Notes under the pieces: model-generated
The model's database searches: none
What the model was told of the DNA's origin: nothing
The model's input: the letters and a program-made list of their open reading frames with translations, nothing else
Program-made: the position numbers and the translations under genes
NCBI GenBank assembly: GCA_963705505.1
Contig: CAVPJU010000006.1
Coordinates: 192,001-256,000 of the forward strand
Source of the DNA: an uncultured bacterium
GTDB taxonomy: Bacteria; Desulfobacterota_D; UBA1144; Nemesobacterales; UBA2774
Direction: 5' to 3'
DNA length: 64,000 nucleotides
Part shown: one piece after another, positions 1 to 64,000 of the stretch
Layout of the letters: every line of letters starts with the position of its first letter
Position numbering within the stretch: position 1 is the stretch's first letter

Positions 1-228
1 GTCGCCGGGCCTGAATTTTTCGACACCCTGGCCTATCTCGACTACCTCACCGGCCACCTCATGGCCGAGCACCAGAGGAGCCTTCGGAAGGCGGTACCAT
101 TCCATGAGGTCGCTGCCGCAGATACCGCTTGCATGGACCCGCATGAGTATCTCGCCCGGACCTGTCCCGGGAACGGGCATATCCTCGAGCCGTATATCTC
201 TGTTGTTATAGTACATGGCGACACGCAT
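1..228 (-). CDS. Zinc-dependent alcohol/polyol dehydrogenase (MDR family), N-terminal part, runs off the window edge
   Basis: Manual translation from ATG at 228: MRVAMYYNNRDIRLEDMPVP...GICGSDL...PLVLGHEVAGEVVEIG, with the Zn-binding GxCxSD and GHE motifs. Not in the ORF track. Confidence 0.9.
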   Translation of the reverse strand, partial: MRVAMYYNNRDIRLEDMPVPGTGPGEILMRVHASGICGSDLMEWYRLPKAPLVLGHEVAGEVVEIGQGVEKFRPGD

Positions 229-284
229 ATTCTTGGGAGCGCTCCGGGAACTTGCTTTTATGGAAACTTGCCGGGTTTTAGCTT

Positions 285-1100
285 TTATACGCTTGCTACC
301 TTCTTGGATTCCTCGTTCTTTATGGATAAGAAGAGGTCGTGCGCCTGTTTGGGCTTATTATTTTCGTGGACTATCGACCGGATCGCCCTGATTACGGCTA
401 CAGGGTGGTCGTTCTGCCATATGTTCCTGCCCATGTCCACACCGACGGCGCCCTGCTGAATTGCATTATAGGTCATCTCCAGAACGTCCATCTCGGTTTC
501 TAATTTAGGCCCTCCGGCAATCACTATGGGCACGGGACAGCTCGTTGTAACCTTCTCGAACTCCTCGCAGTAATAGGTCTTGACTATATGAGTGCCAAGC
601 TCGGCGCAAATACGGCAGCAAAGAGCGAGATACCTCGAGTCCCTTTTCTCGAGCTCCTTTCCGACGGCAGTAATGCCCAGCACGGGAATTCCGTATTCCT
701 CACCCTGATTGACGAGCTCCGCGAGATTGAGGAGCGTCTGGCGCTCATGCTCACTGCCCACGAATACCGATATCCCGACGCCCGCGACATTCAGCCTAAT
801 GGCGTCCCTGAGGGAAGTAGTAAGGCCCTCGTCCGAAAGGTCGGGGCCGACGATGCTCGAGCCGCCCGAGACCCTTAAAACCACATTCGCGCACGATTCG
901 GGGTCTACGGAGCTCCTGAGCACTCCTCTGGTCAGCATGATGGTATCCGCATACGGGAGCAGGGGTGTTATCGTGTCCCTGGGGACCTCAAGCCTGTGTG
1001 TGGGGCCCAGGAAATACCCGTGGTCGAATGCGACCATGACCGCCCTCCCCGTCCGCGGGTTTATTATCCTCGCCATTCTGTTTTTCATTCCCCAGTCCAT
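285..1100 (-). CDS. lsrF: LsrF-like class I aldolase/thiolase (DeoC/FbaB family)
   Basis: MDWGMKNR start, VAFDHGYFLGP, AELG..IVKTYY, PIVIAGG, GVDMGRNIWQ. ATG at 1100 follows a GAGG(TG) RBS. Confidence 0.85.
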   Translation of the reverse strand: MDWGMKNRMARIINPRTGRAVMVAFDHGYFLGPTHRLEVPRDTITPLLPYADTIMLTRGVLRSSVDPESCANVVLRVSGGSSIVGPDLSDEGLTTSLRDAIRLNVAGVGISVFVGSEHERQTLLNLAELVNQGEEYGIPVLGITAVGKELEKRDSRYLALCCRICAELGTHIVKTYYCEEFEKVTTSCPVPIVIAGGPKLETEMDVLEMTYNAIQQGAVGVDMGRNIWQNDHPVAVIRAIRSIVHENNKPKQAHDLFLSIKNEESKKVASV

Positions 1101-1465
1101 AACCGTAACACCTCTCATTCGTTGGAATTTATCACACAAAATTTAAAGTAACCGGGGTTAATTGTCAATCAAAGCCGGGCAATATATGAAAAAACCGATT
1201 CCCGGCAGGCGGTTACGACATTAAAAGATAATTCGAATTTCCTTAATATTGTGCTCATATCATGATTGGCTGCGGGGATCATCGGAGGAGATATTGTGAA
1301 TGGGCGCCACGGCGAAGATCAAATCCGATGCAATATTGCAGTTGCACATAAATATCGCGATGCTCAATAAATAATGAGTAAACGCAGCATGTTGTAAGAT
1401 GTTAATAATACGCATTTGCAAAATAATTACTTGACTCCGTATTTTTTGCCCTTAAATTTATATGT

Positions 1466-1921
1466 ATGGAGAAAACCATGAACAGATATGAACAGGGTAT
1501 AGAGAAATTTAAGGAAATCAAGGGTGACGGGGCTGAGAAGTCGCTTGAGCGCTTGAAATCACTCAACCCGGACCTTGAGAAATTCATAATGGAATTCGCT
1601 TTTAACGATATTTACGGAAGGCCTGCGCTCGACACGAGGTCGAGGGAGATCGCTACGGTGGCAGCCCTTGCGGCAACGGGGCACATTCCGCAGCTTAAAG
1701 TTCATACGCAATCTGCCTTGAACGTCGGAGTCACAAGGGAGGAGATTATCGAAATCATACTCCAAATGGCTCTTTACGCCGGCTTCCCCGCCGCGATCAA
1801 TGCCATGCAGGCAGTAAAGGAAGTATTCGACGAATTGGAAAACAAAGAATTGGAAAACAAAAAAATAAATTCAAACGGCAGCGGGGTGAAGCTCGAAAGA
1901 AAAAAACTGGCATCCCTATGA
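1466..1921 (+). CDS. Carboxymuconolactone decarboxylase (AhpD-like) family protein
   Basis: FAFNDIYGRPALDTRSREIATVAAL, LKVHTQSALNVGVT.EEI.EIILQ..LYAGFPAA. Confidence 0.85.
   Translation: MEKTMNRYEQGIEKFKEIKGDGAEKSLERLKSLNPDLEKFIMEFAFNDIYGRPALDTRSREIATVAALAATGHIPQLKVHTQSALNVGVTREEIIEIILQMALYAGFPAAINAMQAVKEVFDELENKELENKKINSNGSGVKLERKKLASL
1832..1861 (+). repeat. Perfect 15-bp tandem duplication GAATTGGAAAACAAA x2 (ELENK x2)
   Basis: Directly visible near the 3' end of the CMD-family gene. Confidence 0.9.
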
Positions 1922-2907
1922 CAGAACCTCGATCAGGGACCGTTAAAGTAAACGGCATAGACATATATTATGAAATACACGGCTCGGGCGAACCGCTCCT
2001 GATGATAGAGGGGCTCGGGTACTCCGCATGGATGTGGTATAAGCAGATACCCGCGTTCTCGGAAAGGCATCAGGTGATCGTATTCGACAACAGGGGAGCC
2101 GGGAACACGGATAAGCCTGATACCGAATACTCGACGGAGATCATGGCAGACGACGCTTCCGGTTTGTTAAGGACGCTCGGCATCGGTCAGGCTCACGTTC
2201 TGGGCGTATCCCTCGGCGGATTCATAGCGCAGGAGCTCGCCCTGAGACACCCCGACCTCGTGAAGAGCCTGGTCCTGGTTTCGACGAACTCAGGCGAAGA
2301 AAACCCGCTCAGGAGGAACTCCCACCCCTGGAACGGATTTTTAAAACTCTGGGGATTCCTGCCGGGGATGTTCGAGATGAGCGGAAAGGCAGGCGTACCC
2401 TCCGGGATAGAGTACGGCCTCACTAAAGAAGAGAAAATACGCTACGGCCTCTCGCTTGCCTTCACTCCCGAATATTTCAAGGAGCATCCGGACGAAATCG
2501 AGCGGATCGTAAAATGGAGGCTGGATAACCCGCAGCCGGGCTATGCGTGGACTCGTCAGATGATGGCCGGAATGAAATTCAATTCTACCGCCAGAGCCGG
2601 AGACATTAGCGCCCCCTCAATCGTTATTAGCGGCACCGAGGACAGGATCGTTACGCCCGAAAGCGCGTTCGTGCTTGCCGAAAGGATACCGGATTCAAGG
2701 TTCGTGCCGATAGAGGGATCGGGGCATCTCCTCTTTATAGAGCGCTCAGAAGAGTTTAATGAAACCGTTCTGGAATTTCTGGACGAGGCCTGCGGGAAAA
2801 ATCAAAAAACCGCTCCCGGTAATATAGAAAATTCCGGATTGTGGGAAAAAATCGTTTCCTTCTTTTCGGGCAGCAATATTAAAAACGGCAATGCCATGAA
2901 GAATTAA
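1918..2907 (+). CDS. Alpha/beta hydrolase (enol-lactone hydrolase-like)
   Basis: FDNRGAG, nucleophile GVSLGG, GTED, GSGH. ATGA overlap with the upstream gene. Confidence 0.85.
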   Translation: MTEPRSGTVKVNGIDIYYEIHGSGEPLLMIEGLGYSAWMWYKQIPAFSERHQVIVFDNRGAGNTDKPDTEYSTEIMADDASGLLRTLGIGQAHVLGVSLGGFIAQELALRHPDLVKSLVLVSTNSGEENPLRRNSHPWNGFLKLWGFLPGMFEMSGKAGVPSGIEYGLTKEEKIRYGLSLAFTPEYFKEHPDEIERIVKWRLDNPQPGYAWTRQMMAGMKFNSTARAGDISAPSIVISGTEDRIVTPESAFVLAERIPDSRFVPIEGSGHLLFIERSEEFNETVLEFLDEACGKNQKTAPGNIENSGLWEKIVSFFSGSNIKNGNAMKN

Positions 2908-3093
2908 ACCTGCGCTTCTATCCGCCCTCGCCGTCCCAATAATCCACTTCAGACCCGCCACGAAAATATTTATGGACAGTCCTTTTTTCCTTCGAACCGC
3001 CCGGAGCGGAGCCCGCCGGTCCATTCCAAATCCTTTTCGTTAATAATATGAGATCGTGCCGTCACGGCCTCCTGCCGTTGATGATCACTACGT

Positions 3094-4275
3094 TCACTTA
3101 TTACACGTCGCCTCAAAGGCAGCTTTAAACGCGCCGAGCGCAAGATCGACATGCTCTTCCGTATGCCCGGCCATGAGTGTGGCCCTGATCCTGCACTTGC
3201 CCTGAGGGACCGACGGAGGCCTTACGGCAGGCGTATAGACCCCGTTCTCCCTGAGGGCGGCGGCGAACCGGAGAGCGGGCTCAGCCTCGCCGACCAGAAC
3301 CGGTACGATAGCGGAATCCGACGGGAGGACAGTAAGCCCTATATCCTCTATACCGCTCTTAAATTTTTTAATTAGACGCCAGAGGTGCTCCCTTCTCTCA
3401 GGCTCGTTCTCGATTATACCGATCGCGGCTATAGAGGCTGCGAGTGAAGGGGCCGGCAGCGACGTGTCGAAAATATAGCTCCTGGCCCGGTTCCTTATAA
3501 AATCGATCAGCTCCTGACTGCCCGCAATATAGCCGCCGAGGGAGCCTACCGCCTTTGAAAGCGTGCCCATAACAACGTGAATACGGTCTTCGACCCCGAA
3601 GTATTCGGTCGCTCCGCTCCCTCTTTTCCCGAGCACTCCGGTCGCGTGCGCTTCGTCGACCATGAGCATGCATCCGAAGCTCTCCGCAAGCTCGATCAGA
3701 CGCGGAAGGGGAGCGAGGTCGCCGTCCATGCTGAACACAGTATCGGTAACGATAAGCTTCTTACATTTCCTTTTCCTGTCGGAGAGAAGAAGCGATTCGA
3801 GATGTTCGGTATCGAGGTGCCTGTAGATTTTTATATCGGCGCGGGAAAGCCTGCAGCCGTCTATTATGGACGCGTGATTGAGCTCATCGCTGTAGACGAT
3901 GTCACCTTCGCCGAGAAGTGACGAGATAGTCCCGATATTGGCGAGGTAACCGGAGCTGAAAAGGATCGCGGCTTGGGTGTTTTTAAAGCCCGCGATGCGT
4001 TCCTCGAGCTCTCTATGCAGGTCGGTGCTCCCGCTCACAAGACGGGACCCGCCTGAGCCCGTCCCGTATTTCTCGAGAGCAAGCCTGGCCGCCTCTACGA
4101 CCCTCGTGTCGACGGACAAGCTCAGATAGCTGTTCGAGGCCAGCAGTACATAACGCTTCCCGCCGATCGTTATTTCCGGGAGCTGGCCGGTCTCAAGCTC
4201 GGTAAGCGCGCGGAAGAGCTTCTTATCCTTTATCCGGGCTAAATCCTGTTCTATCCAGTCTAGAGGGCCTTTCAT
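3094..4275 (-). CDS. bioF: 8-amino-7-oxononanoate synthase
   Basis: SNSYL, GSGGSRL, LNHASIIDG, FSMDGD, DEAHA, GTLSKA (PLP lysine), RPPSVP. Lies in a bio cluster. Confidence 0.93.
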   Translation of the reverse strand: MKGPLDWIEQDLARIKDKKLFRALTELETGQLPEITIGGKRYVLLASNSYLSLSVDTRVVEAARLALEKYGTGSGGSRLVSGSTDLHRELEERIAGFKNTQAAILFSSGYLANIGTISSLLGEGDIVYSDELNHASIIDGCRLSRADIKIYRHLDTEHLESLLLSDRKRKCKKLIVTDTVFSMDGDLAPLPRLIELAESFGCMLMVDEAHATGVLGKRGSGATEYFGVEDRIHVVMGTLSKAVGSLGGYIAGSQELIDFIRNRARSYIFDTSLPAPSLAASIAAIGIIENEPERREHLWRLIKKFKSGIEDIGLTVLPSDSAIVPVLVGEAEPALRFAAALRENGVYTPAVRPPSVPQGKCRIRATLMAGHTEEHVDLALGAFKAAFEATCNK

Positions 4276-4332
4276 ATCGGTGAGAGTAATTCAATAAATT
4301 TTCATACACGCGGACGGACTTTGTATATAGAA

Positions 4333-5692
4333 TTACGCGTCCTCGGTCACTTTTTTAATTGAATTGTAAGTCACCCGGACAAGCTTTTTTAAATCCTCCA
4401 TTGGAATTCCGAGTGGGGGCATGAGAACCACTACATTTCCGAGCGGGCGTATCAATACCCCCTCGTTCATAGCCTCCTCGGCGACCCTCCATCCCATCCT
4501 CATATTCGCCTGATAAGTCTCCTTTGTTTCCTTATCCTGTACCAGCTCGATGCCGACCATCAACCCCTTGCTCCTCACATTCCCCACGTGCTTGAGGCCG
4601 TTAAATTCCCTGAGCTCCTCTTCGAGATACCCGACCTTTTCCTTAAGGCTATCAAGCGTATTGTAGTTTTTAAACGCCTCCAGGTTCCCGAGGGCAGCTG
4701 CGCAGGAAATGGGGTTTCCGGCGTAGCTATGTCCGTGGAAGAAGGTCTTGAACTCCTCGTATTCGCCGAGGAAAGCGTCGTACACTTCCTGTGTCGTAAT
4801 CGTTGCGGAGAGGGGGAGATAACCGCCGGTCATACTCTTTCCGAGCACCAGTATATCGGGCGTCACGTCCTCGTGCTCGCATGCGAACATCTTACCGGTC
4901 CTGCCGAACCCGGTCGCGACTTCATCGAGTATAAGCAGCACGCCGTACTTCTCGCAGTATTCACTGACCAGTTTAAGATAACCGGGAGGGGATACGATCA
5001 TACCGCCCGCCGCCTGGACATAGGGCTCCAATATAACCCCGGCGATCTCATCGTGATGTGCTTCGAGAATATTTCCGACCTCACGCGCGCACGCCAATCC
5101 GCAGGAGGGGTACGTTTTGCCGAGCGGGCATCTGTAGCAATAGTATGAAGGCGCCTGATAAGTCTCGAAAAGAAGGGGCTTGAACGCCGCGTGGAAAATA
5201 TCGATCCCCCCTACAGAGACCGCGCCGAGCGTATCGCCGTGATAACCGTTTCGGAGCGAGACGAATTTCGTTTTACCGGGCTTGCCAACGTGCTGCCAGT
5301 ATTGAAATGCCATTTTGAGCGCTGCCTCTACGGCACTCGCGCCGTCTCCCGAATAAAACACCTTTTTCAGTCCCAGGCGGACATATATCTATCAGCTCTT
5401 TCGCAAGCTCCGCCGCAGGGGGGTTTGTGATACCGAGCAACGTGCTGTGGCCGAGCTTCTCGACCTGGTTTTTAATGGCGTTGTCAATCTCGGGGACCCT
5501 GTGGCCGTGGACATTGACCCAGAGCGAGGAAACACCGTCGATATACCTCCCGCCTTCGGAATCAATGAGGTAAGCACCCTCGCCTCCTTCTATGATGACG
5601 GGCTCTTTTTCCTCGTATTCCCTCATCTGGGTAAAGGGGTGCCATACGAACTCTTTATCATAGGCTCCTAACTTTTTCTTTCTATCGGACAT
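4333..5692 (-). CDS. bioA: Adenosylmethionine-8-amino-7-oxononanoate aminotransferase, split by one frameshift near 5372 (probable assembly error)
   Basis: ORF 5273..5692 gives VWHPFTQM and SSLWVNVHGH. ORF 4333..5361 gives GASAVEAALKMA, YHGDT, DEVATGFGRTG, GKSMTGGYLPL. Confidence 0.92.
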
Positions 5693-5757
5693 TTCGAAGT
5701 TTGCTAAGGGTCTCGGGGATAAGGGCGTATGCCCGGGTTAACCGGCTGAAACTGTGA

Positions 5758-6765
5758 TTAATTAACATCCTTTCTGACAGGCATTTCAAGGTCATCGAGC
5801 ATCCTGAGGTCTTCCTCCGGGGACCTGCCCGGGGTAGTGAGGTAATTTCCCAGAATCATCGCATTCGCTCCGGCGAGTAGTCCCATCGACTGCAAATCAC
5901 GGAGCGTAACTTCCCTTCCACCGGCCGTCATGAGTATTTTGTCGGGGAGGATGAGCCTGAATATCGATATTGTCTTCACAGCCTCGAAAGGGGGGAACAT
6001 GGGCAGCTTTTCAAACGGGGTTCCGGGTCTCGGGTTCAGGAAATTGATCGGTACCCAGCTCGGACCGAGCTCCTTTAACTCGAAAGCAAGCTCGATTCTT
6101 TGTTGAGGGGTCTCCCCCATGCCCAGTATGCCTCCGCAGCAGAGGTGCATACCCGCTTTTTTGACAAGCTCCGCCGTCTTGAGCCTGTCATCGTACGTAT
6201 GGGTCGAGCATATGCGGGGGAAATAGCTCCTGCAGGTCTCGATGTTATGATTGTACCGCCAGACGCCGTGTTCCTTGAGCTCGTAAGCCTGCTCTTCCCT
6301 GAGATCGCCTAGAGAGCAGCCTACTTTAAGATTTGTTTCCGCGCGAAGCATATCCACGACCTCGAGCACCTTCTTGAAAATCCTCTGTGTCGGTCCCTTA
6401 GCGCTTATGACGATACAGAAATCCATTGCCCCGAGCCTCTCCGCCTGCCTGGCGGCCAGTAATATTTTCTCGGCGGCCATAAGCGGATGGGCGTTTACTT
6501 CCGTATCATAATGGACCGACTGGGAGCAAAACGAACAGTCTTCCGGGCAGTTGCCGGTCTGGGCGCTGATAATGGACCTTAAAAACACGCCGTCGCCTTT
6601 ATACTTTAAGGTGACCTTCCTGGCGAGTGAGATCAGGTCCGGGACTTCCGGCTTTGGAAGCTCGCTCAAGGCCAGAGCTTCGCCAAAATTTATGGGCTCC
6701 TCGTTAACAAGCAGCTTTTCGGCAACGATATCTAGTATAGAAATTCCTGCTCTCCCGTCTCCCAT
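5758..6765 (-). CDS. bioB: Biotin synthase (radical SAM)
   Basis: CPEDCSFCSQS, YNHNIET, CCGGILGMGE, VPINFLNPRPGTP, GNYLTT. Confidence 0.95.
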   Translation of the reverse strand: MGDGRAGISILDIVAEKLLVNEEPINFGEALALSELPKPEVPDLISLARKVTLKYKGDGVFLRSIISAQTGNCPEDCSFCSQSVHYDTEVNAHPLMAAEKILLAARQAERLGAMDFCIVISAKGPTQRIFKKVLEVVDMLRAETNLKVGCSLGDLREEQAYELKEHGVWRYNHNIETCRSYFPRICSTHTYDDRLKTAELVKKAGMHLCCGGILGMGETPQQRIELAFELKELGPSWVPINFLNPRPGTPFEKLPMFPPFEAVKTISIFRLILPDKILMTAGGREVTLRDLQSMGLLAGANAMILGNYLTTPGRSPEEDLRMLDDLEMPVRKDVN

Positions 6766-6780
6766 CCTCGAATTCCCCTT

Positions 6781-6808
6781 AGATTACTGGAACGGACTTT
6801 ATTGTCAA
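6781..6808 (-). promoter_or_regulatory. Putative sigma70 promoter for bioB-bioA-bioF
   Basis: Minus strand TTGACA-N16-TAATCT just upstream of bioB. Confidence 0.4.
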
Positions 6809-7094
6809 CAACACTAGCGATTTCTGAGAATGGTATTATAGTGTTATATAATTATTAATTGAATATGGCTTGAATCGCCGGGAAGTATTAGAAAGGGTGA
6901 AGACATTCCATCGCCAATGGTATAAAATATATCCAAGCCTGATCTATGGGTCTTTGAATTCATTCGAATTAAGCCCGCCTGATAGATCTGACTGAGCATG
7001 ATTTTTACGTATGGCCGGCAATAATCGAAAACGTGAACACTAAAAATTTCATAACCATCTCACTCGAGAGTGCCAAACAGGAGGAATCAAGCCA

Positions 7095-7655
7095 ATGGAG
7101 CAAGTACTGACTCTGGAAGAAGCCGCTCAATATCTCAAAGTTGCCAAACCTACTCTATATCGATTGCTTGAAGACGGAAAGATCCCCGCATTCAAGGTCG
7201 GGAACCAGTGGAGATTTACGAAAGAGCTTATCGATAAATGGCTTTGGGATCAGCTGCCAAAGAAAAAGAACGTGCTGGTCGTTGATGATGAAAAGCTTGT
7301 ATCGATGGATCTTAAGAAGATAATTACCTCAGAAGGACATGATGTAATCACTACCCAAAGCGGAATAGACGCGTCGAGGGTAATCGAGGATTCGAACATA
7401 GATTTGGTATTCCTTGACCTCATGCTCCCCGATATATCAGGGGTGGAGGTATTGAAGGAAATTAAAAAGGTTAAAAGCAATTTGCCCGTAGTGATCATTA
7501 CCGGATACCCGGACAGCGAGGTCATGAACAAGGCGCTGGAACTGGGACCGATCTCCGTCCTTAAAAAACCGTTTAGCCGGGAGCAGATTCGGGATTTGTT
7601 GAAAATCCTCCTGGCCCCTACAACGGGCATGGGAAGAGCCAAGGCCAGGGAATAG
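7095..7655 (+). CDS. Excisionase-like HTH (HTH_17) fused to a response regulator receiver domain
   Basis: LTLEEAAQYLKV..TLYRL...IPAFKVGNQWRF, then VLVVDDE...LDLMLPD...ITGY...KKPF. GGAGG RBS. Confidence 0.88.
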   Translation: MEQVLTLEEAAQYLKVAKPTLYRLLEDGKIPAFKVGNQWRFTKELIDKWLWDQLPKKKNVLVVDDEKLVSMDLKKIITSEGHDVITTQSGIDASRVIEDSNIDLVFLDLMLPDISGVEVLKEIKKVKSNLPVVIITGYPDSEVMNKALELGPISVLKKPFSREQIRDLLKILLAPTTGMGRAKARE

Positions 7656-7861
7656 GCAGGAGAAGGGGTTGGGGGAGGAATAAAGCCTCCCCCCGCGCGG
7701 TCGACCGCATACGGCCGCTATAAGCCATCTGAGACAATAAGCCCCAAGGAAGTGTAATTACAACAAAAAATTATAAATTGAAGTATCAGTCCGCCTCGTT
7801 AATGGCTTATCACCGCAAAATTGGATAGAATTCTCCCAAAGGCAGAGAGGAGGTGCTACTA

Positions 7862-9337
7862 TTGACCGCAAGGATAAGAAAATACGGATTATTCATCAAC
7901 GGTAAGGAAGCGGATTCCGTATCCGGGAAAACCTATATCAGAGAAAATCCCGCAACCGAAGTGCCATTTGCGGAAATTGCCGAAGCCGGGAAGGAGGACG
8001 TGGATAATGCGGTGGGAGCAGCGCGGAGCGCTTTTGAAAAATGGTCGAAAGTACCTGTTTCCGAGCGGGTGAGATTGCTCCGCAAAATTGCCGACCTGCT
8101 GGATAAAAACAAAGAACAAATAGCACTGACAAATACGCTCGAAACCGGAAAACCCATCCGGGAAAGCCGCCTCGTGGAAGTCGGAGGCTCCATCAGGACT
8201 CTCGAATATTATACGGGAGCGGCAATGAACCTCAACGGGGAAAGCATGTCGGTATCTGAGCACCAGCTGACCGTAACACTGAGAGAGCCGATCGGCGTTG
8301 TGGCGCAGATAATACCTTGGAATTTCCCGCTTCTTCTCTCTTTCTGGAAAATAGCGCCGGCCCTGGCAGCGGGGTGCACGATAGTGCTGAAGCCCGCCGA
8401 ATATACCCCCTGCGGGATACTGGAAGTCGCCAGGATTTGCTCTGAAGCCGGCCTTCCTGACGGAGTGCTGAACGTTGTGCCGGGCCTGGGTGAAGTCGCG
8501 GGGCAGTCACTTGTCGAGCATCCGGACGTGGGAAAGGTCGCTTTCACCGGATCAACGGAAGTCGGAAAGATAGTGATGAGAACCGCGGCTCAATCGATAA
8601 AACGGGTGTCGCTCGAGCTCGGCGGGAAAGCACCCTGCATAGTATTCGAGGACGCGGAAATAGAGAACACGATAGAGGCTGCGCTAAGAGGCGGGTTCTT
8701 TAACCAGGGGGAGAACTGCACAGCCGTAACACGGCTCCTCCTGCATGAGGATATATATGACAAATTCCTTCCCCCCTTTATAGACAAGGTAAAGAAGATC
8801 AGGATAGGAGACCCGCTCGACGAAGAAACGGAACTCGGCTCATTAATCTCTAAAGAGCATTTCGAGAAGGTTAAATCTTATTTCGCAAAGGGAGTAAAGG
8901 AGGGAGGCCAGCCGCTTCATGGCGGAGGCCGCCCGAAGGAATTAAAAAAAGGCTATTTCTTCGAGCCCACCGTGCTTGCCGACGTAGAGCCGGATTCAAC
9001 AGTAGCGTGCGAAGAAATTTTCGGCCCGATCGTGGCGGTATTGCCTTTTAAAACGGAGGAAGAGGCCGTGAATATGGCCAACGACACCGTTTACGGCCTG
9101 GCCGGAGGTATATGGACGCGGGATATAAAAAGGGCTCTCAGGGTCGCCAAAGCCGTAAAGGCGGGTTATCTCTGGGTAAACACATACGGAGGAATAATCC
9201 CCGAAACCCCGTACGGAGGTCTTAAGCAGAGCGGGATAGGGAAGGAACTCGGTACGGAAGGGCTCAATATGTATCTCGAAACCAAGGCGGTGAATATATT
9301 CATCGGCGATAAGCTCCCGGCGTGGTACAAGGGATAA
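7862..9337 (+). CDS. NAD(P)-dependent aldehyde dehydrogenase
   Basis: IPWNFP, LKPAE, FTGSTEVG, LELGGK, NQGENC, EEIFGP. TTG start after AGGAGG. Confidence 0.93.
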   Translation: MTARIRKYGLFINGKEADSVSGKTYIRENPATEVPFAEIAEAGKEDVDNAVGAARSAFEKWSKVPVSERVRLLRKIADLLDKNKEQIALTNTLETGKPIRESRLVEVGGSIRTLEYYTGAAMNLNGESMSVSEHQLTVTLREPIGVVAQIIPWNFPLLLSFWKIAPALAAGCTIVLKPAEYTPCGILEVARICSEAGLPDGVLNVVPGLGEVAGQSLVEHPDVGKVAFTGSTEVGKIVMRTAAQSIKRVSLELGGKAPCIVFEDAEIENTIEAALRGGFFNQGENCTAVTRLLLHEDIYDKFLPPFIDKVKKIRIGDPLDEETELGSLISKEHFEKVKSYFAKGVKEGGQPLHGGGRPKELKKGYFFEPTVLADVEPDSTVACEEIFGPIVAVLPFKTEEEAVNMANDTVYGLAGGIWTRDIKRALRVAKAVKAGYLWVNTYGGIIPETPYGGLKQSGIGKELGTEGLNMYLETKAVNIFIGDKLPAWYKG

Positions 9338-9470
9338 ATTCCGTCTCTAACTGCCCGCCGCATAACCCGACAAGCCCGTCAGGCCCAGTCTAAACCCTAA
9401 AGACGGGCCGGATTATCTCCGACGCGCCCCGGAGACTAAATGATAAAGTTTTTAAAATTTGGGAATCCGG

Positions 9471-10955
9471 CTAGGGGAGATTCGTATAGCCCATCAAATA
9501 CCGGTCGCACTCCCTGGCAGCCTGGCGCCCTTCATTGATCGCCCACACTACGAGGCTCTGGCCGCGTCTTGCATCCCCTGCGGCGAATACGCCTTCTATA
9601 TTGGTCTTATACTTTCCGTACTCGGCCTTCGCGTTCGAGCGTTCGTCGCGCGCGATTTTAAGCTGGTCGAGGAGGCTGTCTTCGGGCCCCAGGAAGCCGA
9701 GCGCCAGAAGCACCAGTTGAGCCGGCCAGACCTTTTCAGTCCCGGTCATCTCCCGGAAAGAGGTTCGGCCATTGTCCCCCATATGCCATTCTATCTGAAT
9801 AGTATGCAATTCTTTCAAATTCCCCCGCTTGTCCCCGACGAATTTCGTCGTCAGAACCTGGTACCTTCTGGGGTCCTCTCCGAATACGGCCATAGCCTCT
9901 TCCTGGCCGTAGCTGAGCGTATATACCTTCGGCCATTGAGGCCAGGGGTTGTCGGGAGCGCGCTCATGGGGCGGCCTGGGCAGTATCTCGAACTGGAGGA
10001 GGCTCCTGCATCCGTGCCGCATCGAAGTCGCGACGCAGTCGGTCCCCGTATCTCCGCCGCCGAGAACGATCACGTCTTTATCCTTCGCGGATATGAATTT
10101 CCCGTCCTTAAGATTGCTGTCAAGCAGGCTCTTCGTATTGGCCTTAAGGAATTCCATGGCGAAATGTATACCCTTAAGCTCCCTCCCCTCGACGGGCAGA
10201 TCGCGGGGCTTGGTCGCCCCCGTACAGATTACGACGGCGTCAAATTCCTTGAGGAGCTTCTCGGCCGGATAGTCCTTCCCTATCTCCGTATTCGTAACGA
10301 ACTTAACCCCCTCTTCCGACATGAGCCTGACCCTCCTCTCGACCACATACTTGTCGAGGTGGGGGTTGGGGATGCCGTACATCAGGAGTCCCCCGACCCT
10401 GTCGTCCCTCTCGAATACGGTAACCCGATGGCCGGCTTTATTCAGCTGCGCGGCGCATGCGAGGCCCGCGGGTCCCGACCCGATCACCGCTGCCTTTTTC
10501 CCGGTCCGTGTCTCGGGTATCTCCGGAGCTACCCACCCCTCTTCAAACCCCTTGTCTATAATCGTGCATTCGATTGTTTTAATCGTTACGGGAGGCTCGT
10601 TTATGCCCAGCACGCAGGACCCCTCACACGGCGCGGGGCATATCCTCCCGGTGAATTCCGGAAAATTATTCGTCTTATGGAGACGCTCCAAAGCCTCCCT
10701 CCAGAGCCCTTTGTAAACCAGATCGTTCCATTCCGGTATGAGGTTATTTACGGGACAGCCCGAAGTCAGACCGCCGATAATCTGCCCCGTCTGGCAGAAT
10801 GGAATGCCGCAGTCCATGCATCTTGACCCCTGAACTTTGAGCTTTTCATCCGGAAGGTGTTTGTGAAATTCCTTCCAGTCCTTAATGCGTTCTGAAGGCG
10901 AACGGTCGGGCTCAAGCTCTCTATCGTGCTCCATAAAACCAGTAGGGTCACCCAT
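9471..10955 (-). CDS. gltD: Glutamate synthase small subunit
   Basis: [53 protein letters not shown]. Confidence 0.96.
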
Positions 10956-11028
10956 TAAACTTCCTCCAGTAAAAGTTCGATACGATTATACCGGATATTG
11001 AATTAATTTGTTCGAGAATCAGGGAGAA

Positions 11029-14000
11029 CTAATTACCGCTTACGCGGGCCAAGTCTCTTTTGTTTTCTTCAAACGCAGCCATAAGAGCTTCGTCCCCGCT
11101 GAGGCCGGTTTTTTGGACTTTCTGTATCGCTTCCAGCATTCTCTTGTAATCCTTTGGCATAACTTTAACGAATTTGTCGGACAGATTCCCCCAGCGCGCG
11201 AGTATGTCCCAACCCTTGTCACTGTGGGTGTACTCGACATGACGCTTTATCATGTCTTTGACTTCCTCGATATCCGCATCGTCGAGCTTTTCGAGACTCA
11301 CCATATCCTTATTGCATCTGATCGGGAAGTCGCCTTTTTCATCGAGGACATATGCTATTCCTCCCGACATCCCCGCAGCGAAATTCCGGCCTGTGGAACC
11401 GAGCACCAGAACACGGCCTCCGGTCATGTATTCGCAGGCGTGATCCCCGACGCCCTCCACCACGGCGCGGACTCCGCTGTTTCTGACACAGAAACGCTCG
11501 CCCGCCATACCTTTGACGTATGCTTCCCCTCCGGTAGCGCCGTAAAATGCCACGTTCCCGATGATAATATTTTCCTCGGGTTTAAATGTCGATCCCTTGG
11601 GGGGATATACGATAATTTTGCCGCCCGAAAGACCCTTGCCGATATAATCGTTCGAATCGCCCTCGAGAATAAGGGTGATGGCCTTGGGGATAAATGCGCC
11701 GAAGCTCTGTCCCGCGGAACCGTTGAAGTGAAGCCTGACGGTGTCCTGAGAAAGGCCTTCCGGACCATAACGCCTCGTGAGCTCGCTTCCCAATATAGTC
11801 CCTACGGTCCTGTTCACGTTCCTTATCGGCAGAATCGCCTCCACATGCTCGCCTGACTCAAGCGCGGGCTTGCATATCTCGAGGAGGACCTTATTATCGA
11901 GAGCCTCACGGAGGCCGTGGTCCTGTTCGATCTGACAGTACCTTCCCCAGTCGGCAGGCACATCGGGCTGGAACAGAACCTCCGAGAGGTCGACGCCCCT
12001 TGCCTTCCAGTGATCTATAACTTCTTTCATCTCCAGCTTGTCGGTTCTTCCTATCATTTCGCTTACAGTTCTGAAACCGAGCTGGGCCATCAGCTCCCTC
12101 ACTTCCTCGGCAATGAAACGCATGAAATTCACTACGTGCGCGGGATCTCCCGCAAACTTTTTACGGAGCTCCGGGTTCTGTGTGGCGACTCCGACGGGGC
12201 AGGTGTCAAGGTGACAGACCCTCATCATAATACATCCGAGAACGATCAACGGGGCCGTGGAGAAACCGAATTCTTCCGCTCCCAGAAGGGCGGCGATGAC
12301 TACATCGCGTCCGGTCTTCATCTGACCGTCCGTCTCCAGGACTACCCTGCTCCTGAGGTTATTGACCAGAAGTGTCTGGTGCGTCTCGGCGAGTCCGAGC
12401 TCCCACGGAAGACCCGCGTGCTGAATGCTCGTCTGAGGGGACGCGCCGGTACCGCCGTCGTATCCGCTTATGAGAATCACGTCCGCATGCCCCTTCGCAA
12501 CCCCGGCGGCGATAGTGCCGACGCCAACTTCAGACACAAGTTTCACGTTTATCCGAGCCCTCTGATTTGCGTTTTTAAGATCGTGGATAAGCTCGGCCAA
12601 GTCCTCGATCGAATATATGTCGTGATGGGGCGGCGGCGATATCAAGCCTACGCCCGGCGTTGAAAGCCTTACCTTCGCAATCCAGGGATATACTTTCTTT
12701 CCGGGAAGCTGGCCGCCCTCGCCCGGTTTTGCGCCCTGAGCGATCTTTATTTGAATTTCTTCGGCGGTAACGAGATACTCGCTCGTCACTCCGAACCTTC
12801 CGGAAGCCACCTGTTTGATCGCGCTCTTTCTCGAATCCCCGTTCGCATCGGGAATATAGCGTCTGGGGTCTTCTCCGCCCTCGCCGGTATTACTCTTTCC
12901 CCCGATCCTGTTCATGGCGATAGCCAGGCTCTCGTGCGCCTCGAGACTTATTGCGCCGTAAGACATAGCTCCCGTTTTAAAGCGCCTGCAAATCGATTCT
13001 GCGGATTCGACTTCGTCGATATCTATAGGCTCGGGCTCGACTCTCAACTCCAGGAGCCCTCTCAGTGTGTGGAGCTGCTTTGACTGGTCGTTCACGAGGC
13101 CCGAGAATTTCTTGAAGCTCTCGTAACTTCCGGTACGGCAGGCATTCTGAAGCATGTGCACGGACCTGGGGTTAAATGCGTGATGCTCCCCCTCGGGGCG
13201 CCATTGATAAATGCCGCCCACATCGAGCGTCTCGGGCTCGACTTCGCGGTCGGGAAACGCTTTTTCATGCCTCATCCTGATCTCGTCCGTGATTATTTCT
13301 ATCCCGGCGCCTTTGATCCTGGTCGGGGTCCATGTGAAGTATTTATCCACGAACTCGTGGTTGAGACCAATGGCCTCGAAGATTTGGGCGCCGTGATAAC
13401 TCTGAACGGCAGATATGCCTATCTTAGACATCGTTTTCACAACACCCTTAACAACGCTCTTGATATAGTTCTTTATCGCAGTCTTTTTATCGACGCTCTT
13501 CAGCATTCCCTGCTCGATCATGTCCTCTATCGATTCGTAAGCGAGATAGGGGTTGACCGCACTCACACCGTAACCTATAAGGAGTGCGAAATGATGTACC
13601 TCGCGGGGATCCCCCGATTCGAGAATCAACGCGACTTTAAGCCTGTTCCCGTTCCTTATAAGGTGGTGGTGCAGCCCCGAGGAAGCAAGAAGCGAGGGTA
13701 TGGGGGCGTTATGCGCATCGAAACCCCTGTCGGACAGAATCAAGAGGCTAGCCCCTTCCTCGATTGCCTCATCGGCCTTTGTGAATAGATCCTTCAACGC
13801 ATCCTCAAGACCGTCGCTACCCTCGGCGATATTAAAGAGAATGGGCAGCGTTACGGATTTAAATGTGCCGTTGTCGATCCCCCTTATACGCTCGAGCTGC
13901 TCGTTCGTAAGGATTGGGCTGTCGAGCTTTATCAGGCGGCAGCTCTCGGGCCGGGGGTCGAGTATGTTGCCTTCAGGACCTATGGTCACCTCAGTCGCGG

Positions 14001-15636
14001 TAATGAGCTCCTCGCGGATGGCGTCTATCGGGGGGTTGGTTACCTGAGCGAAAAGCTGTTTGAAATATTCGAAAAGAAGCCTCGGTTTGTTCGAAAGGAC
14101 TGCTACCGGGGTATCTTTTCCCATAGACCCGACCGGCTCGACGCCGTTCTCGGCCATCGGTCCGATAATTATTCTCATGTCCTCGAAGGTGTAACCGAAC
14201 ACCCTCTGTCTTTGAATCATGGCTTCGTGGTCGTATTCTTTGGCTTCCGTTATATCATCAGAAAGCGGTATGTCGGAGAGGCTGACGAGGTTTTGGTTGA
14301 GCCACTCCCTGTAAGGCTTTTCCTGAGCGAGCCTGTTTTTTATCTCGTCGTCGCCCACGATACGTCCTTCAACCGTATCGATCAGGAACATCCTTCCGGG
14401 CTGAAGCCTTCCTTTCCGTAAAACCATATCGGCCGGGACGTCCAGCACCCCGACTTCGGAGCCCATTATTACGAGATCGTCTTTCGTTACGTAATAGCGG
14501 GATGGCCTGAGCCCGTTCCTGTCGAGAACCGCGCCCACCTTGAAACCGTCCGTAAAGGCGATCGATGCCGGCCCGTCCCATGGTTCCATGAGGCAGCTGT
14601 GATATTCGTAAAAAGCCTTCTTCTCGTCGCTCATCGTTTCGTGATTAGACCAGGGCTCCGGGATCATCATCATGATCGAATGTTCTATCGGGCGTCCGGA
14701 GAGCGTCAGGAACTCGACGCAGTTATCGAAATTGGCGGAATCGCTTCCGTCGGGCTGTATTATCGGGAAGAGCTTTTCAAGCTCCTGACCGAAAAGGTCG
14801 GAAGAAAGCACGGCTTCCCGCGCATGCATCCAGTTGATGTTCCCCCTGAGAGTATTTATCTCGCCGTTGTGGATTATATAACGGTAGGGATGAGCCCGGT
14901 CCCAGCTGGGGAACGTATTCGTGCTGAAACGGGAGTGGACAAGGGCTATAGCGGATTCCATGTCCTCGTCGCTGAGATCGGGATAGTATTCCTCGAGCTG
15001 CCAGGTCGTGAGCATCCCCTTGTACACGAAAGTCTTATATGAGAGGCTCGGCACATAGAAGTACTCGCCCCCCTGCATGCCCGAGAATCTTATTTCGTTT
15101 TCAGCGCGCCTCCTTACGACGTAGAGCTTGCGCTCAAAAGCCGCGTCGTCCGTTAAGTCGGGACTACGGGCAATGAAGACCTGCTTCATATAGGGCTCAC
15201 CCTTGACCGCGGTGAAGCCCAGCGAGGAATTATTGGTCGGGATATCCCGCCACCCGAGGACGGAGAGCCCTTCTTCGTTTATTATTCTCTCAAACGCCTT
15301 TATACACTCCTTTCTCTCGGAGGATTTGGGCGTGAGAAAAACCGCTCCGCTCGCATAAAATTTATACGGAGGCAGCGCGATACCGGCCTCCCGGCCCACC
15401 TTTTCAAAAAACCTATGGGGGGTTTGCATGAGGATTCCCGCGCCGTCGCCGGTATTCGCTTCGCACCCGCATGCGCCCCTGTGCTGCAGATTCCGGAGAA
15501 TAGTCAGGGCGTTTTTTATTATGCTGTGCGATTTTTTACCTTTGATGTTTACAACAAACCCTATACCGCATGAATCGTGCTCGAATTGCGGATCGTAAAG
15601 ACCCTGTTTTTTCGGATATCCCACGGGCTTCATCAA
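11029..15636 (-). CDS. gltB: Glutamate synthase large subunit
   Basis: [53 protein letters not shown]. Confidence 0.97.
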
Positions 15637-15817
15637 AACACCTTCCTGACAGTTCTAATTTAATATGAAATATAAACGAATGAATGCAATTATGGCCGAA
15701 TAACCCTAAATTAATGTTAGATGAAAATTAAGACAAGTCAACCCGGAACGGGCATCAGGAGAATCAGTGGGTGACTGCAGCAAAACAACCTATTCGAAGC
15801 CTATTGAGCAGGCTCGC

Positions 15818-17566
15818 CTACTCTCTGTACAAATTCGTAATGGGGAACCGGCGGTCCTTGCCGAAGGCCCTTGCGGTTATCTTTATTCCCGGGGGGGCTT
15901 GTCTCCGCTTATACTCGTTCCTGTCCACCATTCGTGCCACCTTATTGACGACGGACGCTCCGAACCCGAGAGATACGATGTCGTCGATACTGAGATCGTC
16001 CTCCACGTATGCCTTCAGAATCGGGTCGAGGACATTATAAGGCGGAAGTGTATCCGTGTCGAGCTGGCCCGGCTTGAGCTCGGCGGAAGGGGGCTTCGTC
16101 AAAATTGCGGCAGGGATAACCTCCTTCTTCCTCCACTTATTGTAATAGTTTGAAACCCCGTACACGATCGTCTTGGGCACGTCTTTGATTACCGCGAACC
16201 CTCCGGCCATATCGCCGTAAATCGTACAGTATCCGACGCTCATCTCGCTCTTGTTTCCGGTAGTCAGGACGAGCCACCCGAACTTGTTAGAAAGAGCCAT
16301 GAGTATATTCCCCCTTATACGGGCCTGGAGGTTCTCTTCCGTGGAGTCCTGCTTTAACCCCGCAAAGACTTCCGAAAACATTTCGTTATAAGCGTTGAAC
16401 ACCCTTTCGATCGGGATGTTAATAAGCTTTATCCCCAAGTTTTTCGATAATTTTTCCGAATCCGTAACACTCCCCGGAGAGCTGTACCTGGAGGGCATCG
16501 CGACAGCGACCACATTCTCCTTCCCGAGGGCCTCGACAGCGATAACCGTCACGAGCGCGGAATCGATTCCTCCGCTCAGGCCGACGACAGCCTTCTTAAA
16601 TCCGTTTTTGGTCACATAGTCCCTGGTCCCGAGAACGAGCGCCCTGAAAATTTCTTCTTCGACCGACAAGAAATTTTCTATCCTGTTCTTTACCGCCTTT
16701 ACGGCGGCCCTGCGGGTTTCTTTATCTTTCTTCGTATCTATGACTATTAACTCGGCCTTATCCGAGTGAGCCTTCATAGTCAGCTGCTCTTTTCTTCTTC
16801 TGGGGTCATGCATGCGCGAGCGGAACACGCGGTCTATATTTATATCCGAAACGAGCAGGTCCTCCTCGAACCCCTTGGCCCTTGCCAGAATCTCCCCCCG
16901 CTCTCCGATAATGACGCTGTGGCCGTCAAATACGAGCTCGTCCTGTCCCCCGACGAGGTTGCAGTAAGCGACGACCGCCGAATAGTCCTTAGCCCTCGTA
17001 ACCAGCATCTGTTCTCGGGCCTTAACCTTGGACGAATAATACGGAGAAGAGGAAATATTGATGATTATCTGCGCTCCCCCGAGTATGGACTGCCTCCTCG
17101 TGGGGTCTCCCGGATACCATATGTCCTCGCATATGTTCACGCCGAATACCACGTCCCCGAGCCTGTATACGGGCGCCCGCAGTCCCGACTGAAAATACCT
17201 GTCCTCATCGAAGACGCCGTAGTTGGGGAGGTAATGCTTGCGGTAAATATCTATGAGCTCTTTATTATGGAGGATCGCCGCTGCGTTATAGATATCCTCC
17301 CCGCGGTCGGCAAAACCCAAAACGACAGTCAGCCCTTCCGAGGCCCTTCTCACCTTGTCCACCGCCCTGAGGTTGTCGCTTATGAACCGCGGTTTGAGAA
17401 GAAGGTCCTCCGGGGGATAACCCGTAACCGCAAGCTCCGGGAAGCACAAGATATCCACTCCCAGCGCTCTTGCGTTCTTGGTATATTTGAGGATCTTATC
17501 CAGATTCCCGTCCACATCGCCGACACGCACGTTTATCTGAGCCAGTCCTATCCTTACAGTATCCAT
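15818..17566 (-). CDS. nadE: Glutamine-dependent NAD+ synthetase
   Basis: Nitrilase-like domain (FPEL, KHYLPNYGVFDE, ICED) plus SGGIDS, ENLQARIRG, TGNKSE, YKRRQAP. Confidence 0.95.
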   Translation of the reverse strand: MDTVRIGLAQINVRVGDVDGNLDKILKYTKNARALGVDILCFPELAVTGYPPEDLLLKPRFISDNLRAVDKVRRASEGLTVVLGFADRGEDIYNAAAILHNKELIDIYRKHYLPNYGVFDEDRYFQSGLRAPVYRLGDVVFGVNICEDIWYPGDPTRRQSILGGAQIIINISSSPYYSSKVKAREQMLVTRAKDYSAVVAYCNLVGGQDELVFDGHSVIIGERGEILARAKGFEEDLLVSDINIDRVFRSRMHDPRRRKEQLTMKAHSDKAELIVIDTKKDKETRRAAVKAVKNRIENFLSVEEEIFRALVLGTRDYVTKNGFKKAVVGLSGGIDSALVTVIAVEALGKENVVAVAMPSRYSSPGSVTDSEKLSKNLGIKLINIPIERVFNAYNEMFSEVFAGLKQDSTEENLQARIRGNILMALSNKFGWLVLTTGNKSEMSVGYCTIYGDMAGGFAVIKDVPKTIVYGVSNYYNKWRKKEVIPAAILTKPPSAELKPGQLDTDTLPPYNVLDPILKAYVEDDLSIDDIVSLGFGASVVNKVARMVDRNEYKRRQAPPGIKITARAFGKDRRFPITNLYRE

Positions 17567-17714
17567 GTAATCACTCTCGTATAAATTATAACACTCTAAG
17601 AAATAAAATAATTACAGTATTTTAACCTATGTCAGGTCAACAGGAAATATGTCGAAAGGGAAATTACACACAAGGGAGCTTTTAATTTAGTTGCTCTGCG
17701 CCGGGTCCTGGTGA

Positions 17715-18326
17715 TTATGATAAAGCGGCGGAGATGTGAACAAGATTGGCAAGAAAGTGGAAAATAACGCTCGCCCAGAGCGTTCCCGTGGTCATATAAA
17801 GATAGCCCATAACAAGGGAAGGAAAGAATGTCAGGACCGCCTGAGAGCACACGGGAAGTCCGTGATCACCCCCCAGACATAATGTGACGAAATGTCCGAG
17901 CGCGAACAGGAGACTTACGGCTATTATTCCCTTTATCGTGTTCCCGAGCCTCTGCTGTAGGTATCCTCTGAAAAAAACCTCTTCCGGGAGAGCCACGAGC
18001 AGGAGCTGCATGAGTATGAACGAATACGAGAGCTTGTTGAACGCGAGCGTCTTTCCGGAATACAGACCGTATCCCGCGAGCACGGCTATATAGATAAGGA
18101 GAATTACGATCGAAACCGCTATACCTACGATCACACCCCTTAAGTCCCACCTGAGGTCGCTCATATCGGTCTTGAGAATAAACGGCACCGACAGCATCAG
18201 AACAGCGGAAAGGGAGATTACGTAAGGCCATGGGATGAACAGCTTCATAAGGAAGATCAGGGATATGAGGGCAATATAAATAATTAATGGTCGCAGGTAG
18301 TTACGATGAATCAGTTCTCTTTCCAT
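17715..18326 (-). CDS. CPBP (CAAX protease-like) glutamic intramembrane protease, myxosortase/JDVT-CTERM protease-like
   Basis: PEEVFFRGYLQ, FALGH, TFFPSLVMGYL..TG.L...FHFLAN motifs in a multi-TM protein. Confidence 0.85.
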   Translation of the reverse strand: MERELIHRNYLRPLIIYIALISLIFLMKLFIPWPYVISLSAVLMLSVPFILKTDMSDLRWDLRGVIVGIAVSIVILLIYIAVLAGYGLYSGKTLAFNKLSYSFILMQLLLVALPEEVFFRGYLQQRLGNTIKGIIAVSLLFALGHFVTLCLGGDHGLPVCSQAVLTFFPSLVMGYLYMTTGTLWASVIFHFLANLVHISAALS

Positions 18327-18393
18327 TTAGTGGGTGCCGAAATGCAATATTGAAAAATCTAACGCGTAAAAATACATAACACGGGATATGAGG

Positions 18394-19626
18394 TCAATAA
18401 AGCTTGTACCAATCGAATTTGTTCAGAAACAGCACTCCCCACAGGTTGACCAGCACGCTTAAGATAATCAAGGCCTTGTGATACCATTTTAGTTCCTCGC
18501 CGATACCCTTAAAAGTCAGAAGAAGAATGAATGGGTAAAAATCCAGGGCGTACCTGTACCCGAACTGCGTCCATCCGGTCCCGCTTTTAATAAATATCAG
18601 AAATGCCGTGGGTATGATTGCCGACCAGCAGGCAATCGAGAGCCTATTCCTAATCCCTGCAAAGAGAGCGAATATGAAAGCGGGCGTCGTGATAAGAACC
18701 GACAGGCCGACCTTCGAAGGGATAACATACGGCCATTTATCTATGAATACGGGGGGCTCGAGTAAAAAAACCCGAAGGTGATAGGGGATATACGAGAAGC
18801 TGAATAGCCCCTTGTTAAACCATGGCGATACTCTTTCCTTTGCCGGAGAAATCGAATGCAAAATGTATGCCGCGTCGTACGGCGAGCCGAACCGGAGGTA
18901 GTTATATATAAAGTTCAGCAGTATGAAAATACCGGCTCCGGCGCAAAGCAATATAACCGGTCTGAATCTGGCTTGCCTGAGCAGCGACACCTCATCCTGC
19001 ATCCGGGGCAAGCTGCCGGTAAGCATAATTATGAAAAAGGGCAGGGTCAGGATCGTCGGCAATCTCGACCAGTATGAGGCTCCGAGAAGGAGACCGATCA
19101 AAAAAGGGCTCCGGCCGGTGAATGTCCCGTATACGGCCAGCAGCAGAAATGTCATGGAAGTAATTTGAGCGAAGTACCATACGGAGCCCACCGTGGCCGT
19201 GTACCAATGGATGGTCCCGAATCCGAAGAGAACAGCCATCCAGACCCGGATATCCTCATTCTCTGTCAGCCTCTTCATTATCAGGTATACAATTGATATA
19301 TTGATACCGCCCAGAAAAAAGGACAGGAACACCTGCTTGAATTCGATTCCCCATAGGGCTATGAAAGGCATAAGCACGATTGCCGGCATAGGAGGGTAAA
19401 TTTCGTAAGATTTACCGCCCCTGACTATGAGCTCTTCGAAATAAAAGGGTGTATCCGTCACGTATAGTCTTCCGTGGAGAAAAGCGTCGGCGAGATAATT
19501 GAAATAATTAAAGGGATCGTGGACCACGGGCTGCGTGAATAAATAAACCAGGATACCAGTTATACAAAGGAGGGCGGCGGTGATTAAATGGGAATACCCA
19601 TTATATATCCGGGAATGGATTTTCAT
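18394..19626 (-). CDS. Multi-pass membrane protein, putative GT-C glycosyltransferase (paralog of 23256..24473)
   Basis: About 10 hydrophobic segments, LADAFLHGRLY, YPPMPA, YNYLRFG, QFGYRYALDFYP. Located in a glycosyltransferase cluster. Confidence 0.65.
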   Translation of the reverse strand: MKIHSRIYNGYSHLITAALLCITGILVYLFTQPVVHDPFNYFNYLADAFLHGRLYVTDTPFYFEELIVRGGKSYEIYPPMPAIVLMPFIALWGIEFKQVFLSFFLGGINISIVYLIMKRLTENEDIRVWMAVLFGFGTIHWYTATVGSVWYFAQITSMTFLLLAVYGTFTGRSPFLIGLLLGASYWSRLPTILTLPFFIIMLTGSLPRMQDEVSLLRQARFRPVILLCAGAGIFILLNFIYNYLRFGSPYDAAYILHSISPAKERVSPWFNKGLFSFSYIPYHLRVFLLEPPVFIDKWPYVIPSKVGLSVLITTPAFIFALFAGIRNRLSIACWSAIIPTAFLIFIKSGTGWTQFGYRYALDFYPFILLLTFKGIGEELKWYHKALIILSVLVNLWGVLFLNKFDWYKLY

Positions 19627-19742
19627 AAAGTGTATCGAAGCGAGTATTCAATATTTCCGAATATTAGATTAACATAATATACGATATCTCCAGTAAATAT
19701 CAGCAAAATGTCCAGATACATGACGCAGACCGCCGGCGCGAA

Positions 19743-20846
19743 ATGAAGCTCAACGCTACCCTGAGAGAGTTGTCCCTGATAGCCGTTATCTCGATAATCG
19801 GGACTTTCATTGTCGCTTATGCAGCATATGTGCTCCTTCAGGACAAATATCCCGATTCCATAATTTCGATCTGGAACGTATGGGATACACACCACTATAT
19901 CGCAATCGCTCAATACGGTTATACGAGCTCGACGGTCGATGAAAGAAACCTGCAGATCGTATTCTTTCCGCTCTATCCCTATACCGTTAAAATATTTTCA
20001 ATAATATTCAGAGATTATATACTGTCCGCGCTCCTCGTATCGAATCTCGCGTACGCAGGAGCTGTCATTTATCTCTTCAAACTTGTCAGGCTCGATTACG
20101 AGAGCGAAGACGCGTTCAGAGCGGTGACATATCTATCCATATTCCCGACCGCATATTTCCTCCACGCAGCTTATACCGAGAGCCTGTTCATAATGCTCAC
20201 CATAGCCAGCTTCTACTATGCAAGAAAAGAGAATTGGGCGCTTTCGGGACTCATCGGAATGCTGGCTGCGGCGACACGGGTTACCGGAATTATTCTGCTT
20301 CCCGTACTTGCAATCGAGTACCTGAATCAGAAAGGTTTCAAATTAAGGAATGTCAGAAAAAATATACTCTGGCTCTCGATTATTGCTCTCGGCCTCGTTT
20401 TTTATCTGGCAATAAACTATATTACGTTCGGGGATCCGTTTAAGTTTCTGGAAATCCAAAATGAACATTGGTCAAAACACCTCGACTTCCCCTACAAGGG
20501 ATTTCTGGACGCGTTGGGGAGCATATTCTATAGGACTCCCCGTGACGCCGTGACTGCGGGATGGGGTGAAATAACATTCGCTATACTCGGCCTCGCACTC
20601 ATCATCTATTCATTTTTCCGCATTCGCCTTTCGTACAGCCTATATGCACTGGCAACCTGGCTCTTTGTAACATCGACCTGGTTCTGGCTGAGCATCCCCC
20701 GATACACCCTATCGATGTTCCCGATCTTCGTTGCACTCTCGTTATTGGGCAGACGGAGGGAGGTAAATTATCTGGTCATATTTATATCGCTTACACTTTA
20801 TATGCTCTTCCTAGCACAATTTATCAGGTTCGGCTGGGCGTTTTAG
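19743..20846 (+). CDS. PIG-V/Gpi18-like mannosyltransferase (GT-C)
   Basis: WDTHHYIAIAQYGY, FFPLYP, FPTAYFL.A.YTESLF, ATRVTG, S.PRY. Confidence 0.8.
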   Translation: MKLNATLRELSLIAVISIIGTFIVAYAAYVLLQDKYPDSIISIWNVWDTHHYIAIAQYGYTSSTVDERNLQIVFFPLYPYTVKIFSIIFRDYILSALLVSNLAYAGAVIYLFKLVRLDYESEDAFRAVTYLSIFPTAYFLHAAYTESLFIMLTIASFYYARKENWALSGLIGMLAAATRVTGIILLPVLAIEYLNQKGFKLRNVRKNILWLSIIALGLVFYLAINYITFGDPFKFLEIQNEHWSKHLDFPYKGFLDALGSIFYRTPRDAVTAGWGEITFAILGLALIIYSFFRIRLSYSLYALATWLFVTSTWFWLSIPRYTLSMFPIFVALSLLGRRREVNYLVIFISLTLYMLFLAQFIRFGWAF

Positions 20847-20864
20847 AAATAACTGTTGATGACT

Positions 20865-22121
20865 TTATTCGGATATAAGGATTTTAGGAATCGGAAAACC
20901 TAACAGTTTGCAGTTTGTCCGTTCCCATTTGGAGTGGTAAATATCACGTATCAGATATGACAACAAGTACGCATACGTGAGCAAATTTATTGCTGCGATG
21001 GTTATCGTAAAAAAAGTTACTGTACCGGGATTGTGAAACAGTGAGCCGTAGATGCGCTCATAAACCACAAACATATTTAAAAAATATGTCACTGATAAGA
21101 TGACATACACATACAAATACTTTCTTTCATCCGCGAGCGGGACCAATAAAGCCAAAAAAGGTATGGCCCAGAACATATATCGCTCATGTATACGCGTGAA
21201 GAAAATAAAAAATGTCAGATAGATAAAAAATGACGCGAAACACAGCGACCGGAAACTGAATCTATATTTCCTGATATAAATGTTTAAAAGAACAGACACC
21301 AAGAGATAAACCAGAATTCCAAAATATTTGGGTATAACAAGAAAATAGAAATTCGTGTCGAGCGGCGAATCATACCACTCTCTTGTCCAACCGGACCAGT
21401 TAAATAACCACCAGAAATTATATGCGTTTACGGTGATATTCGGAAAAGAATTAAAAGACCCGACAAAGACAACCTTATATAGGGTTACAATCTCCGGCAA
21501 GAACGGCAGTAAGATGACCGTCGAGGCGATCACAAAAGATATGATCAATTTCAGAAGACCGTCCGTTCTAAAGAGTATTGGAGCCAGGATCACCCCCTGG
21601 AGCTTCGAGAGGATCGATAGGGCATAAAATACACCCTCTTTGTAACTGTTGTAATTGTATATTGTCAGCAGAAGAAATAATGCAAGAAGCGGGTCGTCCC
21701 ACTTTCCCCAAAATGCCGAATCAAAAATAATAGCGGGGTTGAATAAAAAAACCGCCATGCTTATTAAAGGAGCGTTTTTTAACAGACCCTCACCGTCGAG
21801 CTTCCTCTTAGACGCTATGTAGATAGTTACGGATATGAATATATCCGCAATTGTGCCCGGCAGCTTTACAATTAGAAAACTGTAATTCGGGAATTTCATC
21901 ATCGGGTAGCTGATAAGATAAAGTATGTATACAAACACCGGGGGCAGATTGCCCTCGGTATTTGTATAGAAGTGAAAGAGACCTTTATTATATAAGGACT
22001 CCGCCCATGATTTGTGTGTAAAAACATCCACCACAAAACCCGGATTCTGAGAGACGAAGAGGCGAATTGACAGGCCTAAAACAAGCAATAACGCTACTAA
22101 TATCGTCTCTTTTTTGTTCAT
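20865..22121 (-). CDS. GT87/Gpi18-related membrane glycosyltransferase (GT-C)
   Basis: D...H.SW, PP...Y, KLP..IAD, FNPAIIFDSAFWG.WD, KLQ, NAYNFW, RIHERY. Confidence 0.7.
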   Translation of the reverse strand: MNKKETILVALLLVLGLSIRLFVSQNPGFVVDVFTHKSWAESLYNKGLFHFYTNTEGNLPPVFVYILYLISYPMMKFPNYSFLIVKLPGTIADIFISVTIYIASKRKLDGEGLLKNAPLISMAVFLFNPAIIFDSAFWGKWDDPLLALFLLLTIYNYNSYKEGVFYALSILSKLQGVILAPILFRTDGLLKLIISFVIASTVILLPFLPEIVTLYKVVFVGSFNSFPNITVNAYNFWWLFNWSGWTREWYDSPLDTNFYFLVIPKYFGILVYLLVSVLLNIYIRKYRFSFRSLCFASFFIYLTFFIFFTRIHERYMFWAIPFLALLVPLADERKYLYVYVILSVTYFLNMFVVYERIYGSLFHNPGTVTFFTITIAAINLLTYAYLLSYLIRDIYHSKWERTNCKLLGFPIPKILISE

Positions 22122-22540
22122 GGAGAAAGGCGTGACTTCAGTACTATAGCATAAGAAAGATATTATACATATCAACCGGTTGTACAGCGTAAATAAGTAG
22201 CCTCAAGCTCCCTCATTTCACGCCGGAACGCATGGGATAGAGAGGTCAATCAGGAATCTGGCTGTCTCCCGAGCTTGTTAAATCCAACATTTAAAGAGAG
22301 CCGTGGAGCTTGATTTAGAGTGCTGACTCTATCATCTTTTTTCGCCCGAAATCGCTTCGAGGCTCGTTACTTACAACCCCGACTTCCACGGCGGACCTGT
22401 ATGCGGGGCCAAATGACCTCAGTCCCTGAAATGTACGGCGAAACAAAGCCAAAAAAAAGCGTTTTCGCATTTGCAACCAACCAGACCCAATGAATATATA
22501 TTTCATTATAATTAAATGATATTATAATTGGCGCAGGAAT

Positions 22541-23233
22541 ATGGATATTACGCTGGTCATACCGACATATAACGAATCCGAGAATATACCGATACTCCTT
22601 GAAAAGGTATTCGGGGTATTCAAGGAGTCGAATCTCGACGGCAACGTAATCATAGTGGACGATAACTCCCCCGACGGAACCTGGAAGATCGCCGAAGGAC
22701 TAAAGGAAAAATACGCCCGGCTCGAGGTATTGAGGAGGCTCAACGAAAGAGGCCTATCCTCAGCCGTCCTACACGGCTTCAGATCATCGAAAAGCGACAT
22801 ACTCGGGGTCATGGACGCGGATTTAAGCCACCCCCCCGAAAAAATACCCGAGCTCGTAGAGCCTATAATAAAAGGGGAAGCGGATATCGTCATAGGGAGC
22901 CGTTACGTCGACAGAGGTGAAATAGGGGACTGGGCCCTGCAAAGAAAGATTTCCTCCAAATTGGCGACCCTCGCCGTAAAAGGACTAACGAATGTCAAAG
23001 ACCCGATGTCTGGATTCTTCTTCCTGAAACGGGAAGTCATAGAGGGCGTCGAATTGAGCCCGAAGGGGTTTAAAATAGCGCTTGAAATTCTAGTTAGAGG
23101 CAAATACCATAAAGTTGTGGAAGTACCCATATTATTCAGGGACAGGATTTACGGAGAGACGAAGTTAAACAGCGGGGTAATCTTCGATTATTTTTACCAC
23201 GTCGTAAGGCTATACGCATATAAGATTTTTTAA
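22541..23233 (+). CDS. Polyprenol-phosphate mannose synthase (DPM1-like GT2)
   Basis: IPTYNE, VDDNSPDGT, GLSSA...G, MDADLSHPP, GSRY, DPMSGFF, F.DR..G.TKL. Confidence 0.88.
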   Translation: MDITLVIPTYNESENIPILLEKVFGVFKESNLDGNVIIVDDNSPDGTWKIAEGLKEKYARLEVLRRLNERGLSSAVLHGFRSSKSDILGVMDADLSHPPEKIPELVEPIIKGEADIVIGSRYVDRGEIGDWALQRKISSKLATLAVKGLTNVKDPMSGFFFLKREVIEGVELSPKGFKIALEILVRGKYHKVVEVPILFRDRIYGETKLNSGVIFDYFYHVVRLYAYKIF

Positions 23234-23255
23234 ATCGCAGAAAATCTGAATCGGA

Positions 23256-24473
23256 ATGGATAGCGGGAATTCGGGCTCAGACAGCCGCAAGATCGTATTA
23301 CTCATTTTTCTCATAACATTCGCGGTATCCTTCACGGTATACTTTTTCACACAGCAAGGCCCGCCCACAAAGTTTAACAATTTCGTAAGACTCGCCGATG
23401 CCTTCCTGCACGGCAGGCTTTATCTGACGCATGGCGTATCGTGGCTTGAGTTAGCTCCGTTTCAAGGCAAGTACTATATTGTTCCCCCTCCCTTTCCGGC
23501 GTTATTAATATTGCCTGTCGTCGCCTTATTCGGCCCCTCGACGAATCAGACCCTGATATCGATATTCTTCGGCGCCCTTAACGTCTCACTCGCTTTTCTG
23601 GCCGCGAGAGCTCTCTCGGAGAACAGGAGCGTTCAGGTTTGGACCGCCTCCATGTTCGGATTCGGGAGTATCCACTGGTGGGTCGCGACTGCGGGCGGAG
23701 TCTGGACGTTCTCACACACCGTATCGGCCACACTGCTTTTTATTGCGATCCTGCTGACCCTTTACAATTATCACCCTTTTTATACGGGAGCCTCACTGGG
23801 AGCGTCTTACTGGACCCGTCTCCCGACAATACTTTCATTCCCGTTCTTCCTTGTCATGTACTCGGACGAAAGTCCTATTCAGGGAAAAACCCCCGGCTTT
23901 TTTCAAAAGATACATGTTAGACCCTTACTCTGGCTCGGAGCGGGCGCCGGAATATTCATACTCTTAAACGCGGGCTATAATCTGCTCAGGTTTAATACTC
24001 CTTTTGATATCTCCTATTATCTTATACCGGGCATACTCGATGAACCGTGGTACCAGAAGGGGATATTCGACATCACGTATATTCCGAGACATTTAAAAAT
24101 CATGTTCGCGGGCTTTCCGAGGTTTATAGACGAATTCCCCTACGTCACCCCCTCCTGGCACGGGATGGCGATATGGATCACTACGCCCGCGTTCGTATAC
24201 TCATTTTTTGCGGGCATAAGAAACAGGCTCGCGGCAGGATGCTGGCTCTCCGTCGTACTCATAGCGCTTGTGAATTCCTGCCACGGCACGTGGGGGTTTC
24301 AACAGTTCGGATATAGATTCGCAATGGACTTTTATCCGTTTCTATTTCTTTTGACGGTGAAAGGTATAGGGAATAACCTGAAATGGCATCATAAGGTTCT
24401 GATAATAATCGGTATTCTTGTAAACCTGTGGGGAGTACTCTGGATAAACAAATTCGGATGGGTCGGTTACTGA
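23256..24473 (+). CDS. Multi-pass membrane protein, putative GT-C glycosyltransferase (paralog of 18394..19626)
   Basis: LADAFLHGRLY, PPFPA, LGASYWTRLPT, QFGYRFAMDFYP, VNLWGVL. Confidence 0.65.
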   Translation: MDSGNSGSDSRKIVLLIFLITFAVSFTVYFFTQQGPPTKFNNFVRLADAFLHGRLYLTHGVSWLELAPFQGKYYIVPPPFPALLILPVVALFGPSTNQTLISIFFGALNVSLAFLAARALSENRSVQVWTASMFGFGSIHWWVATAGGVWTFSHTVSATLLFIAILLTLYNYHPFYTGASLGASYWTRLPTILSFPFFLVMYSDESPIQGKTPGFFQKIHVRPLLWLGAGAGIFILLNAGYNLLRFNTPFDISYYLIPGILDEPWYQKGIFDITYIPRHLKIMFAGFPRFIDEFPYVTPSWHGMAIWITTPAFVYSFFAGIRNRLAAGCWLSVVLIALVNSCHGTWGFQQFGYRFAMDFYPFLFLLTVKGIGNNLKWHHKVLIIIGILVNLWGVLWINKFGWVGY

Positions 24474-24474
24474 T

Positions 24475-25092
24475 CTACTTTTTAAAAACCAAAAATTTAT
24501 AGCCGAGGAAGTTCCAGATAATTACAATGATAATGGATGCCAGGCTTGCTATGTTAGCCCATAAAACCGGCGAAATGCCGCCAATGGGTCCTATCACATT
24601 GACTATAAATGATGCTACCAGGACATTGAGTGCAAAACCTATAGCCGATACGATAATGAACATAATAAACTGCTTCCCCATACCGTCCCTTTCCCTGCTT
24701 TCGAAAGTCCAGTACTTATTCCACACATAACTATTCGCCACCGCAAATAGGAATGAAATAGCCTTGAAGACCGAAAACATGTACCCCTTATGGACACCGG
24801 TGATAAACATAAGAAAGTTTAGAATTCCGAAATCTATTGCCGTATTCGATACGCCTATCGGTATGAATTTCCCGAATTGAAAAAGAACATGCCACTTGGT
24901 ACCGGCGTGTGAGGATACGTATACCCAAAGAATGACGAAGGCCGGGATAATTATCAGACAAGCGGGCCATAGAAGATTATAATGCATGTCCTGGATGTGC
25001 AGCTCACCCTTGAGGGTACTCAATATCGCAATAGCGAAAATCGCAATAATGATACCGAGTATTACGGAAACCGTTACATCAGATTTTTTCAT
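24475..25092 (-). CDS. GtrA-family flippase-like protein with an N-terminal membrane extension
   Basis: QFGKF..IG.SNT.ID, NSY.WNKYWTF, WNF.GYKF.VF. Confidence 0.85.
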
Positions 25093-25173
25093 TTTAAGAT
25101 ACGGAACTCCTCAAGTTGAATTCCCGATATGGAGTTTAAAGCAATGACTACTATACATTGTATGCAGATTATA

Positions 25174-26499
25174 TTATCTCCAGGTGCTCAACCACATGTA
25201 ACGGTCGATATCCAGCTCCCTCATCGGGACCGCGGCAAGAACAGGGTAAAAATAGAAAAACATGCCTCCGGCTATACAAAAATATATAATTACGAGTATC
25301 TTGCCTCTCTTAGAATAATTCCATAACTCGTTCAGAAAATAAGTGATTACCAAAAGTAGAAATATTAACGAGGGAAGAAAATGATAAAGGAATACAATCT
25401 TTCTCGGCGAGAACGCCCAAGGGAGCCAGTATGCGAATACGCTCAACACGGCGAATATAAGAGTGGGCGTTTCTTTCCTCACTGCCTGGACTATGCCCAG
25501 AATTAAAAACAATATACCCGTATACCATATGAAGAGATTCCCCATCAGGTAGATGTGCGCCCGCCATCCTTGTCCGAGGTCCTCGAAATAGAGGTACACG
25601 GGTCTCAACATCAGAGGCCACTGCCACCATGACGACTGGTAAGGATGCGTCTCGGTCACCCCTTCGTGATACCCCAGCATATTACCCTGAAGAATGAAGA
25701 AATCCCGGATCGAGTTACCATGATAGAAAAAGGGCAGATATGTAGCCATGTACACGAGCAGCGGAACAACTATAAACGCCAGCGTGAATCTCGGGAGGAT
25801 CCTTATAACGGATGCGATAAATTCCTTATCCCGGGACTTCGCGGCGTATACCTCGAAGTAATACATCAGAAGGAGTGCCACGCCTGCCAGGTATTCCGTG
25901 ATGTATACCCCGCTCCACTTTACGGACATTCCGGCACCGCAGAAAAATCCGGTCAAAATCAGGAATATATTCCTCCTGGTCCTTGCGTATTTCACGATGA
26001 AGAGAGACGCGAGGATCAAAAAGTCGGCAATAAAAATATCCACCATTGTAATCCGGCTCAATACGAATAAGAATGATTCAAAGCCGAATAAAATGGCGGC
26101 GATCAAACCTGCCCCTTTGCTTTCAAATAAATTTTTTCCGAGAAGATAGATAAATAGTATTCCCAACCCGCCGAATATGGCTTGAAAAAACCTCCATCCG
26201 AATGTGTTATCGCCGAAAATCAATATTCCTACTGCGCTTATCTCCTTACCCAGGGGCGGATGAGTCCATTCGAAAGCCATCTCTTCAGGCGCCTTGGAAG
26301 TGCTTTCCCAGGCGGCTCTATTACCTTTTGCCATCTCCTGCGCCGTGAAGGCGAAGTAAACCTCGTCAAAATAATAGCTATCGGGGATTTCCAGCCTGTA
26401 AAGCCTGATACAGATTCCGAATATCAGTACAAGAACCAGAAGAAACTCAACTTTGTATTTCAGGAGATAGGATTGCAGCGTCATATTTCTAAACGTCAC
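25174..26499 (-). CDS. Protein O-mannosyltransferase-like (PMT/GT39)
   Basis: YFDEVYF, HPPLGK, FGWRF, SRI.M.D, KWSG, HPYQS.WW.WP...RP, FLYHFLP. Confidence 0.85.
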   Translation of the reverse strand: MTFRNMTLQSYLLKYKVEFLLVLVLIFGICIRLYRLEIPDSYYFDEVYFAFTAQEMAKGNRAAWESTSKAPEEMAFEWTHPPLGKEISAVGILIFGDNTFGWRFFQAIFGGLGILFIYLLGKNLFESKGAGLIAAILFGFESFLFVLSRITMVDIFIADFLILASLFIVKYARTRRNIFLILTGFFCGAGMSVKWSGVYITEYLAGVALLLMYYFEVYAAKSRDKEFIASVIRILPRFTLAFIVVPLLVYMATYLPFFYHGNSIRDFFILQGNMLGYHEGVTETHPYQSSWWQWPLMLRPVYLYFEDLGQGWRAHIYLMGNLFIWYTGILFLILGIVQAVRKETPTLIFAVLSVFAYWLPWAFSPRKIVFLYHFLPSLIFLLLVITYFLNELWNYSKRGKILVIIYFCIAGGMFFYFYPVLAAVPMRELDIDRYMWLSTWR

Positions 26500-27830
26500 C
26501 GGGTCCGGGGCAAAAGAGGATCATAGGAATTTCTATAGTTGACCGTATTTGTAACAAAATTCAAGAGCACAACGATATATGCGATCAGGTATAAAAGAAA
26601 CAGTCCCGGAACAAAATAAACGGTATAATTCACGGGTATCGCCTGATATGAAGTCGTAAGCTGGATGTATGAATAGGTCATGTTGAGTACATAAACACAC
26701 GACACAATAGCATAAAAATACCAGAATATCCAAGTTCGAAACGTTATCAGGGTAAAAAATACTATAGTGGGCAGCAAATGCCTTTCATGCGCTCGTGTGA
26801 CAAAAAGAAACAGGGTAAAAAGTATAAGCGTGATCGCCTCGAATACGTAATAACCGTAGTCCCTGCTTTCATAACTCCTGGCGAGGACAGCGAATCTGAC
26901 CAATAACCCCATAATAAGCGCATAGGCCGCTCCGAATATCAAAGTACCGATATTCTTATACGAAATACCCAGGAGCTTGGTCTCATCGCTCTCCCAAAGC
27001 GCGGTGGCCCCCCAGAAATTAAAGGCGTTCAGGGAGGTGAATTTATATTGCTCGTACGCCTCACCGAATCTTTCCCTTATCAGGTCCGCAGGCCCTATAA
27101 ACAGGTAACTAACGGAATCGATCTTATCCCAGATGAAGGGAAGAGTGACAACAATAGACGTAATCACTATGGTGACCGCAAGCTTTATGGACGGCAGAAG
27201 AGACCGGAAGTTAAATTTATTCCCGCCGCGGATTACCGGCGTGAGGGCCAGAAAACCGATCAGGGGGAAGATGACGATGGTTTGGGGCTTTATCATGAAC
27301 GCCAGCGCGGCAACTACGCCTGACAGCATAAATTTTTGTCTGAGTCCGAGATAAACCGAGAATAAAATCGGAAAGGCATGGACAGAATCGACCTGTCCCC
27401 AGAATGTTGAATTCGACAGCGATGCGGGATTAAAAAAATATACTACGGATGCGATCATCGCGTTTTTAGGAGTTGAAATTAACCTGACCGAATAGAATAT
27501 GATTATCGAAATCCCGAGGTCGGCCAGATTCGCAGGGAGCTTGAATAGTATATCGACCGAAAGCCCGGGAAGGGCGCGATGTATGTTGTCGAGGATCCAG
27601 AGGACGTATAGGTACCCCGGCATGTAGTCGCACCAGTATGTCTCGTAGAACTTCCCGAATCCTACCAGGGAAATCTGCTGTCCCCATCCCGTCCACGTGG
27701 AAAAATCAGGACTGTATGTGAGAAATAAAGACAGGAATATTCTGAGTATGAATCCTGCTGCGAGAATTATGGAAAAACGAACATAAGGATTCTTCAGGTA
27801 ACCCCGTTTTTCAACTGTCCCTAAGTTCAT
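26496..27830 (-). CDS. GT87/Gpi18-related membrane glycosyltransferase (GT-C)
   Basis: DY.PGY.Y.LW, KLPANLAD, FNPA...NS.FWGQVDS, KPQ, NAFNFW, R.HERH. Confidence 0.75.
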   Translation of the reverse strand: MNLGTVEKRGYLKNPYVRFSIILAAGFILRIFLSLFLTYSPDFSTWTGWGQQISLVGFGKFYETYWCDYMPGYLYVLWILDNIHRALPGLSVDILFKLPANLADLGISIIIFYSVRLISTPKNAMIASVVYFFNPASLSNSTFWGQVDSVHAFPILFSVYLGLRQKFMLSGVVAALAFMIKPQTIVIFPLIGFLALTPVIRGGNKFNFRSLLPSIKLAVTIVITSIVVTLPFIWDKIDSVSYLFIGPADLIRERFGEAYEQYKFTSLNAFNFWGATALWESDETKLLGISYKNIGTLIFGAAYALIMGLLVRFAVLARSYESRDYGYYVFEAITLILFTLFLFVTRAHERHLLPTIVFFTLITFRTWIFWYFYAIVSCVYVLNMTYSYIQLTTSYQAIPVNYTVYFVPGLFLLYLIAYIVVLLNFVTNTVNYRNSYDPLLPRTR

Positions 27831-28527
27831 TTCTCAGTTTCCAAGATTCCCTGAACATTTTTAGAATTACCTTCAAGTTGGCCCCCGATTGAGAGCCGAA
27901 CTGGCGGGGGAAATGCCCGACGGGCACTTCTTTAAATGTAAACCCCTTACGCTTCAATTTTATCAGGAATTCGGCGCTGAAAAGCGCGCCCTCGGATTTA
28001 ATGGGCTTGACCTCACGGTAAGCACCGTTGGGAAAAATCTTAAACGCACAGTCCATATCCCTTACACTCAATCCGAAAACGAGAAATATATACTGGCTGT
28101 ACAGCCAGGCGTTCAGGGATCTTATAAAAGAATCCGCCCTATTCTCCCTGTACCCTATTACCACAACCCTATCGCCGGTAAGCGGAATGAGCCGGTCGAG
28201 ATCGTTTATATCGAACTGCCCGTCGCTATCCATAAAAAAGATATACTCCTTCGACGCCCTATCGAAACCGCTCCGGAGCGCGGAACCGTATCCCCTGTTA
28301 ACCTCGTGATTCACGAGTACGACGTTCGGGTTAGCCGAAGATAGCTCTCCGACAATCTCGCGGGTCCTGTCAAGCGAACCGTCATTAACGACTACAACCT
28401 CATACGGAATCTTATTCTTCTCTAGGTAGGAAACACAGCTATTGACCGTGTTTTTTATATTACCTTCCTCATTATGCGCGGGAAGCACGACGCTGAGGGA
28501 AATACCTGTTTTCGTCTCTTCATTCAT
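27811..28527 (-). CDS. GT2 glycosyltransferase (polyprenol-phosphate sugar synthase-like)
   Basis: PAHNEE, VNDGS.D.T, NRGYG.AL..G, MDSDGQFD, D.DCAFK. Confidence 0.88.
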   Translation of the reverse strand: MNEETKTGISLSVVLPAHNEEGNIKNTVNSCVSYLEKNKIPYEVVVVNDGSLDRTREIVGELSSANPNVVLVNHEVNRGYGSALRSGFDRASKEYIFFMDSDGQFDINDLDRLIPLTGDRVVVIGYRENRADSFIRSLNAWLYSQYIFLVFGLSVRDMDCAFKIFPNGAYREVKPIKSEGALFSAEFLIKLKRKGFTFKEVPVGHFPRQFGSQSGANLKVILKMFRESWKLRNELRDS

Positions 28528-28549
28528 GGGAGTAAATACACCGTCGGGC

Positions 28550-30139
28550 TCAATTGCGGCTCAACGGATTAATTTCACATTTTATTTCACTGATTTTAAA
28601 CTCTCTTGCCTTATCAACGGAGATCCCTTTGAAAGAACAGGCCTTGCCGCTCGGCCAGACGACTTTGATATCGGCAACTTTAACATTTCCAAGCCCGAAA
28701 TAGAGAGGGAGCATGTCCTGCTCACAACAGCCTCTGCCCCCCGATACTTCTCTTATCTGAACGCCGGCCGGGGTTGAAACCTCCGCACGGGCTCCGATTG
28801 CCGAACTGTTGCTGCCTTTGCCGTCGCCCGCCAAAGTTAATGTAAGAGAATTATTGGAATTGCCGTTGTTCCTCATAAGTGCGGTACCAATATGGCCGTT
28901 CAAAAAAACATCGATAAATCCGTCACGGTCGTAATCCGCCCAGGTTGCCGCAAATACATCACTCGGAGTAGTCAATGCCGGCTTCTACGCGACATCGATA
29001 AAAACCCCATTTCCACGTATTTCTGAAAAGTTTAGTGGGTCTTACGTGATTGGTAGTAAAAAGGTCTATATTGCCGTCCGCGTCGAAGTCAACCCAGGCA
29101 CATGTTCTGCCGTCTCCCGCATCTGCTGTTTTAGTTTCCACTGTAACATCCGTAAATGTTCCGTCTTTATTGTTCCTATAAAGTGCATTTCTATTTGACG
29201 CCTCCCATATTTGTAATATAGAGGTCTAGAAAGCCGTCCCCGTTATAATCTCCCGTGCATGCCGATGTTGTTTTCCAGGAAGTATCACCGCCAAGCCCCG
29301 AACGCGACCGTAGCATCAGTGAAAGTTCCATTACCGTTATTTACGTAGAACATATTTAATCCGCTATTTGCAATGAATAGGTCCTGAAAACCATCATTAT
29401 TGGAATCGAACCAAACAGCCCCGTTTGCTTTTGTCTGCTTTATCCAGTCCGGCAGAATTAGTAACTTCCTCAAACTTTCCGTTTCCTTTGTTTCGGTAGA
29501 GAAAAGAATACACTCGTACCCGGCCTGAAACAGATCGACATAACCGTCATTATCGTAATCAGCCCACAATACATGATTCACAGAAGAACTATCGTTTGTT
29601 ATGCCGGATGATTTCGATATATCAATAAAAGAAATTCCGCCGACGTTTTCATAAAGAATCAAAGGTTTCCCGGCATTTAAAGTTCCAATAGCTAGATCTA
29701 AGTGACCGTCATTATTATAATCAGCCCATGAAGCGGCTCTAACACCTAAATCCGGCAGTCCTGATATAGAGGAAACATCTTTAAGTTTATTGTCCTTTTG
29801 ACCCGCCCATAAAGATAATAATCTGCTGTTAATGTCTTCTTTTATTTTGAGGTTTGGATAGCCTATTTTCCTATTATAATTGCGCCGAAATCCCATACCG
29901 TAGTTTGCTATAACTATATCAAGCATTCCATCGGCATTATAATCCCCCCATACAGCGGTATGCCCCATCTTAAAGACCGAATTTATGCCCGCATCCTCTG
30001 TAATATTAGAGAATTTAGGTATATCCTCTCCGTAGGCTTCGGATGTAATAAGTACAGTAGTTGGACTAAACAAAATGAGACATGAAAGAATAACAGATAC
30101 GATTCTAATCAAAAGTTGGTTAACCTTTCTTAAGATCAT
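28550..30139 (-). CDS. Secreted FG-GAP repeat / ASPIC-UnbV (CRTAC1-like) protein, fragmented by frameshifts
   Basis: Repeated W.DY.NDG..DL motifs across ORFs 29285..30139, 28959..29141 and 28550..28975. C-terminal N..AIGAR...FGLG...V.WPSG. N-terminal signal/anchor. Confidence 0.8.
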
Positions 30140-31768
30140 TCAATAAAAGGTCAGCAGCACGCAAGCTCAAAGCTTCTATAGTCAATGAAGGCGCCTCCCC
30201 ACCACCTGAAGTAGGGAATACACTTGCATCGGTTACAAGCAAATTAGGTATGTTGTGAAATCTAAGTGAAGAATTCACAACGGAATTCTCCTCATTATTA
30301 CCCATTCGACATGTTCCAAAAACGTGTGTTGCTGAAAAGAGATCATATGAAGATACCTCTTCTACTATCTCATCCGCACCACTCGCTTTTAAAATTTGCT
30401 TTGATTTTTCCGCAATAAATTCAAGGGATTTGATTTCTGATTCCCCGAGTAACGACTGTATTTTAGCAACTGGGATACCAAACTCATCTTTAATTGTAGG
30501 ATCAACTGTTACAAAAGTGTCCTTATTCGGGAAGAAACTCCGCAATTCCACCAAACCCAATTGCATGCCCAAACCATTTATCCATTTCGTTCACAAACTT
30601 TTCACCCCAGCCTTGACAGAATTGAAATGCGTAATTAATGGGACCGATAGCACTTGCAACCGTTGGGAATAATCTCAAACCTCCGGCAAACCCACGTTTT
30701 GGATCTGGCCTATTCCACTTCCAGATGATACTGTCAATTGGTATCCCTCTATACGAATCAACCCTGCTAGGGTGAAATGCAACTGCTTCATAAAAAGTAG
30801 TCTCCATAAAATTCTTGCCTACTAGATCGTTCTGATCTAGCTCTGAGTTCAATAATAGTCTCGGTGTTTCAACAGCACCGCAAGCAATTACAACGTGTTC
30901 ACCCGAAACGAAATTCTCCTTGCCATTTTGGTCATAATATAGAACCCCTTTTGCCCTTTTTTGCCCAGCTTTTTTTCCACTTCAATGCGAGTGACAAATA
31001 CGTTCTCAAGTATTTCACATTTACCAGTATCTTGTGCAAGGGGTATGAAAGTTACGTCAACGCTTCCTTTATCCTTACGTGGACAACCCCATACACACCC
31101 ATTACAGTAATTACAAGGAGGAGCATCCCGGTAAGGTTGAGAAAGTATGGCAACAGAATTTGGTTCTAGCTCGATTCCCAGTTTCTTACACGCCTTTTCC
31201 ACAATCTGGCTCGCATAGCTCAGTTTATGGGGTTTCAGCGGGTAGGGCTAGTTCTCGGACGATACGGCACATTATCAGGACCGGCTACTCCAATTGTATT
31301 CTCTACTTTGGTATAGTAAGGTTCAAGATCTTTATATTCTATAGGCCAGTCTACAGCTACGCCAAAAAGACTCTTCATCCGGAATGCATCCTTATTGAGC
31401 CTGTGAGCTTCGCCTTGGAAATGAAGCGTCGTTCCCCCCACACCCAACACCTGTTGATACCTCACATATCTTCTGAACGCAGTTGGATTTAGCAACCCTG
31501 AAGCTCTATTCCAGGATCTTAGTTTCTTATATTTTTCGTCTAATGCCTGCTTCTTGCCATAAGCATATTTAATCTTCCTCCCTCGAGGAAATCCCTTCGT
31601 TTCCCAATCTGTTTCACTGAGTGCGTAGTCTTTATAAGGATCGTATCGAGGACCAGCCTCAAGAATAAGTACACTCATTCCCTGTGATGCAAGTTTCCAT
31701 GCAAAAGGAGATCCACCCGGACCTGATCCGACTACCAAACAATCATAATTTTTTTCTTTAGGGGGCAT
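30120..31768 (-). CDS. GMC-family flavoprotein oxidoreductase large subunit, fragmented by frameshifts
   Basis: VVGSGPGG, VGGTTL, WPI.Y.DLEPYY, CNYCNGCVWGC, H..GTCRMG, DASVFPT..P.LTI.AL spread over four collinear ORFs. Confidence 0.85.
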
Positions 31769-31876
31769 AATCGTAAGGGGATACTATAAATAAGCTATTG
31801 CCTTATGTCAATTTATAAGTTATAAATTCTATTCAATCTTGTAAACCTGAAGAAAGGAGCCATTAAGGAGCCACTA

Positions 31877-32653
31877 ATGATAAAATCTGTCCCTATTCTT
31901 ATTTTAGCGCTATTAATTTTATTCGGGTGCAAACAATCAGAACAATCAGAAATCCATACTAAAAGATTTAAACCAGAAAAAAATGAACAAATTCTAGCTC
32001 GTGTCAATGGTGTCCCCATCTATCAAGATGAGCTCAAAGGAAATTCTCTAAATTCTCTTATCACGGATGAAATCCTGTATCAAGAAGGTCTTAGACGTGG
32101 TCTTGATAAAAAATACGAAGAAAAAGTTATGTCGTATCAGATGTCATTGGTTGTTAATGATATGAAAAGAAACATTTCTACGGAGTTGCCGCCTACAAAA
32201 GGAGTATCCGAAGAGGAAATAGAAAGTTACTATAAAGAGACAATACTAAAATATTCAAATGCAAGGTTACAAGGATTATGTTTCAGTGACAAAGATCTAA
32301 AAGACGAAATCTATAAGACGGCTGCAGAAGGAACGGATTTTCAGGATATAGCTAATAAATATTTGGATTCTAAAGCAAAGGTTGTTGTTGAAGATATAGG
32401 ATACGACAGAGAATTAAACAAGCGTTTCAAGAAAATAGAGGTCGGAGCGATGACGGATGCGATTGAGAAAAAAGACGGAACGTACTGCATTATAAAAATA
32501 GTAAGTATCCAACAAATGCCTATTCAATCTAGTAAGAAAGCGATCAAAAATATCTTACAGGCTCAGAGAAATTCTAATGAGTTAAATAATTATGCCAGAA
32601 AACTTGCAAAAGAAAAAAACATGGATATTGTGCTTCTAAATACGCCTAACTAG
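31877..32653 (+). CDS. PrsA/parvulin-like foldase lipoprotein
   Basis: Lipobox LFGC, LARVNGVPI, EILYQEG.RRGLDK, V.EEEI..YY, degenerate rotamase region. Confidence 0.65.
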   Translation: MIKSVPILILALLILFGCKQSEQSEIHTKRFKPEKNEQILARVNGVPIYQDELKGNSLNSLITDEILYQEGLRRGLDKKYEEKVMSYQMSLVVNDMKRNISTELPPTKGVSEEEIESYYKETILKYSNARLQGLCFSDKDLKDEIYKTAAEGTDFQDIANKYLDSKAKVVVEDIGYDRELNKRFKKIEVGAMTDAIEKKDGTYCIIKIVSIQQMPIQSSKKAIKNILQAQRNSNELNNYARKLAKEKNMDIVLLNTPN

Positions 32654-32668
32654 GATTATATAGAAAAA

Positions 32669-33193
32669 ATGAAAAATACGCGTAGGCAATTTATAAAATC
32701 TATAGGCATTGGGATAATCGGAAGTGGAGTGATTTTGGGTACACCCACATTACCTTTAGCTGACGACAGCCCTCCCGACGACGGATTTGAGGTACAGAAA
32801 GGTTTCAAGGTATTCAACGATGTTACACAAAAAAATATGGAAAAACTGGCGGAGGAATTAGTTCCGGGCTCTAAAAACATCGCAATTAAGAATAAAATAA
32901 TGGATTATGCCTATAAAAATAAAGGAATTGCCGCTTTTCTCGATGCTGGTTTCTGGAATTTAGATGCTTTATCCAGAAAAGTATACAAAAAACCTTTCTA
33001 TACCTTGAACAATAAAGATGATATCAATCGGCTGATTAAGAATATGATCAGAAATAATGTATCTTTTTTTAAAGAATTCAGGCAACTGGTAATTAAGATG
33101 TATTATTCGGATCCCACTGTATGGAAGAAGCTATCATACAATGGTCCACCCCAGCCAAAGGGATTTTTAGATTATTCAGAACCTCCAAAATAG
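32669..33193 (+). CDS. Tat-exported gluconate 2-dehydrogenase subunit 3-like protein
   Basis: TRRQFIK twin-arginine signal, F..L, YYSDP..W..L.Y.GP. Divergent from the GMC gene. Confidence 0.75.
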   Translation: MKNTRRQFIKSIGIGIIGSGVILGTPTLPLADDSPPDDGFEVQKGFKVFNDVTQKNMEKLAEELVPGSKNIAIKNKIMDYAYKNKGIAAFLDAGFWNLDALSRKVYKKPFYTLNNKDDINRLIKNMIRNNVSFFKEFRQLVIKMYYSDPTVWKKLSYNGPPQPKGFLDYSEPPK

Positions 33194-33238
33194 GCAACCA
33201 ACCATAGGAATTGGTATTTTTTAACTAGAATAAGACAG

Positions 33239-34372
33239 CTAAAGTATGTGAACGGATACAAGTTCAAGTGTTTTCTCAATTAGTTTAGCCATATCTATAG
33301 AATTTTCGATATATGACATATGCTCACTTTTAGCCTTTGTTTTTGGCTTGGAAGAATATATTGAACAGCAGTCCTTATAGGGCTCTATTGATAATTCATA
33401 AGTACCTATCTTTTTTGCATAATCGACAATCTCCTGTTTGTCGTAGGTTATGAGTGGCTGAAATATCGGCATCGAAACCGCCTGCTTTACAAGCGCCATA
33501 TTATCTATGGTCTGAGAAGCGACCTGACCCAGGCTGTCTCCGCTTACAAGAGCCATACATCCGTTCCCAACTGCTATCCTTTCAGCCAACTTAGCCATAA
33601 ACCTTCTGAATAGAACTACTTCATATCCTGCTATACCACTCAATTTAAGAATGGAAGTTTCAAATGGGTGATACGGGACAAGATGAACACGAGTTTCTCG
33701 CTGGAATTCATTTATATGTTTAAATAAATTATACATTTTCGTACTTTTCACATAACTGTTGTCGACAAATACATGAAAATGGATCAATTCGACCCGACAG
33801 CCCCTTTTCATCATTAAGTAAGAAGAGACTGGTGAATCTATTCCTCCCGATATTAAGGATAAAACACGACCACTAACATCAACTGGAAATCCCCTGAGCC
33901 CCTCCGTTTTCTTAAAATAAATATATGCCCTGTCGGACACCTCTATAAAGACACTTATATCTGGATTTCGAAGGTTTACCTTTAAACCGTAATTTTTAAT
34001 GATCACATTGCCTACCCTACCTGCAATCTCCATAGATTTATGTACAAAATCCTTATTGGCTCTGCGGACAAATACCCCGAAGTTATCTAAATCGCTGGTT
34101 ATCCTTTCTCTGACCTCTTCCAAAACCTTTCTTACAATCTGTTCGATTTCATTATCCACGACGAATGCTTCTGCGTACCAGGATATGCCCGGGACATGAT
34201 CAAGAAAGCGTGGCTCGCCCCCTTCGAGTATAAAATAACCCCTGTACCTTCTCACTCCGCCCCCTGTCACTTTTTCAATATTCTCCTTGAGCTTCAACTC
34301 AAATACACTCCTGTTTCTGCCCTTAAGTGACAATTCGCCGTAATGGATTAAAACGCATTTATCGATTTTCAT
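33239..34372 (-). CDS. thiI: tRNA 4-thiouridine synthase (THUMP + PP-loop, no rhodanese domain)
   Basis: HYGELSLKGRNR, SGGIDSPV, GDSLGQVASQT, DK.EI...A..IGTY, DCC. Confidence 0.92.
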   Translation of the reverse strand: MKIDKCVLIHYGELSLKGRNRSVFELKLKENIEKVTGGGVRRYRGYFILEGGEPRFLDHVPGISWYAEAFVVDNEIEQIVRKVLEEVRERITSDLDNFGVFVRRANKDFVHKSMEIAGRVGNVIIKNYGLKVNLRNPDISVFIEVSDRAYIYFKKTEGLRGFPVDVSGRVLSLISGGIDSPVSSYLMMKRGCRVELIHFHVFVDNSYVKSTKMYNLFKHINEFQRETRVHLVPYHPFETSILKLSGIAGYEVVLFRRFMAKLAERIAVGNGCMALVSGDSLGQVASQTIDNMALVKQAVSMPIFQPLITYDKQEIVDYAKKIGTYELSIEPYKDCCSIYSSKPKTKAKSEHMSYIENSIDMAKLIEKTLELVSVHIL

Positions 34373-34454
34373 GCCGGTTCAATGTTTTTAGACTTTAAAC
34401 AGTATATGAACGGACGAATAAGTAAATAAATATTGCTGGTCAACTTTATCATGA

Positions 34455-34546
34455 ATAAAAATAAAAAAACCGGGAGAGCTAATTCTTAACTCCCCCGGCT
34501 AATAAACTTTATTATTAAAGGAGGCAGATTTAAATCCCGCCTCCCC
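34455..34546 (-). terminator. Two tandem intrinsic terminators downstream of the surface-protein gene
   Basis: Minus strand GGAGGCGGGATTTAAATCTGCCTCC-TTTAA, then CCGGGGGAGTTAAGAATTAGCTCTCCCGG-TTTTTTTATTTT. Confidence 0.8.
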
Positions 34547-34561
34547 ACACAGTTTTAACTC

Positions 34562-36708
34562 TTATTTCTTTCTTCTTCTAGCAGCTCTCACTCCGAAAGC
34601 AAACGCTACAGGTACCAGAGGTATAAGTACGTTAGCAAATGCCGTTCCGAGCTGTACCGGGTTACCGGCGATCGCACAACCGCCGCCGCCGCCATGTTTG
34701 CTAGGTTTAATAGTCGGTCCGATCGTCGGAGACGGTCCGATCGTCGGAGACGGTCCGATCGTCGGAGACGTGCTCGCCGGAGTGAAGTCGTCACTGTTTG
34801 GCACATCTGCATCAATACCCAGTCTTGAGAAGCATATATTCTGGTTACCACAGCTCTGGGGATGTTCATCTAAATCCCATACAGTAGAAGCTACATTAAC
34901 GAATGCTGCCAGCGGGGTGTACGATGGACTGTACACATCTCTGAAGTTGATGTTCACTACATCAGCTCCAGAATTGTCACCTGGTAGCGTATTAAACTGG
35001 CCCGCAAAGAATTCAGGCGTATAATCGAGGAGAAATGAATTCACACCGTTAAGTACACTATACGGTGGTATGAAAACGTCGTCGATAATCCCTCTTTGAT
35101 CACAGATAATCATCGAACGCTAGTAGCCTGAAGTTATCAACCAACGCACCATTTGCGGGATGAACATCATCGGGATCAGTACCACGGTTGGAGTACTACA
35201 TTCAGGAGTGGCTATCTGACCCGTAAAGACAACAACTTGTTGATCCTCACAGAATTCGCGAAAAGACTATCATGTATCAAGGATCCCTTACCACCCACAA
35301 TTTCAACCGGACCGATAGCATAAGTATCACCATCAGTACGAATCTTATCGCATGTGCTTACCACCCGGGAAATCTTGTGAATATACAAAGCCTGTACCAG
35401 TGGCATTGTAACAATTGCAATCGACGAATTCATTGGGAAAGGCATCCAGATCAACAACACAAACAGCCGTGTAATTCTGCGCAACCAAACTCATCATCTG
35501 GATTGAGTACTTGTATATCATATTCTACCTGATTATTACCAAATGACCTGATCTGTAGTGAACGAATTCGACGCAAGAACTGTTACATTCGTCTCTGTTC
35601 CTAGATTAATAACTTGTGTCAGCCCCCCCAGGATTTGCATAGGGCAAGCTGTTGCCCATTATCAGTATTAGAACCATCCGGGAATCTGAACGGACCACTT
35701 GTCGCAACACTCGGGTCTGATGCAACGAATGCCTGGAAAAGATCGGAATCAGGATCTTGACAGTCAGGATTTAAAATATCATCACATGGTGGAGGAGCAA
35801 CCGCGGTCTGAAATTCCATTTTTATCTATAAACCCAAATAGAAATGAACTCCGTTGGTGATAACGTTAAATGGAGAAGTAAAGTGACCACCATGGAATCA
35901 ATTCGATCGAAATAAATCCGCCCTGAAAACTTCCGTTTATCAATCAAGTTCTCAACTACCGGAAGACAAACACCAAACCTAGCAAACGTATTCATATCCA
36001 TAATCGAACACTTCTTTGCGCATCATTGATATAAGCTGTACCCGCAAGGAAGTTATAGTCAATAGCCTGTTTGTCTTCGCAATTGTTTACAACAGTAAAG
36101 GTTACGAAACCCTCATGTCCCTGAAGAACAGAATCATCCGGTGTATCCCCAACGTTTGTAACCAAGTCGCCAAAGTTATAAACGTGTGTATCACCCGAGC
36201 TGTATTCGTCGCAGAAGTCTCTGATTTCATTGCAATTTTCATCCAAAATGACAACATGAACGTCTATAAAATCGAAATCTTCTGCATTCGTCAGCTGAAG
36301 GAATGTATTTCTACCATCTTTTTGAGTCCACCACGAAACGAGTTGAGCTCCCGTTACGTTGCTGGGATGTGTAAACTCAAAGAAATCAAAACTCCTGAAT
36401 ATATTACTTATTAAATCACCCTGCTGATCTATCACTATCTGGTCTAACGCATTTGGAGAGAATCCATGTTGCCAGTCCATACCTCCGATGTTTTCACCGT
36501 TATGAGCTTCAACAGTGCCAATCAACGAGCCAGAAAAATTCGGAGCTGGGTCCAAAGGCGTAACAACCTGTTGCAACCAACCGCTATCAACCTCTACCCC
36601 AGGACACCATAGAGGGCCCTCTTGCCCCTGTGCTTTGTTTTGGAAACCAAAACCCAATAGGACAAGCAATATTACCGCAACAAGGGAATACTTAAACTTG
36701 CTTATCAT
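34562..36708 (-). CDS. Secreted acidic surface (S-layer-like) protein with a C-terminal Cys-containing sorting signal, fragmented by several frameshifts
   Basis: AAGGAGG RBS, signal peptide MISKFKYSLVAVILLVLLGFGFQNKAQG, collinear fragments 35992..36708, 35619..35819 and 34562..35113, ending (SPTIGP)3-KPSKHGGGGGC-hydrophobic-RRRKK. Confidence 0.75.
34715..34770. repeat. 18-bp perfect tandem repeat CGGTCCGATCGTCGGAGA x3, encoding SPTIGP repeats on the minus strand
   Basis: Directly visible in the sequence. Confidence 0.95.
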
Positions 36709-36832
36709 TTGTTTATCCTCCTTTTTAAAATTTATCAACTTAACTGATGTCATTATCTTTATCCTTAGACTCGTTATTCTATTTTCTGCCATATCTATTT
36801 CATTATACGCTCGTGGAGTTAACTCCCTGGAT

Positions 36833-38024
36833 TTACTTTACTGATTCTAACAACGCACAGTTTGAGTTGTTAGTATTAAATAAGCAATACGAATAATCGT
36901 ATATCAGCTCACTAACTGAAATCCAGGAATCCATCGTGCCTGTGCCATCACCGTTGTTTAGACCCAAAAATCCCGCAAAATATGTGGGGAACTCACATTG
37001 ACCATCAGCTGGATCTCCTGAGACAGCTACGTCAAAACAGAAATTCCCATCAAACCCTAACAACAACCATCCGGAATCAGTTGTCCCCACAACCGAATCA
37101 CCATCTAGTTTTGATGTAGCGCATATTTCGTCAGCTCCCCGGCTGTTAGGCACCGAATGGTCAATACCTTTATTTAACTCTGTCGGTTTTGTGTTATCAC
37201 AAGTGAAAAACGTTGGACTGCACGAATTAAAATTCTCATCATCGTCGAAAATTAAATTCTGATCAAAAGCATCTATTCCACCGAATTGAGTTCCTACAAA
37301 TGGCGACGCGTATGTATTACCATCTGGCAAAGCTACATAGGTGATACCAACCACGTCTGATAGGTTGTTGTCAGTCACAGCATTAAAGTTCAAAACGTTC
37401 CAGAGTTCATTTTCAATAAAACTACCCTGACCAACCCCAATTCGCAAGCCATTAAAAAGGGATTCTGTATTTGCAGCATTTGTTCTGTATTCATAACCAG
37501 CTTTATCGATTATTCTGAACATACCGATCAATGGCCCAGCGAAATCATTCGAAGATACAAGCCTTGTTTGCGCCCCTCCGGTAGCCAAAGGAACATCATG
37601 ATTACACTCAGGATTTGTAGGCATAAACTGGATAATTATCAGATGTGATTGTAATCAATCCAAAGCCGTCCGCCGCTAGAGAACAACCTGGAAGATCTTT
37701 TGCGTCGTACACGTTTGAATCGCCAGGAGTCAATTTTGCATCGAAATCACATTCATCGCACGAATCATTTGCATTAAATATCTGCACGTGAATGAAATGC
37801 GTATCTTCAGACACATTGGTAACCTGAAAAATTGTATCTCTGTCCCGGATGTCCCAATAATATACCAACCTATAAGCACCCGTATCCGTTTGATCTACTG
37901 GTTCAAAAAAATTGAAACGAGTCAAAAGTGGACTAACGCCCGCCCCAGCATTTCTCATCGGAATTAATAATATCAACGCAAGTACAAATAAATACTTAAT
38001 CTTGCAAAAACTATCCTGTAGCAT
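36833..38024 (-). CDS. Secreted Cys/Asp-rich protein, paralog of the downstream surface protein, one frameshift near 37620
   Basis: Signal peptide. Shares the motif LV.(Y/W)W....R.T..Q.TN......(I)HV.I....C.E.D......GD..VY with 34562..36708. No C-terminal anchor. Confidence 0.7.
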
Positions 38025-38194
38025 TGAACCTTTCCTCCTTGTTTTGGTGTTGAATATTGAATTTGTCTAATCATAAAGCATCCTCCTCACTCTTGAATTT
38101 CACATCAATGCACACTGTTCTCTGGATTTGCTTATTCAGGCTGCCTCCATCTCCATCAGCAAACAAATACCCGAGCAATTCACAACTGCAGTGA

Positions 38195-38223
38195 ATTACA
38201 ACACATTATGATTGTGTTGTCAA
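38195..38223 (-). promoter_or_regulatory. Putative sigma70 promoter with an overlapping palindromic operator
   Basis: TTGACA-N17-TGTAAT on the minus strand. Perfect inverted repeat ACAACACA-N7-TGTGTTGT at 38198..38220. Confidence 0.65.
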
Positions 38224-38299
38224 GACCTTTTCTCCAACTTAATTTCTGAACTACTTGCAGAAGTAACATTACTCCATTTCCTCCCTTAAAAACAAATAA

Positions 38300-38328
38300 A
38301 TTACATCACAAATTATACGTCTTGTCAA
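38300..38328 (-). promoter_or_regulatory. Second putative sigma70 promoter, 105 bp upstream of the first
   Basis: Same hexamers and spacing, TTGACA-N17-TGTAAT, in the same GTCTTGACAA context. Confidence 0.6.
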
Positions 38329-39256
38329 GACATTTTGACCGTACAAAGGAACGATATAATGCAATAGTATAAACAATCTGGTATTCAGAGCCCCGGAGAA
38401 AATATTTCAAGACGGATAACATAATATTTAAATTGGAACCCAAGCCATGGAAATCTAGCGGCTTCGCCCCCGGCCGGGTCAAATCCAGTCTAAAGGGCTC
38501 CGATCTTTTAACTAAACCCTCTTTCAACGATTGAGATTCATAAAATTGTGAGATTGCAGCTGATTAGCCTCGCATAACACTTATACCGGGGGGGTCTTAT
38601 AGCTCAAGGTCCCAGTTTCCTCTAAAAAAACCGTTTCCGGACAGATCCTCTTAAAAACTCCGCTATCGAAGCCGATATAACTCTGAGGAGGATCACTTCC
38701 CCAGTAAGCGTCAAAACCTACGCAACAATACCAGACTGGGTTTTTCAGACAAGGGTCTACAGTCCGGTAAAGCAAACTATATCACAAGCAGGAAGCATAA
38801 TAAAATCGCGCCTCCCACATCATCCCCTCCTGAGTTGCCCCAAGATATAATTGATGCTGAGCCGCTCGAGACTTTTACAGCCGAGTCCCTGCCATAACCC
38901 GGGGTCGCCATATTGATTTATTATCCGGCATTATTCAGCCCACCTTAACAAATAACAGCTCATAAGGGGAAAGGAACATCTCCATTAATATATATCAAAT
39001 CCTCTATATATTACATATATAAGAGGAGGCAAAGGCCAGAATTCAGATACCAGAATTAAGTAAATGAACATTTCTCAGAAAATCTGTTAGAATTATATAT
39101 TTATTGTCATGAACAGCCAGTCAATTATTTCGAATGCCGACCAGATCTTCGCTTTGGCTTTAAGACCGGGAACGTGCAGATGAGGTCAATTTGATTGCCG
39201 GTCTTCATGATGTGATAATATCAAAAAACCAACTAAGGGATTAAGGAGAAAGAATT

Positions 39257-42229
39257 TTGAATAAACTTCCGGAAAGGGCTAAAAAACTCTTCATACTAAC
39301 AGCCGTCCTCGCCTCCCTCACATACATACTCCTTTTCACGCCGGGCATTGTCGGTTTCGAGCAGAGGGCCGAAGCAGACAACCTGAATATAACAGACGCA
39401 GTCATGCAGTACGTTAAGCGCTACTACGTCGACAAATCGGTCATCGACCCGAAAAACATGCTTATTCTGGGGCTCGGGAGAATGGAACAGATCGTGGACC
39501 AGGTCATGGTGAATTTCCCCAACGGTGAGAACAGCACCGAATTTGAGGTTCAGGCCGTGGGCGATAAAGCCGAATTCAATCTGAGTGGCGTGCAGGACCT
39601 CGATGACGTTACGGACCGATTGGAACAGGTATTCCAGTTCATCTCGCCCCATTTAACCTCAAGCGACCCCAAGATAAACGATATCGAATACGCAGTCCTC
39701 GATCAGATGCTTAACTCGCTCGACCCCCATTCGGGAATAATAACCCCCCAGGTATACAAGGAGTTTATGATTGAGACCGAGGGCAGCTTCGGCGGACTCG
39801 GGATAGTGATCGGCGTAAGGGACGGGAACCTAACAGTGATATCCCCCATCGAAGGCACTCCCGCTTACAGGGCAGGAATAAAACCAAACGACAAAATAGT
39901 ACAGATCGCGAGCGAATCCACGATAAATATGTCCCTCATCGAGGCCGTAAGCAAACTGAGGGGGCCGAAGGGAACCGAAGTATCCATACACGTGATGAGA
40001 GAAGGCTTCTCCGAGCCCAGGGAATTCAAAATGGTTCGGGATACGATAGTGATAGAGAGCGTCGAGACTTTCGAGCTCGAGGACGGAATCCAGTACGTAA
40101 GAATCAGAGACTTTCAGAAAAACACGCTCGACAGCATACTTCAAAACCTCGACAAGAACGGTCCCTCAAACCCGAAGGGCATCATACTCGACCTGAGAGG
40201 AAACCCCGGCGGACTGCTGGATCAGGCGGAAAGGATCTCGGACCTGTTCCTCACGAACGGAGTGATAGTCACGACAAAAATCGGGAATTCAGCTAAACGG
40301 TATCACGCAAACGACAAGGACCAGCAATTCAGCGGCAATATCGTCGTCCTCGTCGATTCCGGAAGCGCGAGCGCTTCCGAGATCGTAGCGGGCGCTTTGA
40401 AAAACAACGAGAGGGCAATCATAATAGGGGAGAGGACATTCGGCAAGGGGACGGTTCAGCAGATATTCGACCTGAATGACGGCTCCGCGCTCAAGCTTAC
40501 AATCGCGCAGTACCTCACTCCCGGCGATATTTCCATACAGGATGTCGGTGTGACTCCCGACATCATGCTCCATCCAAGTATAATCACCGACGATACAATA
40601 GTGTTCCATCCGCATTCCGATAACCAGCTCGTCGAAAAGCCGTGGAAGAAGAAGGAAGCGAAAAATCAAAATCGGTGTCCTCGAAATGCCGGAATATTCG
40701 ATCACTTACCTCGATAATAACGCTGTCGTGAAGAACAACGGCAGCGACGAAGATGATCACTGCCCCCGAAGAAACTCTTAGCCGTGAGGAAAAGAGGAAA
40801 AAGCTCGATGAAGACTTTTACGTAACGCTGGCCCGGCAAATCATAGACTCATCGACAGTTCCCTCGAGGAAAGAATCGCTCGGGGAAATCCAGGGAGGAA
40901 TCGCCAAAATATCCAAGAGCGAAGAAGACAAGATAGTCGACAAATGGAAGCTCATGGGAGTCGACTGGTCGAATGAGAAGACAAAGCCCGAAAAGCCTTC
41001 GCTCTCGGTCAGTGTAACGCCGGAAAATCCCTAAGGCGAATGCCGGCAGCAAGATCGATATCAACGTGGAGGTGGACAACAAGGGCCGTGCACCTCTATA
41101 CAGACTCATGGCGACCACAAAATCGGAAAACCCGGTCTTCGACGGCAAAGAGCTTATTTTCGGCAAGGTAAATCCCGGTGACAAGAGGTCCTGGAAAACG
41201 ACTTTCGAAATACCGAAATGGAGCCTTACCAGGGAGGACACAGTCACTCTGAAATTCGAAGACGGAAACGATTCGCAAATACCCGATTACAATTTCACCG
41301 CCGATACATTCGGCCTCGAGAGACCCCTCTATTCGTTCAATTACGAGATAGTGGACGACGGCAGGTACGGATCGAGCGGCAATGGAGACGGAATAGCGGA
41401 ACCCGGGGAAGTCATAGTATTCCACGCGAAGGTGAAAAATATAGGCCGGGGGGAATCGGAAAAAACGATCCTTACGCTTAAAAACAACTCGGGGGATAAA
41501 ATCTACCTCGAAAAGGGAAGGGCGGAGTTTAAAAACCTCGCGCCGGGCGAGACCAGAGAGGCCGCTTTCACCTTCGACGTGAAAAATACCGATACCCCGC
41601 TCGATCTGGAGCTCCAGATAGTTGACGACGTCTTCAAGGAAGGTCTAATCGGGAAATCGGTCGTCCCGGGAAATACAGACGGCTCGGTCTTCGTAAAAAA
41701 AGAATCCAAAGTGACGGTGCCTGATGCCGGCACGCCCATCAGGGGTGGAGGCTATAAAGAAGCCCCCATAATAGCCTTGTCGGAAAAAGGCGCTACATTC
41801 AGCGGCCTCGGACAAAACGGCAATTGGGTAAAGATAAAACTCAATGAAAATTCAGCAGGCTGGATAAACAAAAACAAAGTAATCATTTCCGAACCCTCAG
41901 TACCGGCCCAGCCGTCCGGCGGTCCCGCGTTCAAGGAAACCTTCGAGGCTCCTCCCGTCATCAGCGTCAAGGGAATGCCGGTCTCGACAACATCCAAGAC
42001 GATTACTCTCAACGGAGACGTTAACGACAAGGACGGCATCGAGCTCGTATCCGTTTTCATCGGAGATGACAAGGTCGCGCTTCTGCCGTCGACAAAGACA
42101 GATGTGCCAATGTCTCTGAAACTGAAACTGGACAACGAAGTGAACCTCATTACGATCGTAGCCAAGGATTCGAAGGGACTCCTCTCCAAACAATCCTTCG
42201 TGGTAAGAAAAGAGGACCAACAAGGGTAG
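39257..42229 (+). CDS. Long S41 (C-terminal processing) serine protease with PDZ and C-terminal beta-sandwich/SH3-like domains, split by two frameshifts
   Basis: LDPHS, GGLGI, GTPAYRAG, LDLRGNPGGLL, SASASEIV, TFGKGTVQ, A.YLTP. Continues in ORFs 40753..41034 and 41066..42229. Confidence 0.88.
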
Positions 42230-42234
42230 CGGGC

Positions 42235-43167
42235 TTGATTGGAAAATTCGTCCTCAGTCGCACACTAACCGGAATCTTCGTTATATTCGCAGTCGTGACG
42301 ATAACTTTTTTTCTTCTGAGGACTCTCCCGGGGGGACCGTTCGATACCGAGAAAAAACTCCCCCCGCAGATCAAGAAAAATATAGAGGCCAAGTACAAGC
42401 TCGACGAGCCCGTCTGGAAACAATATATCTTCTACTTGAAAAACCTCGCGTACGGCGATTTCGGACCTTCTTATAAGTATATAGACAGGTCCGTGAATGA
42501 AATAATCGCAGAGACGCTCCCCGTATCCGTCGAACTCGGGCTCATCAGCTTAATAATCTCCATAATCCTGGGGACAGCGATAGGAATCGTATCGGCGACA
42601 AAGCCGGGGGGAGCGTTTGATTTCATGTCCGTGGCGATCGCGACCGCCCTCGTTTCGGTGCCGAGCTTCGTAACCGGGGCGGTCCTGATTTACGTCTTCT
42701 CCGTCAAGCTGAGGCTGCTTCCGGCAGCGCTCTGGGGAGGTCCCGCAAATGTAGTCCTTCCGGCGCTCACCCTCGCGGCGGCGCCTGCGGCCTACCTTGC
42801 GCGGCTCATACGGGCGAGCATGCTCGATACTTCAAAAGCGCTATTTATCAGAACAGCGCGGGCGAAGGGGCTCAGCAATTTCACGGTGATTACCAAGCAC
42901 ATTCTCAGAAACGCTCTGATACCGGTCGTCACGGTGCTGGGCCCGATAACCGCATTTCTGGTAACGGGCTCTTTCGTCGTTGAACATATTTTTGCTATAC
43001 CGGGAACCGGCAGGTTCTTCGTAATGGCCGTCTCGAACAGGGACTACCCGCTTGTCATGGGAATAACGATCGTGTATACGATAATCCTCGTCCTTGCAAA
43101 CCTTATCGTCGATATCCTGTACGTAGTTTTGGACCCGCGTATCAAGTTCGATAAGGGCGGCATCTAG
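42235..43167 (+). CDS. oppB: Oligopeptide/dipeptide ABC transporter permease (OppB-like)
   Basis: PGGPF, GDFGPSY, FIRTARAKGL, KH.LRNALIP, VE.IF.IPG.G, RDYP. Confidence 0.85.
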   Translation: MIGKFVLSRTLTGIFVIFAVVTITFFLLRTLPGGPFDTEKKLPPQIKKNIEAKYKLDEPVWKQYIFYLKNLAYGDFGPSYKYIDRSVNEIIAETLPVSVELGLISLIISIILGTAIGIVSATKPGGAFDFMSVAIATALVSVPSFVTGAVLIYVFSVKLRLLPAALWGGPANVVLPALTLAAAPAAYLARLIRASMLDTSKALFIRTARAKGLSNFTVITKHILRNALIPVVTVLGPITAFLVTGSFVVEHIFAIPGTGRFFVMAVSNRDYPLVMGITIVYTIILVLANLIVDILYVVLDPRIKFDKGGI

Positions 43168-43169
43168 AT

Positions 43170-43904
43170 ATGAAGACCATCAAGCTTACAATCGAATACG
43201 ACGGGACTAACTATGTCGGCTGGCAGAGGCAGCTATCGGGTCCGACCATACAGGAAAAGATCGAAACGTCACTCCGAGCCATGACCGGGGAGAATATAAA
43301 ACTCTCGGGGTCCGGCAGGACAGACTCCGGCGTGCACGCTCTCGGACAGGTCGCGAGCTTCAAGACCCAGATCAGACTCAGTCCCGCCGAGATTCAGAAA
43401 GGGCTCAATTCCATGCTGCCGAAAGATATAGTGATAATAGCCGCGGAGGAAGCGGACCCCGGCTTTCACGCCCAGCTCTCCGCCGAGAGTAAAACCTATA
43501 TCTATAAGATATTGAACCGTCCTTTTCCGTCCGCTATATTGAGGGAGAGGGCTTGGTTCATGCCTTACCCGCTAAACGCCCGCTTCATGAACGAAGCCGC
43601 CCGTATGCTTCTCGGGGAACACGACTTCAGAGCCTTTACACAATCCGAATCGTCCGTTAAGTCAACTGTCAGGACCGTTCTTCACGCCGGTATCGAAACC
43701 AAGAGAGATATTCTGGAATTCCGTATCGAGGCCGACGGATTCCTTAAAAGAATGGTCAGGCTTATTGTCGGGACCCTCGTTCAGGTCGGTAAGGAAAAAA
43801 TTACCCCCGAGCAATTCCATGAAATTCTGGAATCGGGGGAAAAAACGAAGTTCGTGCACGCTGCACCCGCCCGCGGGCTGTACTTAAAAGAGGTCAGATA
43901 TTAA
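43170..43904 (+). CDS. truA: tRNA pseudouridine(38-40) synthase
   Basis: YDGTNYVGWQ, GRTDSGVHA, FHA, G.HDF..F, FL.RMVR..VG, AP..GLYL. Confidence 0.95.
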   Translation: MKTIKLTIEYDGTNYVGWQRQLSGPTIQEKIETSLRAMTGENIKLSGSGRTDSGVHALGQVASFKTQIRLSPAEIQKGLNSMLPKDIVIIAAEEADPGFHAQLSAESKTYIYKILNRPFPSAILRERAWFMPYPLNARFMNEAARMLLGEHDFRAFTQSESSVKSTVRTVLHAGIETKRDILEFRIEADGFLKRMVRLIVGTLVQVGKEKITPEQFHEILESGEKTKFVHAAPARGLYLKEVRY

Positions 43905-43968
43905 TTCATGTATAATCCCTTGCGAACGCCCGAAACGTAGAATATCCGCTCAGGGGAGGTAACGAAAT

Positions 43969-44728
43969 ATGAAGATTCTGAGATTCGAAACACACGATAT
44001 AAAAACAAGATACGGCACTCCCGCCTACGGCAAAATAAAAGAGCTCGAGGGCGATATATTCGGGAAATTCAAAATTACCGAGCATACGTTCGATCCCGAT
44101 GAAGTTAAATTGCTCCCTCCCGTAACGCCGACGAAGATAGTCGCGGTGGGACTTAACTACAAGGACCATGCAGCGGAAATGGGGAGGGAACTGCCCGAAG
44201 AGCCCCGGATATTCATCAAGCCCAGCACATCTGTAATCGGACACGGGGACAAAATAATATATCCGGGTCATATGTCCTCACATGTCGATTACGAAGGGGA
44301 GCTCGCACTCGTGATAAGAAAGACGGCACGGCATGTCGAAGAAGCCGATGCGCTCGATTACGTGCTCGGCTACACATGCCTAAACGACGTCACGGCGCGG
44401 GACCTACAGGCTAAAGACATACAGTTCACGCGGGCAAAGGGTTTCGATACATTCGCCCCCGTGGGCCCTGTAATCGAGACCGACGTCGACCCGAGCGACC
44501 TCAAGATATCGACTTATTGTGAACGGCGAAAGGAAGCAGCATTCAAGCACTAAAAACCTGCTCTTCAGCGTGCCCAGGCTCGTGAGCTTCATATCGAAGG
44601 TTATGACACTCCTGCCGGGGGACATTATTTCGACAGGCACTCCCGCCGGGGTAAGCCCCATAAAGAGCGGTGATAAAGTGGAAGTGGAGATCGAGGGCAT
44701 AGGCGTGCTTTCAAATTACGTCGAGTAA
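43969..44728 (+). CDS. Fumarylacetoacetate hydrolase family protein, one frameshift near 44518
   Basis: [38 protein letters not shown], then TL.PGDII.TGTP.GV in the next frame. Confidence 0.9.
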
Positions 44729-44758
44729 TTCCGCATAGGACATCTCACAGGCTCCCAG

Positions 44759-46725
44759 TCAGTAGTTCATATTAGTTTCGTTCTGAATCGATTTCGCTTC
44801 GTTTATAATTTCAGGATCAGCAGTAAATTCGAGAGCTGCTCCAGCCTGCTCCATGGCTTTCTGTCTGTCTCCGAAGGCCAGATAAAGCTTAGCAAGAAGG
44901 ATATTCGCTTGGGCAAATCTCGGGTCGTATTTAAGCGCATTCTTGAGCGAGCCCTCTGCAAGCCTGTATTTATCGACGGATTTCTCACGAATTGCTTCTG
45001 TGAAATATATCGACCCCAGAAAATAATGAGCCTTAACGAGTCCAGGGTCTTTGTCGAGCGCTTTCAGGAGATACATCTTTGCATTCTCCGGATCATTTTT
45101 TTTATAAGAAATAAAACCCATATAAAAATAATACTGGCTCCGCATACCCAGGGCTATATTCAAGGGCCGCCTTAAACCATTTTTCAGCTTTTACGAAATC
45201 TCCTTTAGCAATATATGCGATGCCGAGTCCATGTGCGGCCATAACTCTGCCCCTGTAATCACTATCAATAGCTGGACTCAGCGCCGTTAAGAACTGATTT
45301 ATGGCCTCATCGGTTCGTCCTGTTGACTCGAGCGCTTCACCATACCTTAACTTTGGGACAATCTGATCAGGGGATTTCCTCACAGCCGCTTCCCAAAACG
45401 TGAGTTCGTCCCTCCAATTCTCTTGCCCCTTTACAATTACAAACAGATAAGACACGCACAACAATCCCCCGATGACCCAGCTCAGCCATTTTTGTCCGAT
45501 CAAGCTACCCGCCCTCACAAGCAAGTACCCTACGAGCATGCAGTAGCCCGCCGAAGGCACGTAAACGAACCTCTCGGCAAAACGTGTTATCGCAAGCGGA
45601 TATAAAGCGATAATTACGGCGGGACCGAGAGTCGCGAAAATCCACAGGAGCGAGAAGGCGGAAACGTTCTCCTTTTTCCTTATCGAGATCACGAAAGCCG
45701 CGGTAACAGCAGCCACGAGCAATAGCGAAATAATTATGTGCGACGCGTCTCCGCCCGCAATAGTCCCAATGAAGTGGTTTAAATCGTATGGGAAGAGCAG
45801 TTTCTCAATATAAAATAGATAAGTCCCAAGAAAAAGGGTTATGAATACCTCCGGGGCCAGTAAATCTCCCCTGTCGGGTGTGAAGCCGCTTATCACCCAG
45901 CAAGCCGGAAAAATTCATTATAGACCCGAACCTGGTGTAAAAGTAAAAAACGATCAGAAGAGCGATCATCAGGTACTTGAAAATACTGGCGCGTGCATAG
46001 AATCTCCTGCTGATGAGGTCAAAGCCGAGGATAATGATGGGGAAAGAAAAAGCGACCTCTTTAGAAAGAAATGAAAGATAAAAACAGATACCTGCCAAGA
46101 TAATGAAAAGAAACTTTCTATAGGACATGATATAGAAGATAAGACATAACAGGAAGAACATCGCCGCAAGCAGATCGCCTCTGGCGGCTATAAACGAAAC
46201 CGATTCGACATGCAGCGGAAATAGGGCAAAAAGCATGGCCCCGAGGAACGCTTCGCTCTTTCCGCTCCCCCTATTAAATTCCTTAAACAGGAGGAGAATC
46301 AGGAAGAAAAGCAGTACCGTAGACACGGAATGCAGAACTGATATTGGTCAGATGAAATCCGAACGGGGATACGCCCCAGATCCTGTTATCTATGACGAGT
46401 GAAGCAAAATAGACCGGCCTGAAATACTTGTCTGTGCTTTGCATTCTTCGACCTTGAGGGGACTAATCAGCTTGAAATCCAGATGGGAGGATTTGAGATT
46501 TGGGGCCCAAGTTTTGACATAGGTAATATCGTCCCAAACGAGGCCGTTTCGGAGTGAGGGAATAAACACTGAAAAAGAAACCAGAAATAATAACGCGGCA
46601 GCGAACGCCCTGTGCATTAATATTCGTTTGATTCTTCCGTCAGCCAAGCCCCCGCTTAGGGAAGGCCCGGCGGACCGCCTTTCCGCAGGCTCCTGTTTTG
46701 GTTTTTTTCTTTTCCTGCTTGCCAT
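44759..46725 (-). CDS. TMTC-like membrane glycosyltransferase with C-terminal TPRs, fragmented by frameshifts
   Basis: NGLVWDD, FALFPLHVESVSFIAARGD, SKE, AERFVYVPS, W..ELTFW, then TPR repeats, across four ORFs. Confidence 0.75.
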
Positions 46726-46786
46726 ACTTTTAATTAAAAACCTTTGTTATTGAAATAGGAATTTTCTCCGCACTAATGAACCGGGT

Positions 46787-48570
46787 TCAATCCGTGGATT
46801 CTATTATCCTCCCGGCTTTTTGAGCCAATGAATCTGTGAGGCCGCTATTCAATGGCAAGCCTTGCGTTCTCCCTCGCTTTTTCTCTTTCCCCGAGCTCTA
46901 AATTCACCATGGCAAGCAAGAGATATGCTTTGCCGTACGAGGGGCGGATTTTTAATGCATTCGTTATATACTTTTCCGAGGTCCTGAAATCCTCCGGCGA
47001 CCCGCCTGACTTTCCCTTTTAAATAGCTGACAAGCCCCAGGTGATAGCTGGTCTTATAATATCCGGGATCGTATCCGTAGGCTTTGAGAAACCATTTTTC
47101 TGCGTTAGGGATATCCTCCTTGCTAATATACACAACGCCGATATTGTTAGCTGTCACCGACCTTCCGGTGTCATTGATTTTTACGCCTTTGTCGAAATTC
47201 CTGAGAAGCTCCCTCAAGGCTTCGTCATCCCTGCCGGCGTCGAGGAGAGCAATACCGTAATTTATACGGGGAATAGAGCTCAGAGGGGACTTCTTTACAG
47301 TATCCTCCCACAAGGTTAAACCGTTTTTCCACGCTCCCTGCCGATCGACGGTAAATAATAAATAGGAAGCCGCCAAAAGAAAAGCTAACGCCAGAGAAAC
47401 CTTTTCTTTCCCGACGCTCTTTCCCAGGTGAATGAGGGCGCATCCGAGGAGCAGGCAAAAACCGGCTGACGGTATGTATAAATACCTCTCCGCTACAGGC
47501 GTCGAGGCGATATCGGATAGAGCTACGAGGGCAGAGGGGAAAAGCGTGACCAGTATCCAGATCAGAGAGAACCCGGCTACGTTCTCCCTCTTCATTATCG
47601 AATATAATACCGAAAGCGATATGAGGAAAAATACTATAATCGCGGAAATTATATATAGCGGCCCGCCGGGCACCGATTCGATAAAGGCGTTAAATTCGAA
47701 TGGGAAAAGGAGCTTCGAGAAATAATAGAGATATGAAACAAGCATGACTTTTATTACTCCCAGGAGCCCGGCTGCACCGCCTGCGCCCGCGGGACCAGTG
47801 ACCTCGCTCAATACCCTCATTTGCGATAGCTCCGGGAAATTTATAAATCCCCTCCCCCTTAAATAAAGGAATAGCGCAAGAAGGCACGCATACACCGCAT
47901 ACCTCGCTATACCGGCCGGCCTCCACAGCCTCCGGCTCAGAAGATCGAAAGCCAGGGCCGCTAACGGAAATACCACCGCCACCTCTTTTGACATGAGCGA
48001 GAGCGAAAAGCTGACCGCTGTCAGGAGGATGTAGAGAGGATTCCTCAATGAAAGTATATGGAATATAAAAGCGAGGAAGAAGAAGAGGGCGCAGAGCACA
48101 TCCGGTCTCCCTGAAACCCAGGATACGGACTCCACGTGCATGGGGTAAAAGGCAAAGAGGATGCCGGCAATAACGGCTGCCGTATCTTTTCTTTCGAATT
48201 TGAACTCCCCGAGCAGAAGAAGGACTAACAAATAGAAAAAAACCGCGGAGAGGGCATTGAAAACGATGTTGCTCAGATGAAAGCCGAAAGCCGAAACCCC
48301 CCAGATCCCCTTATCCAGAACCATAGAAATATAAATCAGGGGACGGTAATAGAGAGCCTCCTTGTTTTCCGCCGGGGGAGGCACGGTTATAGAGCCTATC
48401 CTCGATGCATTGAGCGCGTAGTAGCTGTTTTCAATAGTCTCCACGTCGTCCCAGACGAATTCGTTCCTCAGGGAAGGAATATAGACCCCCAGAGCAATGA
48501 GGAAAAAGAGAAGAGAAACCAACCACCTTTTCCGCAGGAAGCTCACTAATCTTACCTCTCGGGAAAGCAA
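46787..48570 (-). CDS. TMTC-like membrane glycosyltransferase with C-terminal TPRs, frameshifted near the 3' end
   Basis: NEFVWDD, YYRPL, FHLSN, FAFYPMHVESVSWVSGRPD, SKE, AERYLYIPS, WKNGLTLW, TPRs. The alternative frame ends ...GRIIESTD-stop at 46787. Confidence 0.8.
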
Positions 48571-48737
48571 CGCCTCTCCGTAACCTGTTATTCGGCTAAA
48601 TACCGAAAATGAAAAATTATTCTACGCTTTGGGTATTTTATTTCAAACCCGGCATTTGTGACGGGGAGGGCTTCCGCCCGAGTTCCGCGGTAGGTAAAAT
48701 ACGATGCGTTTAAAAAAGATCGAAAAGGAGATGCAGA

Positions 48738-49811
48738 TTGCCTAAGGTACTCGTACTTCCCGGTGACGGTATAGGTGTTGAAGTTACTAATGTGAGCCTG
48801 GACATACTCAAAATATTGGGAGAGAAGCACAGGACCGAATTCGAATTCGAGACCGAGCTATTCGGGGGAAGCTCGATTGACGCGCACGGGGTCCCGATAA
48901 CAAAAGAAGTGCTTAAAAAAGCGAAGGCCTCGGACGCGGTTTTGATGGGGGCCGTAGGGGGACCTAAATGGGAGAACCTCGAGCATTCGAAGAAACCGGA
49001 AAGCGGCCTCCTCGCAATTAGAAAGGAGCTCGACACATTTGCCAACCTGAGACCCGCCGTCGTATACCCCGCACTCGCAGACGCCTCGACGCTGAAGAGG
49101 GAAGTCGTCGAAGGGACGGATATCATGGTGGTGAGGGAGCTTACCGGCGGTATATATTTCGGCACCCCGCGGGGAATAGAGAAGATATCCGAGACCGAGG
49201 AAAGGGGGTTCAACACGCTCGTATATACGACCGGGGAGATCGTAAGGATCGCGAGGGTCGCCTTCGATATTGCAAGGAAGAGACGCAACAAGGTGACGTC
49301 CATAGACAAAGCGAACGTGCTCGAAGTGATGCAGCTCTGGAGGACCGTCGTGACGAGGGTCCGCGATACGGAATATCCCGATGTGGAGCTTGAGCACCTG
49401 TACGTGGACAACGCAGCCATGCAGCTCATAAGAAGACCCAGGAGCTTCGACGTGATGCTCGCGGGCAATTTGTTCGGCGACATTATTAGCGATGAGGCAG
49501 CGCAGCTAACAGGCTCTCTCGGAATGCTGCCATCGGCGAGCATCGGCGCCGGGGCAATCTACGAGCCTGTCCACGGGAGCGCTCCCGATATCGCCGGACA
49601 GGATATAGCAAACCCGATAGCCTCGGTGCTCACTTCGGGGATGATGCTGAAATACTCATTCGACATGGACGAGGCCGCAAACGACATCGAAAATGCCGTC
49701 AGATCGGTGCTTGATAAAGGATACAGGACGGCAGATATATACCAGGAAGGGACTAAAAGAGTCGGGTGCGCGGAGATGGGGAAGCTGATTGCCCGGGAAC
49801 TTAACGGCTGA
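48738..49811 (+). CDS. leuB: 3-isopropylmalate dehydrogenase
   Basis: PGDGIG.EV, GAVGGPKW, ANLRP, RELTGGIYFG, DKANVL, NLFGDIISD, EPVHGSAPDIAG. Confidence 0.96.
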   Translation: MPKVLVLPGDGIGVEVTNVSLDILKILGEKHRTEFEFETELFGGSSIDAHGVPITKEVLKKAKASDAVLMGAVGGPKWENLEHSKKPESGLLAIRKELDTFANLRPAVVYPALADASTLKREVVEGTDIMVVRELTGGIYFGTPRGIEKISETEERGFNTLVYTTGEIVRIARVAFDIARKRRNKVTSIDKANVLEVMQLWRTVVTRVRDTEYPDVELEHLYVDNAAMQLIRRPRSFDVMLAGNLFGDIISDEAAQLTGSLGMLPSASIGAGAIYEPVHGSAPDIAGQDIANPIASVLTSGMMLKYSFDMDEAANDIENAVRSVLDKGYRTADIYQEGTKRVGCAEMGKLIARELNG

Positions 49812-49837
49812 AATCCGCCCCGTATATACTATTCAGA

Positions 49838-52800
49838 GTGAAAAACAAAACCCGCTTCAAATATGAAAGCGTAAATAAGACGCTAGACCAGAGCGGTAAA
49901 TTCAGAAGCCTCTGTAAAAAGATCGAGGCCGGGGAGAGGATAATTCCGCTTTCGGGTCTTGAAGGGTCGTCAAAATATTTTCTCATTCAGGCTCTATACA
50001 GGGCTTTTGACAGACCCATCCTTTTAATTTCCCCCACCGGAAAAAAGGCGGAAGCCGCCTCTCAGGACTTGTCCTTTTTTCTCGGCAAGAAACCGCCGGT
50101 CCTCTTAAAAAAAGAAATAGGGAGCGGGAAACCCATATTTTCCTCGACCGCCACGAGGTCGGGCTCCAACCGGATAGCCTGGCTTGACTCCGCAATCAGG
50201 GGAGACGTTTTAATCGCCGAAACATCGGGCCTCTTTGAGAAAACGATCCCAAAAAAAACTTTTGAGGATTCGGTCATCCGGATCGAAAGAGGGGGGATTC
50301 TCGAGAGGGATGAGCTGATACGGAGGCTCACGCAATCGGGCTACGTGCGTACCGACTTCGTTCAGAACGAGGGCGATATAAGCTCGAGGGGCTCCATAGT
50401 GGACGTATTTTCCCCCGGAGGCGAAAACCCGGTGAGACTCGAATTTATCGGGGACGAAATAGGCTCGATCAGACATTTCAGTCTCGAAAGCCAGAAATCC
50501 ATGGACAAAATAGAGAGCGTCGCGGTCCTCCCGGCATCCGAAGTGATACTGGGCCCGGATTCGCTCGCAAGATCGATTACTTATCTTAAAAACAGGGCCG
50601 GCGAAAGCGGAATCACCGCCCGCGAAAAATTCCCCGTCATAGAGGAGATCGAGAAAGGGGGCAGGATCCCGAACATCGAATGGATGCTCCCGGCTTTTTA
50701 CCCGTCTCCGGGCTCGGTGCTCGATTTCCTGCCCGGGAACGCCCTGATCATAACGGACGATCCCGAAGAAAACTCGAATGCAATTCATCGCTTCCGCGAA
50801 ACGATCGGCGAGACGAAGGCATTTTTAACAAAAAACCTGAAGATCGCTCCCGGCATAGATGAGCTCTTTTTCACCGAAGACGAGGTCAAAAAGGCGATAG
50901 AAAGATTTCAGAATATACCGATACACGACCTCGATACCGCCGGGGCGAAAAAAGAAGTAATCCGTTTCAGCGGAGAGTCCGTCTCAATCGAGATCAGAAA
51001 GGAATCGGAGTCTCCTCTCGACGCGATAGAGGAAAGGATTTACGAGGACCGGCAAGACGGTTACTCGCTCCATTTCGTTTTCAGGACTCATACGGAGCTT
51101 GAGAAATTACTTATTCTCCTGAAAGAGAGGGGAATAACAAAAATAGATGCGTACACGGGCGAGTTATCGCGCGGCTTCAGGTTAGCCGAAGCGAAAATAG
51201 AAATCATAACCGAGGGGGACATATTCGGGGAAAAGAAGGAGAGGGCGGCTCACAGAAGGGGTACGGATGTCCCGTCCGCATTCATCACTTCGTTCAGCGA
51301 GCTCAAGCCGGGCGATTACATCGTGCACGTGGATTTCGGCATAGGGATATTCAGAAGCCTCAAGAGGCTCAGGATCGGGGACTCCGAGGGGGACTTTATC
51401 CAGTGCGAATACGCCGGGGGAGACAAGATCTACGTGCCTATAGACAGGCTCAAGCTGGTCCAGAGGTACATAGGCGAGGGCAAGTCGCCGAAAATAGACA
51501 GGCTCGGGCAGGAGAGCTGGAAGAGGCGCGTAAGGAGGGTAAGGGCAGCCGTCGAGAACGTGGCGAGGGAGCTTCTCGAGCTCTATGCCCGGAGAAAAGC
51601 GCTCAAGGGATACGGTTATTCCCCGCGGGGCGAGATGTTCAGGGAGTTCGAGCTCGGATTCTCATACGAAGAAACACCGGACCAGGAAGCGGCGATCGAG
51701 GAAGTGATGGACGATATGGAGGCGCCGAGGCCCATGGACAGACTGATCTGCGGGGACGTCGGGTTCGGGAAAACGGAGGTAGCGCTGAGAGCGGCCTTCA
51801 GGGCCGTCACGGACGGCAAGCAGGTCGCATTCCTCGTACCCACCACACTTCTCGCAGACCAGCATCACAAGACGGCCGTCGCGAGACTGAAGGGCTACCC
51901 GGTCGTCATTGAATCGCTGTCCAGGTTCAAGACGGGCAAACAGGAGAGCGGCATACGGTCGAAGCTCGAAGAGGGGAAGATAGATGTTATAATCGGCACG
52001 CACAAGCTTCTGAGCGACAAGATAAAATTCAAGGACCTGGGGCTCGTGATAATCGACGAAGAGCACAGGTTCGGAGTGTCTCAGAAGGAAAAGCTCAGAA
52101 AGATAAAAGAGGGGGTCGATACGATTTCTCTGAGCGCGACCCCTATACCCAGGACGCTTCAGCTCTCACTCGCCAAGATACGGGATATCAGTCTTATAAA
52201 CACGCCCCCGGAAGGCAGGCAGACTATAGAGACGTATATACATCACTCGAGCCCGGAGATCATACACGAAGCGGTGACGAGAGAGCTCGAGCGCGGGGGG
52301 TGCGTATTCTTCATCCACAACCGCATAGAGGATATCTACCGTGTCGCGGACAAAGTCAGAAAGCTATTTCCCGAAGCCAGGATCGAGGTCACACACGGAA
52401 GGATGAGGGAGAGAGACCTGGAAAAAGCGATTTCAAATTTCATAGAAGGCGGAATAGACATACTCGTCACGACAGCGATCGTGGAATCGGGGCTCGATAT
52501 TCCGAGAGCCAACACGATAATCGTCGACGACGCCCACACGTTCGGGCTCGCGGACCTCTATCAGCTGAGAGGGAGGGTCGGGAGGTCGGAGAGGAAGGCA
52601 TACGCATATTTCCTCGTACCGGGAGCGGGCTCCCTCACACTCGACGCGAGGAGGAGGCTGAAGGCGATATCCGAATTCAGGGAGCTCGGCTCGGGGTTCA
52701 AGCTCGCGCTCTCGGACCTAGAGATAAGGGGAGCCGGACAGCTTTTCGGAGTCGAGCAATCGGGACATATAGCCGATGTCGGGCTCGAGCTTTATCTCGA

Positions 52801-53293
52801 CATGCTGGAGGGAGCCGTAAGGAGGCTCGAAGGACACCGGGCGGAGGACGAACCCGAGCCGGATATATCCGTAAGCTCGCCGGCATTCATACCGGACGAT
52901 TACGTCTCAAACGATTCGGAGAGACTGCTCATATACAAGAGATTGTCATCCGTGACCACCGAAGAGGGGCTCAGGGAAATAACGGGGGAGCTCCGGGACA
53001 GGTTCGGTGAAATCCCCGCGCCCGCGTCTTCGCTCGTCGAAATCATAGGCCTGAAATTACTGATGAAAAAACTCAGGGCAGAGAAAGCCGACATAAGGAG
53101 CAAGAAAGCCGTTATAATGTTCTCAAAAAATTCGAAGCTCTACGACAGGTTCCCCCCGGCGGGAAAATTGGAGGCCTACTTCGAGAAACCCGACCCCCTC
53201 GGGGAAACAAAAAAACTACTCGAAAACCTTAGAAATGCCGATGCCGGAGAAAAAATACAAGGGACAAAATTCAGAGGAGACAAGAGAGCATGA
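49838..53293 (+). CDS. mfd: Transcription-repair coupling factor
   Basis: UvrB-like N-terminus, CarD-like RID, CGDVGFGKTEV, DEEHRFG, SATPIPRTL, QLRGRVGR, TRCF domain. Confidence 0.96.
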   Translation: MKNKTRFKYESVNKTLDQSGKFRSLCKKIEAGERIIPLSGLEGSSKYFLIQALYRAFDRPILLISPTGKKAEAASQDLSFFLGKKPPVLLKKEIGSGKPIFSSTATRSGSNRIAWLDSAIRGDVLIAETSGLFEKTIPKKTFEDSVIRIERGGILERDELIRRLTQSGYVRTDFVQNEGDISSRGSIVDVFSPGGENPVRLEFIGDEIGSIRHFSLESQKSMDKIESVAVLPASEVILGPDSLARSITYLKNRAGESGITAREKFPVIEEIEKGGRIPNIEWMLPAFYPSPGSVLDFLPGNALIITDDPEENSNAIHRFRETIGETKAFLTKNLKIAPGIDELFFTEDEVKKAIERFQNIPIHDLDTAGAKKEVIRFSGESVSIEIRKESESPLDAIEERIYEDRQDGYSLHFVFRTHTELEKLLILLKERGITKIDAYTGELSRGFRLAEAKIEIITEGDIFGEKKERAAHRRGTDVPSAFITSFSELKPGDYIVHVDFGIGIFRSLKRLRIGDSEGDFIQCEYAGGDKIYVPIDRLKLVQRYIGEGKSPKIDRLGQESWKRRVRRVRAAVENVARELLELYARRKALKGYGYSPRGEMFREFELGFSYEETPDQEAAIEEVMDDMEAPRPMDRLICGDVGFGKTEVALRAAFRAVTDGKQVAFLVPTTLLADQHHKTAVARLKGYPVVIESLSRFKTGKQESGIRSKLEEGKIDVIIGTHKLLSDKIKFKDLGLVIIDEEHRFGVSQKEKLRKIKEGVDTISLSATPIPRTLQLSLAKIRDISLINTPPEGRQTIETYIHHSSPEIIHEAVTRELERGGCVFFIHNRIEDIYRVADKVRKLFPEARIEVTHGRMRERDLEKAISNFIEGGIDILVTTAIVESGLDIPRANTIIVDDAHTFGLADLYQLRGRVGRSERKAYAYFLVPGAGSLTLDARRRLKAISEFRELGSGFKLALSDLEIRGAGQLFGVEQSGHIADVGLELYLDMLEGAVRRLEGHRAEDEPEPDISVSSPAFIPDDYVSNDSERLLIYKRLSSVTTEEGLREITGELRDRFGEIPAPASSLVEIIGLKLLMKKLRAEKADIRSKKAVIMFSKNSKLYDRFPPAGKLEAYFEKPDPLGETKKLLENLRNADAGEKIQGTKFRGDKRA

Positions 53294-54180
53294 GATTCCT
53301 GGCCATATTATCGGTTATCGCAATACTCGCCGGCTGTAGCGATTTTAACGACTTTTACAAAGCCAAAGTAAGCGGAAAGAGAGAAAAAGGAGCGGGCCCG
53401 GAGGTTATTGCCGTCGTCGGCTCAGATGAGATCACGAAGGACGACCTCATGAGGGCCCTCGAGAGACTTCCCTATAAACAAAGGAAGCTCTATCAATCCT
53501 CACCCCAAAAAATGAACGAGTTCCTGGATTCCTATATCAATCAAAAGGTCTTATATTCGGAAGCCGTGAAAAGGGGAACGGATAAAAGAAAGGATGTTCT
53601 TGAAAAGACTGAGAATTTTAAAATAAAGCTCATCGGACAGACCTTCGGTCAGGAGATTTTGAAGAACATTAAAGTCAGTCAGGACGAAATACGAAACTAT
53701 TATCAGGTACATAAAAATGACTACGAGGAGATAGGCATAAGCGAGATTTTCATAAAAACCGACCCTGAAAAGGGGCTTACGAAGGAAAAGGCGCTTGCGG
53801 AGGCGGAGGCCGTTTCGGAGAGGGCTAAAGCCGGCGAGAGCTGGGAAAAACTCGTTGAGGAGTATTCCGACGACGCGGTATCAAGAAAAAAGGGCGGCAA
53901 TGCGGGGTATATACAAAGGGGCAAATTCGCCCCTGAAATAGATGATCAGTTATTCGGGATGAAAAAAGGGGAAATAACAAATCCGCTGGAAGTTAACGGG
54001 GGATACTTTATAATTAAAATAGATGAGGGAGCACGGTTTTTGCCCGACGGCCAGGTGAGCCGCAAGATTGAATCCCGGATAATAAACGAAAAGCTTATCG
54101 AATATGTAAACGGTCTTAGGGAAGAATGGGGGGTAGAGGTTTACAGAGACAGATTAGAGGAGAGTGTGAAAAGTGATTAA
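53290..54180 (+). CDS. PrsA/PpiC-type peptidyl-prolyl isomerase lipoprotein
   Basis: Lipobox LAGC, YSDD..S.KKGG..GY, GEI..P.....GYFIIK. Confidence 0.85.
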   Translation: MRFLAILSVIAILAGCSDFNDFYKAKVSGKREKGAGPEVIAVVGSDEITKDDLMRALERLPYKQRKLYQSSPQKMNEFLDSYINQKVLYSEAVKRGTDKRKDVLEKTENFKIKLIGQTFGQEILKNIKVSQDEIRNYYQVHKNDYEEIGISEIFIKTDPEKGLTKEKALAEAEAVSERAKAGESWEKLVEEYSDDAVSRKKGGNAGYIQRGKFAPEIDDQLFGMKKGEITNPLEVNGGYFIIKIDEGARFLPDGQVSRKIESRIINEKLIEYVNGLREEWGVEVYRDRLEESVKSD

Positions 54181-55186
54181 TCGAAAGAACATTATTCTGA
54201 CGGCTCTTTTTTTAATTCCCGCGCTCATGTCGCTCACGGGCGCTGCGTATCCGAGAGAGACAATAGACAGGGTCGTTGCCATAGTCAATGACGACGTAAT
54301 TACCCTTTCCGAGGTAAGGGAGATGGCTCTCAGCATCAATCCCACTTCGACTGAGGCGATAGACGAGAGCACGGTGCTCCAGCAGATGATCGAGCAGAAG
54401 CTCTTCGAGCAGGAAGCGCAAAAGCTCGGAATAACGGTCTCGGAAGCCGAGCTCGACGCAAGCATCGAAATGGTGAAAAAGAAATTCAACCTTAACGACC
54501 AGCAGATGGAGGAAGTCCTCAAGAAACAGAACCTGACGCCCGAAACCTTCAGGGAGCAATGGAGACACCAGACCCTGGGGAACAAGCTCCTCGACTCACA
54601 GCTGAAAAACAAAATCGTAATCACGGAAGAAGAAATCGATAATTACTACGTACAGAATTACGGCGGAAACGCTTCCGCGAGCAGCAGCACCGTCAGCACC
54701 GCGATACCGACGGAGCAGGTAAAAATTGCGCATATCCTGATAACGGCAAAAACCCCCGACGCGGAAAAAAAGGCCGAGGAAGTTGCGGAGCTTGCCAAAT
54801 CAGGAAAGGATTTCTCAGAGCTGGCGAAGGAATATTCGGAGGACAAACTCTCGGCGGATAAAGGCGGAGACCTCGGCTACTTCAAAAAAGGCGATCTCAT
54901 AGAGACCCTCGAAACTGCGGTCGAGACCACACCGGTCGGCGGTATAACGGGCCCTGTGGAGTCACCGGCCGGTTACCATATTATAAAGGTCCTGGAAAGA
55001 ACCGAGCCTGAAAAGACAGAGGCGGAAAAGGCAAAGAAAGATTCGGGTTCGTCCGAGAAAATCGCCATGAACGAAGATACGAAGAAAGAAATCACCGACA
55101 TCCTTTACAGACAAAAGGCGGAGGCACAGCTAAAAAAGTGGCTCGACAGCCTTAAAGAGAATGCATATATAGAAGTTAAGCTCTAG
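54173..55186 (+). CDS. surA: SurA-like periplasmic chaperone/PPIase
   Basis: DRVVAIVNDDVIT.SE, HILI, F.ELAKEYSED, GGDLG.F, GYHIIKV. Confidence 0.85.
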   Translation: MINRKNIILTALFLIPALMSLTGAAYPRETIDRVVAIVNDDVITLSEVREMALSINPTSTEAIDESTVLQQMIEQKLFEQEAQKLGITVSEAELDASIEMVKKKFNLNDQQMEEVLKKQNLTPETFREQWRHQTLGNKLLDSQLKNKIVITEEEIDNYYVQNYGGNASASSSTVSTAIPTEQVKIAHILITAKTPDAEKKAEEVAELAKSGKDFSELAKEYSEDKLSADKGGDLGYFKKGDLIETLETAVETTPVGGITGPVESPAGYHIIKVLERTEPEKTEAEKAKKDSGSSEKIAMNEDTKKEITDILYRQKAEAQLKKWLDSLKENAYIEVKL

Positions 55187-55698
55187 GACTCCTGAGTGAG
55201 AGTGAGCCTTCCGATGAAGTCCTTGTGCTGGGGGTATTGATCTAACAGCTCACTGCGGACCCCGAGCTCGATGTCGGAGAAATCGAAGCCGGGGGCGACC
55301 GTAGCCCCCATCAGAGCGAATTCCCCGCCCTCAAGCAAATAAGCGCCCTGCCATATACCCGCTGGCACGACTGCCTGGACGAACTGGCCCGCCTGAATGT
55401 CACGACCTAAAAAGAGCACCTTTGTAGTCCCGCTCGGGTGAATCAGTACCAGCTGCACGGGGTCGCCCAAATAAAAATGGTAGATCTCGTCGCTTTTCAG
55501 TCTGTGGATGCACGACCGCGTGTCCGGGGTAAGAAGATAGAAAATCGCCGTACTGTGGGGTTTATCCGAACCATAACGCTCCGGAAGAGATGATTTTTCG
55601 ATAGCCTCAGCGGCACGATAGGTTTCGACGTAATAACCCCCTTCCCCGGGAAGCGGCTTCATGTTGTAAAGCTTGATAATCCTTTCCGCCGTCAACAT
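55183..55698 (-). CDS. Cupin_5 (DUF985) family protein
   Basis: P.EGGYYVET, STAIFYLL, HRL.SDE.YHFY.GDP, VPAG.WQ, VAPGFDF.D. Confidence 0.88.
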   Translation of the reverse strand: MLTAERIIKLYNMKPLPGEGGYYVETYRAAEAIEKSSLPERYGSDKPHSTAIFYLLTPDTRSCIHRLKSDEIYHFYLGDPVQLVLIHPSGTTKVLFLGRDIQAGQFVQAVVPAGIWQGAYLLEGGEFALMGATVAPGFDFSDIELGVRSELLDQYPQHKDFIGRLTLTQES

Positions 55699-55836
55699 TA
55701 TCTTTCCTCCTTGCAGATAAAACCATAATCTTAACCGTATTTTGCGGCTTGTAATAAAAAACCATCCTTGAATACCGGGAAACCGTGACTACCTTGTAAG
55801 TAGAAAAACAAAATTAATTATCACGGAGGTATTAAA

Positions 55837-56283
55837 ATGAGAGTAAAAGTTTGGGAACCTTTCAGGAGTTTCAGACCCTTTTACGGCGGTTTCGACAGGT
55901 GGTTCGATGAAGCAGCGAACACTGTGTCCGCAGAATCGGCCCCGGCAAACGGGACTTGGCATCCGAGCGTGGATGTTTATGAGAACGAAGGCAGTTACGT
56001 ATTAAAAGCGGAGCTTCCGGGTGTAAACAAAGAGGACATCAGGATAGATATAAACAACAATGCCCTGACGCTCAAAGGCGAGAAGAAGTTCGAAGAGAAG
56101 ACCGAGAAAGACAACTATGTGAGGATCGAGCGCAGCTACGGAAGCTTTACGAGAACCTTCGTGCTCCCCGACAAAGTGGATAGTGAAAGCATAAAAGCCA
56201 ATTACAAGGACGGCGTGCTGGAAATCACTCTCCCCAAGAAAGAAGAAGCAAAACCCAAGGAAATCAAGGTAGAAGTCAACTAA
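55837..56283 (+). CDS. Small heat shock protein, Hsp20 family
   Basis: W.PSVDV.E, AELPGV.KEDI, ERSYGSF.R.F.LP, A.YKDGVL.ITLPK, I.V tail. Confidence 0.95.
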   Translation: MRVKVWEPFRSFRPFYGGFDRWFDEAANTVSAESAPANGTWHPSVDVYENEGSYVLKAELPGVNKEDIRIDINNNALTLKGEKKFEEKTEKDNYVRIERSYGSFTRTFVLPDKVDSESIKANYKDGVLEITLPKKEEAKPKEIKVEVN

Positions 56284-56293
56284 AAAATTCGAT

Positions 56294-56326
56294 AGCGGCC
56301 TCTTGAATCGAGGCCGCTTCACTTTC
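56294..56326 (+). terminator. Intrinsic terminator of hsp20
   Basis: AGCGGCCTC-TTGAATC-GAGGCCGCT followed by TCACTTT. Confidence 0.7.
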
Positions 56327-56486
56327 ATCCAATCCGCAAAGGTGCTTACCCGCAAAATCCGGTTTCGGTCATGCCGAAGCTCTCAATATTATTATCGGCA
56401 ATAGCCGCAGTAATAAATGAGGGGCTTTCCGATGGCTTTCGACTCATCGGGATTTTCGCTGAACCGGAAAAGGAGAATTGAGGCGT

Positions 56487-56534
56487 CAAAAAAACAAGGG
56501 TAAGCCAGTGAAAACGGATTTCACCGGCTCACCC
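56487..56534 (-). terminator. Strong intrinsic terminator on the minus strand
   Basis: GGGTGAGCCGGTGAAA-TCCGT-TTTCACTGGCTTACCC-TTGTTTTTTT. The 16-bp stem is fully paired (two G-U) only on the minus strand. Confidence 0.8.
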
Positions 56535-56605
56535 TATGGAGGATGATGGCTGAATCAGGTTATTGGAAAAATGAAGAATCCGCGGATTCTCCGCCTTGCT
56601 ACAGG
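56487..56605 (-). ncRNA. Candidate small RNA (5' hairpin, CAUCAUCCUCC seed, strong terminator)
   Basis: Orphan minus-strand terminator with no upstream minus-strand CDS. The 5' boundary is uncertain. Confidence 0.45.
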
Positions 56606-56842
56606 AATATAGAATTAATCCATAACCCAATACCCGAAAATTAATATAAACTCATTTAAACTGATAAAACAGAGGACTATAGTACTGATTTTAAGTAATT
56701 CTTTTTTGATATGCAGGCGTAACTTTAATACTTTCGTATTAGGTCTATGGTTGGTATTCCCTTTCCCGGCCCGAATAGACTCTTCAAAAACTAGCGGCTC
56801 AGAACGGCAATAAATCCCAACTTATGGTAGTTTTATATCCCT

Positions 56843-57841
56843 GTGAAAAAGATCATCGAAAACTGGGTCCACATACCCGGAGTACACTGCGGCTCCGTAA
56901 CTCTCCGGGACGTGATGACATACTACGGATACCCGTGGTCGGAAGCCATGTGCTTCGGCATCGGAGGGGGATTGGGGTTCTATTATACGGTCAGGGATGA
57001 TTTAAGCCCGACGAGGATGATATTCGTAAGGGGACCCGAAATGGAGCCGTCATTTTTCAGCGTGGCTCTGGAGCCCGTATCCTGGAAGCATGCTAATAAA
57101 AATCCGCTCGGGATCATAAGGGAATCCGTGGACAAGGGTGTACCCGTAATAATTCAAACCGATATTTATTACCTCAGCTATTACAAGTCGTCGACTCACT
57201 TTCCGGGACACATCGTGTCCGTATGGGGTTACGACGACGCCGTCAGGACAATGTACGTGGCGGATACCCATTTTGAGGGACTGCAAACAGCCACTTATGA
57301 CGAAATCCTCGAGGGGATGGGCTCTAAAGACGCTTCGAACCCTCTTGACTATAACTACATGGATATAGACCCCGATAAAAAAGTGAGACCGCTCTCCGAG
57401 ATCATTCCCGAAGCCATACGTATGAACGCCTTAAAAATGCTCGAAGGCACCAACGGAGCGAGGGGGAAATCGGGCGTCGGGATGATTAAGAAATGGTCCC
57501 AGGACCTCCCCTCCTGGAAGGACGCGCCCGACTGGAAATGGTGCGCAAGGTTCGGATACCAGGTGATTGAAAAAAGGGGCGTGGGAGGCGGCGGATTCAG
57601 GTGGATTTACAAGGATTTCCTCAAAGAAGCCGAGGGAATTGCCCCGGAGCTCCGCGAGCTCAATCTGTCACGGAGAATGAACCATATAGGAAATAAATGG
57701 AGCGAAATTGCCGCAGTCCTCAAGGATATTAGCGAAAAGGAATCTCCCGACGGGAATTTACTGCGAAACGCTTCCGAACAAGCGGAGATACTCTGGGAGC
57801 TCGAAAGGGATTTCTATATGACGGTTCTCGAAAATGTTTGA
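56843..57841 (+). CDS. BtrH N-terminal / DUF4872 domain protein (papain-like fold)
   Basis: H.PG.HC, SEAMCFGIGGGL.F.Y, D.YYL.YY...HFPGH.V...GYD, GGG.FR..Y..FL.EA. Confidence 0.8.
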   Translation: MKKIIENWVHIPGVHCGSVTLRDVMTYYGYPWSEAMCFGIGGGLGFYYTVRDDLSPTRMIFVRGPEMEPSFFSVALEPVSWKHANKNPLGIIRESVDKGVPVIIQTDIYYLSYYKSSTHFPGHIVSVWGYDDAVRTMYVADTHFEGLQTATYDEILEGMGSKDASNPLDYNYMDIDPDKKVRPLSEIIPEAIRMNALKMLEGTNGARGKSGVGMIKKWSQDLPSWKDAPDWKWCARFGYQVIEKRGVGGGGFRWIYKDFLKEAEGIAPELRELNLSRRMNHIGNKWSEIAAVLKDISEKESPDGNLLRNASEQAEILWELERDFYMTVLENV

Positions 57842-57853
57842 AATAACCGATCC

Positions 57854-58531
57854 ATGAAACTGCTTCTCTTCGATATAGACGGTACGATACTTCTGACAGA
57901 CGGCGCGGGGACGAGGGCGATCAACCGCGCATTCGAGAAGTTATACGGTCTCAGAGACGCCATGGCGGGCATAGACGCCGCCGGGAAAACAGACCCTCTG
58001 ATCCTGAGCGAGATGTTCGGGAACGGGCTTTCGAGACAGTACACAGAAGACGAGGCCAGGGAAATTTACGGGGAATACGTTTTATTCCTCGAAGAAGAAA
58101 TAGAGAAATCTCCCATCGACATAATGCCCGGCATCCCGTTCCTGCTGGAGAACCTGTCGTCGAGAAAAGATATGGTCCTCGGAATCGCGACGGGAAACAT
58201 AGAGCACGGCGCGCGTATAAAATTGAGGCGGGCGGGGCTCGACGGACATTTCACTGTCGGCGGTTTCGGCTCCGACTCGGATAACAGGGAGGCGCTTATC
58301 AGGGTCGCGATAGAGCGCGCGAAAAGTCATACGAAAGACGGCAGGGATTTCGATAAGGTATACGTAATAGGAGACACTCCCTACGACATCATTCACGGGC
58401 GTGCGGCGGGGGCGGTAACCGTAGCCGTGGCCACCGGAAGGTATTCACCGCCTGAGCTTCGAGAGCACGAGCCCGATTATTTATTCGATCACCTGGCCGA
58501 CTACGATAACGTAATAGGAATATTCGAATGA
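57854..58531 (+). CDS. HAD-superfamily hydrolase
   Basis: LFDIDGT, ATGN, K, IGDTPYDI. Confidence 0.9.
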   Translation: MKLLLFDIDGTILLTDGAGTRAINRAFEKLYGLRDAMAGIDAAGKTDPLILSEMFGNGLSRQYTEDEAREIYGEYVLFLEEEIEKSPIDIMPGIPFLLENLSSRKDMVLGIATGNIEHGARIKLRRAGLDGHFTVGGFGSDSDNREALIRVAIERAKSHTKDGRDFDKVYVIGDTPYDIIHGRAAGAVTVAVATGRYSPPELREHEPDYLFDHLADYDNVIGIFE

Positions 58532-58541
58532 CTGTCCGGAC

Positions 58542-59111
58542 CTATAATACGCGCCTCAGTATCGAGGCGAGCCTTTCGTAATCGTCCTTCAGGAACCTCG
58601 AAAGGCTCTTTCCCATTCTGACCATGTAGTCCTTATCGTTCCGGCGGACGCTCTGAGCGCCCAATAGAGACGATATGATGAGGTCGTCCACAGGCAGGTT
58701 AGCCGAAGAAATAATAGCCCTGAGGAAAAAATCCTCTGAGCTGAGCGCCTCTTTTTCCTCGTCCGTACATTCGTAGACGAAGGAGTGGATCGGCGGCGGG
58801 AGGGGTGGGAGCGCAAACCTTATTTTTTCCGATTGTGTGTAGCCGAGGGTCAAGACGTGGAACTCGGTCTTCAGGAGCTCGAATATCTGGGGCTGCTCCC
58901 TTCTCAGCTCTTCGATACTCATATCGTACGCGTCGGGCTTTCTCCCGGGCTCTTTACTCCCCGTGATTATTTCGTATACGAGACCATAGACCGGAGAGCC
59001 GGCATCGGTCCTGACAAAACTACCGAAAGGAGGGGCTTCCCCCACCTTCGGGGAGCGTGCTATGAACCCTCTCGTGCCGGACTCGACTACTTCTCCTATA
59101 TATCCCTTCAT
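58542..59111 (-). CDS. HAS-barrel domain protein (stand-alone, NurA-associated)
   Basis: IGEV.E.....F.A......P.FGSFV, E.PQIFELL.TEF, LPP.PP.IH..V, L..DY.RL..IL. Translationally coupled to nurA. Confidence 0.75.
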   Translation of the reverse strand: MKGYIGEVVESGTRGFIARSPKVGEAPPFGSFVRTDAGSPVYGLVYEIITGSKEPGRKPDAYDMSIEELRREQPQIFELLKTEFHVLTLGYTQSEKIRFALPPLPPPIHSFVYECTDEEKEALSSEDFFLRAIISSANLPVDDLIISSLLGAQSVRRNDKDYMVRMGKSLSRFLKDDYERLASILRRVL

Positions 59112-60280
59112 ACGCCCGGAATCCTTTTAGATAATCCTTTCCTCGAAACGGTTACGGCAAAATCGGATTTGACCATAGCTTCTCTTATGAGCGTGAAGAA
59201 AAAATCCCTGTCCCTCGCCTTAACGACAGCCTGCTCATGTGCCTCCGCAATCGCCACCGGATAACCCTTCCCCTTTTTCGCCTGATCGAAAATAAGCGTA
59301 TGAACAAGCTCCAGCAATTCACTGTCCTCCGCCACCCATTGCGGAATCTCGACTCTGGCGATTTCCTCGCCGATATTGACGTAGAAAAAATAAATTTGAT
59401 GATCCCCGTAGGTCTCCAGAATCTTTGAGGAGCTTTTGAAAACAGGAGAAGCCTCGCCGGGTTTTAAGACGGTCGAAAACAGGAACCGGTCCGTAAGCCC
59501 CTCAATGGGAGCGCACGGGAGCTCGGGGAGCTCGGTATAGGGGCACTGGTTGCAGTAGCTTACTTTCTCGGGACATAGGCCTACCCTGAGTGCGTTTATA
59601 ACATCCGTGCTGCCGGGAAAGCTTATGTATCCCGCAACCGGTATCCGGAGATTTTTAAATTCATCCATTATACGGAGAAACGGGTTGATGATCCCTTCCC
59701 TGAAGTCTGACGGAGCCGCCTCCAGTCTCCAGAGGATAAGCGTCCCGTCGGAGAGAGCGATCGTGTTTCCATTCACATTATTGTCTTTTACGATTTCAAG
59801 AATTCTCCCGAATTCCATCAGCGTTCTCTTGAGCGATATGACGTCACTGTCTGCCGGTATCTTTTTCCCTCCCCATGTCGTGAACCTTTCTTCGTCCCTG
59901 TAGAAGAGTAACGGGTCCGAGCCGAGTTTCGCCGCCGCCTTTTCCCCGTAGCTGAGGACTATCGAGCTGATATTGATCAAATAACAGGGAAGCGCTTCGT
60001 GCCTGTCGGGGAATATCTGGGAGCCGTCCGAAGACACGGCCGTATAGCCCGGAGGGCGGTCCGGGAGAGGAAATGCTTTATCGAGTGGAGAAGATATGCC
60101 CGCGACAAGCCATGAGGTCTTGCTCTCCTCGACCTTCCGGGAGAGCTCCTCCCAGTTTTCGGATTTACGCCTGAGCTCCGCTTTCGCGAGCTTTATCTTA
60201 CCGGCAAGCTCGTCCGCGAAATCCTTCCTCTCTTCGATCATGGAATCTATTTGTGATTTCAGGATATGGAAATTGAGCAC
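59108..60280 (-). CDS. nurA: NurA-family nuclease
   Basis: DGSQI.PDRH, L.DGTLILW, EIARVE.P.WV, GYP....EAHEQAVV. Confidence 0.85.
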   Translation of the reverse strand: MLNFHILKSQIDSMIEERKDFADELAGKIKLAKAELRRKSENWEELSRKVEESKTSWLVAGISSPLDKAFPLPDRPPGYTAVSSDGSQIFPDRHEALPCYLINISSIVLSYGEKAAAKLGSDPLLFYRDEERFTTWGGKKIPADSDVISLKRTLMEFGRILEIVKDNNVNGNTIALSDGTLILWRLEAAPSDFREGIINPFLRIMDEFKNLRIPVAGYISFPGSTDVINALRVGLCPEKVSYCNQCPYTELPELPCAPIEGLTDRFLFSTVLKPGEASPVFKSSSKILETYGDHQIYFFYVNIGEEIARVEIPQWVAEDSELLELVHTLIFDQAKKGKGYPVAIAEAHEQAVVKARDRDFFFTLIREAMVKSDFAVTVSRKGLSKRIPGV

Positions 60281-60339
60281 GCTGAATCAAAGATAACACA
60301 CTTTGTAAGCGTTATAAATCTTAGAGACCCGCGCGGATT

Positions 60340-60381
60340 CAAAAAAAAGGCGGGCAGTCCCCGGAGGAACAGTCCGCCTTT
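60340..60381 (-). terminator. Intrinsic terminator after groEL
   Basis: Minus strand AAAGGCGG...CCGCCTTT hairpin followed by a T run. Confidence 0.75.
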
Positions 60382-60412
60382 GAGTTTTATACTCTTTTAT
60401 TCTTTTTTTAAA

Positions 60413-62065
60413 TTACATCATGCCGCCCATTCCCGGGTGCATGCCCCCCATTCCGCCTCCGCCGCCTCCGCCCATCTCTTCCTTAGACTGCGGCTTCTCG
60501 GCAATCAGGGCTTCTGTGGTAAGGAGCAGTCCCGCTACACTCGATGCATTCTGCATCGCGGTCCTCGTAACCTTAGCCGGGTCCACTATACCCGCCTCTA
60601 TCATATCGCAGTACTCGAGCTTCGCGGCGTCAAACCCGTTTGAGCCCTTCTCCTCGCTTACCTTACCCACTACTATCGATCCGTCCCATCCGGCGTTCGT
60701 CGCTATCCCTCTGAGAGGCTCCTCGAGCGCTCTCCTCACTATGCTCACCCCCGCCTTCTCCTCGTCGTCCGCCCCCTGGAACCCGTCCACTGCCTTTATC
60801 GCCCTTATGAGCGCCACTCCACCTCCGGGCACTATCCCTTCCTCTACGGCCGCCCTCGTTGCGTTGAGCGCGTCCTCCACTCTGGCCTTCTTCTCCTTCA
60901 TCTCGGCCTCCGTGGCCGCCCCTACGCGGATCACCGCGACTCCGCCCGCGAGCTTGGCTAGTCTTTCCTGGAGCTTCTCCCTGTCGTACTCCCCGCTCGC
61001 CTCATCCACCTGCGCCTTTATCTGTTTTATTCTCCCCTCTATCTCCCCTTTCTTCCCCGCTCCCCCTATTATCGTCGTATTATCCTTATCTATTACTATC
61101 TTCTTTGCCCTTCCAAGGTCCTGAAGCTTCGTGTTCTCGAGCTTCATCCCAGCTTCTTCGGCTATAACCTTGCCCCCTGTGAGCACGGCTATGTCCTCTA
61201 GCATGGACTTACGCCTGTCCCCGAACCCGGGCGCCTTTACGGCCGCGGCCTTCAACGTCCCTCTCAGCTTATTCACAACGAGCGTTGCAAGCGCCTCCCC
61301 CTCTATATCCTCCGCCATTACTAATAGCGGCTTTGTGCTCCTTGCCACTTCTTCGAGCAACGGAACCATGTCCTTCATATTCGATATCTTCTTGTCGAAC
61401 ATCAGTATCACCGGGTCCTCAAGCTCTATCTGCATCTTCTCCGGGTCCGTTATGAAGTACGGGCTCAGGTACCCTCTGTCAAACTGCATACCCTCCACAA
61501 CGTCGAGCTCTGTCTCTAAGCTCTTGCCCTCTTCCACCGTTATTACTCCGTCCTTCCCCACCTTCTCCATCGCGTCCGCTATTATGTTCCCTATCGTTGC
61601 GTCCCCGTTTGCGGATACCGTGGCCACCTGCGCTATCTCCGTGCGCCCCTTTACCTGCTTACTCTGCTTCCTTATGCTCTCCACTACCACTTCCACTGCC
61701 TTGTCTATTCCCCTCTTTAACTTCATCGGGTCGTGCCCTGCGGCTACGAGCTTTATCCCTTCGCGGATTATTGCCTGCGCCAGTATCGTAGCAGTAGTCG
61801 TGCCGTCTCCCGCCACGTCGCTCGTCCTGGAGGCCACTTCCTTCACCATCTGTGCCCCCATGTTCTCGAACTTGTCCTCAAGCTCTATTTCCTTTGCTAC
61901 AGTCACGCCGTCCTTCGTCACTACGGGCGCTCCGAACGTCTTCTCTATAAGCACGTTCCTGCCTCTCGGACCTAACGTCGCCTTTACCGCGTTCGCTAGC
62001 GTGTTCACTCCTTTCAATATCGCGTCCTGCGCTGCCCTCTCAAATTTTATTTCCTTCGCTGCCAT
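60413..62065 (-). CDS. groL: Chaperonin GroEL
   Basis: [39 protein letters not shown]-rich tail. Confidence 0.98.
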
Positions 62066-62124
62066 GTCTTGTAATACCTCCTCACATGTTTTCTATTCAC
62101 TTCATTTAATCAATAAGCTGCCAA

Positions 62125-62412
62125 TCAATCAACGATGGCTAATATATCTTCTTCCCTGAGTATAAGGTAATCCTCGCCTTCAATACTGATGTCGATTGCC
62201 CCGTACTTGTTGAAAAGCACTTTCTCGCCTTTCTTTATCTCAAGCGGTTTTTTCGTACCGTCTTCGAGTATTCTTCCCGTCCCGACTGCTATCACCTTTC
62301 CTTCCTGCGGCTTTTCCTTTGCGGTATCGGGAATGATGATGCCGCCTTTTGTAGTCTCCTCGGTGTCGAGTCTCTGGATTAAAACTTTGTCATGTAGTGG
62401 CCTTACTTTCAT
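62125..62412 (-). CDS. groS: Co-chaperonin GroES
   Basis: PLHDKV, T.GGIIIPDTAKEKPQEG.VIAVG.G. Confidence 0.97.
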   Translation of the reverse strand: MKVRPLHDKVLIQRLDTEETTKGGIIIPDTAKEKPQEGKVIAVGTGRILEDGTKKPLEIKKGEKVLFNKYGAIDISIEGEDYLILREEDILAIVD

Positions 62413-62626
62413 TACAAACTTCCTCCTTACAAGGTTATTATCTGAATTTTATAATTGGCTGGATTTTCTGCGTATATTATAAAAAGCCTGCTTGCCGGGG
62501 ATTAAAATAACCATCTCGACTGCTTTGTCAAGTTTAAACAATATATTATACCGAATGAAAATCATAAAATGAAGATACTTTACGCATCCTTGAAAATTTA
62601 ATGCAAAAAAGATATGTTAAAACATT

Positions 62627-63115
62627 ATGCCAAAAGTAGCGATAATCGTAGGCAGTGATTCGGATCTGGGAAGTATCGAAGACGCATGGAAAACGCTGGA
62701 GGAGCTGGGGATAGAGTACGAGCTTCGCGTTGCTTCGGCCCACAGGACGCCCGACAGGGTCAGAAAATATGTGCAGAGCGCTGAAAAGAGGGGGATCGAG
62801 GTAATCATAGCAGGCGCAGGCTGGGCTGCCCACCTCCCCGGCGTAGTAGCGGCTTATACGACACTGCCCGTTATCGGGATTCCGGTGGATTCGTCCGCAT
62901 TAAACGGTCTCGATGCGCTCCTGTCAATCGTACAGATGCCCCCTGGCATACCAGTCGCCACTATGGCCATTGGAAAAGGCGGATCGAGGAATGCTGCGCT
63001 CTATGCCGCATCCATACTCGCCCTTAAGTACCCGGCTATAAACAAAAAGATCAAGGACTTCCGGGTACAGCTCGCTAAGAAGGTTGAGAGCGCAGCCAGG
63101 AAGTTCGATAAATAG
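62627..63115 (+). CDS. purE: N5-carboxyaminoimidazole ribonucleotide mutase
   Basis: GSDSD, SAHRTP, AGAG.AAHLPG, PVIGIP, SIVQMP.GIPVAT. Confidence 0.96.
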
Positions 63116-63125
63116 ATTAAGCACT

Positions 63126-63749
63126 TTGACTGAAGTCATCAAAGCGGATGATCCCGGAGCGCCCGAGAAAGCAGCCTCTATACTGAAAAGCGGCGGAATA
63201 ATCGTATACCCGACCGAGACCCTGTACGGGATCGGAGCCATCGTATCAAACGAGCTGGCAGTGAGCAGGGTTTTCGAAATCAAAGGACGCCCCCACGGAA
63301 AACCCATACCGGTCCTGGGAAGAGACAAAAAAATGCTCGCGGAAATAGTCGAGTTCAATGAAGCGGCCTCGTCCCTCGCAAAGAAATTCTGGCCCGGCCC
63401 TCTTACACTGGTATTGAGGGAAAAGGGGAAGCTGCCCGGGCTTATTACCGCCGGGACCGGAAAAGCCGCCGTCAGGGTCTCCGCCGACCCTTTCGTTATA
63501 AGGCTTTTTAACCTCATTGACGACCCGATTACATCGACGAGCGCTAACGTCAGCGGCGGTGACAACCTGCTCGAACCCGACTATATTTATGAAACATTCA
63601 AAGGGAAAGTTGAACTTATAATAGACTCTGGTAACATTCCGCCCTCGAAAGGGTCCACAGTCGTGGACGTAACTGCAATCCCTCCTGAAATAATAAGAGA
63701 AGGGGACATAACCCTCAGTGATCTAAAGGAGTTTTTCTCATGCCGATAG
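63126..63749 (+). CDS. tsaC: L-threonylcarbamoyladenylate synthase (TsaC/Sua5); start uncertain, ORF opens at 63084
   Basis: YPTETLYGIG, IKGR...KP, FWPGPLT, TSANVSG, STVVD. Confidence 0.92.
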   Translation: MTEVIKADDPGAPEKAASILKSGGIIVYPTETLYGIGAIVSNELAVSRVFEIKGRPHGKPIPVLGRDKKMLAEIVEFNEAASSLAKKFWPGPLTLVLREKGKLPGLITAGTGKAAVRVSADPFVIRLFNLIDDPITSTSANVSGGDNLLEPDYIYETFKGKVELIIDSGNIPPSKGSTVVDVTAIPPEIIREGDITLSDLKEFFSCR

Positions 63750-64000
63750 TAAGAGGATTCAAGGCGATAAGGTATAATCCCGATAAAATTGAAGATTTCC
63801 GCAGTATATTGGCGCCGCCCTATGACGTAATCAACCCCCGGGAGCAGGAAGAATTTCACGAGGCCCATCCTTTGAACGTCATACGTCTCATCCTTCCCAA
63901 AGGAGAGGGGGATATAAAATACGAACGGGCGAGTAAAGTGTTCAGGGACTGGTTTGTGCAGGACGTCCTCATACAAGACGCTCAACCGAGCATCTATCCC
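63740..64000 (+). CDS. DUF1015 family protein, N-terminal part, runs off the window edge
   Basis: Manual translation MPIVRGFKAIRYN...APPYDVI...N.IRLILP...Y.RA. AAGGAG RBS. Confidence 0.8.
   Translation, partial: MPIVRGFKAIRYNPDKIEDFRSILAPPYDVINPREQEEFHEAHPLNVIRLILPKGEGDIKYERASKVFRDWFVQDVLIQDAQPSIYP

Follow-up and report, generated by a model that had tools for sequence, protein, structure and literature searches.

The intramembrane protease encoded at 17715-18326 (-) in the window, by which we mean the whole 64,000-nucleotide stretch of DNA that was analysed, is in our assessment likely to be the enzyme that removes a Cys-containing C-terminal tail from three secreted proteins, leaving them held at the surface, probably through a lipid on the Cys. 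Protease and tail likely form a myxosortase-type sorting system, an uncatalogued variant of a type already known. Such sorting signals determine the surface-displayed proteins of an uncultured bacterium, and the pair spans at least three phyla, namely Dadabacteria, Nitrospirota and Planctomycetota. Because it escapes the current NCBIfam models, its clients are annotated plainly as 'hypothetical' or 'S8 peptidase'.

The protease and the Cys tail

The CPBP protease reported in this interval by an earlier note on this DNA is indeed present: the gene encodes an Rce1-like glutamic intramembrane protease of 203 aa (PF02517, 72.6 bits). The catalytic motifs EExxxR, FxxxH and HxxxN are invariant in an alignment of 15 orthologues (E115, E116 and R120; F141 and H145; H190 and N194). 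The top NCBIfam matches are myxosortase models throughout, the best being MrtP (81.3 bits) and Mrt_core (NF040914; 76.7 bits), both below the curated cut-off of 100. Mrt_core scores range over 56-77 bits in Dadabacteria, 50-71 in Nitrospirota and 79-91 in Planctomycetota, against 103-145 for 15 Myxococcota-type loci; the two further CPBP genes of the same genome give 21 bits or no score. The source is an uncultured soil-type bacterium of Candidatus Dadabacteria, and an orthologue of the protease was found in 85 of 120 Dadabacteria genomes.

The tail is encoded on the reverse strand by a gene in two pieces. The N-terminal piece (35992-36792, start at about 36708) bears a signal peptide, the middle (35114-35991) is disrupted, and the C-terminal piece (34562-35113) holds the SPTIGP linker and the tail, scoring 73.4 bits with our tail profile A6. 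Its C-terminus reads ...KHGGGGGC AIAGNPVQLGTAFANVLIPLVPVAFAFGVRAARRRKK, preceded by the SPTIGP repeat; the tail itself (34565-34708) is composed of poly-Gly-Cys, a spacer of 10-14 residues, a Pro-containing membrane helix and RRRKK. The GGGGGC/RRRKK tail and the SPTIGP linker that had been described for a secreted protein are thus real, but the gene is not intact. The intact 671-aa orthologue from genome G007 aligns with the window by tblastn in two frames, residues 1-453 in frame -2 and residues 508-671 in frame -1, and orthologues in the same genus are single open reading frames of about 670 aa. Among these orthologues the tail is near-identical and the linker before it variable, so that conservation is far higher in the tail. 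An alignment of 24 tails from three phyla shows an invariant Cys, with the Gly at -2 and the helix Pro near-invariant. A narrower profile (A1) failed to detect divergent tails in G015, G031 and family f8; the broader A6 took its place.

As a transferable module, the tail occurs on proteins that are unrelated to one another. The window's genome has three carriers: besides the window gene, these are an S8 protease (C1:175264-177249) and, at C10:612567-613841, a protein of 424 aa. The unrelated carriers include an all-beta family (about 650 aa) that is novel, S8 subtilases, a MopE-like protein, a beta-helix/DUF11 protein and a Cache protein, with additional carrier families in relatives. Pro/Thr-rich stalks of 25-40 residues stand directly before the Cys in family f1, G027 and G036. 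Foldseek recovered generic beta-sandwich matches alone (TM about 0.1) for the model of the tail protein (pLDDT 81.9), and its fold therefore cannot be named. Beside the tail gene lies an untailed partner, Par (36833-38024 (-), comprising 37608-38024 and 36833-37624), with which it makes up a conserved two-gene cassette; Par-Tail pairs also occur in G027, G030, G033 and G036. The untailed paralog of the earlier note does exist, but it is split at about 37608-37624 and its resemblance to the tail protein is confined to the ~77 N-terminal residues (34% identity, E 6e-8).

Sorting of Cys tails by CPBP enzymes is in print as the myxosortase family (Haft 2023; Guo 2025; 10.1101/2023.06.07.544157; PMC11980579); cleavage of MYXO-CTERM by MrtX, in M. 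xanthus as well as in E. coli, depends on the Cys (PMC11980579), and even with MrtX the anchoring by a lipid on the Cys is so far only proposed. The combination of genes in this interval, held earlier to be undescribed, is in this part already known, but we found no paper that joins myxosortase-type sorting to GT-C genes or to Dadabacteria. A comparison with CTERM and myxosortase models, as the earlier note had suggested, returns myxosortases as the best matches, but enzyme and tail both fall below curated cut-offs (76.7 vs 100 and 12.4 vs 27 bits); no NCBIfam CTERM model matches the window tail at its cut-off.

The pair resembles MYXO-CTERM with MrtX/MrtC/MrtP (Myxococcota, Bradymonadales) in its three-part tail (invariant Cys, helix, Arg-rich end), in the CPBP-type protease, whose best-matching family this is, and in the varied kinds of clients. 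It differs in that just one Cys follows the Gly run, the spacer is long and the helix contains Pro, whereas MYXO-CTERM by description has no Pro or charge in the helix and often GCGC; TIGR03901 (MYXO-CTERM) gave no match to the window tail at E<=10. The enzyme, at 203 aa and 76.7 bits, stands apart from the Myxococcota-type enzymes (Mrt_core 103-145 bits), and the genome holds only 3 clients, compared with dozens in M. xanthus. JDVT-CTERM with MrtJ (Pseudomonadota) shares the single Cys, the few clients per genome and an enzyme next to its client, as in our Nitrospirota and Planctomycetota relatives. The JDVT-CTERM model, however, matches only the Gly-Cys start of these tails (12.4-14.2 bits, cut-off 27; for the window tail, NF033191 gives 12.4 bits over model positions 1-11 only), the DP motif is missing here, and the window protease scores 36 bits as MrtJ (cut-off 75). 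Synerg-CTERM with MrtS (Synergistota) likewise has an invariant Pro inside the helix, and for the enzymes from Nitrospirota the top NCBIfam match is MrtS (66-79 bits, cut-off 130). The tail described here is longer and has a conserved spacer (GTAFAN); a search at E<=10 reported no Synerg-CTERM match to the window tail. Purely functional parallels are archaeosortase ArtA/PGF-CTERM and eukaryotic GPI anchoring, in which a C-terminal helix is swapped for a lipid anchor on glycosylated surface proteins. Their enzymes are unrelated (Cys protease or transamidase) and transpeptidation-like chemistry is proposed for them, whereas a two-step route with separate lipidation is proposed here.

Distribution of the protease, the tail and a second Lgt

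Across the 120 Dadabacteria genomes, protease and tail are both present in 83 and both missing in 29, with the protease alone in 2 and the tail alone in 6 (mostly fragmentary) genomes. The exceptions are G005, G054, G073 and five fragmentary f1 genomes. The genera having the protease are the same 23 of 32 that have the tail. As the genomes are kin, the two-by-two table may represent three or four independent events of gain or loss (f9, f6, G025, f3). In 7 of 10 Nitrospirota loci and in 3 Planctomycetota loci, the gene directly adjoining the protease's nearest homologue encodes a protein that bears a homologous tail. In several genomes of f8, a tail protein of about 436-440 aa is encoded 3-5 kb from the protease; in the window the two genes lie 16 kb apart, with housekeeping genes between them. 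These observations support the view that protease and Cys tail belong together, and here the earlier proposal of a partnership holds. The other tail class of the genome, IPTL-CTERM, was found in 36 of the 120 genomes and in none of the 37 of f8, and therefore does not track the protease. On this distribution we rejected the CPBP protease as a candidate enzyme for the genome's 22 IPTL-CTERM proteins.

An extra paralogue of Lgt, encoded outside the window at C6:747280-747996, tracks the protease/tail system. At least two Lgt matches are present in 81 of the 83 genomes with protease and tail, and one match in 26 of the 29 genomes with neither; the exceptions are two copies without the system in G026, G034 and G053, and one copy with the system in G088. 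In a quick tree built from 35 Lgt sequences, 13 second copies are set apart by one branch (SH-aLRT 95%) from every first copy and from each of the 8 single copies, the tested group having been named after a first tree had been seen. The second Lgt is the better candidate for lipidation of the Cys, and its distribution offers a testable candidate for a step that the myxosortase papers name as unknown.

By analogy, we propose that the proteins would be exported by Sec and that the tail helix would retain them in the inner membrane. A separate enzyme, for which the extra Lgt is the best candidate, would modify the Cys; the CPBP protease would then cleave behind it, and transfer to the surface would follow. 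A lipid on the Cys would probably keep them there, in line with the proposal for MrtX.

The neighbouring glycosylation block

Next to the protease lies a block of glycosylation genes (18394-28527). The two GT2 genes (22541-23233 (+) and 27811-28527 (-)) and the GtrA gene (24475-25092 (-)) predicted by the earlier note are there, and its count of eight GT-C genes is broadly confirmed by Pfam, hhalign paralogy and AlphaFold/Foldseek. The gene at 25174-26499 (-) encodes a PMT/GT39 protein, with PF02366 at 85.8 bits (cut-off 22.7), PMT_4TMC at 84.3 bits (cut-off 32.4) and an acidic DE in loop 1 (...YYFDEVYF...); it reaches 99 bits with the NCBIfam Pmt equivalog, against a cut-off of 800. The protein at 19743-20846 (+) passes PMT_2 and PIG-V. 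Two paralogues (20865-22175 (-) and 26496-27830 (-); hhalign 99.7%) look GT87-like only tentatively, by a weak match to PF09594 (20.7 bits for one of them and none for the other, cut-off 25) and by their Atlas neighbours, 23 of 30 of which are clusters with GT87 in 12-46% of members. The remaining two proteins of the block, 18394-19626 (-) and its paralogue 23256-24473 (+), match no Pfam family, and profile searches of both families against PDB sequences gave no match. A GT-C fold is predicted for this pair from the AlphaFold model of 18394-19626 (pLDDT 77.4, pTM 0.84): each of Foldseek ranks 1-46 in the PDB is a protein with the GT-C fold (prob up to 1.00, TMq 0.32-0.53), including AglB, PglB, ALG3/9/12, ArnT, Pmt4, PimE, AftB and the GT-C-like PIG-U. 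Two further GT-C genes with TPR lie apart from the block, one at 46849-48570 (-) with a weak PMT_2 match and the other, the eighth GT-C, in four pieces at 44759-46728 (-). Both are located within a housekeeping stretch (OppB-TruA-FAH-...-LeuB-Mfd), and genome G032 (locus L041), which is without the GT-C block, keeps genes of this type at the same position.

The earlier note had combined the protease, the tail proteins, the GT2, GtrA and GT-C genes, the PpiC foldase and the S41 peptidase into one pathway that cleaves, lipid-anchors and glycosylates, which we regard as highly doubtful. Conserved order speaks for it: 12 of 13 f1 loci share the arrangement CPBP-GT-C block-...-Tail-Par-S41, and G040/G036 also show the order of the block; CPBP, GtrA, PMT and GT2 are adjacent in f4 (G027, G033); and CPBP and PMT lie less than 15 kb apart in 8 of 15 f7 genomes. 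Moreover, strong PMT orthologues were found solely in families having the protease, and many tail proteins have Pro/Thr-rich stalks. Synteny in one lineage is, however, expected from descent alone, and the profiling that unites protease and tail does not extend to PMT, which was found in 0 of 36 genomes of genus g14 despite the protease in 35 and tails in all 36, and is absent from G032 and G015 (99% complete). In G032 the protease is followed directly by S41-OppB-TruA. The GT-C proteins of the window have no match in 55 CPBP loci of other phyla (L110-L164), where the sole GT2a match is a weak one (L147, 25%). ThiI is located inside the block, Pro/Thr stalks are present in PMT-less G032 and missing in G033, the PpiC foldase pairs with a dehydrogenase subunit, and the S41 peptidase occurs in 117 of 120 genomes, including families without protease and tails (6/6 in f6, 18/19 in f9). 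The S41 peptidase is not specific to the sorting system, and a pathway that takes in this peptidase, the foldase and the GT-C genes is not supported. Envelope genes in a long conserved order within one lineage need not represent one pathway.

The most plausible role of the GT2/GtrA/PMT/GT-C block is a glycosylation pathway of its own in the periplasm, using polyprenol-phosphate sugars, likely for O-mannosylation; it may act on the Pro/Thr-rich stalks of sorted proteins and is not needed by the sorting system. Actinobacterial O-mannosylation (Ppm1 GT2 with Pmt GT39) is similar in its GT2 polyprenol-P-sugar synthase-like enzyme, its PMT with PMT_4TMC and its Pro/Thr-rich candidate acceptor regions; the block here additionally contains GtrA, another GT2 and seven more GT-C genes. 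A looser coupling is possible but unlikely: sorting would be autonomous, and in PMT-bearing families the adjoining block would O-mannosylate the stalks of Cys-anchored and other exported proteins. The PMT/GT39 assignment with its DE motif, two soluble GT2 enzymes and a GtrA that fit synthesis and flipping of polyprenol-P-sugars, the stalks just before the Cys and the adjacency of the block to the protease in four families are all consistent with it. Stalk composition, however, does not separate PMT-positive from PMT-negative genomes, and the PMT enzymes of Actinobacteria have many secreted proteins as acceptors, which also counts against it. We think it distinctly unlikely that the whole amounts to a display like that of GPI mannoproteins, with the extra Lgt lipidating the Cys, the protease cutting off the helix and the block mannosylating the stalk in PMT-bearing families. 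Least credible to us is the idea that the tail is a permanent C-terminal membrane anchor and the protease a housekeeping enzyme, their shared distribution arising from descent and from genome reduction in f6 and f9. The protease gene always adjoins NadE or GltB, a housekeeping neighbourhood, and families without both have small genomes (0.8-1.6 Mb), both of which speak for this idea. Yet protease and tail gene are independently adjacent in Nitrospirota and Planctomycetota, G025 lacks both at 2.0 Mb and 99% completeness while its sister genera have both, and the invariant Cys, Gly run and spacer are conserved beyond the needs of a plain anchor. The experimental precedent of MrtX (PMC11980579) also argues against it.

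Other genes of the interval and frame breaks

The foldase and the C-terminal processing protease named by the earlier note are both present. The latter is a long S41 peptidase of MXAN_5808 type spread over three frames (39257-42229 (+); TIGR03900 508 and 248 bits on two pieces); in relatives it is a single peptidase of roughly 1000 aa. The interval also contains ThiI, OppB, TruA and an FAA hydrolase. No Rfam or tRNA match was obtained anywhere in the window.

Six genes are broken in the assembly: those for the tailed protein, Par, the S41 peptidase, one GT-C/TPR protein, a GMC oxidoreductase (30120-31807 (-)) and an FG-GAP/ASPIC protein (28550-30139 (-)). The breaks are probably assembly indels, since at four of them (30532, 29303, 29201 and 29018) the window carries one base more than contigs from 1 to 4 public runs. 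This check excludes the tail gene, as the public-run contigs do not span 34599-35882, a part of it, and the best run holds 0.15 of the sampled words. Homopolymers were considered as a cause and do not account for the breaks.

The PpiC-type rotamase (31877-32653 (+)) is adjacent to and co-directional with a Tat-signal gluconate-2-dehydrogenase-subunit-3-like protein (32669-33193 (+)). Both belong to a module that travels with Par-Tail cassettes: the gene set of 28550-33193 also adjoins Par/Tail genes in G027 (L080), G033 (L078), G036 (L082) and G038 (L077).

Composition and assembly of the locus

We established the gene order from the ORF listing together with Pfam and NCBIfam scans of the window, which covers C6:192001-256000 of a 2.88-Mb genome in 10 contigs that also encodes two secretins. 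GltB and NadE come first in this order, beside the gene of CPBP (17715-18326, minus strand), a 203-aa Rce1-like membrane protease predicted to be the sorting enzyme. They are followed by a glycosylation block of nine genes (18394-28527), an FG-GAP/ASPIC protein, a GMC oxidoreductase, a PpiC rotamase and a Tat-signal protein resembling gluconate-2-dehydrogenase subunit 3. ThiI separates the latter from the genes of Tail, the Cys-tailed secreted protein, and Par, its untailed partner. Beyond a 1.2-kb gap lie a long S41 peptidase, OppB, TruA, an FAA hydrolase, two GT-C/TPR genes, LeuB and Mfd. The genes which the earlier note had combined into one pathway of cleavage, anchoring and glycosylation are real, but housekeeping genes are interleaved through the interval. 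The gap between Par and S41 (38025-39256) lacks ORFs longer than 73 aa as well as Rfam matches and tRNA genes. The G+C content is 0.36-0.45 at 28000-40000, a region spanning FG-GAP, GMC, PpiC, ThiI, Tail and Par, versus 0.50-0.55 in the flanks.

When intact orthologues from the same genus or family were mapped to the window, six genes proved to be in pieces. The Tail gene is split: of the 671-aa orthologue, residues 1-453 map to frame -2 and 508-671 to frame -1. Par is split over two frames, the GMC oxidoreductase is in four pieces and the FG-GAP/ASPIC protein in at least four, and the S41 gene (1003 aa in the orthologue) and one GT-C/TPR gene are each spread over three frames. No break falls at a homopolymer, which rules out homopolymers as the cause. 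We aligned contigs of four public runs to positions 28500-38100; the middle of the Tail gene is outside their coverage. Relative to the contigs of all four runs, the window has one extra base at 30532; two runs show a single extra window base at 29303, two at 29018 and one at 29201. All four positions coincide exactly with frame junctions of GMC and FG-GAP. Because the public-run contigs lack single bases at these junctions, the frame breaks are most likely indel errors of the assembly or very recent changes.

The CPBP protease and the Cys tail

We called CPBP orthologues with a CPBP profile (A2, E≤1e-15), and tails with a broad profile of the Gly-Cys/helix/RRRKK tail (A6, E≤1e-3), in 120 genomes of the phylum Dadabacteria. 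The protease was detected in 85 genomes and the tail in 89: both are present in 83 genomes and neither in 29, and the identical 23 of 32 genera hold the two. CPBP occurs without a tail in G005 and G054 only, and a tail without CPBP in six genomes, namely five fragmentary genomes of family f1 and G073 (90% completeness). Families f3, f6 and f9 have neither; in family f2, G025 (99% complete) lacks both, and its sister genera have both. The 120 genomes are kin, and the co-occurrence table therefore reflects only a few independent events. As a control, we followed IPTL-CTERM, the second tail class of the source genome, which occurs in 36/120 genomes; it is nearly restricted to f1 (31/32), is found in 0/37 of f8, and so does not follow CPBP. 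About 22 proteins of the source genome end in IPTL-CTERM (PTLSEWGM...RRR), such as C9:28132-40478 and C10:547809-548624; no sorting enzyme for it was identified in this genome.

The closest CPBPs outside Dadabacteria are those of Nitrospirota (36-52% identity). In seven of ten Nitrospirota loci (L110, L111, L113-L116, L119), CPBP adjoins a lipobox-bearing S8 subtilase ending in GGGGGCS[IV]G.RQN.P.AFAD..LL.PL...RRR. A tail protein likewise adjoins CPBP in the Planctomycetota loci L144, L154 and L163, where the gene immediately upstream of a myxosortase-like CPBP encodes a large protein with the tail variant GGGGCS[IV]S...F.LPYIGL...RRD.R. At the level of gene order, adjacency in these two phyla lends independent support to the predicted link. 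The phylogenetic profile and this adjacency support the proposal that CPBP and the Cys tail belong together.

Searching all six-frame ORFs of the source genome with a regular expression and then with a profile recovered three tail carriers: the window Tail gene, a 661-aa S8 subtilase with a TPTPTPPP linker (C1:175264-177249) and a 424-aa protein (C10:612567-613841). Relatives encode intact Tail orthologues of 637-684 aa, in which the final ~40 residues are nearly unchanged (CAIAGSPVQLGTA.ANVLIPLVPVAFAFGVRAVRRRKK), and the preceding Pro/Thr linker varies freely. Further carriers in relatives include other S8 proteases, a MopE-like protein, a beta-helix/DUF11 protein and a Cache-domain protein. 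Among 24 aligned tails from Dadabacteria and Nitrospirota, the Cys is invariant, and at least 90% keep a Gly at position -2 from it and a Pro in the helix. Judged from these sequences, the tail is a predicted sorting module. G032 (complete, 2.0 Mb, no PMT) gives 54 tail matches, of which those listed lie in ORFs of ~825-836 aa dispersed over the chromosome; the one scanned (L083:3194-5671, 825 aa) is an S8/P-domain protease. G011 has 17-24 matches, mostly tandem copies of the ~650-aa Tail family.

Myxosortase models account for all the top NCBIfam matches of CPBP (MrtP 81.3, Mrt_core 76.7, MrtC 65.0 and MrtS 58.4 bits), and its score is below the curated cut-off of each. The two additional CPBP genes of the source genome score 21 bits or have no match to Mrt_core. 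The three CPBP motifs are invariant across 15 orthologues. When Mrt_core was scored on 34 related CPBPs from other lineages, 15 Myxococcota-type loci passed (103-145 bits); the enzymes of Dadabacteria (56-73 bits), Nitrospirota (50-71) and Planctomycetota (79-91) did not. With an Mrt_core score under the cut-off, the predicted protease is not a myxosortase family member by the curated NCBIfam test, yet no other family fits better. No NCBIfam model recognises the tail: only JDVT-CTERM touches its Gly-Cys start, at 12.4-14.2 bits versus a cut-off of 27. In these HMM comparisons, both protease and tail stay under the curated cut-offs.

The earlier observation is largely right; its interpretation captures the core correctly but reaches too far. 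This core, CPBP with the Cys tail, is a variant, itself new, of a kind of system described in publications by Haft (10.1101/2023.06.07.544157) and by Guo, Haft and Wall (PMC11980579). The combination had been considered undescribed, which does not apply to the kind of core; literature searches for Dadabacteria with CPBP, or with glycosyltransferase or cell envelope, returned nothing relevant. The main text of the preprint (10.1101/2023.06.07.544157), supplements apart, contains no mention of Nitrospirota, Dadabacteria or subtilisin.

Glycosylation genes and other neighbours

The count of eight GT-C enzymes in the earlier note broadly holds. Pfam clearly places 25174-26499 in PMT/GT39, and PMT_2 and PIG-V both score above threshold on 19743-20846. 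Comparison of orthologue alignments with hhalign pairs 18394-19626 with 23256-24473 (100%) and 20865-22175 with 26496-27830 (99.7%). Profile searches found no sequence family for the first pair, but the AlphaFold model of 18394-19626 (pLDDT 77.4, pTM 0.84) has solely GT-C-fold proteins at Foldseek ranks 1-46, among them AglB, PglB, ALG3/9/12, ArnT, Pmt4, PimE, AftB/D, Emb and PIG-U. The GT87 likeness of the second pair comes only from a sub-threshold Pfam match and Atlas neighbours. All GT-C candidates have 7-12 predicted hydrophobic segments and a long first loop with acidic residues. The two GT2 proteins, predicted to lack membrane segments, match polyprenol-phosphate sugar synthases with scores below the NCBIfam thresholds.

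In favour of one unit of the glycosylation block with CPBP and the tail, the order CPBP, GT-C block, FG-GAP, GMC, PpiC, G2DH3, ThiI, Tail, Par is preserved in 12/13 f1 loci; CPBP, GtrA, PMT(-like) and GT2 genes stand side by side in f4 genomes, and CPBP and PMT are at most 15 kb apart in 8/15 f7 genomes. However, PMT, with matches in 47/120 genomes (E≤1e-5), is present in 0/36 genomes of the genus g14, where CPBP is found in 35/36 and tails in 36/36, a distribution at odds with the proposed single pathway. The 99% complete G032 has CPBP followed directly by S41, OppB, TruA, FAH, GT-C/TPR, LeuB and Mfd, with no PMT and with tails still present. G015 retains only NadE-CPBP-GtrA-ThiI, and the f8 neighbourhood consists of BirA, CPBP, an ATPase, NadE and a tailed Cache protein. 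None of the 55 CPBP loci outside Dadabacteria (L110-L164) matches a window GT-C protein (E≤1e-5), and a single one, L147, has a weak match to GT2a, one of the window GT2 proteins (25% identity). Pro/Thr stalks are found both with and without PMT. Because PMT is missing in g14 and G032, and GT-C proteins are missing from the CPBP loci of other phyla, the glycosylation block is a lineage-restricted neighbour of the sorting genes. A role of this neighbouring block in decorating the stalks of sorted proteins is possible.

The S41 peptidase, proposed as a further pathway member, proved to be a general gene: it occurs in 117/120 genomes, including f6 (6/6) and f9 (18/19), families without CPBP and tails. 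PpiC is co-directional with the Tat-signal subunit gene, 15 bases away, and together with GMC and FG-GAP/ASPIC the two form a module that, in several families, travels with Par-Tail cassettes even where these are located away from CPBP (G027 L080, G033 L078, G036 L082 and G038 L077; window counterpart 28550-38024). The likeness between Par and Tail is limited to a 77-residue N-terminal stretch. The Tail family comprises 78 relatives (E≤1e-5), only three with a Pfam match, and those with a source name are all Dadabacteria-type MAG records. The Tail model is all-beta at residues 44-590, followed by a disordered stalk and a helical tail, and Foldseek gave no convincing match to solved folds.

A second Lgt copy

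The enzyme modifying the Cys in myxosortase systems is described as not known, with Lgt as the leading candidate, in the two publications (10.1101/2023.06.07.544157; PMC11980579). Counting Lgt genes as PF01790 matches, we found at least two in 81/83 genomes with CPBP and tails, and one in 26/29 genomes with neither. Exceptions are G026, G034 and G053, with two copies and no system (G034 and G053 are incomplete), and G088, with one copy and the system. A fast tree of 35 sequences, with three long-branch rows dropped, places 13 second copies on one side of a branch with 95% SH-aLRT; every first copy and all 8 single copies fall on the other side. A topology uniting the single copies with the second-copy group, which was named after a first tree had been seen, is rejected by an AU test (p 3.6e-7). 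Of the source-genome copies, C6:747280-747996, outside the window, belongs to the second-copy clade, and C10:803670-804386 is followed by a 558-aa ORF. Across the phylum, the presence of the second-copy clade parallels that of the CPBP/tail system, a lead that makes the clade a candidate for the lipidation step.
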